The notes below the pieces were generated by a model. That model was given only the letters and a program-made list of their open reading frames with translations. It was not told the origin of the DNA and did no database searches. The translations under genes and the position numbers were made by a program. Shown here in pieces: positions 1 to 62,628 of a stretch of 62,628 nt of DNA. Origin of the DNA: Candidatus Dormiibacterota bacterium (GTDB taxonomy: Bacteria > Chloroflexota > Dormibacteria > DASZGP01); NCBI GenBank assembly GCA_036824145.1, contig DAITAT010000003.1, forward strand, positions 1 through 62,628, given 5' to 3'. Every line of letters starts with the position of its first letter. Position 1 is the first letter of the stretch.

Positions 1-897
1 TATGTCGTGCGCGACGCCGATGCCGCCGAACCGCGCCTCGGCGCCCTGACGGATGAGGGCGTCGTCGACGTCGTTACCAGCGACGGAATCACGGCCGGAG
101 ACATGTTGCAGGCGCTTGCGTCCGCTGGCGGCGTCGCGGGGCTGCGTGCGGCGGCAGGCGGAGCGGCACGGCAGCTGGCGGCGGTCAGGCTGCTGGCGCC
201 GTTGGCGCGTCCGCCGTCGTTCCGCGACTTCATGGCCTTCGAGAAGCACGTTCGCAACGCCCGCGCCAGGCGGGGCCTCGAGGTCCCGCAGGCCTGGTAC
301 GAGATCCCGGCCTTCTACTTCTCCAACGCGGCGACGATCCGAGGGCCAGAGGACCCGGTGTGGGCCCCACCGGGCTCATCAGCCTTGGATTTCGAGTTCG
401 AGGTCGCCGCGGTGATCGGCAAGGGTGGCATCGACATCCCGCGGGAGCGTGCCTTCGAGCACCTCGCCGGGCTGACCATCCTCAACGACTGGAGTGCCCG
501 GGACCTGCAGATGAAGGAAATCCCAGTGCTCTTGGGACCGGCCAAAGGCAAAGATTTCGCGACCAGCATGGGCCCCTGGCTTTTGACTTTCGATGAGCTC
601 CAGGATCGCGTCCTGGGCGAACGCATCGACCTGGCCATGGCTGCTCGCCTCAACGGCGAGGAGCGCACCCGCGGCAACCTCGACGACCTCCACCATACGA
701 TTCCCAGGCTGATCGCGCATGCGTCGGCCGGTGTCGAGCTCTTCCCCGGCGAGGTGTTGGGCACCGGCACGCTCGGGGGAGGCTGCCTGCTGGAGGACCC
801 CGACCCCCGGTACCTGCAGCCGGGCGACCTGGTCGAGCTCGAGGTTGAGCGACTAGGAGTGCTCCAGACCGAGGTCGTGGCGCGGCCCAGTCTTTAA
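1..897 (+). CDS. Fumarylacetoacetate hydrolase (FAH) family protein, 5'-truncated by window edge
   Basis: FRDFMAFEKH, DFEFEVAAVIG, NDWSARDLQ, KGKDFATSMGP, GEVLGTGT motifs; frame 1 is open from base 1. Confidence 0.9.
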   Translation, partial: YVVRDADAAEPRLGALTDEGVVDVVTSDGITAGDMLQALASAGGVAGLRAAAGGAARQLAAVRLLAPLARPPSFRDFMAFEKHVRNARARRGLEVPQAWYEIPAFYFSNAATIRGPEDPVWAPPGSSALDFEFEVAAVIGKGGIDIPRERAFEHLAGLTILNDWSARDLQMKEIPVLLGPAKGKDFATSMGPWLLTFDELQDRVLGERIDLAMAARLNGEERTRGNLDDLHHTIPRLIAHASAGVELFPGEVLGTGTLGGGCLLEDPDPRYLQPGDLVELEVERLGVLQTEVVARPSL

Positions 898-947
898 CAA
901 AAGCTTCACACCTGGGTACCAAGGTATGTGTATCCCCTCCCTTCCTC

Positions 948-1010
948 GAGGCCTCTCGAACTAACCAGGAAAGATCGCTTTCAGGTCCCAGACGAGAGGC
1001 CTCTTTCTTT
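948..1010 (+). terminator. Branched stem-loop followed by T-rich tract; terminator or structured RNA candidate
   Basis: GAGGCCTCTCG (948-958) / CGAGAGGCCTC (993-1003) 11-bp inverted repeat, inner GAAAG-atcg-CTTTC hairpin, then TTTCTTT. Confidence 0.45.
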
Positions 1011-1033
1011 GCCCGCCAGTAGGATTGCTGGCG

Positions 1034-2563
1034 ATGGCACAAGCAAGGCCGTTCTCGGCCGAGGGCCGGCGCGCCAACCTCGCCGACCTGGCCGAAACCG
1101 AATTGGACCTGCTCGTCATCGGGGGCGGCATCACCGGCGCGGGGGTGGCCCTTCAGGCGGTTCAGAAGGGCTACCGCGTCGGCCTGGTGGAGGCTCGAGA
1201 CTTCGCCTCAGGCACCAGCAGCCGGTCGAGCAAGCTCGTGCACGGGGGCATCCGCTACCTGGCCCAGGGCGACGTCGGGCTGGTCCACGAGGCGCTCCAG
1301 GAGCGGCGCCGCCTGATCGAGCTCTTTCCCGACCTGGTGTCGCCGCTGCCGTTCCTGATGCCCATCCCGCGCCGGCTGAGGCAGGCTGCGGTGCTGTCGG
1401 CCGGGTTCTGGACCTACGACACGCTTTCGATAGGCTCCGGCTTCCCGCGCCACAAGCGAATCGGCATCGAGGAAGCCCGTCGGATCGCGCCTGCCCTACA
1501 GCGAAGCGACATCCGCGGTGCCTGGAAGTACTGGGACGCCCAGACCGACGACGCCAACCTCACCGTCGAGGTGATGCGCCGAGCCGCGGCGGCCGGAGCG
1601 CTGGTGGCCAACTACGCCTCCGTGACCCGGGCTGAGAGGACCGGCGACAGCTGGACGGTCAGCGTTAGCGACGCCATCACCGACACAGCTCTCACGGTGC
1701 GGGCGCGCTGGCTGGTCAACGCCGGCGGGGTGTGGGCGGAGCACATCGAGGGGATCACCGGGCGGCGGCCCAAGACCCATGTCCGGCCCAGCAAGGGGGT
1801 GCACGTGTCGTTCGCGGCCGAGACGTTGCCCATCGAGGCGGCGTTGATCTTTCCCGTGGGCGACGGTCGGGTTCTGTTCGCGGTGCCCTGGCATGGTTAC
1901 GTTATCGTCGGCACCACCGACAACGACTACACCGGCGACATCATCAACCCCGGGTGCACGCCCGAGGAGGAGGCCGACGTCCTCGCCGCCGTCAATCGCT
2001 TCTTCGACCTGGGCCTCGGTCCCGACGCCGTCCTCAGTCGCTGGGCCGGGGTCCGGCCCCTGGTCATCGACGGCGAGCCCGGCTCGGACAAGGTCTCCAC
2101 CAAGGACATCAGCCGCAAACCACAGATCCAGCTCGACGGCGACGGCTTGCTCACCGTCACCGGCGGCAAGCTCACGACCTTCTGGCGGATGGCCGAGGAC
2201 GCCCTCAAGCTGCTGCCGCCGCCATCCTCGCCTGGCGGCTCTAATGCACCCGCCGCAGCGCCCGCCACCGCCCCGGAGGAGTGGGACAGCGAGCCACTTC
2301 CTGGCGCGGCCGGCTATACCATCGGCGACGTCCGGCGCGCCTGCGACGAAGGCATGGCGATGCAGCTGGAGGACGCTCTCAGCCGGCGCCTCCGCCTCAG
2401 CTTCCTCGACGTGTCGGCGGCGCTCGCGGCGGCACCCGAGGCGGCCAGGATGATGGCTTCCCGGCTGGGCTGGCCGGACACCACCCCCCATCTCGAGCGC
2501 TACCGTGCCCACCTGGACCGCGAGTTCGCGACCCCGATCCTGGAGAGCGCTATAGAGGCTTGA
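1034..2563 (+). CDS. glpD: FAD-dependent glycerol-3-phosphate dehydrogenase/oxidase
   Basis: GGGITGAG FAD motif, DFASGTSSRSSKLVHGGIRYL, WAGVRPL, TGGKLTT; ATG 1034 chosen over TTG 1025. Confidence 0.9.
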   Translation: MAQARPFSAEGRRANLADLAETELDLLVIGGGITGAGVALQAVQKGYRVGLVEARDFASGTSSRSSKLVHGGIRYLAQGDVGLVHEALQERRRLIELFPDLVSPLPFLMPIPRRLRQAAVLSAGFWTYDTLSIGSGFPRHKRIGIEEARRIAPALQRSDIRGAWKYWDAQTDDANLTVEVMRRAAAAGALVANYASVTRAERTGDSWTVSVSDAITDTALTVRARWLVNAGGVWAEHIEGITGRRPKTHVRPSKGVHVSFAAETLPIEAALIFPVGDGRVLFAVPWHGYVIVGTTDNDYTGDIINPGCTPEEEADVLAAVNRFFDLGLGPDAVLSRWAGVRPLVIDGEPGSDKVSTKDISRKPQIQLDGDGLLTVTGGKLTTFWRMAEDALKLLPPPSSPGGSNAPAAAPATAPEEWDSEPLPGAAGYTIGDVRRACDEGMAMQLEDALSRRLRLSFLDVSAALAAAPEAARMMASRLGWPDTTPHLERYRAHLDREFATPILESAIEA

Positions 2564-2645
2564 CCGACGCAGCCGTCAACCGGCTGTCACATTATCGTGG
2601 GCGAATCGCAGTGGCCCAGGCGGGGTGTCGCACTACGCTGGGCTG

Positions 2646-3920
2646 ATGCTGGTTCGAATGGCACACCGGCGGGCATTTGCGCCTGCGGCGATTGTCGCCC
2701 TGGTGTCGATGACCTACGGGCTGGTGGCAGGGATCCAGGTCGATGCCTCGCCCGGCATCGGCAGCTGTCCTGCCTTCCCCGCCAACAACGTTTGGAACAC
2801 CGACATCTCGAGCCTGCCGGTGCATCCCAGCAGCGCCGCCTGGCTGGGCAACATGGGTGGGGCCTCTCGACTGCTGCATCCTGACTTCGGCCCCTCCGGC
2901 GGCGTGCCGTATGGCATCCCATTCAATGTCGTCGACTCCAGTCACCCCAAGATCAACCTGGCTTTCGACTACAGCGACGAGAGTGACCACGTCCCCTATC
3001 CCTTCGGCGCCGACACCTCGATCGAGGGCGGCTCGGGAGCAGGTGGCGACCGGCACGCAATCATGGTCGACCAGAGCACCTGCACCCTCTACGAGCTCTA
3101 CAACGCCCACTACAACGGCGCCAATGGTTCGACCGCAGGGTCGGGGGCGACCTGGAACCTGGGCGCCAACGGCCTGCGGCCGGCCACCTGGACCTCTGCC
3201 GACGCCGCCGGCTTGCCGATATTCCCCGGCCTGCTCCGGCTCGAGGAGGTCCAGGCGGGCCGGGTGCAGCATGCCATCCGCTTCACCGCCCAGCAGACCG
3301 ACCGCAGCTTCGTCTGGCCAGCCCGCCACCAGGCCGGGGCGTCTTCCAACTCCAGCTTGCCGCCGATGGGCGCACGTTTCCGGCTGCGCGCCGGCTTCCC
3401 CATCTCGCGCTTCGGCCCCGCCACCCAGGTCGTCCTCACCGCGATGCAGCACTACGGCTTGATCCTGGCCGACAACGGCTCCAACTGGTATTTCCAGGGC
3501 GGCGCCCAGAACGGTTGGAGCGACGCCATGATCTCGGAGTTGAAGACCATCCCCGCCGCCCAGTTCGACGCCATCGATGAGTCGTCGCTGATGATCGATC
3601 CCAACTCGGCCCAGGCGCGCCAGCCGGGTCGCGCCCCTGCGCCGCCCCCGGTGGTTCACCGGGCGCCGGTGGTGGCCGCGGTGCCGCCGCCTCCCGCCCC
3701 GGCCCCGACCGCCGCGGCCACCGAGGACCCCACGGCCTCGCCGCTGAGCGACCTGCCGCGGCACCGCACCGGGGTCGGCGCTGTGGGGCTGGCGAGCCTA
3801 CCGATCCCGCCGGTTCAGACTCGTGGCCTGCCTCTGGCCGCGTTCGCGGTTGCGGCCGCTGAGCTGCTTGCTCTGGCAGCCGTGGCCTGGCTGCTCCGAA
3901 AGCGGTTCGCCCTGGGTTAG
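2646..3920 (+). CDS. Secreted/surface-anchored protein of unknown function
   Basis: Signal-peptide-like N-terminus, globular domain (YGIPFNVV, DRHAIMVD, DAAGLPIFPGL, YGLILADNGS), Pro/Ala linker, C-terminal TM helix with RKR tail; TACGCT-N6-ATG leaderless start. Confidence 0.8.
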   Translation: MLVRMAHRRAFAPAAIVALVSMTYGLVAGIQVDASPGIGSCPAFPANNVWNTDISSLPVHPSSAAWLGNMGGASRLLHPDFGPSGGVPYGIPFNVVDSSHPKINLAFDYSDESDHVPYPFGADTSIEGGSGAGGDRHAIMVDQSTCTLYELYNAHYNGANGSTAGSGATWNLGANGLRPATWTSADAAGLPIFPGLLRLEEVQAGRVQHAIRFTAQQTDRSFVWPARHQAGASSNSSLPPMGARFRLRAGFPISRFGPATQVVLTAMQHYGLILADNGSNWYFQGGAQNGWSDAMISELKTIPAAQFDAIDESSLMIDPNSAQARQPGRAPAPPPVVHRAPVVAAVPPPPAPAPTAAATEDPTASPLSDLPRHRTGVGAVGLASLPIPPVQTRGLPLAAFAVAAAELLALAAVAWLLRKRFALG

Positions 3921-3924
3921 CGGG

Positions 3925-4746
3925 TCAGACGGGCGCGGGTCGGGTTCGAGGGCGACGCAGGAACGCGGTCAGGCCGACCGCCAGGAAGACGATGTAGGTC
4001 ATGAACTGCAGGGTGGTAGGGGAGGCGGCGTAGCCCAGCAGCCCGTGGAGGATGTCGCCAAGGATGCTGCTGTCGGCGATCAGTCCCCCGGCGTTCCACA
4101 TGTGCGTGTCGGCGCCCGGCAGCAGGTTCAGCACCTGCAGGTTTTCGACCATGTTGGCGAGCAGGCCCGCGGCCACCACCATCAGCGCCGCCCCGACCAC
4201 CTTGAAGAACCGCGACAGGTTCAACTTCATCCCCATGCGATAGATGGCGACCGCGATCGCCAGCGCCACCAGCAGCCCCGCGGTGGCGCCGACGACCAGG
4301 TGGATGGTGCTGTTTTGGAAGGCGATCGCGACCATGAAAATCGAAGTCTCCAGCGCCTCGCGGCCGACTGTGACCAACGCCGCCGTGAAGAGGGCCAGTC
4401 CTGACCCCATCGCGACGGCGCTGTCAACCCGGGAACGAAGGTCGACGCTCAGGTTGCGCGCGTGCCGCTTCATCCAGAAGGTCATGTAAGTGAGCACCAC
4501 GACGGCCAACCCGAAGGTCGCGGTCTCGAACCAGGTTTGCTGCTGGGAGCCGACAAAGCTGGATTTGACCAGCAAGTACAGCCCGGCGCCGACCACCGCC
4601 GAGACCGCGATGGCCACAGCCGCACCCGCCATCACCCACCGGAACAGCTCGCGCCGTCCGCCAGCGGCCAGGTAGGTGAGCAGGATCGCGCAAATCACGC
4701 TGCCCTCGATGCCTTCGCGAAGGAAGATGAGGAAGCTACCAGCCAT
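3925..4746 (-). CDS. efeU: FTR1/EfeU-family iron permease
   Basis: Two RExxE motifs (LREGIEG, GREALET), about 7 hydrophobic helices, C-terminal HGLLGY. Confidence 0.9.
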   Translation of the reverse strand: MAGSFLIFLREGIEGSVICAILLTYLAAGGRRELFRWVMAGAAVAIAVSAVVGAGLYLLVKSSFVGSQQQTWFETATFGLAVVVLTYMTFWMKRHARNLSVDLRSRVDSAVAMGSGLALFTAALVTVGREALETSIFMVAIAFQNSTIHLVVGATAGLLVALAIAVAIYRMGMKLNLSRFFKVVGAALMVVAAGLLANMVENLQVLNLLPGADTHMWNAGGLIADSSILGDILHGLLGYAASPTTLQFMTYIVFLAVGLTAFLRRPRTRPAPV

Positions 4747-4783
4747 GGAAGGGGCGCGCGTTGCGCATGATCACCGCCATCAC

Positions 4784-4820
4784 TTAGGGTGAACTATATC
4801 AAGAGCTAAGGGTGTACTAA
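4784..4820. promoter_or_regulatory. Tandem DtxR/MntR-type operators between permease and regulator
   Basis: TTAGGGTGAACTAT (4784-4797) and TAAGGGTGTACTAA (4807-4820), resembling TTAGGTTAGCCTAA-type boxes; site 1 overlaps the minus-strand -10 TATAGT (4793-4798). Confidence 0.65.
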
Positions 4821-4823
4821 GTC

Positions 4824-5486
4824 ATGAGCACAGTTGAGTCTCAGACCGTCAGTCGCTACCTCGAGGCGATCTACTACATCGACGCCGAGGGGGAGCGGGT
4901 GAAGGCCGCCCGGCTGGCGGAATGGCTGGGGGTCTCGCAGCCCACCGCCGGCGCCACCCTGCAGCGGATGGTGCGGGATGGCCTGGTCCAGATCTCCAGC
5001 TCCAAGGACGTCAGCCTCACCCCCGGTGGGCGGGATACCGCGGCCGCTGTGGTGCGCCGCCACCGCGTCGCCGAGCGCTGGCTGACGGATGTTCTCGGCC
5101 TCAACTGGCTGGCCGCCGACGAAGAGGCCGGTCGCCTCGAGCACGCCCTTTCCGATGCCGTAACCGATCGCCTCTACAAGCTCATCGGCGAGCCTCGCAC
5201 CTGTCCCCACGGCAACCCCATCCCGGGGGCCGCGGACGACGGCAAGACCGAGCAGGCGCTGCGCGACCTGCCCCCAGGCGCGAGGTCGCGTATCCGTCGG
5301 GTGTCGGAGGTGGCCGAGCACGAGACCCCTCAGTTGCTCAACTTCCTCGACAGCTGCGCCCTCAAGCTGGGTGCGCACGTGAAAAGCGTCGCGGTCAATG
5401 CCGGCGCCGGAACCCTCACCGTGGAGGTCGGCGGCCGCCAGGTGGCGATGTCGCTGCAGGTGGCGGGGAAGATCTGGGTCGAATAG
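4824..5486 (+). CDS. DtxR/MntR/IdeR-family metal-dependent repressor with FeoA-like C-terminal domain
   Basis: RYLEAIY, wHTH SQPTA, RRHRVAERWL, EAGRLEHALS, CPHGNPIP. Confidence 0.92.
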   Translation: MSTVESQTVSRYLEAIYYIDAEGERVKAARLAEWLGVSQPTAGATLQRMVRDGLVQISSSKDVSLTPGGRDTAAAVVRRHRVAERWLTDVLGLNWLAADEEAGRLEHALSDAVTDRLYKLIGEPRTCPHGNPIPGAADDGKTEQALRDLPPGARSRIRRVSEVAEHETPQLLNFLDSCALKLGAHVKSVAVNAGAGTLTVEVGGRQVAMSLQVAGKIWVE

Positions 5487-5545
5487 CGTTGTCACAAGTC
5501 ATCAAGGAATGGTGTGATTCTTTAAGGATCGGCTATGGTTGATGC

Positions 5546-5770
5546 GTGAGCGTCGTGGTGATCCGATCCCTCGCGGATCCGGACGAGGACCTAAAGCTGA
5601 CCAAGGTGTTCATAGACGCGCGACAGGCCGCTCGAGTAGCTGAGCAGTGGTCCAAAGAGGGCTACCGGGTGGAGGTCATCGACCTTCGAAACCGGAGCAG
5701 CAAGATGCTGACGGCGGCCGAGCGGGATCCCAACTTCCCGAAGCGCCCGCACCTGCCCTCCAAGAACTGA
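5546..5770 (+). CDS. Small hypothetical protein (74 aa), leaderless
   Basis: TATGGT (5534-5539) six nt before GTG; fills the gap between convergent genes. Confidence 0.65.
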   Translation: MSVVVIRSLADPDEDLKLTKVFIDARQAARVAEQWSKEGYRVEVIDLRNRSSKMLTAAERDPNFPKRPHLPSKN

Positions 5771-5804
5771 GTCGGAGCCTCGGCCATTCGCCGTGGCCGG
5801 TCAA

Positions 5805-7358
5805 TCAGGTCGGGTATACCCCGTGCTTTCGTTCCGAGCGCACCCGGAAGCGGGTGGCGTAGAGCTCGAAGCGCTTGATCAACTGGTCGCGCAGGTTCTC
5901 CGGCTCGACAATGTCGTCGACGATCAGCTCCGCCGCAAGCTTGTAGATGTCGACATCCTGGCTGTACTCGTCCTCCAGCTCGGCGCGGCGGCGGGCGGCC
6001 TCGTCCTCGGTCAGACCCTCGAGCTTCTTGGCAAAGACGGCGTTGACCGCCGCCTCCGGCCCCATCACCGCGATCCTTGCCGAGGGCAGCGCCAGGGTGC
6101 AGTCGGAGTCGTAGGCCGGCCCCGACATCGCGTAGAGCCCGGCCCCGTACGCCTTCCGCACGATCACTGAAATCTTCGGCACCGAGGCCTCGCTGACGGC
6201 GCTGATCATCTTGGCGCCGTGGCGGATGATGCCGGCGCGCTCGACAGCGGTACCGATCATGAAGCCGGGCACGTCGGCGAGGAAGAGCAGGGGGATGTTG
6301 AAAGCGTCGCACAGCCAGATGAAGCGGGCGGCCTTGTCGGCGGAATCGACGAACAGCACACCGCCTTTCTGCATCGGCTGGTTGGCAAGCAGCCCGACGA
6401 CGCGACCGTCGAGTCGGGCGAAGCCGGTGAGCAGCTCCTTCGCGTAGAGCTTCTTGACCTGCAGGAAACTGCCCTCGTCTACCAGCGCCTCGACCACCAG
6501 GCGCATGTCGTAGCCCTTGTTGGCGGCGTCGGGGACGATCGCGTCGATGGCCTTGGCGCCCGCGGCCGGATCGAGCGCCGGCCTGACATCTGGCTCCTCC
6601 CGGAAGCTCTGGGGCAGGTAACCCAGGTAGGCCTTGGCGACGTCGATGGCCTCGGCGTCATCGGCGACCAAAAAGTCGCCGCAACCGCTGACGGTGCAGT
6701 GCATTCGCGCCCCGCCCATCTCCTCCAGGGTCACCTTCTCACCGACCACGACCTCGGCCATCCGCGGCGAGCCCAGGTACATGCTGGCGTTACCCTCGAC
6801 CATGATCACGACGTCGCAGAACGCTGGGATGTAGGCTCCGCCCGCCGCCGATGGCCCGAACAGCAGGCACACCTGGGGAACGCGGCCGGAGAGCATCACC
6901 TGGTTGTGGAAGATCCGACCGGCGTGGCGGCGGCCCGGGAACATCTGGACCTGGTCGGTGATTCGGGCTCCGGCGGAGTCGACCAGGTAGACGATCGGCA
7001 CCAGCAGCCGCTCCGCCGTCTCCTGGATCCGCAGGATCTTCTCGACCGTGCGCGCTCCCCATGAGCCGGCCTTGACGGTGGGATCGTTGGCCATCACGCA
7101 GACCGGCCTGCCACCGATCCGGCCGACGCCGGTGACAACGCCGTCGGCGGGTAGGTCGTCTGCGAGCACGTTGGCGAAGAGCCCGTCCTCAACGAAGGAG
7201 CCCTGGTCCAGAAGCAGTTCGATGCGGGTGCGAACGGGGAGCTTGTTCTGCTCCACCAGCCGCTCGCGGTGTTTGACGCCACCAGCAAGGGCCTTGGACC
7301 TGAGGCGCTTCTGCTGGTCGGCGCGGCTCTCCCCCGGGCTGATCGGCTCCTCGCTCAT
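5805..7358 (-). CDS. Acyl-CoA carboxylase carboxyltransferase subunit (methylcrotonyl-CoA carboxylase beta / YngE-like)
   Basis: ADGVVTG, KAGSWG, DSAGARI, SAAGGAYIP, GGARMHCTVSG, DVPGFMIG, RKAYGAG; ATG 7358 overlaps upstream stop. Confidence 0.92.
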   Translation of the reverse strand: MSEEPISPGESRADQQKRLRSKALAGGVKHRERLVEQNKLPVRTRIELLLDQGSFVEDGLFANVLADDLPADGVVTGVGRIGGRPVCVMANDPTVKAGSWGARTVEKILRIQETAERLLVPIVYLVDSAGARITDQVQMFPGRRHAGRIFHNQVMLSGRVPQVCLLFGPSAAGGAYIPAFCDVVIMVEGNASMYLGSPRMAEVVVGEKVTLEEMGGARMHCTVSGCGDFLVADDAEAIDVAKAYLGYLPQSFREEPDVRPALDPAAGAKAIDAIVPDAANKGYDMRLVVEALVDEGSFLQVKKLYAKELLTGFARLDGRVVGLLANQPMQKGGVLFVDSADKAARFIWLCDAFNIPLLFLADVPGFMIGTAVERAGIIRHGAKMISAVSEASVPKISVIVRKAYGAGLYAMSGPAYDSDCTLALPSARIAVMGPEAAVNAVFAKKLEGLTEDEAARRRAELEDEYSQDVDIYKLAAELIVDDIVEPENLRDQLIKRFELYATRFRVRSERKHGVYPT

Positions 7359-8323
7359 GCCGGCACCGCCCCACCGGCGGCCGAGGACGGCGCCAGCCAC
7401 GGTGCGGGTCCCGCAAGATGAAGTTTGCCCGGCAGCTTCTCGCCGAGGGCTCGCTCCAGGCTGACCGCAGCTTCCATCATGCGATCAAGATCGATGCCGG
7501 TCTCGTAGCCGAGGTCGGTCACCATCGCCAGCATGTCCTCGGAGCAGACGTTGCCGGTGGAGTTGATCGCGAAGGGGCAACCGCCGATGCCGCCGATGGA
7601 GCCCTCGAGCAGCCGCACGCCGGCCTCGAGTGCCGCCTGGGCATTGGCCACGCCGAGGCCGCGAGTGTCATGGAAGTGCATCGCCACGTCGATCCCGGCG
7701 AAAACCTGCAGCGCCATCTCCGAGAGCCGCCGTACCTCAGCGGGCGCGGCGACGCCGATGGTGTCGCCAAATGACAGCTCCGCGACGCCCATGTCGGCAA
7801 GCCGTTGGGCCACCGCGACGGCGCGCTCGGGGGCCACGGGCCCCTCGTATGGACAGCCCCAGGCGACACTGACAGAGGCGTCGACCCGGACTTTCTTGGG
7901 CGCCGCGGCCGCCACCACCTCGCCGATGTACTGGAGCGTCTCCTCGACGCTGCGGTTGAGGTTGTGGCGGTTGAAGCCGTCGGTGACGCCGACGTTGACG
8001 AGCACGTTGGCGAGGCCGTCGTCGAAGAACCGCGAGGCCCGTTCCATCCCCTTGAGGTTGGGCACCAGCACCCGGACACGCTCGAGGACATCGCCGCCGC
8101 CGTCGCGCAGGGTCTCGAGGACGGTCTCAGCGTCGGCGAGCTGGGGCACCCATTTGGGCGAGACCATCGAGGTGACCTCTACCCGCGGCACGCCGGCGTC
8201 GAGGGCGGCATGGATGAGCTCGAGTTTTACCGGAGTCGATACGGGCCGGGGCCAGTTCTGGAAGCCGTCCCGGGGACCGACCTCAGTGAACCACACCTTG
8301 CCGCGGGCGGGGCTAGCGGTCAA
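7355..8323 (-). CDS. Hydroxymethylglutaryl-CoA lyase
   Basis: EVGPRDGFQN, SPKWVPQLAD, HFHDTRG, GGIGGCPFA, GNVCSED; TTGA overlap with upstream gene. Confidence 0.92.
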   Translation of the reverse strand: MTASPARGKVWFTEVGPRDGFQNWPRPVSTPVKLELIHAALDAGVPRVEVTSMVSPKWVPQLADAETVLETLRDGGGDVLERVRVLVPNLKGMERASRFFDDGLANVLVNVGVTDGFNRHNLNRSVEETLQYIGEVVAAAAPKKVRVDASVSVAWGCPYEGPVAPERAVAVAQRLADMGVAELSFGDTIGVAAPAEVRRLSEMALQVFAGIDVAMHFHDTRGLGVANAQAALEAGVRLLEGSIGGIGGCPFAINSTGNVCSEDMLAMVTDLGYETGIDLDRMMEAAVSLERALGEKLPGKLHLAGPAPWLAPSSAAGGAVPA

Positions 8324-9111
8324 CGTCCCTTGAACTCCGGCTCCCGCTTCTCGAAGAAAGCCATCACGCCCTCCTTGGTGTCCTCGGTGAGGGTCACCAG
8401 CGACAGCTGCGCCTGGAGGTACTCGAGGGCGGCCCGGAACTCCATGTCCTGGACCCGGTAGAAGGAGTCGCGGCCGAGCTTCATGATAATCGGCGACTTC
8501 TTCTCCAGCTTGCCCACGACCTCATCGACGGCGGCATCCAGCTCAGAGGCCGGAACCACGCGGTTGACCAGCCCGATGCGAAGCGCCTCATCGGCGTCCA
8601 AGCGGCCGCCCAGGAGGAGCATCTCCAGCAGCGGTTTTCGGGGCAGGTTCCGGATCAGCACCGCCTGGATCATCATCGCCCAGACCCCGACGTTGATCTC
8701 GGGAGTGCCGAAGGTGGCGTTGTCGGCGGCGACTAGGATGTCGCAGCTCGTGGCCAGCCCCAGGCCGCCGGCCAGGGCGTGGCCGTTGATGCGTCCGACG
8801 ATCGGCTTGCCCAGCTCCTGCATCAGGACGAAGAGCTCCACGAACATGTGCCTGCCGAGGTGGCGCTCGACCTCCGTCTGCTCGGTGTCGAAAGAGCTAA
8901 GGTCGGCGCCCGCGCAGAAGGCCTTGTCGCCGGCGCCGGTGAGGACGACGACGCGGATCTTGGGATCGTCACGAGCCCACTGGAAGGCGGTCAGCAGGTC
9001 ACGGAGCATGCCACCGCCCAGGGGGTTGCGCTGATCCGGCTTGTTGAGGGTGATGGTGCCGCGGTGGCGGGAGGCGTCGACGAGTACGTTTTCGAGTTGG
9101 GGCGCGGACAT
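8320..9111 (-). CDS. Enoyl-CoA hydratase/isomerase (methylglutaconyl-CoA hydratase-like)
   Basis: AFCAGADL, NGHALAGGLGL, FGTPEINVG; single catalytic Glu; ATG 9111 (ORF-track extension to 9660 is spurious). Confidence 0.88.
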   Translation of the reverse strand: MSAPQLENVLVDASRHRGTITLNKPDQRNPLGGGMLRDLLTAFQWARDDPKIRVVVLTGAGDKAFCAGADLSSFDTEQTEVERHLGRHMFVELFVLMQELGKPIVGRINGHALAGGLGLATSCDILVAADNATFGTPEINVGVWAMMIQAVLIRNLPRKPLLEMLLLGGRLDADEALRIGLVNRVVPASELDAAVDEVVGKLEKKSPIIMKLGRDSFYRVQDMEFRAALEYLQAQLSLVTLTEDTKEGVMAFFEKREPEFKGR

Positions 9112-9117
9112 GACCGC

Positions 9118-9123
9118 AGTATA
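9118..9123 (-). promoter_or_regulatory. -10 element (TATACT) of leaderless operon
   Basis: TATACT-gcggtc-ATG on minus strand. Confidence 0.7.
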
Positions 9124-9181
9124 AGTTTCGATCTCGCCTAGGCTCTTGGGGATCGAGTACGACTCCCAGGGAGATCGCGGC

Positions 9182-11785
9182 CTACGTACCGCCGCTGTCG
9201 CTCGGCGGTGCGCTCGGCGGTGCGCTCGGCGGGGTGCCACCGGGGGTGGTCCCGCCGTCGGCCGCCGGGCTCTGCCCCTCAGGCCTCGGGCTGCGCCGGC
9301 GTGGTCGACGCCGCCGGCGTCGACGGCTGCGTCGGGCGTCGCCGCCGGTGGGGGTCTCCTGGTCGGGAGTTGCTGCAGCGGGTTCGAGCCCGTCTCCGCC
9401 GGCGGGAACCTCCGGGAGTGCCTCGCCAGGCTGCCAGTCGCGCAGGCGCGGCAGACGGCGCGGGGCGGCCTCTCCGGCGGCGAACTGGCGGTCGCCGTTC
9501 TCACCGTCGCTGGTGGCCTCGCCGGCGTCGGTGACAAGCTGCGGCCGGACGGGCTGGGCGCTGGGTCGAGTGCGACCGCCGCGGCGACGGCGGTTGCCCT
9601 TGCCGACCCCCGGTAGACGGTTCCAGGGGATGATGGCGCCGCTGCGCCGGAAGCCTTCATAGACCTGCCGCAGGACGCGGTTGCTGCGCACCGTCTGGCT
9701 GTCGCCGACGACGATCAGCAGCACCTTGGCGCGCGACATCGCGACGTTGATACGGTTGTGGACCTCGAGGAAGCCGACCATGCCTCGGGGGTTGCTGCGG
9801 ACGAGGTCGACGATGACGATGTCGGCCTCGGCGCCCTCGAAGGCATCGACGGTGTCGGCGCGGAAGTCACGGGTGGTCCACTGCTTCCAGCCGCCGTAGC
9901 GGCGCAGTTGCTCGCGGTACATCCCGATCAGGGCGATGTTCATGTCGGGGTCAGTGCGCTCGCTCAACATCCGCACCAGGCCGCGGCAGATGTTGACGTG
10001 GTTGAGGTTGTAGATCGAGCCGTTGCCAGTGCGCATCTCGCGGACTTCGGCGCCTGCCGAGTCGATCCAGATCAGGGAGCGGTGGGCGCCCATGATCTTG
10101 GGTCGGTGATAGGACTTGACCACGTCGCCGTCACGGAGCTGGCCGCGGTAGAAACGCTGGCTGACGAGGTGACGGATGGCCGGGTGCATCCGGTGCTGCA
10201 CCAGGAAGACGACCTCGTTGGTCTCGGGCAGGTCGCTCTCCCAGAGGATCTCGAAGTAGCTCTTGCGGGCCAGGTGCCACTCCGGCGTACCGCGGCGCAG
10301 CTCGCCGAGGTCCTCCTCCTCGACCACGGGCGGCAGCTGGTGGTGGTCGCCGATGAGGACCACTCGCTCACCCAGCGCGATGAAGGGCAAGGTCTCCTCG
10401 GCTCGGGCCTTGTTGGCCTCGTCGAGGAAGGCGTAGGTGTATTGCTCGCCGCGCTGACCCTCGGTGACGACGGCCTTGTTGCAGGTGGCGGCGACGACGC
10501 GCTCGTCGGAGGCGCGGTCCCAGGTAGACGCGCCCTTGTCGTCGCCCGCGCGGAGCCGGAAGATCTTGACGCCGACCTTCTGCAGCCGTTCGGTGGCGTC
10601 GTCGACAGCGCGGTTGGAGTGCGATGAGATCAAGATCCGGGCCTGCGGCTGGGACTCCAGGATCTGACGCACGGCCTCGACGATGACCGTCGTCTTGCCG
10701 GTGCCCGGCGGTCCCTGGAGCATCATCACCGAGCCCAGTGGCATCGCCACCACGCGACGGACCGCCTCGGTCTGCTCCTCGTTGTCGGCGATCTTCTGGT
10801 TGAAGAGTGGCTGGAGAAGAGGCGTGTCAGGCGGCTGAGGGATGTCGGCAGGCGCCGCCACCAACTGGACCACGGTGGCCAGGTCGGGGTGGCCGCTGAG
10901 CGCCATGTCGAGGGCGTGGCGTTGCGCCGCCGCCACCGCGCCGCCCTCGATGGGCGCCACCTCGACACTGTCGGGGAGGACCGCGGGTCGCTTGAAGTAG
11001 ACGCGCAGCCGGTTGCGGTCAGCGACGTCGAAGGGCGCCTCGAGGTCGCCGAAGCCCGTCATCACCTCCAGCTTCTGGAAAGAATTGAATCGATCGGCCT
11101 GACCTGGGGCCAGTTCCAGAAGGGCTTCGCTGGCGGCGCCCTTCACCTGGAAGCCACTGCCGAGCGGCTTCCCGCAGTTGGGGCATGAGCGCTGGGGCGC
11201 CTCCATGGCTTGATGGCAGCTGGGGCAGGTGAGCTCACGGCTAACAACCTCGGCCTTGCGGCGCAGCTCGCTGGCGCGCTTCTCGCGGGCGGTCTGGAGG
11301 ACGTCGAGAACGGTATCGACCTGCTCGAGGAAGGTACGTGCCGTCGTCGACACCTCGATCGGGGTGAACGGACCAGTGTCTTCACCGGCGCCGCGGATGC
11401 CCGCTCCCGGCGTGCCGGGAACCGCGAAACTGCGGTACCACTCGGCCACCCGGGTGCTCCATTCGGTCCCGGGCTTGGTGAACTTGACGTTGGTCGACTC
11501 GATCTTGGGCAGCCGTAGCCACTCGATTTGGGTCAGGTCGACAGGGCGCAGATCCTCGATGCGGAGCGCCGCCCGGGTCATGTTCATGTCATCGGGCGGG
11601 GTGTCGACGTGGCAGGCGAAGGCCTGATACTTGCCCTGCTGCGGCGTGAAGATCAGGGAGAGTTCGTAGGCAGGGCCCAGTACGAGACCGAAGGTGACGC
11701 CGGCGAAGAACTCCGAGAGGAATGTGTATGCGTGGGCCTGACCCTCGGCGAGCGCGGCAAGCCAGGGCACATGGTCAAGATCCAC
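9182..11785 (-). CDS. Upf1/DNA2-NAM7-like superfamily 1 helicase with Zn ribbon and Arg-rich tail
   Basis: GPPGTGKT, LDEA, GDHHQLPP, QHRMHP, TVDAFEG, NRINVAMSRAK; CPSC-x10-CPNC; start uncertain. Confidence 0.88.
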   Translation of the reverse strand: MDLDHVPWLAALAEGQAHAYTFLSEFFAGVTFGLVLGPAYELSLIFTPQQGKYQAFACHVDTPPDDMNMTRAALRIEDLRPVDLTQIEWLRLPKIESTNVKFTKPGTEWSTRVAEWYRSFAVPGTPGAGIRGAGEDTGPFTPIEVSTTARTFLEQVDTVLDVLQTAREKRASELRRKAEVVSRELTCPSCHQAMEAPQRSCPNCGKPLGSGFQVKGAASEALLELAPGQADRFNSFQKLEVMTGFGDLEAPFDVADRNRLRVYFKRPAVLPDSVEVAPIEGGAVAAAQRHALDMALSGHPDLATVVQLVAAPADIPQPPDTPLLQPLFNQKIADNEEQTEAVRRVVAMPLGSVMMLQGPPGTGKTTVIVEAVRQILESQPQARILISSHSNRAVDDATERLQKVGVKIFRLRAGDDKGASTWDRASDERVVAATCNKAVVTEGQRGEQYTYAFLDEANKARAEETLPFIALGERVVLIGDHHQLPPVVEEEDLGELRRGTPEWHLARKSYFEILWESDLPETNEVVFLVQHRMHPAIRHLVSQRFYRGQLRDGDVVKSYHRPKIMGAHRSLIWIDSAGAEVREMRTGNGSIYNLNHVNICRGLVRMLSERTDPDMNIALIGMYREQLRRYGGWKQWTTRDFRADTVDAFEGAEADIVIVDLVRSNPRGMVGFLEVHNRINVAMSRAKVLLIVVGDSQTVRSNRVLRQVYEGFRRSGAIIPWNRLPGVGKGNRRRRGGRTRPSAQPVRPQLVTDAGEATSDGENGDRQFAAGEAAPRRLPRLRDWQPGEALPEVPAGGDGLEPAAATPDQETPTGGDARRSRRRRRRRPRRRSPRPEGQSPAADGGTTPGGTPPSAPPSAPPSDSGGT
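9199..9232. repeat. 12-bp tandem repeat (about 2.8 copies) encoding PPSA repeats in helicase tail
   Basis: CGCTCGGCGGTG x2 plus CGCTCGGCGG. Confidence 0.85.
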
Positions 11786-12086
11786 CTGGATGACCAGGTG
11801 GTCGAGAGAGTAGTCAGGTAGCGGTTCAACCGCCGGATTGTCGATGGCTTTTGTTTTGAGTGCGGCACTGCCCGCCAGCCAGGGACCTCTCCGGCGGTAG
11901 GCCGGTCAGTCACTGGCAATCGTGCGCGCTGCGTGGGTGGGAATGCCCCTGGGCGGTGAGCTAGAAGTCCTGGCGTTCTGGGGCCGGCGTTCCGTAGCTC
12001 CCGTGATGTCCTTGTTGAGAAGATACAACAAATTCGGCCGAATTGAACGCGCCCGGCGCTGGAGCCGCGCGAACCGAGAGTCGCGG

Positions 12087-13523
12087 CTAGCCGTAAAGAG
12101 GGTCTTCTGGCTCCGCCAGTGGATGGGCCAGGCCGCTCGCCTTGGCTTCGGCAATGACGGCGGCGGCGACCACCGGCGCAACCGCGCGGTTGAAAACTGA
12201 GGGGATGACGTACTCGGGCTGGAGCTCTTCGGGGGTGACGATGTCGGCAATCGCCTGGGCCGCCGCCAGCTTCATCGGATAGGTGACCTCGGACGCACCG
12301 CAGTCCAGCACGCCCCGGAAGATGCCGGGGAAGGCGAGCACGTTGTTGATCTGGTTGGGGTAGTCGGAGCGGCCGGTGGCCACCACCGCCACCAGGCTCT
12401 CGATCAGCTCCGGGCGGATCTCGGGATCGGGATTGGCCAGCGCGAAGACGATCGGCTGGTGGGCCATCTTGGCGACGTCGGACTCGGTAAGGATGCCCGG
12501 GCCGCTGACGCCGAGGAAGACGTCGGCACCCTCGATGACGTCGCTCAGGCCGCCGCGCAGACCGCCCTGGTTGGTGTGGGCTGCGTACCACTGCTTGACA
12601 CCGGTCTCGAGCCGTTCGCGGCCCTGGTGGATGGCGCCGTGGCGATCGACCCCGATAACCTCGCGCACGCCGGCAGCCAGCATCATCTTGGTGCAGGCGA
12701 CCCCGGCGGCCCCGGTGCCCGCCACCACCAGCTTGAGCTGGTCGAGCCTCTTGTCGACAATTCGCAGCGCGTTGTAAAGCGCCGCCATCACCACCACCGC
12801 GGTGCCGTGTTGGTCGTCGTGGAAGACGGGAATGTCCAGCGACTCCTGGAGCCGCTCCTCGATGACGAAGCATCTCGGGGCAGAGATGTCCTCGAGGTTG
12901 ATGCCGCCGAAGACCGGCGAGATGCGCTCAACCGTCTCCACGATCTCGTCGACATCCTGGGTGTTGAGGCAGATCGGGAAGGCGTCGACGCCGCCGAACT
13001 CCTTGAAGAGCATGGCTTTGCCCTCCATGACCGGCAGGGCGCCCTCCGGCCCCAGGTTGCCAAGCCCGAGGACAGCGCTGCCGTCGGTCACGATAGCCAC
13101 GCAGTTGCGCTTGATGGTCAGGCTGCGAGCGCGGTCGGGGTTCTCGGCGATGGCTCGACAGACGCGCGCCACGCCCGGCGTGTAGGCCATCGAGAGGTCG
13201 TCGCGAGTCTTGATGGCGATCTTGCCGACGACCTCGATCTTGCCGCCGGCATGGAGCTGGAAGGTGCGGTCGGAATACTCCAGGACCTCGACCCCATCGA
13301 CGGCCTGCATCGCCCGCATGATGGCGTGGGCATGCTCGGAGTCGCGGGCATGCACTGTGAGTTCGCGCACGATCGATCCCTGCTCGAAATTAACGATGTC
13401 AATGGCTCGGAGATCGCCGCCCGCGCTCCCCACCTCGGTGGTCAGCCGGCCCAGCATGCCGGGCCGGTTCTGGAGCCTGCACCGGGCGGTGAAGGCGAAA
13501 CTGGACGACAGCGGCGGCAGCAT
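12087..13523 (-). CDS. NAD(P)-dependent malic enzyme with N-terminal ACT domain
   Basis: NRPGML ACT motif, YTPGVA, VTDGSAVLGLGN, EGKAMLFK, NLEDISAPRCF, DDQHGTA, ALANPDPE, GRSDYPNQINN; TAGGAT-N6-ATG leaderless. Confidence 0.93.
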   Translation of the reverse strand: MLPPLSSSFAFTARCRLQNRPGMLGRLTTEVGSAGGDLRAIDIVNFEQGSIVRELTVHARDSEHAHAIMRAMQAVDGVEVLEYSDRTFQLHAGGKIEVVGKIAIKTRDDLSMAYTPGVARVCRAIAENPDRARSLTIKRNCVAIVTDGSAVLGLGNLGPEGALPVMEGKAMLFKEFGGVDAFPICLNTQDVDEIVETVERISPVFGGINLEDISAPRCFVIEERLQESLDIPVFHDDQHGTAVVVMAALYNALRIVDKRLDQLKLVVAGTGAAGVACTKMMLAAGVREVIGVDRHGAIHQGRERLETGVKQWYAAHTNQGGLRGGLSDVIEGADVFLGVSGPGILTESDVAKMAHQPIVFALANPDPEIRPELIESLVAVVATGRSDYPNQINNVLAFPGIFRGVLDCGASEVTYPMKLAAAQAIADIVTPEELQPEYVIPSVFNRAVAPVVAAAVIAEAKASGLAHPLAEPEDPLYG

Positions 13524-13560
13524 GTGCGAATCCTACAGGTCGTCTAGACTCTCCCCGGGA

Positions 13561-13692
13561 ATGGACGGCACCAAGTTCAAGCAAGGGGTGACATCTTTCC
13601 GCCTGGTGGTGCCGGGATTTCACGGTATCGGGATCGAGGGCAAGGCCCCGACCCCAGCTTGGCGGCTTCCAAAGCCGTTTCTAGGCAGCTAA
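13561..13692 (+). CDS. Candidate 43-aa small ORF abutting the downstream dehydrogenase
   Basis: ATG 13561 ten nt after TAGACT (13545-13550); TAA directly adjacent to ATG 13693; 30 of 42 codons end in G/C. Confidence 0.35.
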   Translation: MDGTKFKQGVTSFRLVVPGFHGIGIEGKAPTPAWRLPKPFLGS

Positions 13693-14598
13693 ATGGCGGC
13701 CGGGGATCGCGTTGGCTTCGTCGGGCTCGGGGTGATGGGACTGCCCATGGCTCGCAACCTGACCAGTGCCGGTTTCCGCGTGTCCGGATGGGCGCGCCGG
13801 CCTGAGGCGGTCGAGCTCGGCCGTGCCGGCGGCATCGAGATGCGCCCGTCGCTGGCCGAGGTCGCTGCCGCATCCGACGTGGTCATCACCATGGTCACCA
13901 CCTCGGAGGACGTCGTCGACGTTGCCACGGGCGAGGGCGGCCTGCTCGAATCGATGGCGGCGGGCTCGGTGCTGGTGGACATGAGCACCGTCGCTCCCGA
14001 GGTCAGCCGTCGCGTAGCCGCGGCGGCCGCGAGCCGTGGCGTCGCCTTTCTCGACGCCCCCGTCAGTGGAGGCTCCTTCGGCGCCGAACAGGGAACCCTG
14101 ACGATCATGGCCGGTGGCGACCCCGCGGTGCTGGAGCGCTGCCGGCCGATATTCGCGGCCCTGGGCGATCCGGATCGGCTCTTTCACACCGGACCGGTTG
14201 GCAGCGGAGAGGTGGTCAAGCTGGTCAACAACATGCTGGTGGGGTCGATCTCGGCGGCGACCCTGGAGGCGCTGCTGGTCGGGGTGCGCGCGGGGGTGTC
14301 GCTGAAAACCCTGGTCGACGTGGTGAGCGTCAGCAGCGGCGGCAGCGTGCAGCTCACCGGACAGCTGGCCAAGCGCGCCCTGGTCGGCGAGCTGGCCCCT
14401 GGCTTTGCCACCGACCTGCTGGTGAAGGACCTTCGCCTGGCGGCGGATCTGGCTTCCGAGAATGGGCAGGACACACCTCTGACGGACGAGGCACGGCGGT
14501 TGTTCGAAGCCTCGCAGGCCGCCGGCCATGGCCGGCAGGACTACACCGCGCTGGTAGTGGAGCTGGCCCAGGGCCTTTCGGAAGAGCTGCGAATCTAG
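13693..14598 (+). CDS. 3-hydroxyisobutyrate dehydrogenase / 2-hydroxy-3-oxopropionate reductase family
   Basis: GFVGLGVMGLPMARNL, DAPVSGG, GSGEVVKLVNN, KDLRLA. Confidence 0.9.
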   Translation: MAAGDRVGFVGLGVMGLPMARNLTSAGFRVSGWARRPEAVELGRAGGIEMRPSLAEVAAASDVVITMVTTSEDVVDVATGEGGLLESMAAGSVLVDMSTVAPEVSRRVAAAAASRGVAFLDAPVSGGSFGAEQGTLTIMAGGDPAVLERCRPIFAALGDPDRLFHTGPVGSGEVVKLVNNMLVGSISAATLEALLVGVRAGVSLKTLVDVVSVSSGGSVQLTGQLAKRALVGELAPGFATDLLVKDLRLAADLASENGQDTPLTDEARRLFEASQAAGHGRQDYTALVVELAQGLSEELRI

Positions 14599-14619
14599 TA
14601 GGCTCGAGACAGACCAAGG

Positions 14620-15720
14620 ATGCTTCGACTTCTACACGTCGCTGACCTGCATCTGGACCGGCCCTTCGCCGGGCAGTCCTACTCGGGCTGTGACGGCGCC
14701 CAGCGGCGGACGCTGCTCCGTTCCGCGTTGGAATGGATGGTCGACGTGGCCCTCGAGGGCAACGCCGACGCCGTCACCATCGGCGGCGACCTCTTCGAGA
14801 ACGAGCACGTCACCCGGGACACGGCCGCATTCGTCGCTCGTCAGCTTGCCCGGCTGACCTGCCCGGTGGTTCTTGCATCCGGGAACCACGATTACGCCAG
14901 CCCCTCCTCGCCGTACAAGACCACTTCATGGCCACCGAACGTCACGCTGGCGCTGGCCCCGGCGCCAACTCGAGTGGAGGTCGGCGATGCGGTGATATGG
15001 GCGGCGGGGTACGGCGGCCGGGAGATGGACCACGCCGTCCTGCAGTCATTCGATGTCCCTCGTGGCGACGGCCGCACTCACCTGCTGGTGATCCACGGCG
15101 TCGACCTCAGCAGCCTCAGCGCCGACCTCAACTGGGGTGGCCTCGGCCTACGCGCCGAGGAGATCCGTGCCGCAGGGTTCGACCACGTCCTCCTCGGCCA
15201 CATCCACCAGGGCGCGGTGGGCGACCTGATGTCGTGGCCGGGCTCGCCGGTTGCGCTGGACGCGGCCGAGGCACCCGGGAACCACGGGGCGCTCTGGGTC
15301 GAGGTGGAGGCCGGCCATGTCGGTGTTGAGGCCGTGCCGGCGAACCTGGTCAGCTACGAGACCGTCAGCGTCGACGTCAGTGAGGTATCCGATTCCACCC
15401 AGCTGGAGGCGGTGTTGCGGCAGGCGCTCGAGCCGATCTCCCCGACGAGCACCCTGGTCACGTGCCGCCTATGGGGCAGCCGTGGCCATTCGCTGGAGTT
15501 CGATCGCAGCGCCCTCGAGGCTGCCCTGCAGGATTTGGCGCGGGGCATCCGCGTGGTCGATGCCACCGTCGCCGAGGTCGACCTCCGCGACCTGGCCCAT
15601 GAGCCCAACGCCCGCGGTGCCGCTATCAGCCGGCTGCTGGCCGACGGCTCGGCGCCGGCGTTGTGGGCGGCCACGCTGGTGGCGGAGGCTTTCGAGAGCG
15701 ATATCAGGGTGCCGACATGA
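14620..15720 (+). CDS. SbcD/Mre11-like metallophosphoesterase nuclease (YhaO-like)
   Basis: DLHLD, GGDLFE, GNHD, HG and LGHIH motifs all intact. Confidence 0.88.
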   Translation: MLRLLHVADLHLDRPFAGQSYSGCDGAQRRTLLRSALEWMVDVALEGNADAVTIGGDLFENEHVTRDTAAFVARQLARLTCPVVLASGNHDYASPSSPYKTTSWPPNVTLALAPAPTRVEVGDAVIWAAGYGGREMDHAVLQSFDVPRGDGRTHLLVIHGVDLSSLSADLNWGGLGLRAEEIRAAGFDHVLLGHIHQGAVGDLMSWPGSPVALDAAEAPGNHGALWVEVEAGHVGVEAVPANLVSYETVSVDVSEVSDSTQLEAVLRQALEPISPTSTLVTCRLWGSRGHSLEFDRSALEAALQDLARGIRVVDATVAEVDLRDLAHEPNARGAAISRLLADGSAPALWAATLVAEAFESDIRVPT

Positions 15721-17714
15721 GGCTGATCAAGCTCCGTGTTCGTGGCTTCAAAGGCCTGCGTGACGTCGATGTGGACCTCGACCACAACCATCTCCTGGTC
15801 ATCGGTCCCAACGAGGCGGGAAAATCCAGCCTGCTGGAGGCGCTCGTCACGGGGCTCTATGGTTTGGCCCCGGCCAAACGCGGCAGCGGCCACGCCGGTG
15901 CCCTCAAGAAGGTGCTGCCCTGGACCGGCGAGCCGGCGGGGCTGAACCTGACGTATAGCCTGGCCGACGGGCGGGAGATCGAAGTCGACTGGGATTTGAG
16001 TGGCGAGCGGACGCGGGTCATCAACCGCACCAGCGGCCAGGATATCTCCGCCTCGTTCGCCACCGGGACCCATGGATGGCTCGACGTTGGCGACGCGCTT
16101 CTCAAACTACCGGGCAGCGTCTTCACCCAGGTTGCCTGCGTCGGCGAGGGGGAGCTGGCGCGGATAACCGATGACGCCGAGGTGCGCCAGAGCCTGCTGC
16201 GGGTGACCGATGCCGGCGTCGACGTCCTTGTCGAGCAGGCCATTGCGCGCCTGCAGGAGGGGTCGCGACAGGCCACCGTTCCCAAGGTCAACGCCGCCAC
16301 CCGTCGCAATGAGGTGGGGCGGGACCTGAGTTCGGTCGAGTCCCACCTGGCCCGGGTCCTGGCTGCCCGCGAAGCGCTGGAGACCGAGGTCGAATCGATC
16401 GCTCGCACCGAAGCTCTACTGGCGGCGGCGCAGGCCCGAGCCGACGAGATCGGATCGGAGGTCGCCCATCGAGGTTCCGACAGCGCGCGGCTGCGGGTCG
16501 AGCTGGAGCGTGCCCGCGGAAGGCTGTCGGAGGCCGAGCTGCGCGCCGCCGCCGTTGGCGTCGAGGGGGTCGCCCTGGAATCGGATCAGCCCGCCTGGTC
16601 GGAGGCCGAACTGGATCAGGCGCTCCAGGCCCTGTTGGCTGGCCCGGCTGCTGCTCCGCGACAGGCTCCCGCGGTCTACGTCTTCCTGGCATTGGCGATC
16701 GGTGTCGTGGCCCTGGTTGCCGGGATCGTCCTGCACCTCGTCGCGGCCGACATCGCGGGCGCCGCGGTGATCGCGGTTGGGGTTTACCTGGCCACCCGGA
16801 ACGCCCTGCCCGTTGGCGAGGCGCTGTCGGCAGGGGAGAGGACCTTCTCCTCGCGCCAGGAGCTGATGTCGGCGATCGACGGCGAGCGAGCCCGCCGCGA
16901 CTGCTACCAGCAGCGGTCCGCCGTGGACTTGCTGGAACGACAGCTCGAGACGCTCGAGCTACACGCCGGCCCGACCGCCACCGTCGGCGGCGGTGTCGGC
17001 GCCTTGACTGACATCACAAGCCGCGAGCTCGAGCGGCTCTCCGCGGAGGCTGACGCCGAGGTGCAGCGGCTGATGGTAGACCTTGCCGGCCAACAGGCCT
17101 CGCTCGAGCGCGGCGGGAGGCTGATCCCCGAAGTGGCGCCGCTGGAGGAGCGGGTGCTGCAGCTGCGCCAGCAGGTCGAGCACCTCGATGCCTTCGGCAA
17201 GGCCTGCCGCCTGGCCGCCGCGACCCTGGCCTTGGCCTCGGAGGAGATCCGGCGCGCCTACGCCCCCAAGCTGCAGGAGTACCTCAGCCGCGACCTCGCC
17301 CAGGTCACCGACGGGCGCTACAGCGAAGCGCTGGTCAGTGATCGGTTCGAGGTGCTGCTGCGGGTCCCCGAGACCAAGTCGATGGTCGACCTCAAACAGC
17401 TGAGCCGCGGGACCCAGCAGCAGATATACCTACTCCTTCGCCTTGGATTGATGGAGGTGATGGGCGGCGGTACCGAGACCCTGCCACTGTTCCTTGACGA
17501 TGTCCTGGCGCTGGCCGACGACGATCGCAGAGTTGAGCTGCTCAAGGTCCTCGAGGCCCAGGAGGGCCAGGTCGTTTACTTCACCGCCGGCGAGAGCGAG
17601 GCCGCGGCAGTTTTCGGTGACCGGTGGCATCGGATCGACCTGCCGCGACCCATGAGCGCGGCCGAAGCCGCAGGCCACCAGAGCCTGAAGATCATCGACC
17701 GCCCCGGCGCCTAG
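15717..17714 (+). CDS. SbcC/Rad50-like ABC ATPase (YhaN/AAA_27-like) with central hydrophobic hairpin
   Basis: GPNEAGKS Walker A, coiled coils, LSRGTQQQ signature, FLDD Walker B; ATGA overlap with nuclease. Confidence 0.85.
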   Translation: MRLIKLRVRGFKGLRDVDVDLDHNHLLVIGPNEAGKSSLLEALVTGLYGLAPAKRGSGHAGALKKVLPWTGEPAGLNLTYSLADGREIEVDWDLSGERTRVINRTSGQDISASFATGTHGWLDVGDALLKLPGSVFTQVACVGEGELARITDDAEVRQSLLRVTDAGVDVLVEQAIARLQEGSRQATVPKVNAATRRNEVGRDLSSVESHLARVLAAREALETEVESIARTEALLAAAQARADEIGSEVAHRGSDSARLRVELERARGRLSEAELRAAAVGVEGVALESDQPAWSEAELDQALQALLAGPAAAPRQAPAVYVFLALAIGVVALVAGIVLHLVAADIAGAAVIAVGVYLATRNALPVGEALSAGERTFSSRQELMSAIDGERARRDCYQQRSAVDLLERQLETLELHAGPTATVGGGVGALTDITSRELERLSAEADAEVQRLMVDLAGQQASLERGGRLIPEVAPLEERVLQLRQQVEHLDAFGKACRLAAATLALASEEIRRAYAPKLQEYLSRDLAQVTDGRYSEALVSDRFEVLLRVPETKSMVDLKQLSRGTQQQIYLLLRLGLMEVMGGGTETLPLFLDDVLALADDDRRVELLKVLEAQEGQVVYFTAGESEAAAVFGDRWHRIDLPRPMSAAEAAGHQSLKIIDRPGA

Positions 17715-17733
17715 CCCGCCTCGGGTCGACAGG

Positions 17734-18843
17734 TCAGTCGACGACGAGGATTCCCGCCCGCGGGATGTCGCCGGCAATCAACGGCCAGGGCGACTCGGGG
17801 GCGCGGGTGAGCTGCTCGAGCCCTTTCTCCAGAACCAGGAAGGTGTCCTCCGACTTGGCGCCCGGAACAGTTGGGTTCCAGGCCACCGCCATGCCGGCGG
17901 CGAGGGCGTACTCGACGCCTGGCTGAGCGAGGACTTCGCGGCCGGCGTAGCCGGTGGTGCCGCCTTGATGGTGCTCCTTCCAGTCGTCATAGAAGCCGCC
18001 AGCCGCGAATCGCTTCTCGCCGGCGGCGAATACCAGGCCCAAGGTGAGGCCGGGTCGGGATTTGGTCAGGTATGCGGTGTCGACGTCGACCACGGTGGCG
18101 TGCTTCTCGACCAGCTCGCCCGGCACCCGACCGAAGCTGAGGCAGCGGGTCACCGACGCATGCAGGCCATGACGCACCGCCGTCGTGGACGCGATCAACC
18201 CGCCGTCGATGACGGCCGCGGTCGGCAGCAGGTGCCGGAAACGCTCCGCCCGAGCCCGGGTCCCCACCAGCACCACCGACGGCTCGATGTCGCGAGCCTT
18301 GAGAGCGGCCGCCATCGCCCCGGCGACCTCGAGCTCGCTCCATCCCGGGCGGACCTCGAGCAGCGCCGTCTCCAATGCCTCAGCGGTCTCGGCACCAAGG
18401 CTCCGGTAGCGCTGTACGTCCGTCTCGCCGAGCACCCGGCGCAGGTCCGCCAGCATCGGCGCGGCATCGCCGGCGCCGGCCACCGCGACGTCCGCCAGCC
18501 AGCTGGCGGCCTGCGGCAGCAGCGGCCGGGCCGCCTGCCACAGCGGCAGCTGGTACCAGGGCCGGGCGACCACCGGCAGCGGTAGGTCGGCGAAGACCTC
18601 GGCGCGGAGGCGGGCCTCCTCGTTGTTGGGAGCCAGCAGCCAGGCCCCGTTGGCGCCGACCAGGATGCCGCAGAGGCCGGTCGGGCTGTCGGAGACGACG
18701 CGGTTGCCCCGGCCGCCGCAGAGCCATGCCACGTTGGCGAAGCCCTCAAGGTAGACGGCGTCGACGTCGGCGCCGAACATCGACGCCCGCAGCGCCGAGA
18801 GCTTCGCCCGTGTCTCGACCTGGTCGCCATAGGTCGTGCTCAT
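17734..18843 (-). CDS. M24 family metallopeptidase (Xaa-Pro aminopeptidase-like)
   Basis: Creatinase-like N-domain, HHQGG, WNPT, KSEDT; start 18843 or 18876. Confidence 0.8.
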   Translation of the reverse strand: MSTTYGDQVETRAKLSALRASMFGADVDAVYLEGFANVAWLCGGRGNRVVSDSPTGLCGILVGANGAWLLAPNNEEARLRAEVFADLPLPVVARPWYQLPLWQAARPLLPQAASWLADVAVAGAGDAAPMLADLRRVLGETDVQRYRSLGAETAEALETALLEVRPGWSELEVAGAMAAALKARDIEPSVVLVGTRARAERFRHLLPTAAVIDGGLIASTTAVRHGLHASVTRCLSFGRVPGELVEKHATVVDVDTAYLTKSRPGLTLGLVFAAGEKRFAAGGFYDDWKEHHQGGTTGYAGREVLAQPGVEYALAAGMAVAWNPTVPGAKSEDTFLVLEKGLEQLTRAPESPWPLIAGDIPRAGILVVD

Positions 18844-18892
18844 CGCGCCCGTCGGGAGTGTCTTCCAATCGTCCAAGCCATCGATGGTGTCA

Positions 18893-18927
18893 CAAAAGAA
18901 GAAGGGCCCCCGGGAGGGGCCCTTCTT
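18893..18927 (-). terminator. Intrinsic terminator
   Basis: AAGAAGGGCCCC-cggga-GGGGCCCTTCTT 12-bp stem followed by a U-rich tract on the minus strand. Confidence 0.85.
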
Positions 18928-18945
18928 GTTGGAATAGTTAATTGG

Positions 18946-19641
18946 TCAGGCTGGGGGTGTGGCGGCGGTGTTGGGCTTGGCGGCGCGGTCGATGTTGGCG
19001 GAGCGGACCACGGCGGCGTCGAAGACGTGCTGGCTGTCCTCCTGGCCCAGGGCCAGGACGCGGTCGCCAACCTTGAGGTCGGCGTAGCTGCCGGCCTTGT
19101 GGTTCTTGGCGGTGCCTTCGACGAACTTGGTGTTGGGTCCGGTGGTGACCTTGACGAGGTTGCCTTCCTTGGTGCGGATGGTGAAGCTCTTGCCATCGGC
19201 GTCCTTGCTGACGATGCGACCAGCCCTGTGGTCGGGCAGGATCACGACGCCGCGGGCGACCTTCTGGCCGTTATTGTCGACGAACCGGACGCCCACATCC
19301 TGGCCGAGGGCGAGGATCTCAACGCCGTGCTTGTCCTTGCTGCCCCAGCGATAGACGGCGGTCGTGCTGTTGAGCTCGACCGTGACGTCGTCCTTGGTGG
19401 TGGCATTGGTCTTCGGGTCGCGACGGCTGCGCTCGATGGTCATCTCTTTGTCGCTGAGCTTGATGATGGTGCCGCGGGCGCGATGCTTGGCGGCATCGGC
19501 CACGCTGGGGCCGGCCTTCGGGGTCGTCGCCGCGGCCAGGTTGGCCGTGAGATTGGGGGCACCGGCCAGGGCGGCCGATCCTCCGACGACACCGAGCGCG
19601 CCGACGCCGAGTAGAGCTTTGACTGCGATGGTCTTGAGCAT
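18946..19641 (-). CDS. Secreted DUF5666-like (OB-fold repeat) protein
   Basis: Signal-like N-terminus MLKTIAVKALLGVG; two similar repeats (TVELNSTT..LALGQDV / VTTGPNTKF..LKVGDRV); AGGAG before ATG 19641. Confidence 0.7.
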   Translation of the reverse strand: MLKTIAVKALLGVGALGVVGGSAALAGAPNLTANLAAATTPKAGPSVADAAKHRARGTIIKLSDKEMTIERSRRDPKTNATTKDDVTVELNSTTAVYRWGSKDKHGVEILALGQDVGVRFVDNNGQKVARGVVILPDHRAGRIVSKDADGKSFTIRTKEGNLVKVTTGPNTKFVEGTAKNHKAGSYADLKVGDRVLALGQEDSQHVFDAAVVRSANIDRAAKPNTAATPPA

Positions 19642-19737
19642 TTCCAGGGGTCTCCTTTGACTGTTGAAGCCTGCGGTTGGCGGGAGCGGCGCTCCGCCGA
19701 CCCAGCCCTGAGTCTGGGAGGGGGCGTTGAAGGGCAC

Positions 19738-19765
19738 CTGAGGCGAGACTTAGAGGCGACTTAGA
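19738..19765 (-). promoter_or_regulatory. Direct repeats with 11-bp period (OmpR/PhoB-type site candidate)
   Basis: Minus strand TCTAAG-N5-TCTAAG-N5-CCTCAG. Confidence 0.55.
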
Positions 19766-19801
19766 AAGGCTCCGGCCGCCCGCTCTAACGATCGGAATTG
19801 G

Positions 19802-20299
19802 CTACCTCTGCGGGTTGAACGCGGTCTCCGTGCCGCCCAGCTTCCTGAAATCCCAACTGACCTGCTTCCGTGGCCTGAGCCGCAGCCAGGCGTGGCGGTG
19901 GTCGTAGCCGAGCCAGGTCCCGCCGGTGTAGCGCTGGGCGAAGAGGCGCTCGGGCACGTCGAGGTCGGGGTTGGGCTCGCCCACCCGGGGCTGCTCCCCG
20001 ATGAACTCGACCTCGCCGATGAACTCCACCCCTCGCAGCTGGAAGTATTTCTCGCCGGCGTCGATCACCACTGAGACTCTCCGGTCGCGCTGCAGGTTCA
20101 CCCAGCGCTGGCTCTTGATGATCGAGTAGAGCCACAACGCGGTCCCGTCCCAGACGTACCAGAGGGCGCTGACGTGGGGGCCGCCGTCGGCGCCAATCGT
20201 GCCCACCCGGCAGACCAGCAGTTGTGCCAGGTGGGCGTCCCGCTCCTTGTCGCTCATGGCGATCTTGCGGGCCCGCTTCTGGGGCTCGATTCCATTCAT
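19802..20299 (-). CDS. Pyridoxamine 5'-phosphate oxidase-like (split-barrel FMN/F420-binding) protein
   Basis: GTIGADGGPHVSALWY, SQRWVNLQRDRRVSVVID. Confidence 0.85.
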   Translation of the reverse strand: MNGIEPQKRARKIAMSDKERDAHLAQLLVCRVGTIGADGGPHVSALWYVWDGTALWLYSIIKSQRWVNLQRDRRVSVVIDAGEKYFQLRGVEFIGEVEFIGEQPRVGEPNPDLDVPERLFAQRYTGGTWLGYDHRHAWLRLRPRKQVSWDFRKLGGTETAFNPQR

Positions 20300-20353
20300 A
20301 TTGCGGTTGCCAACCTCCCTCCTTTGAACCGTGATTATGTGCCTGGGATTGTC

Positions 20354-20383
20354 TTGACTTTTCCTCAGCAGTAGGACTAATCT
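20354..20383 (+). promoter_or_regulatory. Sigma70-type promoter of acyl-CoA dehydrogenase operon
   Basis: TTGACT-18 bp-TAATCT. Confidence 0.7.
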
Positions 20384-20404
20384 GCTCTACAACGCACCGC
20401 GTCA

Positions 20405-20418
20405 TGACTGTACCGTCA
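20405..20418. promoter_or_regulatory. Palindromic operator candidate TGACTGTACCGTCA
   Basis: TGAC-N6-GTCA just downstream of the promoter; near-identical copy at 24230. Confidence 0.55.
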
Positions 20419-20452
20419 CTTCGTTGCTCATGCGGCACACCCTGGAGGACCG

Positions 20453-21661
20453 ATGGTCAGCTTTGAACTGAGCGCCGAGCAGCTGGAGGTGAAGCAGTGG
20501 ATCCACGACTTCGCCGAGAAGCGGATCCGGCCTGCCGCCGCTGAGTGGGACGAGCGTGAGGAGACCCCTTGGCCTCTGATCCAGGAAGCTGCCGACATCG
20601 GTCTGTACTCCGTCGACTTCCTGCAGCAGAGCTTCGCCGGCAATGACGCCAGCGGTCTGCTCGGACCAATCGCCCAGGAGGAGCTCTTCTGGGGCGACGC
20701 CGGCATCGGGCTCTCGATCATGGGCTCGAGCCTGGCGGCCGCCGGCATCTTTGCCAGCGGCACCCCGGACCAGGTCCTGCAGTGGCTTCCGGAGTGTTAT
20801 GGCACCCCCAAGGACATCAAGCTGGGCGCCTTCGCCGTCACCGAGCCCAACGCGGGATCGGACGTGCGCAGTCTCAAGACCACGGCCAGGAAGGACGGGG
20901 ACGACTGGATCCTCAACGGCACCAAGGTCTTCATCACCAACGGCGGCATCGCCGATACCCACGTGGTGGTGGCGGCGGTCGATCCGGATCTGGGGGCCAA
21001 GGGGCAGGCCACGTTCGTCGTTCCCAAGGGCACCAAGGGCATCTCGCAGGGTGCCAAGCATAAGAAGATGGGCATCCGCGCCTCGCACACCGCCGAGGTC
21101 ATCCTCGAGGACTGCCGGATCCCCGGCGACTACCTGCTCGGCGGCGAGGACAAGCTGGAGGCGCGCCTGGCCAGGGCCAAGGAGGGCCACGTCGGCAAGG
21201 GCTCGGGCGCGCTGCGGACCTTCGAGATGACCCGCCCCCTGGTGGGAGCGCAGGCCGTGGGCATCGCCCGCGCCGCCTACGAGTTCTCGCTGCAGTACGC
21301 CCAGGAGCGGACCGCATTCGGGCGCCCCATCATCGAAAACCAGGCCATCGCCTTCAAGCTCGCCGACATGATCACCGAGATCGAGGCCTCGCGCTTGCTG
21401 GTCTGGCACGCCGCCTGGATGGCGCGGTCGGGCCAGGAGTTCGACAAGGGCCAGGGCTCGATGTCAAAGCTCAAGGCCGGCGAGATGGCGGTCTGGGTGA
21501 CCGAGCAGGCGATCCAGATCCTCGGCGGCTACGGCTACCTCCGCGACTACCCGGTGGAGCGCTGGCACCGCGATTCCAAGATCTACACCATCTTCGAGGG
21601 CACCTCGGAGATCCAGCGACTGGTTATCTCGCGCGCCATCTCCGGCTCACGGGCGATGTAG
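20453..21661 (+). CDS. Acyl-CoA dehydrogenase
   Basis: [55 protein letters not shown]. Confidence 0.95.
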
Positions 21662-21721
21662 TTGGCTGCCCTGGCGGGGCGGGCTACCATGATTCCCCAT
21701 TTGGCTGAGTAGGAGGCACCG

Positions 21722-22222
21722 ATGGCCAACACGGTGGAGAACAGCATCGAGATCGACCGGCCGGCGGCCGACGTTTTTGCCTTCGTCGACGCCTACAGGA
21801 ACAGCACCCGATATGTCGTCGGCATGACCGAGTACAAGCCGACCACCAGGCAGACCAGCGGCAAGGGCTCCAAGTTCAAGTTCGTCAAGAAGACGACCGG
21901 CTTGCCCGACATTAGGTCTGAGATCGAGATCACCGACTGGCAGAAGGACAAGAAGATCACCTTCAAGTCGTTCGCGGGCTTTGAGAACGGCGGGACCTAC
22001 ACCTTTATCGGTCGGGGCGACAAGAGCGTGGTCCGGCTCAACAACACCTACGACCTCAGCAGCCTGATCGGTGGCAATCGGGGCGGCCTCCTTGGCGGCA
22101 TTGCCAAGGCAGCCGGCGGGGCCATCAGCAAAGTGGCGGAGGGCCAGGTGCGCAAAGACCTGACGACCTCCCTGGAGAAGCTCCGCTCGCTGGTCGAGAA
22201 AGAGGTCGAGGCCCGGCCATGA
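21722..22222 (+). CDS. SRPBCC/polyketide cyclase (START-like) family protein
   Basis: SIEIDRPAADVFAFV N-terminus, C-terminal helix DLTTSLEKLRSLVE; AGGAGG RBS. Confidence 0.8.
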   Translation: MANTVENSIEIDRPAADVFAFVDAYRNSTRYVVGMTEYKPTTRQTSGKGSKFKFVKKTTGLPDIRSEIEITDWQKDKKITFKSFAGFENGGTYTFIGRGDKSVVRLNNTYDLSSLIGGNRGGLLGGIAKAAGGAISKVAEGQVRKDLTTSLEKLRSLVEKEVEARP

Positions 22223-23100
22223 CCCGCGGCCGCGCCGCCGGCGAAGCCCTGGCTCTCGAGCCGCGCTTCGTCAAGGTCGGCCGCGGCCGCATCTTCCGCT
22301 ACGACGTCGGTGAGGGCGAGCCGGTCATCCTGCTGCACGGCTACAACCACCACGCCGAGGCCTGGGTGCGCAACATCGCTCCACTGGCCGCCACCGGCCG
22401 GCGCGTGATCGCCCTCGACCTGCCGGGCTTCGGTCGCTCCGGGATCCCCAAGATGCGCTATTCGCTGACGGGCTACGCCGAGTTCCTGGTCAAATTCATG
22501 GATGCGCTGACGATCGATTCAGCCCACCTCGTGGGGAGCTCGATGGGCGGCGCGATCGCGCTCCGCACCGGCGTAGATCACCCCGACCGGGTCCGGACCG
22601 TCACCGGGGCCGGCGCCGCCGGCTTTTTCACCAGCGTCCCCAGGGCCTGGTCGATCGCGGCCAACCCGCTGGCAAAGCTCCTGATCCGACCCTTACTGGG
22701 CCAGAAGCGTCTTCTCGAGTGGTCGCACAGCCGCGCCTATTACGACTCCAGCCTGTCCTCGACCCAGCAAACCGACCTGATGGCCGAGGCCTACGCCCAG
22801 CCCGGCTACAAGGACCACATCCTGGGCATGGCCGAGAGCATGCTGCTGGCTTCCGAGGACGAACTGCTGTGGGACACGCTCCCAACCATCAAGGCGCCGG
22901 TCCTGATCGTTTGGGGGCGGCAGGATCGCACCATCTCGGTGCAGCACGCGTACCGGGCGGCCCAGCGGATTCCCACCGCCGAGATCGTGATCTACGACAA
23001 GTGTGGGCACCTGCCGATGTATGAGAAGCCGGTCGACTTCAACCGCGACCTCAGCGACTTCCTGGCCCGCCACCAGCAGGGCGTCGGCCCCGAGCCCTGA
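22219..23100 (+). CDS. Alpha/beta hydrolase
   Basis: LLHG, DLPGFG, GSSMGG nucleophile elbow, WGRQD, CGHLP. Confidence 0.9.
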   Translation: MTRGRAAGEALALEPRFVKVGRGRIFRYDVGEGEPVILLHGYNHHAEAWVRNIAPLAATGRRVIALDLPGFGRSGIPKMRYSLTGYAEFLVKFMDALTIDSAHLVGSSMGGAIALRTGVDHPDRVRTVTGAGAAGFFTSVPRAWSIAANPLAKLLIRPLLGQKRLLEWSHSRAYYDSSLSSTQQTDLMAEAYAQPGYKDHILGMAESMLLASEDELLWDTLPTIKAPVLIVWGRQDRTISVQHAYRAAQRIPTAEIVIYDKCGHLPMYEKPVDFNRDLSDFLARHQQGVGPEP

Positions 23101-23105
23101 AGGGG

Positions 23106-23999
23106 TTAGGCCGCGACTGGTTCTGTGGCTCTCGAGGGGTCCTTGCCGCTCACCGTGACCCCGATCGAGGCCGCGATCACCAGCACCAGGCCGGTGGCTT
23201 CCAGGGCCGAGACATGCTGGCCCAGGACCAGGAAGCCCATCAGCGCCGCCATGAACGGCTGCAGGCTGAGGAGAACGCCGAAAACCGTCGGTGGGACGCG
23301 CTCCATCGCCATCAGCTCGACGCTGTAGGGGATCGCGGAGCTGAGGATGCCGACGCCGATGCCCAGCGCCAGGAAGTGGGGCTGGGCCAGCGCCGGCGCC
23401 GCCTGGTAGACAGCCGGCACCACCAGGACCGCCGCGCTCGCGACCATCGCCAGCGCCAGGGTGTCGGAGCGGCGGCCGCCGATGGCGACCCTGCGGCCGA
23501 CCAGGATGTAGGCGCCCCAACACGTGCCGGCGAGCAAGACGAAGCCCATGCCGGCGTAACTGAGGTGATCCGGCCCGGGGTGGGATATGGTCAGCACCCC
23601 GGCCGCCGCCAGCGCCACCCAGAGCAGCTCCCGGCGCGCCGACGAAGTCAGCGCGGCGACCGCGATCGGTCCCGCGAACTCGACAGCGACGGCGTCACCA
23701 AGAGGCAAGCGGGCGATGCCGGCGTAGAAGCTGGTGTTCATCACGCCCAGGATCAGGCCGAGCACCAGCGCCGGCCGCCAGCTGAGGTCGCGCAGGGTGC
23801 CCCGGCTCGCTCCTAGCAGCGCCATCAGGACCAACGCGCCCACCAGGTTCCGAAACATCGCCGCCATCGCCGGCGTCGACGACGAGATCAAGCCGACCGC
23901 GAAGGCCGCGCCCAGCTGGGCAGAGAAGGCGCTCCCCACGACCAGGCCGGCGGCGGTCAGGCGCCTCCCCGTGTGGCTGTCGCGATCGATTGTCCACAT
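23106..23999 (-). CDS. EamA/RhtA-family exporter
   Basis: SAQLGAAFA, RLPLGDAVAVEFAGP, SAIPYSVE, FGVLLSLQP; about 10 TM. Confidence 0.88.
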   Translation of the reverse strand: MWTIDRDSHTGRRLTAAGLVVGSAFSAQLGAAFAVGLISSSTPAMAAMFRNLVGALVLMALLGASRGTLRDLSWRPALVLGLILGVMNTSFYAGIARLPLGDAVAVEFAGPIAVAALTSSARRELLWVALAAAGVLTISHPGPDHLSYAGMGFVLLAGTCWGAYILVGRRVAIGGRRSDTLALAMVASAAVLVVPAVYQAAPALAQPHFLALGIGVGILSSAIPYSVELMAMERVPPTVFGVLLSLQPFMAALMGFLVLGQHVSALEATGLVLVIAASIGVTVSGKDPSRATEPVAA

Positions 24000-24143
24000 C
24001 CCTAAGCGCCGGCGCCTTCGGCGGGTGGCGTCCTGGGGTCGCCATCACCGCAAACCGCGACCTGCCTCGGGGTTTCTGTCATCGCTGAAGATCGAGGCTA
24101 GCATCCGGCTGTGAGGCCCCGGCTTCTAAAATCGCGAGACCGC

Positions 24144-24225
24144 GTCGGCGTGGTGAAACCGGTAGACACGCCAGCTTTAGGAGCTGGTCCCGCAAGGGGT
24201 GGAGGTTCGAATCCTCTCGCCGACA
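24144..24225 (+). tRNA. tRNA-Leu (anticodon TAG), CCA not encoded
   Basis: GTCGGCG/CGCCGAC acceptor stem, D-loop GGTAGAC, CCAGC-TT-TAG-GA-GCTGG anticodon arm, long variable arm, GGTTCGAATCC. Confidence 0.95.
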
Positions 24226-24247
24226 TTTCTGACGCTACCGTCAGAAA
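24226..24247. promoter_or_regulatory. Inverted repeat/operator TTTCTGAC-GCTACC-GTCAGAAA plus extended -10 TGgTATCTT (24252-24260)
   Basis: Perfect 8-bp arms; could also act as a tRNA 3' hairpin. Confidence 0.55.
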
Positions 24248-24288
24248 ATCGTGGTATCTTGGGGCCACTGATTTCGCGGGAGGAAGAC

Positions 24289-25209
24289 ATGGCCACAGCC
24301 ATCGCTGACATCGAACAGGCCTCGCTGACGCAGCTGGCCAACACCCACATTGACGACGTCCTCGTCCTCCTCGACGACGGCCTCGAGCGGCTCCCGTCTT
24401 ACCGCGAGCTATACCTGCGCTGGGAGCGCCAACAGTGGAAGACCCAGGACATCGACTTCACCCAGGACAAGCTGGACTTTGAGCGCCTCGAGGTCGAGTA
24501 CAGCGAGGAAATGCTGGAGCAAACGCGCAAGACCAACGCGTCGTTCTGGATCGGCGAGCACCAGGTCACCGTCGACCTGCTCCCGTTTGTGATCGCCGCG
24601 CCCGACACCGAGCAGAAGCTCTTCCTCACCACCCAGGTTGTCGATGAGGCCCGCCACATGGTCTTCTTCGACGATTACTACACCAAGGTCGTGGGCGTCG
24701 AGGGCAAAGACCTCCACACCCGGATCTTCGACGAGAAGCCCCACGTTTATCGGGCCTACGACGACATCTTTTTCGGCACCCTGGCGCGCATCTCCGACGA
24801 CATGCGCAAAGACCCCGAGAACTACGAATTGCTGGTGCGCGGCGTGACCGTTTACCACATCGTCATCGAGGGCTTCCTGGCCCTGACCGGTCAGCGTTTC
24901 AACCTCGACTACAGCAAGAAGCAGGGCCTCTTCCCGGGCTTCCGGGCCGGCTTCACCGCGGTCATGCGCGACGAGTCCCGTCACATCACCTTCGGGACCA
25001 AGTTCCTCTACGACGCCATCCATAGCGACCCCAAATGGGTCGGCGTCATCACCGACCAGCTGATGCAGACGCTGCCGCTGTCGATGACCCTGCTCCAGGA
25101 TTCGGACCCGACCCTGTTCGGCTACACCCAGGACGAGATCAACGATTTCGCCCTGCGCTCGTTGGATAAGCGGCTCCGGGTGATCGGCGTCCCCAACCCG
25201 CTCGGGTAG
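24289..25209 (+). CDS. R2-like ligand-binding oxidase (R2lox) / ferritin-like dimetal oxidase
   Basis: GEHQVTVDLLP, DEARH, YHIVIEGFLA, DESRH ligand set; GGAGG RBS; no R1 subunit in window. Confidence 0.8.
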   Translation: MATAIADIEQASLTQLANTHIDDVLVLLDDGLERLPSYRELYLRWERQQWKTQDIDFTQDKLDFERLEVEYSEEMLEQTRKTNASFWIGEHQVTVDLLPFVIAAPDTEQKLFLTTQVVDEARHMVFFDDYYTKVVGVEGKDLHTRIFDEKPHVYRAYDDIFFGTLARISDDMRKDPENYELLVRGVTVYHIVIEGFLALTGQRFNLDYSKKQGLFPGFRAGFTAVMRDESRHITFGTKFLYDAIHSDPKWVGVITDQLMQTLPLSMTLLQDSDPTLFGYTQDEINDFALRSLDKRLRVIGVPNPLG

Positions 25210-25279
25210 ACAGCCTCTTAACCACGCTTCGCTGTCCAGGGTGTTCCTGCGGGGACAGGGCCGGACCTAGACTCTGACA

Positions 25280-25975
25280 ATGCCGTTGCTGAGGATCGCC
25301 GCCGGCGGTGGTCTGCGCCCCTATATCGACAAGGCCGCTCCCGGCGTGCGCTTCATGGTACAGGCGGTGGTGGCGCACAAGGCGATCGCGATCTTCATGG
25401 TCATCGCCCTCGAAGAGATCGGGGTGCCCTTGCCGCTACCGGGCGATGTTTTCATCGCCTACGCCGGGCACCTGGTCGCACGGCAGCGAATCGGGACTAC
25501 CGCGGCTTTCTTGTCAATCGTGTTGGGGTCGATGGTCGGCTCCAGCGTCCTTTACTACCTCGCCCGCCGCTACGGCCAGCCCTTCGTCCAGAAGTACGGG
25601 CCGTACATGCACATCAAGCAGAAGCGGCTGGACATGGTGGAGCGCTGGTTCGTCCGCCACGGGCCGCTGGTGATCGTCTTCGGCCGCCAGATCCCGGGCC
25701 TCCGCATGGTGATCTCGGTTTTCGCCGGCGTTTTCGGGGTCAGCTACCCGGTGTTCCTGGCTTCCGTGACGGTGGCCGCGTCGATCTGGGCGGGGATGTT
25801 CCTGGCCATCGGCTACAAGCTCGAAAGCCATCTCGGGCCGTATATGACGATCACGCCACTGCACCTCCTGCCCAGCATCATCTTCATCAGCAGCAGCATC
25901 ATCTACGGCTTCGTCCTCAAGCACCGTGCGGTGAAAGACGAGAAGCGGCTGCTGGCGCTGCAGGACACCACCTGA
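25280..25975 (+). CDS. DedA family membrane protein
   Basis: LEEIGVPLPLPGD, GSSVLYYLARRYG, FGRQIPGLR; TAGACT-N6-ATG leaderless. Confidence 0.9.
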   Translation: MPLLRIAAGGGLRPYIDKAAPGVRFMVQAVVAHKAIAIFMVIALEEIGVPLPLPGDVFIAYAGHLVARQRIGTTAAFLSIVLGSMVGSSVLYYLARRYGQPFVQKYGPYMHIKQKRLDMVERWFVRHGPLVIVFGRQIPGLRMVISVFAGVFGVSYPVFLASVTVAASIWAGMFLAIGYKLESHLGPYMTITPLHLLPSIIFISSSIIYGFVLKHRAVKDEKRLLALQDTT

Positions 25976-25985
25976 CCGGGCCCTG

Positions 25986-26510
25986 ATGCCTGACAGCCTC
26001 GAAGGCAGCACCGACGCCGAGTTGAGGGCGACCATCAGCGAGTTCGAGGGCAGGGCGGCGCCCCTGCAGCAGCAGCTCGCGGCGATCCGGGCCGAGGTCG
26101 ATGCCGTTCGCACCGAGCTCAGGCGCCGGGAGCGGATGGCCCAGCTGGGGCAGCGCCAGGCAGTGCGGGCAGAGCTGGCGGCAGGCAACCTGGCCGGCCT
26201 CGTGGAGGTGGTCTCGGGCGCCGTCGACCCCGGCGGAACCGGCGCCCTCGACGACTACCGCTTCCTCCGCGAGAGCGCCACCGAGGTCAGGCTGGGCTAT
26301 GCCTCATCGAGCCACCAGAGCTTCAGCTTCAGCGACGGGACGGCCACCGAAGAGGCCGACAACCTGGCCACCGCCCGAGAGCTGTACGCCCGCGGCTGGG
26401 AATTCGGTACCGCCCAGGCGCGAGGCGTCCGCGTCTACGCGGCCGGCACCCGCGCCGAACGGGTTGTCCCCGCCGCCGAAATCCACGTCCAGGCTCGCAA
26501 CTCCACCTGA
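25986..26510 (+). CDS. Hypothetical protein with N-terminal coiled coil
   Basis: Coding-like composition, fills the gap; no recognised family. Confidence 0.75.
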   Translation: MPDSLEGSTDAELRATISEFEGRAAPLQQQLAAIRAEVDAVRTELRRRERMAQLGQRQAVRAELAAGNLAGLVEVVSGAVDPGGTGALDDYRFLRESATEVRLGYASSSHQSFSFSDGTATEEADNLATARELYARGWEFGTAQARGVRVYAAGTRAERVVPAAEIHVQARNST

Positions 26511-26545
26511 GCTGGGCGGGAATTCCCGCCGTGGCCGATCCGTTA

Positions 26546-26574
26546 TAGAATCCCTACTCAACCGATAGGGATTT
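26546..26574 (+). promoter_or_regulatory. -10 TAGAAT overlapped by CymR/Rrf2-like inverted repeat
   Basis: AATCCCTA-CTCAACCGA-TAGGGATT (26549-26573). Confidence 0.6.
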
Positions 26575-26604
26575 AGAAAGCGAGATCAGGGCAAGGAGGA
26601 TTCA

Positions 26605-27072
26605 GTGGCGGCACAGGCGTTTGATCGCAGCGTCCTGAAGGTTGGGCAGGCCTTCATCATCGGCATCAACATGGTGGCTTTCGCGCTTGGCTTCGTGCTC
26701 CAGGTGAAGTACGCGTGGACGCTCTCGACGCTGGTTGGGCTGATCATGCTGGGCGGCATCGCCAACTCCAACCTGGCCCTTTTCAAGCGGATCTACCTGA
26801 GCCTCCTCAAGCCCCGAGGCATCGTCAAACCCAACGTGGTCCAGGAGGACGCCACCCCGCATCAGTTCGCCCAGGGCGTGGGCGGATCCTTCCTGCTGTT
26901 CGCCACCATCGCCTTCCTGGCGGGCGCCGTCGAAGCCGGCTGGATCCTCGTCTGGATCGTGATCGTGCTGGCCTTCGTCAACTTCGCCTTCGACTTTTGC
27001 GTCGGCTGCCAGATGTACTTCCAGCTCGACCGTTTACACCTCATCCCGCATCGGAGTGATGCGGCGGCCTGA
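26605..27072 (+). CDS. DUF4395 family membrane protein
   Basis: PHQFAQGVG, LAFVNFAFDFCVGCQMY; AAGGAGG RBS. Confidence 0.85.
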   Translation: MAAQAFDRSVLKVGQAFIIGINMVAFALGFVLQVKYAWTLSTLVGLIMLGGIANSNLALFKRIYLSLLKPRGIVKPNVVQEDATPHQFAQGVGGSFLLFATIAFLAGAVEAGWILVWIVIVLAFVNFAFDFCVGCQMYFQLDRLHLIPHRSDAAA

Positions 27073-27074
27073 CC

Positions 27075-27479
27075 ATGCTTGAGCGGTTGGCGCTGCTGGC
27101 GCTCCTTCTTTTGGGTCTTGGGTTGCTCTGGGCGGCGGTCGCCTTCGGCGCCCGATACCGACGCTGGCGTCGCGTCGACCGCATGTGCACGCCGGAGCTG
27201 AGCCAGGGCAAGACCACGGTGCTCTTCTTCACCGGCGAGCAATGCAGCGTCTGCCATCACCGCCAGAAGCCCGCCCTCGACGTGGTCCGCAGCAGCCACA
27301 ACGGCGAGCTGCGCGTCGTCGAGCTGGACGCCGCCCGGGAGACGTCGCTGGTGCGTCGCTTCGGCGTCCTCAGCCTGCCATCGACAGTCGTGCTCGCGGC
27401 GGATGGGACTGTCGGCGCTGTCAACTACGGTTTCGCCCCTTCCGACCAGATCAACGCCCAGGTCACCAGCGTCGCCTGA
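27075..27479 (+). CDS. Membrane-anchored thioredoxin-family protein (ThiX-like)
   Basis: N-terminal TM, FTGEQCSVC (CxxC), VLSLPST cis-Pro loop. Confidence 0.85.
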   Translation: MLERLALLALLLLGLGLLWAAVAFGARYRRWRRVDRMCTPELSQGKTTVLFFTGEQCSVCHHRQKPALDVVRSSHNGELRVVELDAARETSLVRRFGVLSLPSTVVLAADGTVGAVNYGFAPSDQINAQVTSVA

Positions 27480-28288
27480 AGGCCTCCTTCAGCGCCCTCA
27501 GTCTCTACGCCGCCTGCCCGCTGAAGTACCGCTACCTGCAGGTCGACGGTCAGGTCGAGCCCCCGGTGCAGCCTGACTGGCGCCGCGCCCCCGCCAGCGC
27601 CGAGCTGGCTCTTTCACCGGCCTTCGATCGCGAGCTCGGGATCGCCGTCCACCGCGCCCTGGCGCGCTGGCAGCGAGCCGTCGACGGCCGCGCCCCGGCA
27701 CGCGCGTCGAGCCTGCTGACCTCGGTGGCCGCCGAGGCCGCCCGGCAGGGGCTGGCGCATGTCGATGTCGAACGTGCGATGGAGCGCCTCGGTCCCCCGC
27801 TTTGCGACTACGCCGAGGGGCCGTGGCCGCGGCGTCACACGCTGTTCTTGGAGCAACCAGTGCGCCACGTTCTTGAGGACGGCGCTTTCAGTCTCGAGCT
27901 TTCGCTCCGGGTCGACCGGGTAGTTCGATACCGTCGCGGCGTTGCCATCCTCGACTTCAAAACCGTGCCGCCACATGCATTCGAGATGCGCGCGGACACC
28001 TGGCAGCTGCGAACGTACGCGTTGGCGGCGCCGGAGCTGGTGGGCGTCGACTCCAACAAGGTCGCGCTCTTCATCCTCGACCTGCGCGACGGTCGTGAGA
28101 TGCCCGTTGAAAGTGGCCCCCAGCAGCTGGCGGCGGCACGCGATGAGCTTCTGCAGTGCGGACGCGGCATCGCCGCCGGCGACTTCGGACTCGGCACCGA
28201 CCACGAGGATCGCCCGTGCTGGGACTGCGGCTTCCGTCTCGAGTGCCCCAGCTCGCTGGCGCCGGACCCGCCGATCGCGCGGCGATAG
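27476..28288 (+). CDS. Stand-alone PD-(D/E)XK nuclease with 4-Cys [4Fe-4S] staple; CTG start inferred
   Basis: SFSALSLYAACP, GIAVH, LEQ, RVDR..LDFKT, QLRTY, CWDCGFRLEC. Confidence 0.85.
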   Translation: MKASFSALSLYAACPLKYRYLQVDGQVEPPVQPDWRRAPASAELALSPAFDRELGIAVHRALARWQRAVDGRAPARASSLLTSVAAEAARQGLAHVDVERAMERLGPPLCDYAEGPWPRRHTLFLEQPVRHVLEDGAFSLELSLRVDRVVRYRRGVAILDFKTVPPHAFEMRADTWQLRTYALAAPELVGVDSNKVALFILDLRDGREMPVESGPQQLAAARDELLQCGRGIAAGDFGLGTDHEDRPCWDCGFRLECPSSLAPDPPIARR

Positions 28289-28301
28289 ACTTCGATCCGC
28301 G

Positions 28302-28574
28302 ATGCCGCAGTTCGAAGTCGTCGAGGACATGCGCCACGTCCCACCAGGGGAGGCGGGAACGCTGATCCCGTCCTGGAACACTGGCTACTCGCTCCGCACG
28401 GCGGCCCGGTCGGCCGAGACCACCGGCGAGGTCGTTCGCCCCGGGCAGCGGCTCCTGGTGCTCGAGGTCGCCGATGGTTTTCTCAAGGTTCGCCACGAGG
28501 CCGACGGCGGCGAGGGCTGGCTGCCGGAGCACATCGTGGCCCCGTGGCCGGATCTACACCGCCGAACTGGCTGA
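28302..28574 (+). CDS. Small SH3-like domain protein
   Basis: GQRLLVLEVADGFLKVR..GEGWLP pattern; no signal peptide. Confidence 0.65.
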   Translation: MPQFEVVEDMRHVPPGEAGTLIPSWNTGYSLRTAARSAETTGEVVRPGQRLLVLEVADGFLKVRHEADGGEGWLPEHIVAPWPDLHRRTG

Positions 28575-29381
28575 GGGTGCGCTGGCTCTGGCGGAGGTGT
28601 CGCCGACTCTCACGAAGAAATCGGTGATCAGCTTGTAGATCTCTTCGTGGTCGACGTCGACCGTCATCGCGTGACCGCTGCGCTCGAAATAACGCAGCGT
28701 CGCGGTGGGGCCGATGGCGTCGGCGATCAGCTTCGCGTTTGCCGGCGGCACAGTCCGGTCGCGATTGCCGTGCAGGATCAGCGCGGGGAGGTGGATGTCG
28801 TGGGCCTCGCGCAGGGCCTCGCGATACAGCAGGATGAGGTCGATGAGAGACTTCATCGCGCGCTTGTTGTAGCTACGCAGCTGTTTGACGGCGTCCTTGT
28901 CCCAGAGGTCGACGCTGTCGCGATCAGGGTAGTGCCATTTGAAGATATGCTGGCCGAGGAACAGCTTAAGCTCGGCCCAGCGGCCGAGATTCACCAGCGC
29001 CGCCATCGTCGCGATGGCGACGATGTCGGGGTTGCGCGCGGCAAGCAGCAGGCCCATGGTCCCGCCCATCGACTGCCCCGCCACGAACACCTGGCGGCAT
29101 TCGCGCTTGAGCTCATCGAGCTGCGCCTGGGCGCTGTCGATCCACTCGGTCCAGCTGGTGGCGAGGAGGTCCTCGGGGGTGGTCCCGCAACCGATCAGCA
29201 GGGCACCGTGCACCCGGAAGCCGTTGGCGGCGAGATGCTCGCCGAGACCGCGCACCTCCGGTGGGGTGCCGCAGAAGCCGTGAATCAGGAGGACGCCACG
29301 GTCGCCGGAGCCGAGCTTGAAAGGCTCTGGGTCGCCGGGTTGCGGCGGGTAGCTGAAGATCCCCTCACCTCGACGCGACAT
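28554..29381 (-). CDS. Carboxylesterase (Est30/YvaK-like alpha/beta hydrolase)
   Basis: LIHGFCGTP, GQSMGG, GNRDRTV, SGHAMTVD; TAAGAT-N6-ATG leaderless. Confidence 0.9.
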   Translation of the reverse strand: MSRRGEGIFSYPPQPGDPEPFKLGSGDRGVLLIHGFCGTPPEVRGLGEHLAANGFRVHGALLIGCGTTPEDLLATSWTEWIDSAQAQLDELKRECRQVFVAGQSMGGTMGLLLAARNPDIVAIATMAALVNLGRWAELKLFLGQHIFKWHYPDRDSVDLWDKDAVKQLRSYNKRAMKSLIDLILLYREALREAHDIHLPALILHGNRDRTVPPANAKLIADAIGPTATLRYFERSGHAMTVDVDHEEIYKLITDFFVRVGDTSARASAPSASSAV

Positions 29382-29408
29382 GCGCGGATCTTAACGTAGA
29401 GTCTGGCC
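29382..29408. promoter_or_regulatory. Back-to-back leaderless promoters in a 27-bp intergenic gap
   Basis: TAAGAT (minus, 29388-29393) and TAGAGT (plus, 29397-29402), each 6 nt from an ATG. Confidence 0.7.
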
Positions 29409-30428
29409 ATGATTCGGGAGGCGATCCAGCAGCTGGTCGAGTCGGTGGACCTCGATCGCAGGCAGGCGGCCGCCGCGATGGACGACATCATGAACGGCGA
29501 GGCTACCGACGCGCAGATTGCGGGTTTCCTGGTGGCGCTGCGGATGAAGGGCGAGACGGTCGAGGAAATGGTGGGCTTGGTGAACTCGATGCGCGACCAC
29601 GCCACCGCGATCGAAGCGCCGGAGGGCACGGTCGACACCTGCGGTACCGGCGGCGACGGCGCAGGCACCTTCAACATCTCGACCGCCGCGGCGCTGGTGG
29701 TGCGCGGCGCCGGGGCGACCGTTGCCAAGCATGGCAACCGAGCCGCCAGCAGCCAGTGCGGCAGCGCCGACGTCTTCGAGGCCCTCGGCGTGCCCGTGAC
29801 CCTGCCGGCGGCGGCGGTGGAGGAGTGCCTCCGCCAGGCGGGGATCGCCTTCCTCTTCGCCCCGACCTTCCATCCCGCCATGCGGCACGCCGCCAACCCC
29901 CGCAAGGAGCTCGGGGCGCGGACCGTCTTCAACTTCCTCGGGCCGCTGGCCAACCCCGCCCGGGTGAAACGCCAGGCGGTCGGCGCCGGCAGCCTGGCGG
30001 CGGCCGACAAGATGGTCCAGGTCCTGGCCGCGCTCGGTCACGAGCGTGCCCTCGTCTTCCACAGCGAGGATGGCTTGGATGAGCTCAGCACTGCGGCTCC
30101 GGCGCACGTCTTCGAGCTCCGCGACGGCCAGGTCCACGAGCACACGGTGGACTCGACGGCCTTGGGACTGCCCCGGTCGGTGGCGGCGGACCTCAGGGGC
30201 GGCGATGCCGCTCGCAACGCCGAGATCGTGACGGCGGTCCTCGCCGGGATTCCCGGGCCGCCGCGAGACATCGTCGTGCTCAACGCCGCCGCCGGGCTGG
30301 TAGCGGCGGGCAGCGCCGAAGACCTGGGCGCCGGGATGACGCTGGCGGCTGCCGCCATCGACGATGGCTCCGCCCGCGAAGCCCTCGAGAGCCTGAGGAC
30401 CGTCGCCTCGTCGCTGGTCGCCGCCTGA
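29409..30428 (+). CDS. trpD: Anthranilate phosphoribosyltransferase
   Basis: DTCGTGGDG, TFNIST, KHGNRAASS, GSADV, RTVFNFLGPLANP, DGLDE. Confidence 0.93.
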   Translation: MIREAIQQLVESVDLDRRQAAAAMDDIMNGEATDAQIAGFLVALRMKGETVEEMVGLVNSMRDHATAIEAPEGTVDTCGTGGDGAGTFNISTAAALVVRGAGATVAKHGNRAASSQCGSADVFEALGVPVTLPAAAVEECLRQAGIAFLFAPTFHPAMRHAANPRKELGARTVFNFLGPLANPARVKRQAVGAGSLAAADKMVQVLAALGHERALVFHSEDGLDELSTAAPAHVFELRDGQVHEHTVDSTALGLPRSVAADLRGGDAARNAEIVTAVLAGIPGPPRDIVVLNAAAGLVAAGSAEDLGAGMTLAAAAIDDGSAREALESLRTVASSLVAA

Positions 30429-30432
30429 CCTG

Positions 30433-31797
30433 GTGTCCGAGGACCTCGCCTACCGGTTTCCCAAGGGCTTCCTCTGGGGCACCGCCACCGCCGCCCACCA
30501 GGTCGAAGGGGGCAATTCCAACAACGACTGGTGGGAGTGGGAGCAGCAGCCCGGCAAGATCAAGAACGGCGCCCGCAGTGGCGCTGCCTGCGAGCATTAC
30601 ACGCGATACCCGCAGGACTTCGAGATGCTCGTCCAGATGGGCCACAACGCCCATCGCCTCTCGATCGAGTGGAGCCGTGTCTTCCCCGAGCGGGGGGTGG
30701 TCGACGCAGTGGCCGTGGCGCACTACCGCGACGTGCTCGAGACCCTCCATCGGCACGGGATGACGCCGCTGGTGACGCTGCACCACTTCACCAATCCGCT
30801 GTGGCTGTCGCGGGGAGGCGGTTGGGAGAACGAGGCGGCGATCGACGATTTCCGGCGGTTCGCCGAGCTCTGCGCCCAGGAGTACGGCGACCTGGTGCAG
30901 ACCTGGACCACTTTCAACGAGCCCAACGTCTACGCCTACCAGTCGTATGTTCTGGGCCTCTGGCCGCCAGGGCGGCGGGACTTCGGCGCGGCCGTGAAGG
31001 TGATGCGCAACATGATTCGCGCCCACGCCCTGGCCTACCGCGAGCTCAAGTCGGGGCCGCATGGCGCGTCGGCGATGGTCGGGATCGCGCAGCACATGCG
31101 GATATTCGAGGCCTGGCGGCACTGGCTGCCGCTTGACCGGGTCGCCGCCGCCCTGCCGGACGCCGGCTTCAACCACTGGATCCTGGGTGCGTGCACCGAC
31201 GGCCGTACCGGGCCTCCATTGGGGTTGCCGCAACGGATCTCCGAGGCCGCCGGCACCCTCGACTGGATCGGCCTCAACTACTACAGCCGCGACCTGGTGG
31301 CTTTCGATCCGAGGGCGGCACGCAACCTGTTTTCGCGTACCTTTGCCCGACCCGGCAGCCCGATCTCGGACTTCGGCATGGAGATCTACCCCCAGGGCAT
31401 CCACGACCTCTTGGTGTCGCTCACCGAGAAATACGGCAAGCCGGTCCACATCACCGAGAACGGGGTCGCCGACGCCACCGACGCGCTCCGGCCGCAGGCG
31501 CTGGTGTCCCACCTCGCCGAGACCGCCCGAGCGATTGGCGATGGCGTCGACCTGCGCGGCTACTTCCACTGGTCATCGATGGACAACTTCGAGTGGTCAG
31601 AGGGCTACGGCTTGCGGTTCGGCCTGGTCGAGGTCGATTTCGAAACGCAACAGAGAACGCCACGTCCCAGCGCCGCGCTCTACAGTCGCTTGATCCGTGA
31701 GAACGGCCTTCCCTGGAGCGATCTCCAAGAGCACTACCCGCCGGCGCTCGACTACTTCGAGGCTTCCAGCGAGGTCAGGCGCAGGAGCCCGGCGTAG
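30433..31797 (+). CDS. Glycoside hydrolase family 1 beta-glucosidase
   Basis: FLWGTATAAHQVEG, TFNEP acid/base, ITENG nucleophile, DNFEW, RFGL. Confidence 0.93.
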   Translation: MSEDLAYRFPKGFLWGTATAAHQVEGGNSNNDWWEWEQQPGKIKNGARSGAACEHYTRYPQDFEMLVQMGHNAHRLSIEWSRVFPERGVVDAVAVAHYRDVLETLHRHGMTPLVTLHHFTNPLWLSRGGGWENEAAIDDFRRFAELCAQEYGDLVQTWTTFNEPNVYAYQSYVLGLWPPGRRDFGAAVKVMRNMIRAHALAYRELKSGPHGASAMVGIAQHMRIFEAWRHWLPLDRVAAALPDAGFNHWILGACTDGRTGPPLGLPQRISEAAGTLDWIGLNYYSRDLVAFDPRAARNLFSRTFARPGSPISDFGMEIYPQGIHDLLVSLTEKYGKPVHITENGVADATDALRPQALVSHLAETARAIGDGVDLRGYFHWSSMDNFEWSEGYGLRFGLVEVDFETQQRTPRPSAALYSRLIRENGLPWSDLQEHYPPALDYFEASSEVRRRSPA

Positions 31798-32405
31798 CCG
31801 ACCAGCACGCCCTTCGCGGTCGCGGTCGCCGTGGCGAGATGACCGGTCTCGATGATCAGACACTCGACTCGTTGCGCCGTCTCCGCGCCGGCCGCAGGCA
31901 CGGCGGCGTCAGGATCGTCGGAGGCCACGGCGCGAAGCAGCTGGGCGACGATGATGGGGACGAGGTCGACGGTGCCGATCTGCACCGCGTCGACGTATCG
32001 CGTCGTTCCCGGCTCGAGCCCCGAGCGCGCCAGCATCACGGTGGGAAATGCTGCGGAAATGTAGTCGAGCTCGGCGTTGGGCCCCCATCCAAGCTCCACC
32101 TGGGTCGGCCCATCCGGCGCCGTGCGGTGCGCCAGCAGACCGTTGCCGGTGACGGTCAGCTCGAGCTCGGATTCGCCGGTGAAGCGCTCCCGGCTGACGA
32201 TGTGCAAGAGCCGCGTGACCAGGTCGCGGTCCAGGTCCCAATCGACGGTGGCGACGATGTCCTCCGGCCAGGCGGTCTGGATCCGGGTCTGGATCCGCCA
32301 GCCGTCGGCGCCTGCGGTCACCTCGACCACCTCGGTGCCGGCCTCGGAGCCATCCGGACGTACGAAGGCGTAGCCGGCGCGATAGGGGAGCAGCGTTGTG
32401 GGCAT
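31752..32405 (-). CDS. Hypothetical beta-rich protein (possibly putative glycolipid-binding-domain-like)
   Basis: Coding-like; CATAAT-N7-ATG leaderless start; family call weak. Confidence 0.65.
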   Translation of the reverse strand: MPTTLLPYRAGYAFVRPDGSEAGTEVVEVTAGADGWRIQTRIQTAWPEDIVATVDWDLDRDLVTRLLHIVSRERFTGESELELTVTGNGLLAHRTAPDGPTQVELGWGPNAELDYISAAFPTVMLARSGLEPGTTRYVDAVQIGTVDLVPIIVAQLLRAVASDDPDAAVPAAGAETAQRVECLIIETGHLATATATAKGVLVGYAGLLRLTSLEASK

Positions 32406-32469
32406 CGCCGGGATTATGGGACCGGCGGGCGGCTACGCTACCTGTCGACACCTAACCAGGAGGACAGAC

Positions 32470-32841
32470 ATGCCCGAGCAAGATTCCGCGCCAACTCCAG
32501 ACCCACCCGCAGCAGGTCAGATCCAGGTCCAGATCCCAGAGCCGCGCTTCGAGGTGATGTACTCCGACCAGGCCTTCGTCTCTCACACCTCGGTCGGGTT
32601 CACCCTGGACTTTGCCCAGGTGACTGCTCAGCTCGGCATCAGCCGGGTGGTGGCCCGGGTAGGGATGAGCGCCACCCACCTCAAGCTGCTGGTCGGGGTG
32701 CTCAGCGAGAACCTCAAGCACTTCGAGGAGCAATACGGCGCCGTCAACGTCACCGCAGCGATGGTCCAGCAGCACGAGCAGGCCACCCACCACATCGGCT
32801 TCCAGCCCGAGGTCGACAGGGAGGCCAAGCCGCCAAAGTGA
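32470..32841 (+). CDS. DUF3467 family protein
   Basis: YSDQAFVSH..FTLDFAQ..VVARVGMS..HLK..L.ENLKHFEEQYG; AGGAGG RBS. Confidence 0.8.
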   Translation: MPEQDSAPTPDPPAAGQIQVQIPEPRFEVMYSDQAFVSHTSVGFTLDFAQVTAQLGISRVVARVGMSATHLKLLVGVLSENLKHFEEQYGAVNVTAAMVQQHEQATHHIGFQPEVDREAKPPK

Positions 32842-33311
32842 GGCTTTCGCCGCGACTATGTCGCGTTTTCGAGATGGTCCCTGCCGGCGGCGCCGTCGCC
32901 GATATCGGCAGTGGCCACGGGGCGCTGGCCGCCTCCCTGGCCGCTCGCGGCCAGCGGGTGCTGGCCACCGAGCGCACACCCCAGCGCCTCGAGTCGTTGA
33001 AGCACGACCTGGCGCGGCGCGGCGTCCCGGTGGCAACCAGGCGGGGCGAAGGCCTGGCGGCGCTGCGCCACGGCGAAGTCGAGACCGCGGTGATCGCCGG
33101 GCTTGGGGGGCGCAACCTGGTGGCGATGCTGGAAACCAGCTCATGGTTGCCGCGCTGGTTGGTGCTGCAGCCGATGCAGGACGCCGACATGGTCGAGGGC
33201 TGGATCCAGGCCCGGGGGTGGCCCTCGGTCGCCTGCGAGGCAACCGAGCGCGGCCGCCGGTACCGGGCATGGCGGGTCGAGGTGCAGTCGCGGCCGGTCG
33301 ACGGCGGGTGA
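32838..33311 (+). CDS. trmK: tRNA (adenine-22-N1)-methyltransferase, short form
   Basis: RLSPRL, VADIGSGHG, GEGLAAL, IAGLGG, LVLQPM; GTGA overlaps at both ends. Confidence 0.75.
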   Translation: MRLSPRLCRVFEMVPAGGAVADIGSGHGALAASLAARGQRVLATERTPQRLESLKHDLARRGVPVATRRGEGLAALRHGEVETAVIAGLGGRNLVAMLETSSWLPRWLVLQPMQDADMVEGWIQARGWPSVACEATERGRRYRAWRVEVQSRPVDGG

Positions 33312-33751
33312 GCCACCTCGTCCTCCACACCGACGGTGGTTCACGCGGCAACCCCGGACCAGCCGCCATCGGGGTCGTGATCGAAGCCGAGAAGGATGGT
33401 CAGACGGAACTGGTAGGCGAGATCGGCGAGACCATTGGGGTGGCCAGCAACAACGTGGCCGAGTACCGGGCCATCATCCGCGGGCTCGATGAGGCGGAGC
33501 GACTGGGCGCGTCCAGCGTCACCTGCCTGCTCGATAGCCTCCTCGTGGTCGAGCAGCTCAACGGCAGCTACCGCGTCAGGTCGGCGGACATGAAGCCGCT
33601 GCACGCACGAGTCAATGAGTGCCGTCAGCACTTCGCCCTGGTCACCTTCCAGCATGTCCGACGAGAGCGGAACCAGGAAGCCGACCGCCTCGTCAATGAG
33701 GCTCTCGACGGCAAGCGGCGGCCTGGCTTCACTCTTGTCGCCGCCGAATAG
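33308..33751 (+). CDS. rnhA: Ribonuclease HI (Gram-positive/archaeal-like)
   Basis: HTDGGSRGNPGPA, NNVAEY, DSLLVVEQLNG, HVRRERNQEADRLVN. Confidence 0.9.
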   Translation: MSHLVLHTDGGSRGNPGPAAIGVVIEAEKDGQTELVGEIGETIGVASNNVAEYRAIIRGLDEAERLGASSVTCLLDSLLVVEQLNGSYRVRSADMKPLHARVNECRQHFALVTFQHVRRERNQEADRLVNEALDGKRRPGFTLVAAE

Positions 33752-33791
33752 AGGGCGTTTTCGAGAACTCGGCAGCGGTAGAATGCCGTCT

Positions 33792-34166
33792 GCGTGGCGA
33801 GTCGGCGAGGTGACCGCGGCGGGAGCAATCCCGTCGAGGAAAGTCCGAGCTCCTCAGAGCAGAGTGCCGGGTAATCCCCGGCGGGCGCGAGCCCAGGGAA
33901 AGTGCCACAGAAAATACACAGCCGCAGATCCAACTGCGGTAAAGGTGAAATGGTGGAGGTAAGAGCCCACCGGCGGCCGGGAGACCGGTCGGCCAGGTAA
34001 ACCCCACTTGGAGCAAGACCTGAAAGAGGGCGTTGAGGCTGCTCGTTCAGTCCTCGGGTAGGTCGCTGGAGGTGCCGGGTAACCGGCGCCGTAGATAGAT
34101 GGTCACCGCCTCGACGGCCGCAAGGCTCCGGGGCACAGAACTCGGCTTATTGCCGGGTCGCCACGC
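33792..34166 (+). ncRNA. rnpB: RNase P RNA (type A)
   Basis: GAGGAAAGTCC, AGTGCCACAGAAAA, GGTAAACCCC, GAGCAAG, AGATAGATGGTC, ACAGAACTCGGCTTA; P1 GCGTGGCGA/TCGCCACGC; TAGAAT -10 at 33779. Confidence 0.97.
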
Positions 34167-34329
34167 TAAATACAGTGCCGTTGGGGAGCGAGACCTGGGT
34201 CAGTCCAGGGAGAGAAGACGCCAGGAAGCGCCTGACTTCGATGTGCGCGGAGAAGCGGTTGGCCGGTCGATGCGGCCCAGACATGCCTCGCGTCCGGCAT
34301 CTCGGCCAAATAATCCCCACTCTGTTCCA

Positions 34330-34419
34330 CCCCAAGATATGGTCCTTGTGAGCACACTAACCACCAGATCTGGGGTTTTGGGTCCTGGAGCCCCGCGCCG
34401 CTGTCCCTAGATGTTGCGG
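34330..34419. promoter_or_regulatory. Three NrdR-box-like sites upstream of dcw promoter
   Basis: CCCCAAGATATGGTCC (34330), CCACCAGATCTGGGGT (34361), TCCCTAGATGTTGCGG (34404); spacing 31 and 43 bp. Confidence 0.6.
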
Positions 34420-34426
34420 ATTTGTA

Positions 34427-34455
34427 TTGACACCTGCATCCGCCGGTGCTACGGT
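34427..34455 (+). promoter_or_regulatory. dcw (mraZ) promoter
   Basis: TTGACA-17 bp-TACGGT with extended TG. Confidence 0.85.
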
Positions 34456-34465
34456 TTCCGGCGAA

Positions 34466-34547
34466 GTGGTAGCAGGTGGTGAAAAGTGGGGATTCTCCAA
34501 TCCCCCCAACGTCCCTCTCCGGATGAGTCCCCACTTTTCGCCCCTGC
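34466..34547 (+). promoter_or_regulatory. MraZ-binding repeats and their inverted copy (long leader hairpin)
   Basis: GTGG at 34466, 34476, 34486 (10-bp period); 34472-34495 pairs with 34525-34547. Confidence 0.8.
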
Positions 34548-34577
34548 GACTTACTCCACAAGAAGCGCAATGATCGA

Positions 34578-35015
34578 ATGTTTCTCGGCAAGTACTCTCG
34601 CACTCTCGACGCCAAAGGGCGGCTTGCTCTACCGGTCAAATTCCGGGAGCAGCTTCCGAGCGGCTCCGTGGTCACGATCTCACCCGAGGACTGCCTCCGG
34701 GTCTACGCGCCGACGGAGTGGGAGGAAGTGACGGAGCACCTCCGGGTCAGCGAGGCGACCAGCGAGACCGAGCGCAACCTCATCCGCCGGATGTTTGCCG
34801 AGGCAGCCGAGCTCGAGTTCGACGGCCAGGGCCGCGCCCTGATCCCGGCCACCCTCCGCGACCACGCCGGGATCGAGACCACCGCGATGGTCGTGGGCGT
34901 CAACAACGTTGTCGAGATCTGGAGTGATGGGCGCTGGCAGGCCCTCGAAGCGGCCACCACCAACTTCACCCAGCTCGCCGACGCGGTCGCCAAAAGCCGC
35001 AACGCCAGCACCTGA
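34578..35015 (+). CDS. mraZ: Transcriptional regulator MraZ
   Basis: MFLGKY..LDAKGRLALP, DGQGRALIP, VGVNNVVEIW. Confidence 0.96.
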   Translation: MFLGKYSRTLDAKGRLALPVKFREQLPSGSVVTISPEDCLRVYAPTEWEEVTEHLRVSEATSETERNLIRRMFAEAAELEFDGQGRALIPATLRDHAGIETTAMVVGVNNVVEIWSDGRWQALEAATTNFTQLADAVAKSRNAST

Positions 35016-36003
35016 GTCTTCCGGGCCACGGGGCCCGAAGTCACACGTCCCTGTACTTTTAGAAGAAGCAATACAGATCCTCCAGCCCACACCGGGTGCC
35101 GTCTTCTTCGACGGCACCTTCGGTGGGGGAGGGCACTCGCGCGAGATCCTCAAAAGGATCCTGCCGGGCGGCACGCTCCTGGCCATGGACCTCGATCCCG
35201 AGGCCGTCAGCCGGGCGGCGGCGCTGATCGCCGAGTTCGGCGATGCCTTTCATTTCGTGTCGGGGAACTTTGCCGATTCCAGCGACCCTATCGAGGCGCT
35301 GGGTAGGGGGAAGGCGCCGCTCGACGGCGCCTTCCTCGACCTCGGCCTCTCCTGGTTTCAGCTGAACGACCCGGAGCGCGGCTTCAGCTTTGCCGCCGAC
35401 GGTCCCCTCGACATGAGATTCGACCCGGAGCAGCCGTTGAGCGCGGCGCATCTCGTCAACACCTACCCCGAACGCCGCCTCCGCGAGCTCATCCGCGAGT
35501 ACGGCGAGGAGCCCTGGGCCGGGCCCATCGCCGCCGCCGTCGTCCGCCGCCGCCGCCGCCTCAGATTCTCCCGGACCCGGGAGCTGGCCGAGCTCATCGG
35601 CGGAGTCATCCCTCGAAGGCACTGGCCACGGCGCATCGACCCGGCCACCAAGACCTTCCAGGCGTTGCGCATCGAGGTCAACGACGAAATTGGATCACTG
35701 CGAAAGGGGCTGGAGGAGATCATCAGGCACCTGAAGCCAGGTGGCCGGTTGGGGGTCGTCGCCTTCCACTCCCTCGAGGACAAAGCAGCAAAGGATTTTC
35801 TCAACGTCGAAGCAAAGGATTGCATCTGTCCGCCCCAACAACCGGTGTGCACATGTGCCCACCAGGCAAGCGTCACCATCCATCCCCCCCATCCCCTAAG
35901 GCCGGGCAAGGACGAGATCGAGGCCAACCCTCGATCTCGCTCCGCCCGGCTGAGGGGGGCAGTCAAGCTCCCTCAGGAGTCTCAACCAACGACGCAGAAA
36001 TGA
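34927..36003 (+). CDS. rsmH: 16S rRNA m4C1402 methyltransferase; true start unresolved (see findings)
   Basis: HVPVLLEE, DGTFGGGGHS, DLGLSWFQL, DGPLDMR, ATKTFQALRIEVN, FHSLEDK, NPRSRSARLR. Confidence 0.93.
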   Translation: MGAGRPSKRPPPTSPSSPTRSPKAATPAPESSGPRGPKSHVPVLLEEAIQILQPTPGAVFFDGTFGGGGHSREILKRILPGGTLLAMDLDPEAVSRAAALIAEFGDAFHFVSGNFADSSDPIEALGRGKAPLDGAFLDLGLSWFQLNDPERGFSFAADGPLDMRFDPEQPLSAAHLVNTYPERRLRELIREYGEEPWAGPIAAAVVRRRRRLRFSRTRELAELIGGVIPRRHWPRRIDPATKTFQALRIEVNDEIGSLRKGLEEIIRHLKPGGRLGVVAFHSLEDKAAKDFLNVEAKDCICPPQQPVCTCAHQASVTIHPPHPLRPGKDEIEANPRSRSARLRGAVKLPQESQPTTQK

Positions 36004-36506
36004 TCGCTCTAAGAATGAATACCGCCGCTCACGGCCGGCATCTCGGCTCCTCTTTTGGAGCCGGGGTCCGGAAGTCTCGGGCCACTGCAGGTTCGGGACG
36101 CTCGGTCCGTGTCCGCCGCTCGCGCCCGGCGACCTTCAAGTGGATCGTGCTCTGGATCGTCACGGTCTCGGTTTTCGGCAGCGCCTACGTTGCCGAAACC
36201 GCGGCCGCCACCCAGGCCAGTTACCAGATTGCCACTCTCAAGCAGCAGCAGTCCGACCTGCATGTGCAGCAGCAGCAGAGTCGCTACCAGATCTCGCTGG
36301 CCACCTCTGCCGGCCAGATCGACGGCGACGCCGCCAAACTGGGCATGGTCCGGTCCAATCAATGGCATTACCTGCCCGGCTCGACCTCGCCGGTCGCCCT
36401 CGCCAAGCCCGACCCGCAGAGCAACGGCAACGCCACCCGATCGTGGCTGGACCAGCTGGCCCTGGCACTCGGCCGGCCCACCGAGGCGCAGGCCAAGGGT
36501 CGATGA
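36000..36506 (+). CDS. ftsL: FtsL-like cell division protein
   Basis: Basic cytoplasmic N-terminus, single TM, Gln-rich coiled coil, AAKLGM; position between rsmH and PBP. Confidence 0.75.
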   Translation: MIALRMNTAAHGRHLGSSFGAGVRKSRATAGSGRSVRVRRSRPATFKWIVLWIVTVSVFGSAYVAETAAATQASYQIATLKQQQSDLHVQQQQSRYQISLATSAGQIDGDAAKLGMVRSNQWHYLPGSTSPVALAKPDPQSNGNATRSWLDQLALALGRPTEAQAKGR

Positions 36507-36605
36507 GACCGATCAACGGGCCACCGGGCCGGCTGATCGCGTGAGGTGGCCGGGGATGGAAAAGGATGACGATGGATCATCCGCCAAAGGGAAGCGGGTG
36601 ACCCG

Positions 36606-38327
36606 ATGACACAGGACCGAGGTAGGCTCCGAGTTATCTGGCTGATGGGGATGGCCGCCGTGCTCGCAGCCGTGCTGCTGGGCAAGCTTGTGTACTGGCA
36701 GGTGGTCGAACACCAGAAGATCAGCCTGCTGGCCGCCAAACAACACCAGGTCACCTTCAAGCTGCCCTCGCAGCGGGGGAAGATCTTCGATCGCAGCGGC
36801 CAGCTGCTGGCGACCGACACCCCCGTCGCCAACGTCGTGGCTGATCCCTCGCTGATCCCCCGGGCGGCGCGCTCGCAGGTTGCCGGAAGCCTGGCGCCGC
36901 TGCTGGGGATGACCGCGACGGACATCCTCAAGCAACTCGAGATGCCCCTGAAGTTCGAGTACCTCAAACACAAGCTGTCCAGGGAAACCGCGGACAAGAT
37001 CGGCGCTCTCCACCTCGCCGGCATCGGACTCGAGGACGACTCGCGTCGCTCGTATCTTTCCAGCGTCGACCCCGCCGCCCCCACCGAGCCGCGCTCGCTG
37101 GCCGGCAACCTGCTCGGCTTCGTCAACGACGGGGGCTCCGGCCAGTACGGCCTGGAGCAGTACTACGACGGGCAGCTCAAGGGCCACGACGGCTACGAGT
37201 CAACGCTCAAGACGGGGACCAACGAGACCATCGTCCTGAGCGACGTCAAGAAGGTGCTGCCGCAGGACGGCACCAGCTTGCAGCTGGGGCTGGACAGCCA
37301 GGTCCAGTTCTTCGCCGAGAAGGCGCTTGCCGCTGGCGTCAAGAAGACGAGCGCGGAGTCTGGCTCGGTGATCATCATGGAGCCCAGCACCGGCAACATC
37401 ATCGCCTGGGCCGACTACCCCACCTTCGACGCCAACAACTTCGGCGGATCCGACGCCAAGCTCTTCACCGACCCCGCCGTCAGTAGCCTTTATGAGCCCG
37501 GGTCGGTGATGAAGGTTGTGACGCTTTCTGGTGGCCTCCAGAGCGGCGCGATCACCCCCGACTACACCTTCAACGAAACCGGCAGCGTCAATGTTGGTGG
37601 CTACACCATCCAGGACTGGGACCATAAGCCCCACGGCAACATCAGCATGACCCGCGTGCTCGAGCTCTCCCTCAACGCGGGGGCCGTCAAGGTCCAGCAG
37701 ATCGAGGGACCGGACAATTTCTACAAGTTCCTGGGCGCCTTTGGCATCGGCAGCTTGACCGGCATCGATGTCGCGGGCGAGGTGGCGCGGCCGCTCAAGC
37801 CGCTGCGGAACTACTACCCCTCCGAACTGGCCACCACCGCTTTCGGCCAGGGCGTTGCGGTGACCCCCATCGAGATGATCTCGGCGATCAACACCGTCGC
37901 CAACGGCGGCCGCTTCGTGCACCCCCGCGTGGTCACGTCGACAATCCTGGCTGACGGTTCGCGCAAGGAAGTCCCCCAGGACCTCGGCACCCAGGTGCTC
38001 GGAACCCAGGCCGAAAATGACATGCGCCAGATGATGATCAAAGTCGTCGAGCACGGCTCCGGCTGGACCACCAAGATGGACGGCTGGCAGAATCAGATCG
38101 CCGGCAAGACTGGCACCGCCAACGTCCCCGAGGGCGGCAAGTACACCGATAAAGTCATCGCTAGCTTTGTCGGCTTCATGCCCGCGTACAACCCGCGCTT
38201 CACGATGCTCGTGATCATGCGCAACCCAAAGGGCGACACGCTGGCCCAGGAGGGCACCTTCACAGCCGCGCCGGTGTGGAAGAGCATCGCCCAACAGATC
38301 CTGGTCCAGTGGCAGGTGACGCCATAG
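36606..38327 (+). CDS. ftsI: Class B penicillin-binding protein
   Basis: RGKIFDRSG, YEPGSVMK (SxxK), SLN (SxN), GKTGTA. Confidence 0.92.
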   Translation: MTQDRGRLRVIWLMGMAAVLAAVLLGKLVYWQVVEHQKISLLAAKQHQVTFKLPSQRGKIFDRSGQLLATDTPVANVVADPSLIPRAARSQVAGSLAPLLGMTATDILKQLEMPLKFEYLKHKLSRETADKIGALHLAGIGLEDDSRRSYLSSVDPAAPTEPRSLAGNLLGFVNDGGSGQYGLEQYYDGQLKGHDGYESTLKTGTNETIVLSDVKKVLPQDGTSLQLGLDSQVQFFAEKALAAGVKKTSAESGSVIIMEPSTGNIIAWADYPTFDANNFGGSDAKLFTDPAVSSLYEPGSVMKVVTLSGGLQSGAITPDYTFNETGSVNVGGYTIQDWDHKPHGNISMTRVLELSLNAGAVKVQQIEGPDNFYKFLGAFGIGSLTGIDVAGEVARPLKPLRNYYPSELATTAFGQGVAVTPIEMISAINTVANGGRFVHPRVVTSTILADGSRKEVPQDLGTQVLGTQAENDMRQMMIKVVEHGSGWTTKMDGWQNQIAGKTGTANVPEGGKYTDKVIASFVGFMPAYNPRFTMLVIMRNPKGDTLAQEGTFTAAPVWKSIAQQILVQWQVTP

Positions 38328-38338
38328 GCGATGCCGGC

Positions 38339-39712
38339 ATGAGCTTCCGACTCTTCGAGCTGGCCGAGGCGACCGGCGGCCGGCTGATCGACGCTGACGC
38401 CGACCTCGCCCTCGACCGGCTGGTGATCGACTCCCGCCAGGCGACCCCGGGCTCCCTCTTCGTGGCCCTGGTCGGTGAGACCACCGACGGCCACCGCTTC
38501 CTGGCCGATGCTGTCGAGGCGGGCACCTCGGCGGTGCTCTGTCAGTTCGCGCCGCCGGAGCTCTCGGTGCCGCGGGTCGAGGTCGACGACACCCGCGAGG
38601 CCCTCGTCAGTTTCACCCGCTACCATCTGCGGCGGCAGGGCTGCACCGTCGTCGGGGTCACCGGCAGCGTGGGCAAGACCAGCACCAAGGAGATGGTGGC
38701 GGCGGTGCTTGCCCGGCGATTCGAGGTCCTCAAGGCCGAAGGCAACCTGAACACGTACACAGGTCTGCCGATGACGGTGGCCGGCCTCGAGCCACGCCAC
38801 CAGGTCTTGGTGGCCGAGTACGCGATGTCGGCGATCGGTGAGATCGCCTTACTTGCCCGGATGGCGCCGCCGGATGTCGCCGTCGTGCTCAACGTCGGGC
38901 TTTCCCATGTCGGTCTGCTCGGTGACATCGAGGCCGTCAGCCGCGCCAAGCGGGAGCTTGTCGAGGCGCTCGGGCCTGAAGGCACCGCCATCCTCAACGC
39001 CGACGACCCCAGGGTCATGGCGATGGCGCTGGCCAGTGCGGGCCGGGTGGTGACCTTCGGCTACGGGAATACCCAAAAGCATGTCGATGTGCACGCCGAA
39101 AACATCACCCTGCGAGGCCTTGAGGGCAGTGTCTTCACGCTGGCGCTACCCACCGACGAGCGAGTGCAGGTCGAGCTGAGCATCCCTGGGGTCCACGCCG
39201 TCAGCAACGCGTTGGCGGCGGCCGCGGCGGGCCACGTCCTCGGCGTCGCCACCGCGGACATCGCCGCCGCGCTCAGCGGCGTCGGCGCGCTTGGCGGTCG
39301 CGGTGTTCTTCGCCCCGGGCGGCTGGGATCGACGATCATCGACGACGCGTACAACGCCAGCCCTAGCTCGGTGGCGGCAGCGCTTCAGGTGCTCCTTGGC
39401 GAGACCGGCCGGCCCCGGATCGCCGTCCTTGGCGAGATGCTTGAGCTCGGGGAGAAGGCGGCCGAAGCCCACCAAAAGATCGGCCGCCAGGCTGCGCGCA
39501 GCGACCTGCTGGTGGCCCTCGGTGAGCACGCCGCCGATATCGTCGAGGGCGCCACCGAGGCCGGCCTTCGCGTCGATCGCGCCATCCTGGTGACCAGCCC
39601 CGAAGAGGCTGTCGCCGCGGTCGAGCCTCACCTCAAGGGCGCCGTGGTGCTGGTCAAGGCGTCCAGGGGGGTCGCCCTGGAGCAGGTCGTCGATCGCCTG
39701 GCGGAACCGTGA
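38339..39712 (+). CDS. murF: UDP-MurNAc-tripeptide--D-Ala-D-Ala ligase
   Basis: IDSR, DGHRF, GVTGSVGKTSTKE, DDAYNASP, LGEMLELG, VKASRG. Confidence 0.93.
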   Translation: MSFRLFELAEATGGRLIDADADLALDRLVIDSRQATPGSLFVALVGETTDGHRFLADAVEAGTSAVLCQFAPPELSVPRVEVDDTREALVSFTRYHLRRQGCTVVGVTGSVGKTSTKEMVAAVLARRFEVLKAEGNLNTYTGLPMTVAGLEPRHQVLVAEYAMSAIGEIALLARMAPPDVAVVLNVGLSHVGLLGDIEAVSRAKRELVEALGPEGTAILNADDPRVMAMALASAGRVVTFGYGNTQKHVDVHAENITLRGLEGSVFTLALPTDERVQVELSIPGVHAVSNALAAAAAGHVLGVATADIAAALSGVGALGGRGVLRPGRLGSTIIDDAYNASPSSVAAALQVLLGETGRPRIAVLGEMLELGEKAAEAHQKIGRQAARSDLLVALGEHAADIVEGATEAGLRVDRAILVTSPEEAVAAVEPHLKGAVVLVKASRGVALEQVVDRLAEP

Positions 39713-40788
39713 TCGCTGTCCTTTGGGTGGTCGCCACCATCACCTCACCCCAGGTCCTCACCAAGGCCTCGCCGCACCCGGCCTCCTCACCGGCGGTGCG
39801 CCACGCTCCGCTCTTCGATCACCTGCCTCAGCCCTGGCCGCCGGCGGTGGCGCTGCTGCTCCCCCTGGTTGTCGGGGTGCTGCTGATGCCGTGGGCGATC
39901 GGCCTGCTCAGCCGCCACGGCATGGGCCAGCGGATCCGTGAGGAGGGCCCCCAGTCGCACCTGGCCAAGGGCGGCACGCCCACCGCGGGCGGCCTGGTTG
40001 TGATCGCCCTGATCCTGCTTACGCTGGTCTTCATCGATCGATCGCGGTCGCTGCTGCCGGTGCTGGCCGCGCTCGGTCTCGGCGCCTGCCTGGGCCTGGT
40101 CGACGACCTGGTCATGGTTCGGTCCCGTGCCTGGACTCGCGGCCTGCTGGCGCGGCAGAAGATCGTGGTCCAGCTGGGGATCGGGCTGGCCATCGGGGCC
40201 TGGTTCTGGGCGCTGGGGATGGACCACCAGGTGGTGCCCCTGCTCGGCACCTGGAAGATGGGCTTCCTGATCGTTCCGGTGGCGGCGCTGGCGCTGGTGG
40301 CCGCATCCAACGCCTTCAACCTGACCGACGGTAGCGACGGCCTGGCCCCCGGCGTCATCCTGCTGGTGGCGCTGGTATTGGCGCTGATGCTGAAGGGCAA
40401 CGGCCACCAGGTTGCCCTGGTACGGCTGCTGCTGGCCGTGGTCGGCGCCATGGTTGCTTTCCTGGTCTACAACGTGCCCCCGGCGCGGGTGTTCCTCGGC
40501 GGGGTCGGCAGTGAGGGGCTGGGGATGCTGCTGGCGGCGGCCGCCATCGCCGGTGGCCTGGTCTGGTACCTGCCGCTTCTGGCCCTGGTGCCCGTCCTCG
40601 AGACGCTGTCGGTGATCGTCCAGGTCTTCAGCTTCAAGACCAGGGGCAAGCGAGTCTTCCGGATGTCGCCGCTGCACCACCACTTCCAGCTCGGGGGCTG
40701 GAGCGAGTGGATGGTGGCACTCTGCGCCTGGGCCGCGACCAGCCTCGCCGGCACCCTGTCGCTGATCCTGAGCCGGAGGCCGGCATGA
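39709..40788 (+). CDS. mraY: Phospho-N-acetylmuramoyl-pentapeptide transferase
   Basis: HLAKGGTPTAGG, VDD, NAFNLTDGSDGL, VFLGGVGS, FRMSPLHHHF. Confidence 0.92.
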   Translation: MIAVLWVVATITSPQVLTKASPHPASSPAVRHAPLFDHLPQPWPPAVALLLPLVVGVLLMPWAIGLLSRHGMGQRIREEGPQSHLAKGGTPTAGGLVVIALILLTLVFIDRSRSLLPVLAALGLGACLGLVDDLVMVRSRAWTRGLLARQKIVVQLGIGLAIGAWFWALGMDHQVVPLLGTWKMGFLIVPVAALALVAASNAFNLTDGSDGLAPGVILLVALVLALMLKGNGHQVALVRLLLAVVGAMVAFLVYNVPPARVFLGGVGSEGLGMLLAAAAIAGGLVWYLPLLALVPVLETLSVIVQVFSFKTRGKRVFRMSPLHHHFQLGGWSEWMVALCAWAATSLAGTLSLILSRRPA

Positions 40789-41975
40789 GAAACCAGGCCA
40801 CCAGCATCGACAAGTGGCTCCTGGCCAGCGTCCTGGTGCTGTGCGGCTTCGGCCTGATCATGGTCTTCAGCAGCTCCGAGGTGCAGGGCTACATCGACTA
40901 CGACAATTCCAGCTACTACTTCCAGCACCAGATCCTCTGGCTGTTGGTGGGTTGCGCCGGCGGCCTTTTGGCCCTGGGGCTGGACTATCACCGGCTGCGG
41001 GCGCTGGCGCCGATCGCCGCCGCCGTGATAGTGGCGCTGCTGGTGCTCGTCCTGATCCCCCATATCGGCGTCGCCCGCAACGGCGCCCGCCGCTGGTTCG
41101 GTTTCGGCGCCTTCACCATCCAACCCGCGGAGATCGCCAAGGTGGTGGTGATCATTTACCTGGCGCGCTGGCTGGAGAAGTCGAGCGATCGCGTCGGCAC
41201 CTTCCGCGAGGGTCTGGTGCCGTTCATGCTGATGCTCGGACTGATCGTCTGCCTGGTGCTACTCGAAAAAGACCTGGGCACCGCGATGGTGCTGACGATC
41301 ATCGCGATCGCGATGTTCCTGGTCGCCGGCGCCAGGTGGTGGCACGTCGCTGGCGCCGTGCTGGTGGCGTCGGGTGCGATCGGGCTCCTGATCCGCCTCG
41401 AGCCCTACCGCTTCAGCCGCATGTCGGCGTTCCTGAACCCCTGGGCTGACAGCCTCAACACCGGCTTCCAGTCGGTGCAGTCGGTACTGGCGCTGGGATC
41501 CGGCGGGCTATTCGGGGTGGGGCTGGGCCAGAGCATCCAGAAGTACCAGTGGCTGCCCGAAGCTCACACCGATTTCATCTTCGCTATCATCGGCGAGGAG
41601 GTGGGGCTGATCGGAACCCTGTTTGTCCTCACTCTCTTCTGCCTCATCGCGTACCGGGGCTACCGGGCCGCGATGCGAGCCCCAGACACCTTCGGATTGC
41701 TGCTTGCAACGGGAATTACGACCTGGCTGATCTTCCAGGCCTTCGTCAACATGGCGGCGGTCACTCTCACCCTCCCCACCACGGGCATTCCGCTGCCGTT
41801 CGTCAGCTTCGGCGGCTCTTCGCTGTCGGTTTCGCTGACCGCGGTGGGACTCCTCCTCAACATCTCAGCCCAGGGCGTGAAGCCGGCTGTGGGTCGCCGT
41901 GCGGGTATTGATATCGGGCGGCGGCACCGGGGGGCACATATTCCCGGCCCTCGCCGTAGCCCAAGCCCTGGCTGA
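40785..41975 (+). CDS. ftsW: SEDS peptidoglycan polymerase FtsW
   Basis: NGARRW, IQPAEIAK, EKDLGTA, LPEAHTDFIFA, PTTGIPLPFVSFGGSS. Confidence 0.94.
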   Translation: MRNQATSIDKWLLASVLVLCGFGLIMVFSSSEVQGYIDYDNSSYYFQHQILWLLVGCAGGLLALGLDYHRLRALAPIAAAVIVALLVLVLIPHIGVARNGARRWFGFGAFTIQPAEIAKVVVIIYLARWLEKSSDRVGTFREGLVPFMLMLGLIVCLVLLEKDLGTAMVLTIIAIAMFLVAGARWWHVAGAVLVASGAIGLLIRLEPYRFSRMSAFLNPWADSLNTGFQSVQSVLALGSGGLFGVGLGQSIQKYQWLPEAHTDFIFAIIGEEVGLIGTLFVLTLFCLIAYRGYRAAMRAPDTFGLLLATGITTWLIFQAFVNMAAVTLTLPTTGIPLPFVSFGGSSLSVSLTAVGLLLNISAQGVKPAVGRRAGIDIGRRHRGAHIPGPRRSPSPG

Positions 41976-42990
41976 GCTCGACCCCGGGGTCCAGCTTCTT
42001 TACGTCGGCCGGGAGGGCGGCATGGAGGAACGGATCGTGCCCGAGCGCGGGATCGAAATCGAAACCCTGCGCGTGCGCGGCGTCCAACCCGAGGCCTGGC
42101 GCAACCTGGCCCTGGCCTTCTCGGTTCCGGCCGCGGTGCTGAGCGCATCGCGCCTGGTGGGACGGTTCCAGCCCGACGTAGTGTTCGGTACCGGGGGCTA
42201 CGTCGTCGCCCCCGTGGGGATCGCCGCCAGCCTGCGCCGGCGGCCGCTGGTGCTGCAGCTGCCCGACGCCGTGCCCGGTCGCACCATCCGGACGCTGGCG
42301 CCGCGAGCCGAGACCGTGTGCCTGGAGTTCGAGTCCAGCGCCGCGCAGCTCAAGGGCCGGACCCAGGTCACCGGCACGCCCGTGCGGCCCGAGTTCGCCG
42401 CCATCGGCCGGGCCCGCCGAGCCCAGTCCCGCGCGGTCGTCGACGGCGGCTTCCGGCTGGTCGTTTTCGGTGGTAGCCAGGGAGCGCATCGCCTCAACAC
42501 CGCCGTGGCCGAAGGCCTTAAGGCGCTGCTGGCCGTGCCCGGCCTGGCGGTCCACCACCTCAGCGGCGAGCAGGACCACGACCAGCTACGGGCGATGCGC
42601 TCCGGGCTGGACGACGACCTCCGTGATCGGTACACCGTGGAACCGTTCAGCGACGCCATCGCCGCTTTGATGGAATCAGCGGACCTCATCCTCGCTCGCG
42701 CCGGCGGCAGCGCCATCGCGGAGATGACCTCGGTGGGGGCGCCGATGGTGCTGGTCCCCTATCCGCACGCCGGCGCCCACCAACGTTTCAACGCCGAGCC
42801 CGTGGCGAAGGCGGGCGCCGCCGTCGTGGTTCCCGACGAAGAGCTCAGCGGCGTGCGCCTGGTGGAGACGGTGCGGCGGCTGATAACGGACCCCGACCGC
42901 CTCCGGCGGATGGCCCAAGCCAGCCTCGACTTCGGCCGGCCCGACGCCGCCGAGGCGGTCGCCCGGATTGTCGTAGAGGCGGCGCGGTGA
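41899..42990 (+). CDS. murG: Lipid I GlcNAc transferase
   Basis: GGGTGGHIFPA, GTGGYV, GTPVRPEF, FGGSQGA, RAGGS; 77-nt overlap with ftsW. Confidence 0.95.
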   Translation: MRVLISGGGTGGHIFPALAVAQALAELDPGVQLLYVGREGGMEERIVPERGIEIETLRVRGVQPEAWRNLALAFSVPAAVLSASRLVGRFQPDVVFGTGGYVVAPVGIAASLRRRPLVLQLPDAVPGRTIRTLAPRAETVCLEFESSAAQLKGRTQVTGTPVRPEFAAIGRARRAQSRAVVDGGFRLVVFGGSQGAHRLNTAVAEGLKALLAVPGLAVHHLSGEQDHDQLRAMRSGLDDDLRDRYTVEPFSDAIAALMESADLILARAGGSAIAEMTSVGAPMVLVPYPHAGAHQRFNAEPVAKAGAAVVVPDEELSGVRLVETVRRLITDPDRLRRMAQASLDFGRPDAAEAVARIVVEAAR

Positions 42991-44321
42991 AGGTCCACCT
43001 GGTCGGCATCGGCGGCGCCGGCATGAGCGCGCTGGCCCATCTCTACCTCGAGCGGGGGGATGCCGTGAGCGGCTCCGACTCCGCCGCGTCCGATGTCACC
43101 GAGGCGCTGACGAAGGCCGGGGCGCGGGTGGCGCTGAGCCACGCCGTGGAGAACCTTGGCGACGCCCACGTGGTGATCGTCTCGACCGCCGTCGGGGAGG
43201 AGAACCCGGAGTTGCTGGCGGCTCGCCGGCGCGGCCTGCCAGTTCTCTCCCGCGGCCGGGCCGCGGCGCAGCTCTGCGCCAGGCGCCGCGTCGTCGCGGT
43301 CGCCGGGACCCACGGCAAGACCACCACCACCACGCTGGTTGCCGCTGCCCTGGATCCAACCGACCCACTCGTCATCAGCGGGGGGCGTCTGCCCGGCAGC
43401 ATCTACAACTCCAGGCCGGGCGACGGCGCATTCGCCGTCATCGAAGCCGACGAAAGCGACGGATCTTTCCTCGAGCTGACACCCGAGGTCGCAGTGGTCA
43501 CCAACGTCGAGGCCGACCACCTCGACCGCTATGCCGACATCGGCTCGATTCGCGAGGCCTTCGAGCGCTTCGCCGACCGGGTCACCTCCACCCTCGTCGG
43601 GTGCGTCGATGACCCCGGCGCACGCGCGCTTGTCGCCGCCACGCCCGGCGCGGTTGTCGGCTACGGCTTCGGAGACGCCGAGGTGCGCGGGTCGGGCTAC
43701 GTTTCCCACGAGGGAGGCTGCGCCTTCACCGTCGACTCGGCCTGGGGGCACGCCCGGGTTCGCTTGGCGATGCCCGGGCGGCACAACGCCAGCAACGCGC
43801 TCGGCGCCATCGCTGCCGGCCTGGTCCTGAACCGCCGGCTGACCGAGCTGGTCAGCCGGCTGGCCACCGCCGAGCTCCCCGGCCGCCGCCTGGAACTGGT
43901 CGCGGAGTTCGGCGGCGCCCGCGTATACGACGACTACGGCCACCACCCCACCGAGGTTGCCGCCACCATGAGCGCGGCGCGTGAGCTCTGCTCCGGCCGC
44001 CTCATCTGCGCCTTCCAGCCGCATCGATACAGCCGCCTCAGCGCGATGCTGGAAGAATTCGGGGCGTGTTTCGCTGCCGCCGACGAGGTCCTCCTCCTGC
44101 CCGTATACGCCGCCGGCGAGGCACCCATCGACGGCGCCACCAGCGCCGCCCTGGCCCAGTCGATCCACCGGCATGACCCCGGCCGCCGGGTCGAGGTCCT
44201 CGATTCGCTCGAACTGTTGCCGGACGAGCTCCGGCGCCGCCTGCACAACGGTGACGTCGCCGTCTGCATGGGAGCCGGCGACATCTACCGCGTCAGCCGC
44301 CGCCTGGCGGAGGCCGTGTGA
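42987..44321 (+). CDS. murC: UDP-MurNAc--L-alanine ligase
   Basis: GIGGAGMS, AGTHGKTTTT, EADESDGSF, DDYGHHPTE, FQPHRYSR, MGAGDI. Confidence 0.95.
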   Translation: MKVHLVGIGGAGMSALAHLYLERGDAVSGSDSAASDVTEALTKAGARVALSHAVENLGDAHVVIVSTAVGEENPELLAARRRGLPVLSRGRAAAQLCARRRVVAVAGTHGKTTTTTLVAAALDPTDPLVISGGRLPGSIYNSRPGDGAFAVIEADESDGSFLELTPEVAVVTNVEADHLDRYADIGSIREAFERFADRVTSTLVGCVDDPGARALVAATPGAVVGYGFGDAEVRGSGYVSHEGGCAFTVDSAWGHARVRLAMPGRHNASNALGAIAAGLVLNRRLTELVSRLATAELPGRRLELVAEFGGARVYDDYGHHPTEVAATMSAARELCSGRLICAFQPHRYSRLSAMLEEFGACFAAADEVLLLPVYAAGEAPIDGATSAALAQSIHRHDPGRRVEVLDSLELLPDELRRRLHNGDVAVCMGAGDIYRVSRRLAEAV

Positions 44322-45259
44322 CAAGCGCTGAGGCGATCGCCTGGCTGGCGAACCTCGGTGCGGTGAGGCGCGACCATCCGCTGGCGCCGCACACCACCTA
44401 TCGGATTGGCGGTCCTGCGGACTGGTACCTGGAGGCGTTCAACGGCCTCGAAATCCTGGCCGCGGGCTGCCGTGAGCGAGGCATTCCGCTGACTTTGCTG
44501 GGCAATGGCAGCAACCTGCTAATTGCCGATGAGGGCGTGGAAGGGCTGGTGGTACGACCGGTCGACACTTCGATCGAGGTGCGTGGCGATGTCATCGAGG
44601 CCGCCGCGGCGGCTCGGATGGTGAAGGTCGCTCAGGCGGCCGAGAAGGCGGGACTCACGGGCATGGAATGGGCTCTTGGCATTCCCGGCACCGTGGGCGG
44701 CTCGGTCCACAACAACGCCGGTTGCTTCGGGTCCGAGATCGCCTCCACGGTCTTCAAAGTGCATGGCGTCACTGGTGAGGGCGAGAAAACGCTGTGGACA
44801 ACGGAGCAATGCGCCTTCGCCTACCGGACTTCGGCGTTGCGCGCGGGCTCACTCGCCGGGGGCGTCGTCACCGCGGGCGAGTTTCAGCTCCGGGACGGGG
44901 ACCCCGCCGCCATCCGGTCGCAGATGGAGGAGGTCCAGCAGGCCCGCAAGGCTACCCAGCCGGTCACCGGACGCAGCACCGGCAGCGTTTTCAAGAACCC
45001 GCCAGGTGATTTTGCCGGGCGCCTTATCGAGGAGGCCGGCCTCAGAGGTCGCAAGATCGGGGGTGCCATGGTCAGCAACGAGCACGCCAACTTCATCATC
45101 AACGCCGGTGGCGCGAGGGCAGCAGAGGTGGCCGTCCTGGTGCGGCTGGTCCAGGCGGCGATCGAGGACCGATTCGGCATCCGTCTCGAGCCCGAGATCG
45201 AGGTCCTGGGCCGTTGGCCCGACGGCGTCCCCGAGGCGTTCCGGGTGGAAGCGGCGTGA
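44318..45259 (+). CDS. murB: UDP-N-acetylenolpyruvylglucosamine reductase
   Basis: TYRIGGPA, GNGSNLL, GIPGTVGG, FAYRTS, GSVFKNP, HANFIIN. Confidence 0.95.
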   Translation: MTSAEAIAWLANLGAVRRDHPLAPHTTYRIGGPADWYLEAFNGLEILAAGCRERGIPLTLLGNGSNLLIADEGVEGLVVRPVDTSIEVRGDVIEAAAAARMVKVAQAAEKAGLTGMEWALGIPGTVGGSVHNNAGCFGSEIASTVFKVHGVTGEGEKTLWTTEQCAFAYRTSALRAGSLAGGVVTAGEFQLRDGDPAAIRSQMEEVQQARKATQPVTGRSTGSVFKNPPGDFAGRLIEEAGLRGRKIGGAMVSNEHANFIINAGGARAAEVAVLVRLVQAAIEDRFGIRLEPEIEVLGRWPDGVPEAFRVEAA

Positions 45260-46185
45260 AAATCGCCGTCCTCAGCGGTGGTGTCAGCGGCGAGCGCGAG
45301 ATCTCGCTGCTCTCCGGGCGCTACGTGCTCAAGACGCTGCTCGAGCTGGGTCACGACGCCCGGCTTGTCGATTTCGGCCCCCGCGCCTCGGAGGAGCTCC
45401 ATGTTCTCGCGCCGGAGCTCGTCTTTCCGACCCTCCATGGGCCGCTCGGAGAGGACGGCACCGCCGCCGCCGTGCTGGAGCTGCTGGGCATGCCCTACGT
45501 CGGCTCGGGCGTGCTGGCGGGGGCGCTGGCGATGAACAAGGCCGCCGCCAAGCGGGTGATGATCGCCGAGGGCCTGCCCACCCCGCCCTTCGAGCTGATC
45601 TCCAGCCTCGCCGACCCCAGGGCGCAGGCCGGGGAATTGGTCGGCCGCCTGGGTCTGCCGCTGGCGATCAAGCCCAACTCTGGCGGCTCCAGCCTCGGTT
45701 TTACACTCGCCGGCGACGAGGACGCCGTCCTCGACGGCATCGAGGCTGCGCTGGCGGCTTCGGGTCCCGATCGCACCGCGCTGGTCGAGGTGGCCAAGAC
45801 CGGCGTCGAGGTCACCATCGGGGTGCTCGGGGTGGAGCGACCGGAAGCCCTGCCGACGCTCGAGATCACGTGGCGCGACGGCGATTACGACTTCGAGGCC
45901 AAGTACACCGCCGGGCTCAGCCATCACATCATCCCGGCGCGCATCCCCGAGGAGCAGCAGCGCCAGGTCGCCGAGTTGGCGGTGCGGGCGCACAACCTGA
46001 TCGGCGCTCGTGGCCTATCTCGGGTCGATACCATCTGCGAACCGACGGGGGCGATTTGGATCCTCGAGGTCAACACCATGCCGGGTCTGACCGAACTCAG
46101 CCTCTTCCCCGACGCAGCCCGCGCCGCCGGCCTCGAGTTCCCTGCCCTGATCAGAGGCTTGATCGACGACGCCACCCCGCGGTGA
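45256..46185 (+). CDS. ddl: D-alanine--D-alanine ligase
   Basis: GGVSGEREIS, LHGPLGEDG, MNKAAAK, KPNSGGSS, YDFEAKY, EVNTMPGLT. Confidence 0.95.
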   Translation: MKIAVLSGGVSGEREISLLSGRYVLKTLLELGHDARLVDFGPRASEELHVLAPELVFPTLHGPLGEDGTAAAVLELLGMPYVGSGVLAGALAMNKAAAKRVMIAEGLPTPPFELISSLADPRAQAGELVGRLGLPLAIKPNSGGSSLGFTLAGDEDAVLDGIEAALAASGPDRTALVEVAKTGVEVTIGVLGVERPEALPTLEITWRDGDYDFEAKYTAGLSHHIIPARIPEEQQRQVAELAVRAHNLIGARGLSRVDTICEPTGAIWILEVNTMPGLTELSLFPDAARAAGLEFPALIRGLIDDATPR

Positions 46186-47117
46186 GCCGAAACCGCGGCC
46201 GCCGCCCCCTGCGCGACCTGCACCCGCGGATATCCCGCCGCCGGGGCACCTCGGTGCGCCTGCGACGCCGGACTCGGGCGGCCACGGAACCTGCCCGGCG
46301 CAGCTCCGACCGCAACCTCGGAGGGCTGGTCCGTCCCGCCACCCGGCTCCTGGTCCTGGTCGCGCAGCTGGCCTTGTTGGTGGCCCTGATCAAGAGCCCT
46401 GTCCTGGCCGCCCACCAGGTGCTGATCACGGGCAACCGGCAGCTGTCGCGCCAGCAGGTCCTGGCCCGCGCCGGGCTCCGCGGCGACCCGTCGATGCTAC
46501 TTCTCTCCACCGACCAGGCCGTGGCCCAGCTGAAGTTGAACGCGTACGTGCGCTCGGTCTCGATCAGAACCACACTGCCCGACCAGGTAGAGGTCGAGCT
46601 GCTGGAGTGGGAGCCGCTGGCAGTCGTTGGGCGCGGCGGCGGTTTCTACCTTCTGAACGCCCAGGGTGGGATCCTCGGCACCGCCCTCGACGCCCGCACC
46701 GGGATTGGGGCGGGGCAGCCCCACGTCGCCATCACCTGGGCCGCCCCGGGTCTGATGCGCTTGGGCCAGACCGCCCTCCCCGGACGGCTGCTCCAGGACC
46801 TCGACAAGATGTCGAGCGCCTTCCCGACGGCATACGGCCTGACGATCTCTGGTTTCGCGCTGGACGCCAACCAGAAACTCACCGCGAATACGACCGCCGG
46901 GCCACGTATCCTCTTTGGCCAGATGGCAACCGATGAGCAGATCGACAGCCTCGATGCCAAGTTGGGGGCGCTCAGGTCGCTTCGGGCCAAGATCGACCTG
47001 GCCGACTCCAAGCTGGACTACGTCGACCTGGAAAACCCCGCGGCTGTGACCACACGGGCGATTCCCAGCCCCACGCCCAGCGTTGCCCCATCGCCATCTC
47101 CGACGAAGAAACCTTAG
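46182..47117 (+). CDS. ftsQ: FtsQ/DivIB family cell division protein
   Basis: TM then POTRA-like (ITGNRQLS..PDQVEV), C-terminal YVDL; dcw position; GTGA overlap. Confidence 0.85.
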   Translation: MSRNRGRRPLRDLHPRISRRRGTSVRLRRRTRAATEPARRSSDRNLGGLVRPATRLLVLVAQLALLVALIKSPVLAAHQVLITGNRQLSRQQVLARAGLRGDPSMLLLSTDQAVAQLKLNAYVRSVSIRTTLPDQVEVELLEWEPLAVVGRGGGFYLLNAQGGILGTALDARTGIGAGQPHVAITWAAPGLMRLGQTALPGRLLQDLDKMSSAFPTAYGLTISGFALDANQKLTANTTAGPRILFGQMATDEQIDSLDAKLGALRSLRAKIDLADSKLDYVDLENPAAVTTRAIPSPTPSVAPSPSPTKKP

Positions 47118-47130
47118 TGAGCTCCCTCAC

Positions 47131-47463
47131 TTGATCCAGGTCCTCTTCGTTCTGCTGGCCGCGGTCCTGGGGGTGATCGTGGGCATCAAGACCAACGTGG
47201 AGATCCCGGTCACCTACTCGCGTTATACCGCCGTGATGCTGCTGGCGGCGTTGGATTCGATTTTCGGCGCCCTCAAGGCATCCCTGAACGGACGCTATGA
47301 GAACGCCGTCTTTCTCTCGGGGTTGATCACCAACTCGGCGGTGGCCGGGGCGCTCACGTTCCTCGGAGACAAACTCGGCGTCGAGCTCTATTTCGCCGCC
47401 ATCTTTGCCTTCGGCGTGCGGATTTTCCAGAACATCGCTGTGATCCGCAGGCAGCTCCTTTAA
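47131..47463 (+). CDS. sbp: Small basic protein (Sbp/DUF1290)
   Basis: YSRYTAVMLLAALDSIFG, LGDKLGVELY, FGVRIFQN. Confidence 0.88.
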   Translation: MIQVLFVLLAAVLGVIVGIKTNVEIPVTYSRYTAVMLLAALDSIFGALKASLNGRYENAVFLSGLITNSAVAGALTFLGDKLGVELYFAAIFAFGVRIFQNIAVIRRQLL

Positions 47464-47486
47464 TGGTGTGCCTTCTGGTGGCCCCA

Positions 47487-47492
47487 TAGAAT
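47487..47492 (+). promoter_or_regulatory. Internal -10 (TAGAAT) upstream of ftsA
   Basis: TAGAAT inside CCCAT-AGA-ATGGG palindrome, 27 nt before the ftsA GTG. Confidence 0.5.
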
Positions 47493-47518
47493 GGGCGCGA
47501 CGGTGAGGGTGAAACAGC

Positions 47519-48760
47519 GTGGCTAAGAACGGCCGGATCGTCGGCCTGGATATCGGCAGCACCAAGGTTTGCTGCGTCATCGCCACACCCTCGGAGAGCG
47601 GCGAGGGCGACCTCGTCATCTCGGGCGTGGGCGAGGCCCCCTCCGAGGGGCTCCGCAAGGGCGTCATCGTCAACCTCGAGAAGACGGTCAAGGCGATCGA
47701 GACCGCAGTTCGCGCCGCCGAGCGGATGTCCGGGCACCGGGTCGACGCCGTTTTCGCAGGGCTGGCCGGCACGCACATGAAGTCCAACAACAGTCGCGGC
47801 GTGGTGGCGGTGGCCGGGGGCGACCGCGAGATCACCCAGCGCGATGTCGACCGCGTCATCGAGGCCGCCCGCAGCGTCGCCATCCCCAACGACTACGAGG
47901 TCATCCACGTCATGCCCCGCGGCTTCGTCGTCGACGGTCAGGAAGGCGTCCGCGACGCCGTCGGCATGTCGGGGGCGCGGCTCGAGGTCGAGACCCACAT
48001 CATTTCCGGCTCCACCACCGCGGTCCAGAACGTGGTCAAGTCGGTGCATTCGGCAGGCTTCAACGTCGAGGACCTGGTGATCCAGTCGCTGGCCAGCGCC
48101 GAGGCGGTTCTCAACTACAACGAGATCGAGATGGGCGTCGCCGTGGCCGACATCGGCGGCGGCACCACCGACCTTGCCGTTTTCTCGGACGGCAGCGTCA
48201 TCTATACCGCGGTGTTGCCCGTGGGTGGCAACCACGTCACCAACGACCTCGCCATCGGGCTGCGCACAAGCCTCACCGACGCCGAGTCGGCCAAGATCAA
48301 CTATGGTCACTCGCTGCCGCAGCTAATCCCGCGGGACGAGATCATCGACATCCAGCCGATCGGCGCCGAAAAGGTCCAGGGAGTGCCGCGTGTGTATGTC
48401 GCAGAGATCATCGAGCCGCGTGCCCGCGAGATCCTGGAAATGATCAAGGCAGAGATCGAGCGCAGCGGCCAGGCGGGGCTCCTTCCCGGCGGCCTCGTCC
48501 TCACCGGTGGTGGCGCCAAGCTCCTCGGGCTGCCGGAGATGGCGGCCGAGACCCTCGACCTCCCGGTGCGGGTTGGGGTTCCCATCAATGTGCGCGGAAT
48601 GGCCGACAAGGTGGCGGGCCCCTCTTTCGCGACCGCGGTGGGGCTGATAAAGTGGGGCGCGAAGCTCACGGCGCCGGCCCATGCATCTAACGGGGCAGCT
48701 GCAGTAAGCCTGCAGGATGCATACCAGAAGACCTTGAGATGGTTACGTGACTTTTTCTGA
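47519..48760 (+). CDS. ftsA: Cell division protein FtsA
   Basis: GLDIGSTKV, GLRKGVIVN, DIGGGTT, GGNHVTND, LTGGGA, C-terminal amphipathic LRWLRDFF. Confidence 0.96.
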   Translation: MAKNGRIVGLDIGSTKVCCVIATPSESGEGDLVISGVGEAPSEGLRKGVIVNLEKTVKAIETAVRAAERMSGHRVDAVFAGLAGTHMKSNNSRGVVAVAGGDREITQRDVDRVIEAARSVAIPNDYEVIHVMPRGFVVDGQEGVRDAVGMSGARLEVETHIISGSTTAVQNVVKSVHSAGFNVEDLVIQSLASAEAVLNYNEIEMGVAVADIGGGTTDLAVFSDGSVIYTAVLPVGGNHVTNDLAIGLRTSLTDAESAKINYGHSLPQLIPRDEIIDIQPIGAEKVQGVPRVYVAEIIEPRAREILEMIKAEIERSGQAGLLPGGLVLTGGGAKLLGLPEMAAETLDLPVRVGVPINVRGMADKVAGPSFATAVGLIKWGAKLTAPAHASNGAAAVSLQDAYQKTLRWLRDFF

Positions 48761-48947
48761 TTTCGACAAGCAGATGAGGCTCCGAGGATTGGGAGGCCAG
48801 GACCAGTCCGCAAGCGATCCGGATGCGGGGGACACAGCCCCGCCCGCTGTTGATCTGGATACGGCTGACACCGCAGAGACGGGGCAGCCAGCGAAACGAC
48901 CGCAGTCGGCAGGGACGTCGGACTACGGTTCGGGCAAGGAGGACCCA

Positions 48948-50054
48948 ATGGCTAGGGAAATAGACAGGACCATCGACGGCAGCGCCAAGATCAAGGTCGT
49001 CGGTATAGGCGGTGCGGGAGGCAACGCCGTCAACCGGATGATCCGGTCCAAACTTCGTGGCGTCGAGTTCGTCGCCGTCAACACCGACTTGCAGGCCCTC
49101 CACGGTTCCGAGGCGCACGTCAAGCTCAACATCGGCAAGAAGCTGACCCGCGGCCTGGGCTCGGGTGGCGATCCCAACAAGGGCCAGGAGGCCGCCGAGG
49201 AATCGCGTCAGGAGCTCACCGAGCTGGTCAAGGACTGCGACATGGTCTTCATCACCGCCGGCTTGGGCGGCGGCACCGGCACCGGGGCGGCCCCGGTGGT
49301 GGCCGAGATCGCCCGCCAGGCTGGCGCGCTGACAATCGGCGTCGTCACCAAACCCTTCGCATTTGAGGGTGCCCGCCGCAAGCAGGTCGCCGAGGATGGG
49401 CTGCAGAGCCTTCACGACAAGGTCGACACCCTGATCGTCGTTCCCAACCAGCGCCTGCTTGAGGTGGTCGACAAGAAGACCCCGCTGGCCGACTCGTTCA
49501 AGATCGCCGACGACGTCCTTCGCCAGGGCGTCCAGGGCATCTCCGACCTGATCGTCTTCCCGGGCCTGATCAACCTCGACTTTGCCGACGTCAAGACGAT
49601 CATGGCCGGCCAGGGCGCGGCCCTCATGGGCATCGGCTTCGGCAGTGGCGACACCCGTGCCGCCGACGCCGCCAAGAACGCCATCTCCAGCCCGCTGCTG
49701 GAGACCACCATCGACGGCGCCCGCGGCATCCTCCTCAACATCACCGGTGGTCCCGATCTCACCCTGGTCGAGGTCAACGAGGCCGCCAACCTGGTCCGCG
49801 AGGCCGCCAACGCCCACGACGACAACCTCATCTTCGGCACCGTCATCGACGAGCGCCTACAGGGCGAGGTCAAGGTCACGGTGGTGGCGACAGGCTTCAC
49901 CAGCGAGCGGGTCGGCCAGATGGACGCCTTCGAAGCGTCCGACAGCGCACGCGCTTACGCCCCCGCGACGAGGGAGAAGGAGGGCGTCCCGGCCACCCCG
50001 ACGTTCGACAGCGAAGACCTCGACATCCCCGCTTTCCTGCGCAACCGCCGGTAG
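48948..50054 (+). CDS. ftsZ: Cell division protein FtsZ
   Basis: [37 protein letters not shown]-terminal LDIPAFLR; AAGGAGG RBS. Confidence 0.98.
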
Positions 50055-50242
50055 CGCAACTGTCTCAAAGGGTCGATTGACAGCCCGGAGCTCCGAAGGC
50101 GGTTCTAAAGGCGACAAGATCCGCGCTCAGCTCCGGGTATTCGCGTGGGGATCGGAGCGGTCTGACCTCGTTCGCTCGTAGCTGGGCGCGGCCACCGCTG
50201 CCTTGAGAACCATACTCGCAGCTCCTACCTAACCGTCAGCAT

Positions 50243-50289
50243 TTACAACAATTAGTGCTACGATCCGGCCGGAGCACAACATGTTGTCC
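50243..50289 (+). promoter_or_regulatory. nrdR promoter flanked by two NrdR boxes
   Basis: TTACAACAATTAGTGC (50243) and GCACAACATGTTGTCC (50274), 31 bp apart, around extended -10 TGcTACGAT (50256-50264). Confidence 0.75.
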
Positions 50290-50312
50290 TTTTCCCCTGG
50301 AGCGAGTCTGCC

Positions 50313-50777
50313 TTGAGGTGCCCATATTGTGGTCACGAAGAGCTCAAGGTTGTCGACTCACGCGATTCCGACACCGGTGAGGCGATCCGGCGCCGCCGCC
50401 AATGCCTGGAGTGCAATAAGCGCTTCACCACCTACGAGCGGGTCGAGAACATCCCCTTCTACGTTATCAAGAAGGACGGCCGCCGCGAGGACTTCAACCG
50501 CCAGAAGCTCTTCGACGGCCTGATGACGGCCTGCGAGAAACGCGACATCTCACCCAACACCATCGAGGCCGCGATCGATGAGATCGAGTCCGAGCTGCGG
50601 TCGACTGGCAAGATGGAGATCCCGTCCCGAGAGATCGGCGAGCTGGTGATGGCGAAGCTGCGCAAGCTCGACGACGTCGCTTACGTCCGCTTCGCCTCGG
50701 TCTATCGCCAGTTCCGCGACCTCACAGAGGTCAAACGCGAGATCGACCAACTGCTCAGCAAGCAGGGCATCAAGTAG
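50313..50777 (+). CDS. nrdR: Transcriptional repressor NrdR
   Basis: [31 protein letters not shown] cone, YVRFASVY. Confidence 0.97.
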
Positions 50778-50815
50778 GGGCGCGCCGTCAAGCGGCTGGC
50801 GCGACAATTGAGGCC

Positions 50816-51598
50816 GTGAGCGCGCCTTCCCCGGCCCCCATTGTCCTCCGCAGCGAGATGCTGACCGACGCCGGCCTCAAGCACGGCTTCACCACCCTCG
50901 CCGCCGGCGACTTCGCCTGGGCGACGCTGCAGACGCCCGAGGGTCAGCGAAGCCTGGAGGCGCTGGGGCACGAGATCGGCTTCGACCCGCATTTGATGGT
51001 TACCGCCGACCAGGTCCACGGATCCACCGTCGCGGTGGTCCACCGGTGCGAGAACTGCGCGCCCGGCAACCGGGTGCCGCACACCGATGGGCTCATCACC
51101 GAAGAGCCCTGGCCGCTCCTGATCGCCGTCGCCGACTGCTTCCCGGTGGTGGTCTACGAGCCGCACGAGAAGATGGTGGCGATCGTTCACTGCGGCTGGC
51201 GTGGCACCGTGGCCGGCATCCTGCCGCGGGCGGTCGCCCGGCTGATCCGCGAGACGGGCGGGCGTGCCAGCGAACTGCGCGCGGTCATCGGACCCGGGAT
51301 CTGTGGCGACTGCTACGAGGTCGGCGACGACGTCGTCCAGGCCGCTTTCCAGGCTGGTCTAGGGAGCCACGTCTCGGCCGACGCCGCCCTCGGCCGGACG
51401 CGATTCGACATCGCCGGCGCCCTCCGTCAGCAGCTCATCGAAGGGCGCGTCGGCCACGATCACATCGACCGCGTCCAGCGCTGCACATTCGAGGACCCGG
51501 CGATGGCCTCATTCCGGCGCGACGGCACCACGACCCGGTCGGCGGCGGTGGTGGTCGTGGACCAGCCGCTGGTTGTCGACCCCGCCCATCACCACTGA
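50816..51598 (+). CDS. pgeF: PgeF/YfiH (purine nucleoside phosphorylase, laccase-domain) family
   Basis: HGFTT, QVHG, DGLIT, ADC, HCGWRG, GPGI. Confidence 0.9.
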   Translation: MSAPSPAPIVLRSEMLTDAGLKHGFTTLAAGDFAWATLQTPEGQRSLEALGHEIGFDPHLMVTADQVHGSTVAVVHRCENCAPGNRVPHTDGLITEEPWPLLIAVADCFPVVVYEPHEKMVAIVHCGWRGTVAGILPRAVARLIRETGGRASELRAVIGPGICGDCYEVGDDVVQAAFQAGLGSHVSADAALGRTRFDIAGALRQQLIEGRVGHDHIDRVQRCTFEDPAMASFRRDGTTTRSAAVVVVDQPLVVDPAHHH

Positions 51599-52283
51599 GG
51601 CCTCCGCCCTGCTGGTCCGCGTTCGCGATCGAATCGCGGACGCTTGCCGGAGCGCCGGTCGGGACCCCGGGTCGGTCCAACTCGTGGCCGTCAGCAAGGA
51701 CACCGACGTCGCCGGCGTCGCGGGTCTCGCCGACGCCGGGCAGCGGCTGTTCGGCGAGAACCGAATGCAGAAGGCGCTGCCCAAAATCGAGGCGCTGGCG
51801 TCGCGCGGGCTTGAGTGGCACCTCGTCGGCCACGTGCAATCCAACAAGGCGCGCCTCGCCGCCGAGACCTTCGCGATGGTGGAGTCAGTAGACAGCCTGG
51901 CCCTGGCCGAGACGCTCTCGCGTCGAGCCCAGGAAGCCAGCAAGGTGCTCCCCGTGCTGCTCCAGGTCAATGTCGATGGCGACCCTGCCAAGCACGGCTT
52001 TTACACAGGCCAAATTGGGGCCGATTACGCTGCCGTTTCGGGCCTGCCCGGCGTGCAAGTCGAGGGCCTGATGACGATCGGGGCGTTGGCCGGCAGCCCG
52101 GAGGCCGCCCGCCCCACCTTTGCCGCCCTCAGGGACCTCCGAGATCGGCTCGATGCCCTCGGCGTGGCCCCACCGCTGAGGCATCTGTCGATGGGGATGT
52201 CGGCCGATTACGGGGTGGCGATTTTGGAAGGCGCTACCATCGTCCGCGTGGGAAGCGCCCTTTTTGAGCACGATTTGAGATGA
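51573..52283 (+). CDS. yggS: PLP-homeostasis protein YggS
   Basis: LVAVSK, FGENR, WHLVGHVQSNK, KHG, GLMTI, LSMGMSADY, EGATIVRVG. Confidence 0.94.
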   Translation: MSTPPITTEASALLVRVRDRIADACRSAGRDPGSVQLVAVSKDTDVAGVAGLADAGQRLFGENRMQKALPKIEALASRGLEWHLVGHVQSNKARLAAETFAMVESVDSLALAETLSRRAQEASKVLPVLLQVNVDGDPAKHGFYTGQIGADYAAVSGLPGVQVEGLMTIGALAGSPEAARPTFAALRDLRDRLDALGVAPPLRHLSMGMSADYGVAILEGATIVRVGSALFEHDLR

Positions 52284-52540
52284 GTTTGGAGCTCGTGCGC
52301 CTGATCGGTGCGGTGATCCAAGTCTTCACGTTCCTGATCATCGCCCGCGCTATCGGCTCGTTTTTCATTCGCGACTGGAGCTCCGGCATCCCGCGCTTTC
52401 TGTGGGACGTCACCGAGCCGGTGCTGGCGCCGGTGCGGCGGATCCTGCCGGCCTTTGGCGGAATCGACTTCTCGCCGCTGGTGGTGATCCTGGCCCTGAG
52501 CTTCCTCAGTAATTACGTCCTCCGCGTCGCCGTCGGATAG
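52280..52540 (+). CDS. yggT: YggT family membrane protein
   Basis: VTEPVLAPVRRILP..IDFSPL. Confidence 0.92.
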   Translation: MSLELVRLIGAVIQVFTFLIIARAIGSFFIRDWSSGIPRFLWDVTEPVLAPVRRILPAFGGIDFSPLVVILALSFLSNYVLRVAVG

Positions 52541-52585
52541 AGGGCTTTCCCCAGCTTTTCCACCGCTGCGTAAGATCCTCAGGAC

Positions 52586-55474
52586 ATGACTGACGCCCAG
52601 GCCCGCGGCGCCTTCACCCCCGTCGACAGCAAGGTCAGCTTCCCCGAGATGGAGAAGCGCGTACGCTCGTTCTGGGAGGAGGCCGATATCTTCCGCAGGT
52701 CGGTCGAGGAGCGCCCCGCGGACAACACCTGGGTCTTCTATGAGGGCCCGCCAACCGCCAACGGTCTGCCCCACATGGGCCATGTCATCCAGCGCACCCT
52801 CAAGGACCTCTTCCCCCGGTTCCACACCATGCGTGGCGCCCGAGTCGTCCGCAAGGCAGGCTGGGACACCCACGGGCTGCCGGTTGAGATCGAGGTCGAG
52901 AAGGAGCTCGGCCTGACCGGCAAGAAGCAGGTCGACGAGTACGGCATCGACGCCTTCAACAAGAAGTGCAGGGAGTCGGTCTTCCGATACATCGACATCT
53001 GGACCGAGTTCACGCACAAGCTCGGCCTCTGGCTGGACCTCGACCACCCCTACGTCACTTATGAGAGCTCCTACACCGAGTCGGTCTGGGCCATCCTCAA
53101 GAGGGTCTGGGACCGCGGCCTGCTCTACAAGGGATACCGCGTGGTGCCGTACTGCCCGCGCTGCGCCACCCCGCTCTCCAGCCATGAGCTCTCGCTGGGG
53201 TACCAGGACGACATAAAGGACCCCAGCGTCTATCCGCTCTTCGAGCTCACCGACGAGCCCGGCACATATTTCCTCGCCTGGACCACCACGCCGTGGACGC
53301 TGCCCGGGAACGTGGCGCTGGCGGTCGGCCCCAAGATCCAGTACGTCAAGGTCGAGAACGGCGATCGCAAGCTGATCCTCGCCGAGGACCGCCTCGAAGT
53401 CCTGGATGGCGAGTACGAGGTGCTGGAGAAGCTGCGCAGCTCCGACCTGGTGGGCAAGACCTACCGGTCGCTTTACGACTACATGGTTCCCGAGGAGCCC
53501 GCCTTCTTCGTGGTCGAGGCCGACTTCGTCTCCGTTGACGACGGCACCGGCATCGTCCACACCGCCGCCGCCTACGGCGAGGACGATCTCAAGCTGGCCC
53601 AGGACAAGGGCATCCCCATCCGCCACGTCGTCGACCTGAGCGGCCGTTTCTACCCCGAGGTCGAGAAGTTCGCAGGCCAGTTCGTCAAAGACGCCGACGT
53701 CCCCATCATGGTCGACCTTTCGGAGCGGGGCCTGCTCTACAAGAAAGGCACCATCCGGCACACGTACCCGTTCTGCTGGCGCTGCGGGACGCCGCTCCTC
53801 TACTACGCGATGGACTCCTGGTTCATCCGCATGTCGGAGCTGCGCGAGGAGATGCTCGCCATCAACCGCGCCACCAACTGGTACCCCCGTCACATCCGGG
53901 ACGGGCGGATGGGCAACTGGCTGGAGTCGCTCCAGGACTGGTCCCTGTCCCGGCTGCGCTACTGGGGCACCCCGCTGCCGATCTGGGAATGCGAGAGCTG
54001 CGAGGAGCGCCGCTGCGTGGGATCTGTCGCCGAGCTCGGCCTCAGCCTCGACGACGACCTCCACCGGCCGTTCATCGACGCGGTCAAGCTCCCTTGCGGC
54101 AAGTGCGGCGCCACCATGCACCGGGTGCCCGACCTGATTGATGTTTGGTTTGATTCCGGCGCCATGCCCTTCGCCCAGTACCACCACCCCTTCGAGAACG
54201 AGGAGCTCTTCAAGCACCAGTACCCGGCCGATTTCATCTGCGAAGGCATCGACCAGACCCGCGGCTGGTTCTACTCACTGATGGCCATCGGCGAGCTGAT
54301 GAGCGGCCAGAATTCCTATCGCAACGTCGTCGTAAATGGTGTCGTCCTCGACAAGGACGGCAAGAAGATGTCGAAGTCCGTCGGCAACGTCGTCGATCCG
54401 ATCCCGGTGATCGAGCGATTTGGTGCCGACGCGGTGCGCTGGTACTTCGTCACAGCCGCCGCCGTAGGCAACGACTACCGCTTTGGCGAGGAGCTGATCC
54501 AGGAAGTCCTCTCCGGCTTCATCCGGATGCTCTGGAACTGCTACTCGTTTTTCGTCACCTACGCCAACCTCGATGGCTTCGAGCCGGCCGCGTCGCCGCT
54601 GCCGGTCAGAAATCGCGCTCTACTCGACCGCTGGTTACTGTCGCAGCTCAACCTCTGCGTTCGGCGCGTCACCGACGAGCTCGAGGAGTTCGACCCCCAT
54701 GGCTCGGCGCGCGCCATCGAAAGCTTTGTCGACGACCTCTCCAACTGGTACATCCGCCGCTCGCGGCGCCGCTTCTGGAAGTCGGAATCGGACACCGACA
54801 AGGTCAGCGCCTACCAGACCCTGCACGAGGCGCTGGTGGTCACATCGCAGATGCTTGCGCCCTTCGCGCCGTTCCTTGCCGACGAGGTCTATCGCAACCT
54901 CGCCGGCCCGGCGGCGGCGGACTCGGTCCACCTGTCGGACTGGCCGGCGGTTGACGCCGCCGCCATCGACGAGCAGCTCTCGGCCGACATGGATCGGGCG
55001 CGGCGGATGGTAGAGATGGGGCACAAGGAGCGCGACCGGGCCAACCTCAAGGTGCGGCAGCCCCTGGCGGGAGCCACCGTCCCGGGCCCCGAGCTTGACC
55101 CGGAGCTGGAGACGATCGTCCTCGATGAGCTCAACCTCAAGGCGCTAACGTACGTCGACCCCGACTCGCGGGAGGTCGTGCTGGATACGCAGCTGACGCA
55201 GGAGCTGCGCCGCGAGGGGCTGGCCCGCGAGGTCGTGCGGCGGATCCAGGGCGCGCGCAAGGATGCTGGCTACAACATCGAGGACCGGATCGAGGTCCGC
55301 TACCGGGCCGCCGGTGAGCTGGCCGAGGCCATCGCCGACTGGAGTGAGCACATCAGCCAGGAGACGCTGGCGGTGTCGCTGCAGCCGCTGGCGGGGACGG
55401 CCAAGGACGGCGAGCACACCACGGAGCTCAAGGTCGAGGGCGAAGAGCTCGCGCTCGCGCTCAACAAGGTCTGA
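52586..55474 (+). CDS. ileS: Isoleucine--tRNA ligase, type 2
   Basis: EGPPTANGLPHMGH, GWDTHGLP, WTTTPWTL, EGIDQTRGWFY, KMSKS; type-2 C-terminus REGLARE..RK without Zn domain. Confidence 0.97.
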   Translation: MTDAQARGAFTPVDSKVSFPEMEKRVRSFWEEADIFRRSVEERPADNTWVFYEGPPTANGLPHMGHVIQRTLKDLFPRFHTMRGARVVRKAGWDTHGLPVEIEVEKELGLTGKKQVDEYGIDAFNKKCRESVFRYIDIWTEFTHKLGLWLDLDHPYVTYESSYTESVWAILKRVWDRGLLYKGYRVVPYCPRCATPLSSHELSLGYQDDIKDPSVYPLFELTDEPGTYFLAWTTTPWTLPGNVALAVGPKIQYVKVENGDRKLILAEDRLEVLDGEYEVLEKLRSSDLVGKTYRSLYDYMVPEEPAFFVVEADFVSVDDGTGIVHTAAAYGEDDLKLAQDKGIPIRHVVDLSGRFYPEVEKFAGQFVKDADVPIMVDLSERGLLYKKGTIRHTYPFCWRCGTPLLYYAMDSWFIRMSELREEMLAINRATNWYPRHIRDGRMGNWLESLQDWSLSRLRYWGTPLPIWECESCEERRCVGSVAELGLSLDDDLHRPFIDAVKLPCGKCGATMHRVPDLIDVWFDSGAMPFAQYHHPFENEELFKHQYPADFICEGIDQTRGWFYSLMAIGELMSGQNSYRNVVVNGVVLDKDGKKMSKSVGNVVDPIPVIERFGADAVRWYFVTAAAVGNDYRFGEELIQEVLSGFIRMLWNCYSFFVTYANLDGFEPAASPLPVRNRALLDRWLLSQLNLCVRRVTDELEEFDPHGSARAIESFVDDLSNWYIRRSRRRFWKSESDTDKVSAYQTLHEALVVTSQMLAPFAPFLADEVYRNLAGPAAADSVHLSDWPAVDAAAIDEQLSADMDRARRMVEMGHKERDRANLKVRQPLAGATVPGPELDPELETIVLDELNLKALTYVDPDSREVVLDTQLTQELRREGLAREVVRRIQGARKDAGYNIEDRIEVRYRAAGELAEAIADWSEHISQETLAVSLQPLAGTAKDGEHTTELKVEGEELALALNKV

Positions 55475-55583
55475 TGACCGACGCCGACCTGCATCGACGC
55501 CCGGATAGCCTCAAAAAAGCCCGGTGTTATACTCGGCGCCTATCTCGAACTTGGGTGCTGCGCACCCACAGAGAGGTTCTTTG

Positions 55584-55955
55584 GTGACTGACGCGACGGT
55601 GGATTTGGCGAGTGTGCGCAGGGAACTGCAGGCTCAGTTGGCGCGCCTGGACGGCGAGCGGGCGGAGCTTGAGAAAGCCCGTGAGAACGCCCGCAATGGC
55701 AAGGACGAAACCGCCGGCTACGGCAACGGCGTAGGCGAAGCAGCCACCGAGACGTTCGAGGCCGAACGGGACCTCGCCCTGATCGACAACCTGGAACAGA
55801 TGCGCGGGCACGTGATCGAGGCGCTCGCGCGGCTCGATGACGGCAGCTACGGCAGCTGCGTCACGTGCGGCGAGCCGATTCCGCGCGAGCGGCTCGAGGC
55901 CCTGCCACATGCCAGCCAGTGCGTCGCCTGCAAATCCAAGGAGCAGCACCACTGA
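55584..55955 (+). CDS. DksA/TraR-family C4 zinc-finger protein
   Basis: Coiled coil, EAATET tip, GSYGSCVTCGEPI..RLEALP..CVAC; TATACT promoter at 55528. Confidence 0.88.
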   Translation: MTDATVDLASVRRELQAQLARLDGERAELEKARENARNGKDETAGYGNGVGEAATETFEAERDLALIDNLEQMRGHVIEALARLDDGSYGSCVTCGEPIPRERLEALPHASQCVACKSKEQHH

Positions 55956-56007
55956 TGACCGGGCCCCAAAAGGGATCGATGGCGGGGCCGACAGCGGGGC
56001 CGAGAGC

Positions 56008-56487
56008 ATAGCCTCTCCGGCGCTTTCCCGCCAGACGCTCCTCTACCTCGTGGCGCTGGTGGCCTTTCTCCTCGACCGCGTCACCAAGTCGCTGGTCCAG
56101 CACAACTTGGTGCTGAACACGCCGGACCGTCTCCTGGGCGGGGTGGTCTACCTCACCCGCACGCAAAACACCGGCGCAGCCTTCAGCGTCGGCGTGACCT
56201 ACGGGACTTTCTTCCTGCTGTTGGCGGCGGTGGCGAGCGCCAGCATCATCTTCTACAACCGCCGGATACCGACTCGTGAGACCTGGCTCCGCGTCGGGCT
56301 GGGGATGATCCTCGGCGGCGCCATTGGCAATGCCCTCGACCGCGCCGTTGCCGGCTCGGTGACCGACTTCATCGACCTGCGCTGGTGGCCGGTCTTCAAC
56401 CTCGCCGATTCGTTCATCGTCGTGGGGGCTGTGGTCTCCGCCGTCCGCCTCAGCGGGCGGGACCATCAGTCCCGCATCAGGCCGTGA
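56008..56487 (+). CDS. lspA: Lipoprotein signal peptidase; start unresolved
   Basis: LDRVTK, QNTGAAFS, GAIGNALDR, VTDFID, VFNLADSFI. Confidence 0.92.
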   Translation: MASPALSRQTLLYLVALVAFLLDRVTKSLVQHNLVLNTPDRLLGGVVYLTRTQNTGAAFSVGVTYGTFFLLLAAVASASIIFYNRRIPTRETWLRVGLGMILGGAIGNALDRAVAGSVTDFIDLRWWPVFNLADSFIVVGAVVSAVRLSGRDHQSRIRP

Positions 56488-57389
56488 CTGTCGAGACCGC
56501 TCTGGTGGTCCAGGCGCCGGTCGATCGGCTTGACGTTTTCCTGACCGCTGCGGGCGTGGTGCCGTCGCGGGCGGTGGCGACCAGGTTGGTGCGGGAGGGC
56601 TCGGTGCTGGTCAACGGCAGGCGCGCGCGGCCCAGCCGAGCGGTGGCCGCCGGCGACAGAGTCAGCATCTCCATCCCCGACTCCACCCCGGCGGCGCCCC
56701 AGGCCGAGGACATCCCCCTGCGCGTGGTCTTCGAAGACGATGACCTGATGGTCATCGACAAGCCAGCGGGGATGGTGGTCCACCCCGGCGCCGGGCAGGC
56801 CACGGGGACCATGGTCAACGCACTGCTGGCGATCCATTCCGACTGGCCCACCGCCGGCGGCCCGCACCGCCCCGGCATCGTGCACCGGCTGGACAAGGGC
56901 ACCAGCGGCCTGATCCTGGTGGCCCGGCACGACATCGCTCACCGCCGGCTCAGCGCCGACCTCGCCGAGCGCAAGGTCAGCCGCGTCTACCTTGCCATCG
57001 CCCGTGGCAAGCTGACCGGGGATGGCGTCGTCGACGGGGCCATCGGCCGCGACCCGCGGGACCGCAAGCGGATGGCGGTGGTCGATGGTGGGCGCGCCGC
57101 GCTGACGCGGTTCACCGTCCTCGAGCCCCTCGAGGCCGCGACGTATCTCGAGGTCAGGCTGGGCACCGGGCGCACCCACCAGATCCGCGTCCACCTCGCC
57201 GCCATCGGCCACCCGCTGGTCGGCGACGCCACCTACGGTCGCGGTGGGGGACCAAAGCTGATCGACCGGCCCGCGCTCCACGCCCATCGCCTCGGATTCC
57301 GTCATCCCGTGACTGGCGATGCGCTGGAGTTCGAGACCGCACCTCCACCCGACTTCCAGAAGGCGCTGCGCCTGCTGAGGCTGCCCTGA
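56484..57389 (+). CDS. rluD: RluA/RluD-family pseudouridine synthase
   Basis: S4-like N-terminus, DKPAGMVVHP, GIVHRLDKGTSG, GRTHQIRVH, ALHA. Confidence 0.94.
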   Translation: MTVETALVVQAPVDRLDVFLTAAGVVPSRAVATRLVREGSVLVNGRRARPSRAVAAGDRVSISIPDSTPAAPQAEDIPLRVVFEDDDLMVIDKPAGMVVHPGAGQATGTMVNALLAIHSDWPTAGGPHRPGIVHRLDKGTSGLILVARHDIAHRRLSADLAERKVSRVYLAIARGKLTGDGVVDGAIGRDPRDRKRMAVVDGGRAALTRFTVLEPLEAATYLEVRLGTGRTHQIRVHLAAIGHPLVGDATYGRGGGPKLIDRPALHAHRLGFRHPVTGDALEFETAPPPDFQKALRLLRLP

Positions 57390-57961
57390 CGCGCCGGGGG
57401 CTGCTGGTGGTTGTCTCCGGTCCCAGCGGGGTGGGCAAGGACAGCGTCCTCGAAGGCGTCTTCCAGCTCGACCCCTCGCTCTCCTACAGCGTCTCCTACA
57501 CCACCCGGAAGACCCGTGCCGGGGAGGTAGACGGAGTCGACTACAGCTTTGTCAGCGATGAGGAATTCGATCGCCTGGTTGCCGAGGGCGAGTTGCTGGA
57601 GTGGGCCAACGTACACGGCCATCGCTCGGGTACGGGGCGGCGACGGATCGAGGAGGTGCTGGAGGCGGGTCGAGACATCGTCCTCAACCTCGACGTGCAG
57701 GGCGGCATGTCGGTCCGCAAGCTGGTGCCCGACGCGCTCCTCATCTTCCTGGCCCCGCCGAGCATCGAGGAACTCAGACGCCGCCTGGCGGCGAGGGCCA
57801 CCGAGGACCCCGAGGAGATCGCGCGGCGCCAGGCCGATGCTGAGGTAGAGATGGGATACTCTGACCAGTACGACGCGGTGGTGGTGAACGACGACCTCGA
57901 CCGCGCCGCCCGTGAGGTGTTGGACCTGATCCAGGAACGTCGCCGGAGGGACTCCGCTTGA
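57386..57961 (+). CDS. gmk: Guanylate kinase; CTG start inferred
   Basis: RGLLVVVSGPSGVGK, TTRKTRAGEVDGVDY, DVQG, LAPPS, VVNDDL. Confidence 0.95.
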   Translation: MTRRGLLVVVSGPSGVGKDSVLEGVFQLDPSLSYSVSYTTRKTRAGEVDGVDYSFVSDEEFDRLVAEGELLEWANVHGHRSGTGRRRIEEVLEAGRDIVLNLDVQGGMSVRKLVPDALLIFLAPPSIEELRRRLAARATEDPEEIARRQADAEVEMGYSDQYDAVVVNDDLDRAAREVLDLIQERRRRDSA

Positions 57962-59217
57962 ACCCCTATCTGGCCCGACGCGCATTTGCCGGCCGCCGCC
58001 TTCTGGTCGGCGTCTGCGGCGGCGTGGCGGCTTACAAGTGCGCCGAGACGGTGAGCCTGCTGGTCCAGGCGGGCGCCGTGGTGCGCGTGGCGATGACGCC
58101 CGAGGCCACCCGGTTTGTCTCGCCGCTGACTTTCGAAGCTCTGTCCGGCCAGCCTGTTGCCAGCGACCTCTTCGGCACCCAGACCAGCCCCGGCCGCGAG
58201 GGCGGCGAGGTCCACATCGCGCTCTCCGACTGGCCCGAGGCCTTCCTGGTGATGCCCGCCACCGCCAATTTCATCGCCAAGCTGGCGCACGGCCTGGCCG
58301 ACGAGGTGGTCAGCACCACGGTGCTGGCGACGACGGCCCCGCTGGTGCTGGCGCCGGCCATGCACAACCGCATGTGGGAACAGCCGGCCACGATGGAGAA
58401 CGTCGAGGCCTTGCGGCGGCGCGGCGTCGTCCTGGCCGGCCCGGTGGAGGGTCACCTGGCCAGCGGCGACATCGGCATGGGTCGCCTTGCCGACCAGGAC
58501 GAGATCCTGCGCGCGCTCCGGGACGCCCTGCCTGGCGAGCGGGACATGGCCGACCTGCACATCGTCGTCACCTCCGGGGGCACCCGCGAGCCGCTGGACC
58601 CGGTGCGCTACATCGGCAATCGCTCGAGCGGGATGATGGGCCATTCGATCGCCGCCGCCGCGGAGGCGCGGGGGGCCCGTGTGACCCTGGTCACGGCTTC
58701 GGCGATGACCGTGCCGGCGGGGGTGGAGGCGTCGCGCGTCGACACCGCGGCGGCCATGAGCGACGCAGTCAAGACCGCGGTCGAGACCGCCGACATGCTG
58801 GTGATGGCGGCCGCGGTGGCGGACTTCCGCCCCCGCCAGGTGGCGCCGCAGAAGCTCCGCAAAGCCGACATCACCACGGACCTCGCCCTGGAGCGCACCG
58901 AGGACATCCTGGCTTCGCTGGCGGCGCTGGGCGTGGGTCGCCGACTGGTCCGGGTCGGGTTCGCGGCCGAGACCCATGAGGTGCTGGCCAACGCCCAGGA
59001 GAAGCTGGTCGCCAAGGGGCTGGACCTGGTCGTCGCCAATGATGTCTCCGATCCCAACATCGGCATCGGCGCGACCGACAACGAAGTCACCATCATCAGC
59101 CGCGACGGCAGTCGTCGGGAGGTCAGCCGAGCCCCCAAGGAGGAGGTCGCCGACGAGATCCTGAGCGCAGCGCTGGAGGCTCTGCGAGCCAAGGGGCGGA
59201 GCGAGAAAGTCTCCTGA
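57958..59217 (+). CDS. coaBC: Bifunctional phosphopantothenoylcysteine decarboxylase/ligase
   Basis: GGVAAYK, MPATAN, PAMHNRMW, GGTREPLDPVRYIGNRSSG, AAAVADF, GFAAET, VANDV. Confidence 0.96.
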   Translation: MNPYLARRAFAGRRLLVGVCGGVAAYKCAETVSLLVQAGAVVRVAMTPEATRFVSPLTFEALSGQPVASDLFGTQTSPGREGGEVHIALSDWPEAFLVMPATANFIAKLAHGLADEVVSTTVLATTAPLVLAPAMHNRMWEQPATMENVEALRRRGVVLAGPVEGHLASGDIGMGRLADQDEILRALRDALPGERDMADLHIVVTSGGTREPLDPVRYIGNRSSGMMGHSIAAAAEARGARVTLVTASAMTVPAGVEASRVDTAAAMSDAVKTAVETADMLVMAAAVADFRPRQVAPQKLRKADITTDLALERTEDILASLAALGVGRRLVRVGFAAETHEVLANAQEKLVAKGLDLVVANDVSDPNIGIGATDNEVTIISRDGSRREVSRAPKEEVADEILSAALEALRAKGRSEKVS

Positions 59218-59381
59218 TGTCGCCTGCCGGCGGCGCCGAGCCGAGCGACCCGGAGCCTGACGACGACCTGCCCCCGCGGCGCCCCGGGGAGTCCATCACC
59301 GACTACCGCGCGGTCGCCTTTCTCATGGTCCTGTTCCTGCTGGCGCTGGGCCTGATGTACCTGATCGGGCGCGGCCGCTGA
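59217..59381 (+). CDS. 54-aa single-TM protein absent from the ORF track
   Basis: TGATG overlap with coaBC, CTGA overlap with priA; MSPAGGAEPSDPEPDDDLPPRRPGESITDYRAVAFLMVLFLLALGLMYLIGRGR. Confidence 0.75.
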   Translation: MSPAGGAEPSDPEPDDDLPPRRPGESITDYRAVAFLMVLFLLALGLMYLIGRGR

Positions 59382-61384
59382 GCCTCTACGCCCAGGTCGT
59401 AGTCGACCGTCGAACCGGGCCGTCGCTGGAGTCCTTCACGTACGAGGTCCCAGACGAGCTTGCCGGGGCCATCGCCGAGGGCGCCCGCGTGGTGGTGCCG
59501 TTTGGCAAGCGCACCGTGACCGGGTACGTGCTGGGCCTGAGCCCCAGGTCTGACTACCCATCACCGCGCCCGATCGAGTCGCTGGCGGACGAGCCGCCGC
59601 CACTCCAGCCCCATCAGGTCGAGCTGGCGCGCTGGATCGCGGCACACTACGCGGCGCCGTTGGCTGAGACGGTGCGAGCCATGATCCCGCCCGGGATCCG
59701 GTCCCTCAAGTCGGGTAGCAAGCGCAGGCGCGGCCCCCAGGTTGAGAGCCGTGACCGCACCCTGGCGGGGGCCGAGCAGGACGTCGCCAGCGCAAAGCTG
59801 ACCCCCGAGCAGGCCACGGCGGTCGCCGCCGTCGAGGATGCGCTCCAGCGCCGCCGTGGGCGTCTCCTCCTGCACGGCGTCACCGGCAGCGGCAAGACCG
59901 AGGTCTACCTCGAAGCGATCGGCAAATGCCTGGAGCTGGGCCGCGGCGTGATCGTGCTGGTCCCCGAGGTGTCGCTGACGCCCCAGGTGACGGGGCGGTT
60001 CGCGGAGCGCTTCGCCGGCCAGATCGCCGTCCTCCACAGCCGCCTCACCCCCAGCGAGAAGGCGCTGGAGTGGAACCGCCTGCGTCGTGGCGAGGCGTTG
60101 GTTGCGATCGGGCCGCGGGCCGCTATCTTCGCCCCCATCCCCGACCTCGGCCTGGTTATCGTCGACGAGGAGCACTCGATCACCTATAAGCAGCTCCGGG
60201 TGCCGCGATACCACGCCGTCGACGTGGCTCACCGGCTGGGCGACCTGGCGGGGGCGGTGGTGCTGTTGGGCAGCGCCACCCCGAGCGTGGTCAGCTACGA
60301 GGCCCACGGCCGCGCCGCCGGCGAGTTCGACGGCGCTCGCATCCTCGAACTCCCTCACCGCTACGGAGGCGAGCCGCTGCCCAGCATGGAGATCATCGAC
60401 ATGCGCCGCGACGACGGCAGGAGCTTCAACCGACCGCTGGGGGCGAGGATGGTCGAGCTCTGCCGCGAGGAGCTGGCGGCGGGCGGCCAGGTCATCCTCT
60501 ACCTCAACCGGAGGGGGCTGGCGTGGTACGCGCGCTGTCGCAAATGCGGCGAGGCGGTCGGCTGCCCCAACTGCAGCGTCTCGCTGGTCTACCACGGCGT
60601 CACCAGGAGCCTGGCCTGCCACTACTGCGGCCACAGCCAGGCGCTGCCCCAGCAGTGCCCCAGCTGCGATGCCCGCGACCTGCGCACTGTCGGCTTCGGC
60701 ACCGAACGGATCCAGGCCGAGGCCGAACGCCTATTCCCGGAAGCGCGGACGTTGCGCCTGGATCGCGACACCGCGCGCACCCGCGACTCCTACTACGGCA
60801 TCTGGGAGGACTTCTCGCGCGGCAGCGCCGACATCCTCGTGGGCACCTCGCTGGTGGCCAAGGGCTGGGACCTGCCCCGCGTCGGCCTGGTTGGCGTTAT
60901 CGATGCCGACCAGGCCCTCCAATACCCCGACTTCAGAGCGGCCGAGGATACTTTCGCGTCGCTGGTGCAGGTCGGTGGACGGGCCCGCCGAAGCGGCTCG
61001 CGGGTGGCGGTGCAGACGATGAATCCTCACCACTACGCTGTCCGCCTGGCGCTGGGGCACGACTACCACGGGTTCTTCGCCGAGGAGTTGGCGGTTCGCG
61101 AGGCCCTTAATTTTCCACCCTTCTGCCGGCTCGTCGACGTGACGGCGTCGGGCGCCGACGACGATAAGGCTCGCACGGCGGCGACCGCCTACGCCGAGGC
61201 ATTGCGGCGCACACTGGCCGGTGGCAGTCCCGAGGTCGTGGTCATGGGGCCCAGCCCGGCCTTCATCCATCGAGTTCGGGGCGAATACCGGTGGTCGATC
61301 ACGATCAAGGCCGGCGACCTCGACCCGGTCATGCCCCTGCTGCCCGACGGTCGCGGCTTCAGTGTCGACGTCGACCCCCTCTAA
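59378..61384 (+). CDS. priA: Primosomal protein N'; CTG start inferred
   Basis: YAQVVV..FTYEVP..RVVVPFG N-domain, GVTGSGKT, DEEH, four CxxC motifs, GFGTER, QVGGRARR. Confidence 0.95.
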   Translation: MSLYAQVVVDRRTGPSLESFTYEVPDELAGAIAEGARVVVPFGKRTVTGYVLGLSPRSDYPSPRPIESLADEPPPLQPHQVELARWIAAHYAAPLAETVRAMIPPGIRSLKSGSKRRRGPQVESRDRTLAGAEQDVASAKLTPEQATAVAAVEDALQRRRGRLLLHGVTGSGKTEVYLEAIGKCLELGRGVIVLVPEVSLTPQVTGRFAERFAGQIAVLHSRLTPSEKALEWNRLRRGEALVAIGPRAAIFAPIPDLGLVIVDEEHSITYKQLRVPRYHAVDVAHRLGDLAGAVVLLGSATPSVVSYEAHGRAAGEFDGARILELPHRYGGEPLPSMEIIDMRRDDGRSFNRPLGARMVELCREELAAGGQVILYLNRRGLAWYARCRKCGEAVGCPNCSVSLVYHGVTRSLACHYCGHSQALPQQCPSCDARDLRTVGFGTERIQAEAERLFPEARTLRLDRDTARTRDSYYGIWEDFSRGSADILVGTSLVAKGWDLPRVGLVGVIDADQALQYPDFRAAEDTFASLVQVGGRARRSGSRVAVQTMNPHHYAVRLALGHDYHGFFAEELAVREALNFPPFCRLVDVTASGADDDKARTAATAYAEALRRTLAGGSPEVVVMGPSPAFIHRVRGEYRWSITIKAGDLDPVMPLLPDGRGFSVDVDPL

Positions 61385-61467
61385 CGCGCATCGCTCAAGT
61401 CACCCCAACCCGCCCGGCGGCCGCGAGGTGCCAATCGGCCCAGCAGAGTCACAAAGCCCGCCCCAAC

Positions 61468-61496
61468 TTGACCTCGGGCCAGGTGTTGGTTAGGGT
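61468..61496 (+). promoter_or_regulatory. Sigma70-type promoter of CHAP hydrolase gene
   Basis: TTGACC-17 bp-TAGGGT. Confidence 0.75.
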
Positions 61497-61502
61497 GTGC
61501 CA

Positions 61503-61592
61503 AGTATCAAAGCGCCCCGCTGGGCCTCTACCTCAGCACCCGGAGCCGGGAACTCACGGGATGGGCGCCCGACCTTAACTTCATTGGAGGAG
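61503..61592 (+). ncRNA. Candidate structured 5' leader (three-way junction)
   Basis: P1 61512-17/61563-68, P2 61519-24/61532-37, P3 61539-45/61553-60, then GGAGGAG. Confidence 0.35.
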
Positions 61593-61597
61593 TAATC

Positions 61598-62628
61598 CTG
61601 GGGATCCGGACGCGTGTGCTGGCAGTCTGCATTGGCACGGTTCTGGCGACCCCACTTCTCCAATCGGTTCCCGCATCAGCTGACCAGATCAGCACCCTCC
61701 TCGCCCAGCGTCAGCAGCTGCAGCAACAGGTGTCGGCACTTGGTGGAGACAAGACCCAGGCGCTCCAGGACCTCCTCGTCGCCGAGAATGCGCTGCGCAA
61801 CACCCAGGCGCAGGTAAGCGAGAACGCCGCCATCCTCGTCGATCTGCAGCGGCAGCAGGACACCATTCGCGCCCACATCGTGGCCACCCGCGCCGAGATC
61901 GACACCCAGCGCCATCTGCTCGGTGACCTGACCCGGGGCCAGTACAAACAGCACACCAACAACGACGGGCTATCGGTGATCTTCTCGTCGAGCAACTTCA
62001 GCCAGGCGATCAACGCTGTGATGGCCACCCAGAGCGTGAACCGCAGGATCGCCGACACCGCTCGAAAACTCAAGGCCGATGAGCAAGCCCTGACCTCGAT
62101 GTCCAATGACCTCGCCGCCAAGCAGAAGCAGGCCGCCCAGGTCCAGGCTCAGTTGGAGCAGGAGAACGGCCGGCTGCTGGTCCAGGTGGCTGACCACGAC
62201 AACCGCGTGGCCTCGATCGACGGCACCTCGCAGGCGCTGCTGGCGAAGATCGCAGCGATCAACAAGCAGATCGCGGCATTGCAGGCGCCGCCGGCACCCA
62301 GATTTGGGAGCGGCGCCGGCTCTGGTGGCGGTGGCGGGTCCTGCAGCAATCACTTCGACTACGGCTACTGCACCTGGTACGTCGCCAACCGGCGCTGCAT
62401 CCCCTGGTTTGGCAATGCCTGGGAGTGGTACGGGAACGCCCAGGCCTACGGCTTCCCGGTTGGCAACCAGGCCAGGGTCGGCGCTGTCGCGGTCTGGGAC
62501 CAGCGGATGAGCGGCTGGGGCCACGTGGGCTACGTCGAGAGCGTCCAGCCCGACGGCTTCACGGTCTCCGAGATGAACTACAACGCCTGGGGCCAGGTCA
62601 ACACGCGCTTCGTTCCCTTCGCTAACCC
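61598..62628 (+). CDS. PcsB/CwlO-like secreted coiled-coil + CHAP peptidoglycan hydrolase, 3'-truncated by window edge; absent from ORF track
   Basis: Signal peptide ending ASA, long Gln-rich coiled coil, Gly linker, YGYCTWYV, GNAWEW, GHVGYVE, SEMNY; GGAGGAG five nt before CTG. Confidence 0.92.
   Translation, partial: MGIRTRVLAVCIGTVLATPLLQSVPASADQISTLLAQRQQLQQQVSALGGDKTQALQDLLVAENALRNTQAQVSENAAILVDLQRQQDTIRAHIVATRAEIDTQRHLLGDLTRGQYKQHTNNDGLSVIFSSSNFSQAINAVMATQSVNRRIADTARKLKADEQALTSMSNDLAAKQKQAAQVQAQLEQENGRLLVQVADHDNRVASIDGTSQALLAKIAAINKQIAALQAPPAPRFGSGAGSGGGGGSCSNHFDYGYCTWYVANRRCIPWFGNAWEWYGNAQAYGFPVGNQARVGAVAVWDQRMSGWGHVGYVESVQPDGFTVSEMNYNAWGQVNTRFVPFAN

Follow-up and report, generated by a model that had tools for sequence, protein, structure and literature searches.

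Can CTG serve as a start codon in Candidatus Dormibacterota? The question is raised by a stretch of 62,628 nt from an uncultured soil bacterium of this group (the window, referring to the whole stretch analysed), which holds four putative CTG starts. Three are located in CTGA stop/start overlaps, namely those of a nuclease gene (27476), gmk (57386) and priA (59378), where the codon is CTG and not one of the canonical ATG, GTG or TTG. The fourth (61598) lies behind a Shine-Dalgarno (SD) motif and opens a CHAP hydrolase gene. All four had been proposed, with correct coordinates, in an earlier note on this DNA. The bases at the gmk, priA and CHAP sites are identical in 10 assemblies from different samples and those at the nuclease site are likewise identical in 10 assemblies; because the same bases recur in 10 independent assemblies per site, the four CTGs are real bases and not assembly errors. 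All four ORFs are unbroken over their full length and carry complete Pfam domains, which start at residues 3-7 when numbering begins at each CTG (Table 1). In the public assemblies inspected, the called products are a PriA of 631 aa instead of 668 aa, a Gmk of 184 aa, a nuclease of 240 aa and a CHAP protein starting from GTG 61616. Public annotations cut or mis-extend these proteins because gene finders disallow CTG, in agreement with the earlier expectation of truncation.

Table 1. Coordinates of the features discussed, with CTG starts as proposed here and the supporting observations.
Feature	Position (nt)	Strand	Observations
Thioredoxin-like gene	27075..27479	+	Pfam Thioredoxin_2, Thioredoxin; same 134-aa protein called in 10 assemblies
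PD-(D/E)XK nuclease ORF, doubtful start at CTG 27476	27476..28288	+	CTGA overlap; PDDEXK_1 profile positions 2-247 = residues 3-258
rluD-type pseudouridine synthase	56484..57389	+	GTGA overlap with lspA stop; Pfam S4, PseudoU_synth_2; stop overlaps gmk CTG
Guanylate kinase (gmk), candidate start at CTG 57386	57386..57961	+	CTGA overlap; Guanylate_kin profile position 4 = residue 7
coaBC	57958..59217	+	TTGA overlap with gmk stop; Pfam Flavoprotein, DFP
54-aa ORF, one hydrophobic helix	59217..59381	+	ATG overlaps coaBC stop (TGATG); TGA overlaps priA CTG
priA, primosomal helicase, predicted start at CTG 59378	59378..61384	+	CTGA overlap, no SD; six PriA and helicase Pfam domains
Putative CHAP promoter: TTGACC (61468-61473), 17 nt, TAGGGT (61491-61496)	61468..61496	+	Hexamers and spacing conserved in 9 lineages
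Conserved leader of CHAP gene, ~95 nt	61503..61597	+	Alignment of 9 lineages; ends in SD
Secreted coiled-coil and CHAP-domain peptidoglycan hydrolase, predicted start at CTG 61598	61598..62628	+	Pfam CHAP; ORF extends past window end

At the three CTGA junctions, co-directional genes share the tetranucleotide NTGA between stop and start, which is the geometry of -4 overlap coupling. Other overlaps in the window are of the ATGA (15717, 22219, 40785, 52280 and, on the minus strand, 7358), GTGA (39709, 42987, 44318, 56484) and TTGA type (57958 and, on the minus strand, 8323), so the earlier observation that all of these are used holds. The gmk and priA junctions belong to a chain of overlaps comprising lspA-rluD (GTGA), rluD-gmk (CTGA), gmk-coaBC (TTGA), coaBC-small ORF (TGATG) and small ORF-priA (CTGA). 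A CTGA at a gene end is in itself unremarkable here, with C occupying 51.5% of third positions and preceding 21 of 39 TGA stops. Judged from the sequences, what goes beyond chance is the absence of any alternative start combined with peptide conservation that reaches the CTG.

The priA CTG (59378-59380) overlaps the stop codon of the 54-aa ORF (59379-59381) and opens the peptide LSLYAQVVV..FTYEVP; counted from this codon, the 3'BD domain of PriA begins at residue 7 (Pfam). Between the previous in-frame stop (59258-59260) and the CTG, no in-frame ATG, GTG, TTG, CTG or ATH is present, confirming that no canonical start is available there, and the CTG is the sole candidate of these types from that stop to residue 17. 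The first canonical start, GTG 59489, is located 37 codons downstream. Relative to L001 (an 88% relative), codons 2-23 show eight synonymous and no non-synonymous changes (P = 2e-5), and in the other two frames every difference in the same stretch is non-synonymous. Purifying selection acts on the PriA peptide all the way to the CTG.

Among the Dormibacterota lineages compared, the priA CTGA overlap is found in 8 of 12, a frequency that is biased because the comparison loci were selected on priA. It occurs in three registers behind two different upstream genes and persists among lineages down to 68% protein identity. The other lineages have GTGA (L090, L092), TTGA (L089) or an ATG (L002), and the canonical codons of relatives stand at the homologous start position, either at the same codon or 1-5 codons off. 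The first base of the NTGA junction is C in eight lineages, G in two and T in one; it looks neutral, matching third-position usage (C 0.52, G 0.37). Control priA loci from other phyla start canonically in all cases (51/51; Fisher P = 1.3e-7). Among 37 called PriA proteins of at least 68% identity, 27 are truncated by gene callers, and in 9 the first residue, M, V or L, falls on the homologous codon. An SD is lacking before priA in all 12 lineages, the duplex energies ranging from -3.5 to +0.7 kcal/mol versus a random mean of -4.0, and every relative has a small called ORF (45-57 aa) at the same upstream position. Because of nearby GTGs, either 6-13 codons downstream of the CTG (L087, L088, L091, L104 and L105, all with CTGA) or 10 codons upstream (L003), a shorter or longer PriA is possible in these lineages. 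The comparative evidence makes a strong case that priA starts at CTG 59378.

The case for CTG 61598 as the start of the CHAP gene is also strong. GGAGGAG (61586-61592) precedes the codon with the 5-nt spacer TAATC, as had been described. The CTG is invariant in 11/11 lineages spanning 50-73% protein identity, each with an SD 5-8 nt upstream (SD:anti-SD energies of -5.7 to -14.3 kcal/mol). The conserved leader gave no Rfam match and no consensus fold, and the conserved hexamers upstream of it would act as the promoter of the gene. An in-frame TGA is present two codons upstream of the CTG in L003, and in L002, L088 and L091 any canonical start further downstream would cost the protein its signal peptide; L001 and L090 carry a TTG two codons past the CTG as alternative start. 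Called starts of homologues spread from -38 to +47 codons around the CTG. None of the approximately 65 called homologues begins at the CTG codon, and all those called from further upstream have Leu there.

Support for gmk starting at CTG 57386 is moderate. The codon (57386-57388) overlaps the stop of rluD (57387-57389), whose product is called with 301 aa in 10 assemblies, and opens LTRRGLLVVVSGPSG. Two more in-frame CTGs follow (57401, 57404), and a canonical start is first reached at GTG 57407, 7 codons downstream. In alignment, M1 of the Listeria enzyme (PDB 3TAU) falls on residue 1 of the window protein read from CTG, and the G-L/I-L residues preceding GTG 57407 are kept in all relatives. 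The CTGA occurs in the window species only; the junction reads TGATG/ATG in L001, GTGA in L003 and L105, and ATGA in L088. The gmk-coaBC junction of relatives is ATGA, GTGA or CTGA, the last providing an additional CTG case in L090, where relatives have A, G or T and the next canonical start lies 41 codons downstream, beyond the GGVAAYK motif. Across the phylum, orthologous priA, coaBC and gmk junctions alternate among ATGA, GTGA, TTGA and CTGA, which fits the earlier idea that coupled junctions tolerate any NTG. Among 16 syntenic gene families from up to 12 lineages, a canonical start is missing only for priA, CHAP, one coaBC and one gmk. Because in 12 of these 16 neighbouring families all candidate starts near or at the conserved N-terminus are canonical, no genome-wide relaxation is visible in every gene, and to call the CTG use systematic was too strong.

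The nuclease is the weakest of the four cases and its start at CTG 27476 is doubtful. This codon (27476-27478) overlaps the TGA of the thioredoxin-like gene (27477-27479) and opens LKASFSALSLYAACP, and the coding signal sets in exactly at 27476. The next canonical start, at which callers begin, is GTG 27566, 30 codons downstream. Two upstream in-frame candidates that had gone unmentioned, GTG 27185 (97 codons) and ATG 27242 (78 codons), are located inside the thioredoxin gene, in another frame, where a coding signal in the nuclease frame is absent. In the sister contig L075, the nuclease copy has 24 extra nt with an in-frame GTG, a TGG-to-TGA nonsense change and a 1-nt deletion. These changes make the L075 gene a pseudogene, and the gene in the window looks as if a 24-nt deletion had removed its GTG. 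The first 29 codons differ from L075 by three synonymous and two non-synonymous changes, too few to judge constraint. As for gmk, the CTG is seen in the window species only. Judged by sequence, no canonical start fits the conserved N-terminus of the nuclease family. The proposal of CTG starts in all four genes is supported strongly for priA and CHAP and moderately for gmk, and is doubtful for the nuclease, which may be a decaying gene.

Based on these comparisons, we consider it probable that CUG serves as start codon in this Dormibacterota genome in two different settings. In one setting, a ribosome that finishes the upstream ORF would re-initiate at the overlapping NTGA codon without an SD, the first base of the overlapping start codon being effectively free in this clade. 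Mutation pressure toward C at third positions would convert ATGA, GTGA and TTGA junctions into CTGA, so that CTGA junctions would arise from the combination of a free first base and this pressure. This setting would account for most lineages' priA, for the gmk of the window species and for the coaBC of L090, and may cover the nuclease too, though that gene may simply have lost its start. Translation of priA would depend on the upstream ORF, in line with the lack of an SD in 12 lineages. The other setting would be an ordinary SD-led site carrying CTG, as in the PcsB/CwlO-like CHAP gene with a putative promoter of its own, conserved leader and strong SD, where the CTG is kept unchanged across the class. 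Most likely, the CTG serves to limit how much of a potentially lytic enzyme is translated, or to render its translation responsive to initiation-fidelity status; the earlier suggestion that CTG tunes expression fits this gene, with its invariant CTG behind a strong SD. The initiator tRNA would read CUG, and N-terminal peptides such as SLYAQVVVDR or GLLVVVSGPSGVGK are predicted.

Several known systems share parts of this picture. Conserved non-canonical starts have been described in Deinococcus-Thermus (rpsL CTG, dnaA ATC, folK-like CTG, infC ATA; Baudet et al. 2010, PMC2830850), and the CTG and ATC starts of Deinococcus were proven by N-terminal proteomics (PMC2830850). There as here, a few important genes have a start other than ATG, GTG or TTG that is conserved among relatives and mis-annotated, with heterogeneous predicted N-termini. 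However, the evidence is experimental there and comparative here, other genes are concerned (priA and the CHAP hydrolase), and CTGA overlaps do not figure in that work. The identical geometry is known from genes with -4 (NTGA) and -1 (TGATG) overlaps that are translationally coupled by termination-reinitiation (PMC6728339, PMC10666635, PMC12548453), with junctions within a chain of overlapping genes, and the SD-less priA is compatible with the reported SD-independent coupling. The described overlaps are ATGA and GTGA (TTGA implied), whereas CTG is present at three junctions here; none of these three papers mentions CTG, CUG or CTGA in its text. Because they carry CTG instead of ATG, GTG or TTG, the three CTGA junctions would represent a variant rather than a plain member of -4 coupling. 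In model bacteria, CUG is a poor initiator that IF3 is described as rejecting, and the AUU start of infC makes expression sensitive to initiation fidelity (PMC4705826). The CHAP gene resembles infC in that a normal ribosome-binding site is followed by a non-canonical start that is weak and conserved, but the codon is CUG and not AUU, the product is a secreted hydrolase and an autoregulatory logic is not evident. Finally, in calicivirus termination-reinitiation (TURBS), it matters little which codon is used for the restart (PMC5972666). It shares re-initiation at an overlapping stop/start, at which near-cognate restart codons work, with what is proposed for the NTGA junctions, but uses eukaryotic 40S/80S ribosomes, which are held to the mRNA by an element pairing with 18S rRNA.

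If the annotations were correct, translation would begin at GTG 59489, GTG 57407, GTG 27566 and GTG 61616, leaving the upstream stretches untranslated. These are indeed the starts that callers chose in the public assemblies inspected, for gmk the difference amounts to only 7 codons, CUG is a weak initiator in model bacteria (PMC4705826), and in control genomes, too, in-frame CTGA overlaps are followed by a canonical start after 6-9 codons. Yet PriA would lose 37 residues of its 3'BD domain, including FTYEVP, which aligns to solved PriA structures; in the CTG frame, purifying selection on the lost codons is strict, and the PriA proteins of relatives have M, V or L at the homologous start position, in several cases at the exact codon. 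The CHAP protein would lose the charged n-region of its signal peptide, with the SD 23 nt from the GTG, and L002, L088 and L091 have no such fallback codon, while Gmk would begin MVVSGPSG, without its conserved GLL strand residues. We regard this reading as improbable. Slightly more room, though still little, is left for the CTGs being lesions in genes that are becoming pseudogenes or are negligibly expressed, above all the nuclease and possibly gmk. It would suit the damaged L075 nuclease, which retains the GTG within the 24 nt absent from the window, and the restriction of the gmk CTGA to the window species, L001 having ATG and L003 and L105 GTG. It sits poorly with four intact ORFs with full Pfam domains, with the strong purifying selection on priA, and with the persistence of the priA CTGA to 68% and of the CHAP CTG to about 50% protein identity. 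Gmk and CoaBC are, moreover, generally indispensable enzymes, and the few changes in the first 29 nuclease codons give no hint of decay, a weak argument.

The junctions might also be started without pairing of initiator tRNA and CUG, by an elongator Leu-tRNA in the P site of a post-termination 70S ribosome or by resumption at the next codon, leaving Leu or no residue in first place. In a reconstituted calicivirus system, post-termination ribosomes restart at near-cognate codons and, using elongator tRNAs, even at non-cognate ones (PMC5972666), and priA has a neutral-looking N and lacks an SD in every lineage. On the other side, no bacterial precedent was found in the literature searched, the SD-led CHAP CTG would stay unexplained, and the priA junction has only NTG and no other triplets in the 11 overlapping lineages, but the TGA stop itself fixes TG. 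We rate this reading as low as that of correct annotations. Programmed -1 frameshifting or read-through, which would fuse the upstream and downstream proteins and require no start codon, is by far the least credible. The downstream frame is indeed -1 relative to the upstream one at every CTGA junction, but no slippery X XXY YYZ heptamer is present in the three junctions (GGC CGC TGA, CTG CCC TGA, GTC GCC TGA), the upstream genes have nothing in common (thioredoxin, RluD, a small membrane ORF and, in relatives, a ParA-like protein), and at the same position the starts of relatives are free-standing or canonical.

Under the preferred reading of CUG initiation in two settings, public annotations give cut or mis-extended proteins for the priA helicase and the cell-wall hydrolase. 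A broader version, which we put forward tentatively and hold to be well short of probable, is that post-termination ribosomes of this clade re-initiate at -4 overlaps without checking the first base. Any N would then work in NTGA, and across the genome a considerable fraction of coupled genes would be joined by CTGA, which C-rich third positions favour. If true, this would be a bacterial counterpart of the start-codon-insensitive re-initiation of caliciviruses, and its basis might be a lineage-specific change in IF3, initiator tRNA or 16S rRNA.

The window (G+C 65-70%, with very high G+C at third positions) has its nearest relatives among MAGs labelled Candidatus Dormibacteria, Dormibacteraeota or Dormiibacterota. 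Its thioredoxin-like protein is identical in MAG contig DAIMKQ010000001.1, where the surrounding sequence differs at 2 of 3,405 bases. In its 3' part, ileS, a dksA-like gene, lspA, rluD, gmk, coaBC, a 54-aa ORF and priA form a tightly packed operon, followed by a gene with its own promoter that encodes a secreted coiled-coil and CHAP-domain hydrolase. The overlapping junctions make up an unbroken chain from lspA to priA (56484-59381). A ParA/MinD-like ATPase gene (~315-320 aa) lies between the small ORF and priA in the related loci L003, L087, L088, L090, L091, L104 and L105; it is absent in the window species and in the related locus L001, so that priA there overlaps the small ORF (59217-59381). 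Within this region, a tmRNA gene follows smpB at a distance of a few kb in locus L077 (17262-17631) and likewise in L003, L087, L090, L091 and L092; the strand reported by ARAGORN is minus for L077 and plus for the five others, and the tag in the window species is AKNTQSLAFAA.

Gene junctions, RNA genes and a distant CHAP start (window positions unless a locus is named)
Feature	Position	Strand	Description
lspA-rluD junction	56484		GTGA overlap
rluD-gmk junction	57386		CTGA overlap
gmk-coaBC junction	57958		TTGA overlap
coaBC-small ORF junction	59217		TGATG overlap
Small ORF-priA junction	59378		CTGA overlap
RNase P RNA	33798-34164	+	bacterial class A, 267 bits
tRNA-Leu	24144-24225	+	anticodon TAG
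Distant CHAP homologue start	L103 9985-10003		TTG behind GAGGTGA

The earlier note had proposed CTG starts for the nuclease (27476), gmk (57386), priA (59378) and the CHAP hydrolase (61598). All four codons are located correctly, for three of the four the last two bases are also the first two of the preceding stop TGA, and ATGA, GTGA and TTGA overlaps occur in the window as well, as the note had claimed. Its own refuting scenario, in which the C bases are assembly errors, is ruled out by identical sequence across 10 assemblies per site, which derive from different samples for gmk, priA and CHAP; for the nuclease, the samples are only partly the same as this set. The truncated products it predicted are present as gene-caller output in all these assemblies (Gmk of 184 aa, PriA of 631 aa, nuclease of 240 aa, CHAP from GTG 61616), and Pfam domains start 3-7 residues past each of the four CTGs. 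CTGA at a gene end is in itself unremarkable here: of the 39 TGA stops, 21 have C directly in front of them, and the share of C at third positions is 51.5%.

In the priA frame, no ATG, GTG, TTG, CTG or ATH codon occurs from the upstream stop (59258-59260) to CTG 59378, and the first canonical codon (ATG, GTG or TTG) follows 37 codons later. The start region was compared across 12 Dormibacterota lineages, with PriA identities of 68-88% and one of 51%. The junction is CTGA in the window, L001, L003, L087, L088, L091, L104 and L105, GTGA in L090 and L092 and TTGA in L089, with a free ATG in L002. Measured against the conserved Y/F-A-x-V motif, the CTG takes three registers, and it follows two different genes, namely the small ORF (window, L001) or the ParA-like gene (elsewhere); this state therefore arose or was retained repeatedly. 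Comparison of priA codons 2-23 of the window with those of L001 gives eight differences, each of them synonymous when read in the CTG frame; read in either alternative frame, every difference is non-synonymous. It follows that CTG-frame translation has to start at or before codon 2. The control loci represent other phyla and belong mostly to high-GC Gaiellales; in 51 of 51 of them, the conserved motif has a canonical start a few codons ahead of it (Fisher P = 1.3e-7 for Dormibacterota versus these phylogenetically clustered controls). No Shine-Dalgarno (SD) sequence precedes priA in any of the 12 lineages, regardless of start codon. At the eleven overlapping priA junctions (NTGA, where N is the first base of the start codon), N is C in eight, G in two and T in one, near neutral third-position usage. 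Of 37 called PriA proteins (≥ 68% identity), nine start at the codon homologous to the CTG, with M, V or L as first residue, and 27 at an internal codon. The peptide expected from CTG 59378 is (M)SLYAQVVVDR. Protein P0001, a PriA of 661 aa that is listed as belonging to the window, begins with MVDRRTGP. Its start would map to 59399, priA codon 8, where the window and all 10 assemblies read GTA; a strain variant with GTG there, or a near-identical protein hidden by the listing, may account for it.

At the proposed start of the CHAP gene, CTG is shared by 11 of 11 lineages (protein identity 50-73%) amid variable flanking codons, and each of them has an SD 5-8 nt upstream (duplex energy -5.7 to -14.3 kcal/mol). 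An in-frame stop is located two codons before the CTG in L003, and in L002, L088 and L091 no downstream canonical codon would keep the signal peptide; L001 and L090 have a TTG two codons past the CTG that might serve as start instead. The called starts of ~65 homologues range from -38 to +47 codons around the CTG position and none coincides with it, while every homologue called from farther upstream has Leu there. An SD-led TTG start is used by a more distant homologue outside this locus (L103), and a weak Leu-type start may be a trait of the CHAP family. The JGI-called members of this distant group (among P0197-P0219) are listed with Leu as residue one in nine of nine cases. The peptide expected after CTG 61598 is (M)GIR/TR. 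Some 100 nt upstream of the gene, a promoter-like TTGAC-N17-TAGGGT pair is conserved (window 61468-61597, L001, L002, L003 and L087-L091), followed by a leader with recurrent ACCC...GGGAA...GGG and CCACTT boxes. No known RNA or riboswitch was matched upstream of the gene in Rfam at gathering or permissive thresholds, and RNAalifold gave no consensus structure for nine MAFFT-aligned leaders; the region may represent a regulatory leader not yet described.

In gmk, GTG 57407 is the first canonical codon, only 7 codons past the CTG, and a possible fallback start. The G-L/I-L stretch ahead of the P-loop strand is encoded in all relatives, and M1 of Listeria Gmk aligns to the CTG-encoded residue. 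Both starts make a defined prediction, as the expected peptide is GLLVVVSGPSGVGK from the CTG and MVVSGPSGVGK from the GTG. The rluD-gmk junction is CTGA in the window species only, being TGATG in L001, GTGA in L003 and L105 and ATGA in L088. At the gmk-coaBC junction, the window shares TTGA with L001 and L087; L088, L091 and L105 have ATGA, L003 and L104 have GTGA, and L090 has CTGA. The next canonical codon of coaBC in L090 follows 41 codons on, past the GGVAAYK motif. In L104 (1599-1883), the first ~85 codons of coaBC, behind the GTGA overlap, are in another frame than the remainder, which is a frameshift or a contig indel error.

The nuclease is doubtful as a CTG-start case. Its first canonical codon lies 30 codons past CTG 27476, and two more, 78 and 97 codons upstream, fall inside the thioredoxin gene, where this frame has no coding signal. 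A metagenome scan for relatives yielded three loci, and the only one spanning the start, L075 from a sister lineage, retains CTGA followed by 24 extra nt with an in-frame GTG. In the L075 ORF, TGG is replaced by TGA and 1 nt is deleted ~10 nt beyond; these features fall within L075 3995-4140 and suggest a pseudogene or a contig of poor quality. The ungapped dN/dS comparison with L075 was discarded as unusable due to this frameshift. The window copy is intact and may simply have lost its start; if the CTG is used, (M)KASFSALSLYAACPLK is expected.

The generality of CTG starts was assessed in 16 syntenic gene families across up to 12 lineages, with the Dormibacterota relatives sampled via priA and the census of CTGA (-4) overlaps repeated on an enlarged Dormibacterota set. 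Nearly all in-frame CTGA overlaps in the high-GC control loci (599 kb) have a canonical start 1-9 codons downstream. A scan for genes with no canonical start close by picked out 13% of those in Dormibacterota and 10% of those in controls, and coding potential alone did not separate the two; because estimates of coding-signal onset are too noisy in GC-rich genomes, no genome-wide rate is given. That CTG starts are systematic, as the earlier note put it, is thus not established: a canonical start is missing only for priA, CHAP, one coaBC and one gmk. The scan for missing starts also raised 18939 (-) as a fifth candidate, which was rejected, as the gene starts further on, beyond an intrinsic terminator. 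This terminator-like hairpin (GAAGGGCCCC..GGGGGCCCTTC plus a T run, 18890-18945 (-)) directly follows TGA 18946-18948 and explains the false candidate.

Two other routes to an N-terminus at these junctions were weighed. Fusion by frameshifting was rejected, since no slippery sites occur at the junctions and the upstream partners differ, and recoding of TGA was rejected because the upstream and downstream frames differ. CTG initiation in Dormibacterota, to which the sequence comparisons point, would take two forms that fit the data. At SD-less NTGA overlaps, the terminating ribosome would re-initiate on the overlapping codon with its first base unconstrained, whereas the CHAP gene would have a normal SD-led site bearing a deliberately weak CTG. 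Orthologous junctions vary by lineage between ATGA, GTGA, TTGA and CTGA, which, together with the neutral-like N at priA, amounts to a natural experiment on first-base discrimination and suggests that post-termination re-initiation can do without it. IF3 is described as letting through only AUG, GUG and UUG (PMC4705826). In the 1.19 Mb of Dormibacterota and control sequence analysed, neither infC nor an initiator tRNA gene occurs. The overlaps in the coupling literature searched are ATGA and GTGA, and neither CTG, CUG nor CTGA occurs in the text of PMC6728339, PMC10666635 and PMC12548453. Conserved CTG and ATC starts have been proven by proteomics in Deinococcus (PMC2830850), and re-initiation in caliciviruses is insensitive to the start codon (PMC5972666). 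Nothing on Dormibacterota start codons was found in the literature searched.

Re-initiation free of first-base discrimination would bear on the open question of 30S versus 70S re-initiation. The CHAP CTG resembles infC and Deinococcus rpsL as a conserved weak start codon, and adds an example in which an invariant CTG is paired with a strong SD on a cell-wall hydrolase gene. As no contributing gene caller permits CTG, those behind the public collections all mis-start these genes: PriA is annotated without part of its 3' DNA-binding domain, CoaBC of L090 without its FMN-binding motif, and the CHAP hydrolase with N-termini spread across 85 codons. Phylum-level comparisons of Dormibacterota proteins carry over these start errors.

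Follow-up and report, generated by a model that had tools for sequence, protein, structure and literature searches.

Conserved candidate NrdR boxes upstream of the mraZ promoter of the Dormibacterota division cluster

Introduction

Why would boxes of the NrdR type stand directly in front of a cell-division promoter? This question is raised by three 16-mers that precede the predicted mraZ promoter (Pmra) of the gene cluster for division and the cell wall (dcw) in a genome of the uncultured Candidatus Dormiibacterota, analyzed here over a stretch of 62,628 nucleotides (the window). About three quarters of bacterial genomes have NrdR, which the literature treats as a repressor specific to ribonucleotide reductase (RNR). 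In its canonical mode it is DNA-bound while it carries dATP plus ATP, and represses. The NrdR proteins of E. coli and S. coelicolor bind heterologous boxes.

An NrdR box is a 16-mer of partly palindromic sequence with conserved positions C4, A6, A8, T9, T11 and G13, and 8 bp separating C4 from G13; binding depends critically on C4/G13 and A6/T11, two boxes are required, and an A/T content between C4 and G13 of at least about 63% is needed as an empirical lower limit (PMC13584703). Four NrdR proteins bind box pairs with spacers of 14–17 bp (usually 15–16) or 24–27 bp (PMC12051234). A literature search for papers linking NrdR to mraZ or the dcw cluster found none. The original prediction for this locus held that NrdR directly gates the division operon, as a dNTP-pool checkpoint.

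Methods

Criteria for a box were taken from the independent experimental literature and not from the sites themselves, and the position weight matrix (PWM) was trained solely on ten validated boxes, from E. coli and S. coelicolor. The six-position criterion and the PWM replaced the classical consensus, whose AT content is too high for a genome of 68% GC; in the window, ACACWATATATWGTGT had no match with up to three mismatches. The in-lineage motif reference was built from nrdR promoters only.

Relatives were collected by MraZ searches of genome, metagenome and protein collections, one MAG being Candidatus Dormibacter sp. The genome and metagenome searches returned Dormibacterota alone, plus one Clostridiales match (L016). 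This low-GC sequence was set aside as irrelevant, the PWM background being invalid for it. The comparison set comprised 12 other Dormibacterota lineages (L011–L015, L017, L026, L028 and L030–L033), with MraZ identity ranging from 78% down to 44%.

Results

The three candidate boxes lie in the 413-bp intergenic interval between rnpB and mraZ (Table 1). The dcw cluster downstream is complete and spans about 16 kb, with mraZ at its head and ftsZ (48747–50054) at its end, followed in order by nrdR, pgeF, yggS and ileS. Further downstream, past the division cluster, a gene for a DksA/TraR-type zinc-finger protein (55524–55955) separates ileS from lspA. In most of the genomes compared, rnpB adjoins mraZ; the neighborhood is recombinogenic and the mraZ regulatory block is intact.

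Table 1. Annotated features around the mraZ and nrdR promoters, in window coordinates.
Feature	Position	Strand	Basis and remarks
rnpB (RNase P RNA, bacterial type A)	33798..34164	+	Rfam RF00010, 266.9 bits; neighbor, outside the element
Spacer, variable and apparently dispensable	34165..34314	.	Deletion and alignment data
Two inverted MraZ-type repeats, GTGGAA-caga-GTGGGG	34315..34331	-	GTGG-N6-GTGG match at 34317–34330; share 2 bp with box 1
NrdR box 1 (candidate), cccCaAgATaTgGtcc	34330..34345	.	6/6 conserved positions; 75% AT between C4 and G13; PWM 12.7 bits, rank 3
NrdR box 2 (candidate), ccaCcAgATcTgGggt	34361..34376	.	6/6 positions; 50% AT; PWM 13.0 bits, rank 2
NrdR box 3 (candidate), tccCtAgATgTtGcgg	34404..34419	.	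6/6 positions; 75% AT; PWM 12.6 bits, rank 4
Pmra core promoter (predicted)	34427..34455	+	-35 TTGACA 34427–34432; 17-bp spacer; extended -10 TGCTACGGT (TGcTACGGT) 34447–34455
Three direct MraZ-type repeats, GTGGTA-gcag-GTGGTG-aaaa-GTGGGG	34466..34491	+	Pattern match; invariant in the three-box clade
Leader hairpin	34465..34555	+	Folding; third MraZ repeat GAAAAGTGGGGA pairs with inverted copy TCCCCACTTTTC (34529–34540)
mraZ	34578-35015	+	TIGR00242/PF02381
dcw cluster: mraZ, rsmH, ftsL-like, ftsI, murE, mraY, ftsW, murG, murC, murB, ddl, ftsQ, DUF1290, ftsA, ftsZ	34578..50054	+	Pfam and NCBIfam
NrdR operator (candidate) at the nrdR promoter	50243..50289	.	Box A ttaCaAcAAtTaGtgc 50243–50258; box B gcaCaAcATgTtGtcc 50274–50289; 15-bp spacer
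nrdR	50313..50777	+	PF22811 (Zn_ribbon_NrdR) and PF03477 (ATP-cone); TIGR00244, 210.9 bits

Re-reading of the window confirmed the positions and sequences originally given for the three 16-mers and for the -35 and -10 elements. All six NrdR-box positions (C4, A6, A8, T9, T11, G13) are present in each mraZ box, the cores being CAAGATATGG at 34333–34342 (box 1), CCAGATCTGG at 34364–34373 (box 2) and CTAGATGTTG at 34407–34416 (box 3). Centers are 31 and 43 bp apart, giving spacers of 15 bp (boxes 1 and 2) and 27 bp (boxes 2 and 3), the latter shortened to 26 bp in some strains (L003, L008–L010). These values fit both published ranges. Box 3 ends 7 bp before TTGACA, and all boxes are upstream of the -35 element, with centers at about -124.5, -93.5 and -50.5 for boxes 1 to 3 relative to the predicted transcription start. 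Box 2 of the window is GC-rich between C4 and G13: its AT content falls under the published limit and equals that of the Synt A5C/A12G mutant, which retains binding, 5–10 times weaker. Counted from the aligned sequences, AT content at this box is 63–88% in most relatives.

All 62,613 16-mer positions of the window were scored with the PWM. The five highest scores belonged to nrdR box B (16.4 bits), mraZ boxes 2, 1 and 3, and nrdR box A (12.0 bits). The next match scored 10.8 bits, and the training boxes themselves ranged from 12.1 to 22.1 bits. The mraZ sites thus score clearly above background, at 12.6–13.0 bits, against a matrix derived from E. coli and S. coelicolor boxes. The pattern proposed in the original prediction, CNAGATNTNG, matched 15 times in the window against 4.7 expected. 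The literature-defined core CNANATNTNG occurred at 13 sites, among which the only pairs with an allowed spacer were the two before mraZ. Of 300 simulated composition-matched windows, 0.3% contained at least one such pair and none contained two. A relaxed pair scan of 297 kb of Dormibacterota DNA placed every pair at mraZ or nrdR, and the same scan of 3.6 Mb of simulated sequence returned zero pairs.

Conservation of the boxes was then compared across lineages. Ten contigs with identical MraZ differ little and are too close for footprinting; among them, variation in box 1 is confined to the unconstrained position 10. For the 12 other lineages, the best PWM matches of each 4–20 kb locus lie upstream of mraZ, and footprinting over 13 lineages found the boxes conserved at fixed distances to the mraZ -35 element. 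In the three-box clade the gaps to the conserved TTGAC are about 81, 50 and 7–9 bp. The most distant lineages have two boxes, a distal one 47 bp and a proximal one 7–8 bp from TTGAC, with spacers of 23–24 bp, of which the 23 bp in L032 is just beyond the tested range. Box 1 is kept in 10 lineages, with C4, A8, T9, T11 and G13 at 100%, and box 2 is found in 13 of 13. The linker between these two boxes is invariably 15 bp while its sequence diverges. The place of box 3, 7–9 bp from TTGAC, is constant in all lineages; the left half of this proximal box is degenerate in L012, L015, L017 and L030. A box of L030, ACACAACATCTAGGGG, equals the published synthetic consensus box but for one position. 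Over 36 boxes in the 13 lineages, agreement at the NrdR-critical positions amounts to 204 of 216, and positions 7 and 10 are essentially free. As read from these alignments, such position-specific constraint reproduces the NrdR logo, a pattern not expected from chance or from an unrelated palindrome.

The sequence on the far side of the boxes behaves differently from lineage to lineage. Within the spacer, 34226–34300 is removed by a 75-bp deletion in L002 and L007, strains whose MraZ is identical to that of the window, and in the public MAG L004 an assembly gap (Ns) covers the spacer together with boxes 1 and 2. The spacer cannot be aligned among more distant relatives, and an Rfam scan of 34100–34620 at E≤1, spacer included, gave no real family match. 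The rnpB gene, on the plus strand at 33798–34164 in the window, is on the opposite strand in L012 (9239–9590) and L013 (5653–6007) and is missing upstream of mraZ in L017 and L030–L032, where the boxes are still present. Genes upstream of mraZ vary by lineage, and each box stays at a constant distance from the -35 element.

One genome of the set, L031 (GCA_035632635.1), is labelled Candidatus Limnocylindrales (Chloroflexota), and is nearly identical to the Dormibacter-type L030 and L032 in gene order and in the block at the mraZ promoter. Two readings follow: a questionable label or binning, or an element that extends across a phylum boundary.

The same motif occurs at the promoter of nrdR. 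The window encodes a cognate NrdR with Zn-ribbon, ATP-cone and DNA-contact residues (D15 and R17 are conserved), whose best PDB matches are the E. coli and S. coelicolor NrdR structures. The original prediction of a box in front of nrdR was correct as to its presence and wrong as to its number: there are two, ttaCAACAATTAGtgc (50243–50258) and gcaCAACATGTTGtcc (50274–50289), 31 bp apart. The pair spans the extended -10 (TGCTACGAT, 50256–50264) and the predicted start, which for these candidate sites is the classical repressive arrangement. Autoregulation of nrdR is documented (PMC9110341), and by analogy the pair has the typical autoregulation pattern. Equivalent pairs with spacers of 15–17 bp precede nrdR in L018, L020, L022, L034 and L035, so that the pair is present in six lineages whether nrdR follows ftsZ or not. 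A PWM built from the 12 in-lineage nrdR-promoter boxes (consensus ncACaAcATgTtGTgn) finds the mraZ sites both in the window and in its relatives.

In the window, nrdR has ftsZ on one side and pgeF-yggS on the other, within the extended dcw/ylm region. Where it lies away from the dcw cluster (L018, L034, L035), yggS (Ala_racemase_N) still directly follows it, making nrdR-yggS a conserved pair. No nrd gene adjoins nrdR in the six neighborhoods inspected. The window was likewise predicted to hold no nrd gene, and this stands. Its sole RNR-like open reading frame (24289–25209), about 10 kb from the mraZ boxes, has a weak PF00268 match and scores 134 bits to NF006200, below cut-off. Assignment as nrdB was rejected: the product is R2-like ligand-binding-oxidase-like (R2lox-like) and not an RNR subunit, no large-subunit gene lies beside it, and only a half-site is found upstream. 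A tRNA gene precedes this frame (24144–25209), and the short stretch upstream of the frame has the 10-mer CCCCAAGATA (minus strand) in common with box 1, as a half-site only.

We next considered the promoter that the boxes precede. Its TTGAC is invariant and its -10 nearly so in all relatives, and the start was placed near 34462 by inference. A consensus promoter scanner did not call Pmra; TACGGT matches three of six -10 positions, where the scanner minimum is four. A by-eye search of both strands for an alternative promoter over boxes 1 and 2 found no conserved -35/-10 pair. The assignment of Pmra follows from the conserved TTGACA-17-TGcTACGGT arrangement and from the invariant MraZ repeats directly 3' of it, and sequence comparison thus supports a real promoter. 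In B. subtilis, the MraZ-binding repeats are three copies of GTGG[A/T]G with 4-nt spacers (bioRxiv 10.1101/2022.02.09.479790). The repeats at 34466–34491 share this format, with three GTGGNN units and 4-nt spacers beside the promoter of an mraZ-led dcw cluster.

Additional MraZ-type elements surround the array. Of the inverted upstream repeats, the first is kept in 9 of 9 three-box relatives and the second in 6 of 9; the second is degenerate in the window's own subclade. The CCCCAC of this region is invariant in the alignment. The NrdR array and core promoter are in this way bracketed by MraZ-type repeat sets about 150 bp apart. Folding of the leader (34462–34590) gave a minimum free energy of -53 kcal/mol (z = -5.2). 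Both arms of the hairpin are invariant in relatives and its loop length differs; the element may act as a structured RNA or as a fourth MraZ site in inverted orientation.

Discussion

Sequence analysis strongly supports the sites upstream of mraZ as boxes of the NrdR type that selection maintains at the dcw promoter. This identity follows from an independently trained PWM, the spacing of the boxes, phylum-wide position-specific conservation and the presence of the same motif at the nrdR promoter. To this extent the original prediction holds, and its claim that NrdR gates the operon is too strong. From the sequence comparisons, we infer that the three 16-mers probably act as a functional operator on Pmra for the organism's own NrdR. 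The box family is known; what appears to be new is mraZ as a phylum-wide target and an unusual arrangement of three boxes upstream of the promoter.

How such an operator might work can be proposed from characterized NrdR systems. Loaded with dATP and ATP, an NrdR tetramer would occupy two boxes at once, preferably boxes 1 and 2 with their 15-bp spacer, or alternatively boxes 2 and 3, whose 26–27 bp add one helical turn. Each occupied box would be sharply bent, and bending beside the -35 element, 7 bp from box 3, may alter access of RNA polymerase. Pmra would then most likely be repressed, in parallel with nrdR and presumably the RNR operons, and transcription of division and cell-wall genes would respond to the nucleotide signal that also controls dNTP synthesis. 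Repression by the dATP- and ATP-loaded tetramer is favored by analogy with every characterized two-box site. Under repression, the dcw genes would be co-expressed with RNR while replication drains dATP, and both would be shut off when dNTPs accumulate, a behavior that suits dormancy. The earlier notion of a checkpoint on division presupposes which way NrdR acts. Canonical repression by NrdR carrying dATP and ATP would silence dcw at high dNTP levels, the reverse of that checkpoint; activation would produce it, with division proceeding only when dNTPs suffice.

The position of the boxes upstream of the -35 element is unusual for simple steric repression and unlike the layout at nrdR. It is an argument for a reading in which NrdR binds the mraZ boxes and acts positively or architecturally, either by recruiting RNA polymerase from about -50 and -94 or by looping, where two 90-degree bends would shape a loop between the repeats at 34315–34331 and 34466–34491 and so alter MraZ repression. 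For a positive role there is a precedent in topA of P. aeruginosa, the only validated non-RNR target, which is activated by NrdR (PMC4409342), and the logic of dividing only with sufficient dNTPs is sensible. Conserved MraZ-type repeats also flank the array on both sides. Against these points, topA is a single-box site and every characterized two-box site is repressive, and the window's subclade has the second of the upstream repeats in degenerate form. Taking recruitment and looping jointly, we regard a positive or architectural role as rather unlikely. It is also unlikely, and decidedly speculative, that the region forms a composite dcw switch in which a dATP/ATP-sensing NrdR tetramer sits between the MraZ repeat sets and its bends aid or oppose an MraZ loop. 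Such a switch would combine the dNTP pool with MraZ autoregulation, and NrdR, no longer specific to RNR, would couple replication to division.

Other readings dispute the identity of the sites or their target. That another regulator, or an UP-like element, accounts for palindromes merely resembling NrdR boxes is very unlikely. The right half of box 3 (ATnTTGCG) is indeed invariant where the left half is lost, and box 2 of the window is GC-rich, but the PWM ranks, the linker of 15 bp and the position-by-position conservation all point specifically to NrdR, and an identical motif and arrangement lie over the promoter of nrdR itself. It is still less probable that the boxes control rnpB or a divergent unannotated transcript from the spacer in place of mraZ. 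Such a target is suggested by rnpB as the upstream neighbor in the window, by a 34165–34314 stretch without an Rfam match, and by the intergenic region that L031 shares with a divergent dodecin gene; yet rnpB is inverted or absent in several lineages and the spacer is variable or deleted, while the spacing between the boxes and the mraZ -35 is constant. The minus-strand transcript once proposed for the unexplained stretch at 34170–34310 is unlikely for the same reason, the stretch being variable and partly deleted between strains. Least credible is that the resemblance is coincidental or that the boxes are decaying remains of an nrd operon since lost. The motif was noticed post hoc in one scanned window, a circumstance that would favor coincidence, but two pairs arose in none of the simulated windows, and conservation across 13 lineages with constraint on the NrdR-critical bases effectively refutes both. 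A relic, also put forward originally, would sit poorly with box-to-promoter distances that stay fixed whatever lies upstream. The preferred reading remains an NrdR operator on Pmra, with repression as the favored outcome.

This reading suggests a direct, previously undescribed link from the dNTP pool to division genes. If true, it would be the first indication of a dATP/ATP sensor acting directly on cell-division genes and would offer a simple transcriptional route joining DNA-precursor supply, replication and division, possibly of special relevance to slow-growing, dormancy-prone soil and permafrost bacteria. Genome-wide surveys of NrdR boxes should look beyond the regions upstream of RNR genes.

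The candidate operators resemble those of S. coelicolor nrdAB and nrdRJ and of E. coli nrdAB, nrdHIEF and nrdDG, with the same 16-bp boxes in pairs and a 15–16 bp linker. High-GC variants known from RNR promoters (ACACAACATCTGGGGG and GCACAAGATGTA) closely resemble the mraZ boxes, and the pair at the nrdR promoter of the window includes an 'AA-middle' box like box 2 of S. coelicolor nrdRJ. Unlike operators at RNR promoters, the mraZ boxes lie upstream of the -35 element and not over the -35, -10 and start site, and the gene downstream of them is mraZ and not part of an RNR operon, a difference of context and not of box identity. For boxes wholly upstream of the core promoter there is a precedent in S. 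pneumoniae nrdHEF, with 24/26-bp spacers and the -35 and -10 downstream of box 2. More than two boxes, as at mraZ, occur at T. maritima nrdJ (three boxes) and L. monocytogenes nrdAB (a distal and a proximal pair). In contrast to these sites at RNR operons, the mraZ array combines short (15 bp) and long (26–27 bp) spacers.

Outside RNR genes, the closest likeness is P. aeruginosa topA, where, as at mraZ, an NrdR box precedes a gene tied to DNA replication and the cell cycle; topA has a single box and is activated, whereas mraZ has two or three correctly spaced boxes conserved across the phylum. The promoter itself shares with the MraZ-autoregulated Pmra of E. coli, B. subtilis and Mycoplasma the three direct GTGG-type repeats with a 10-bp period, and differs from known Pmra by the added upstream inverted repeats, the inverted copy in the leader and the NrdR array inserted between the repeat sets. 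A functional analogy can be drawn with SOS coupling through LexA-controlled inhibitors of the SulA/YneA class, in which a sensor of DNA metabolism also acts on division. There a division inhibitor is induced after DNA damage, whereas at mraZ the promoter of the division and cell-wall genes would itself be the direct target of a sensor of the nucleotide pool.
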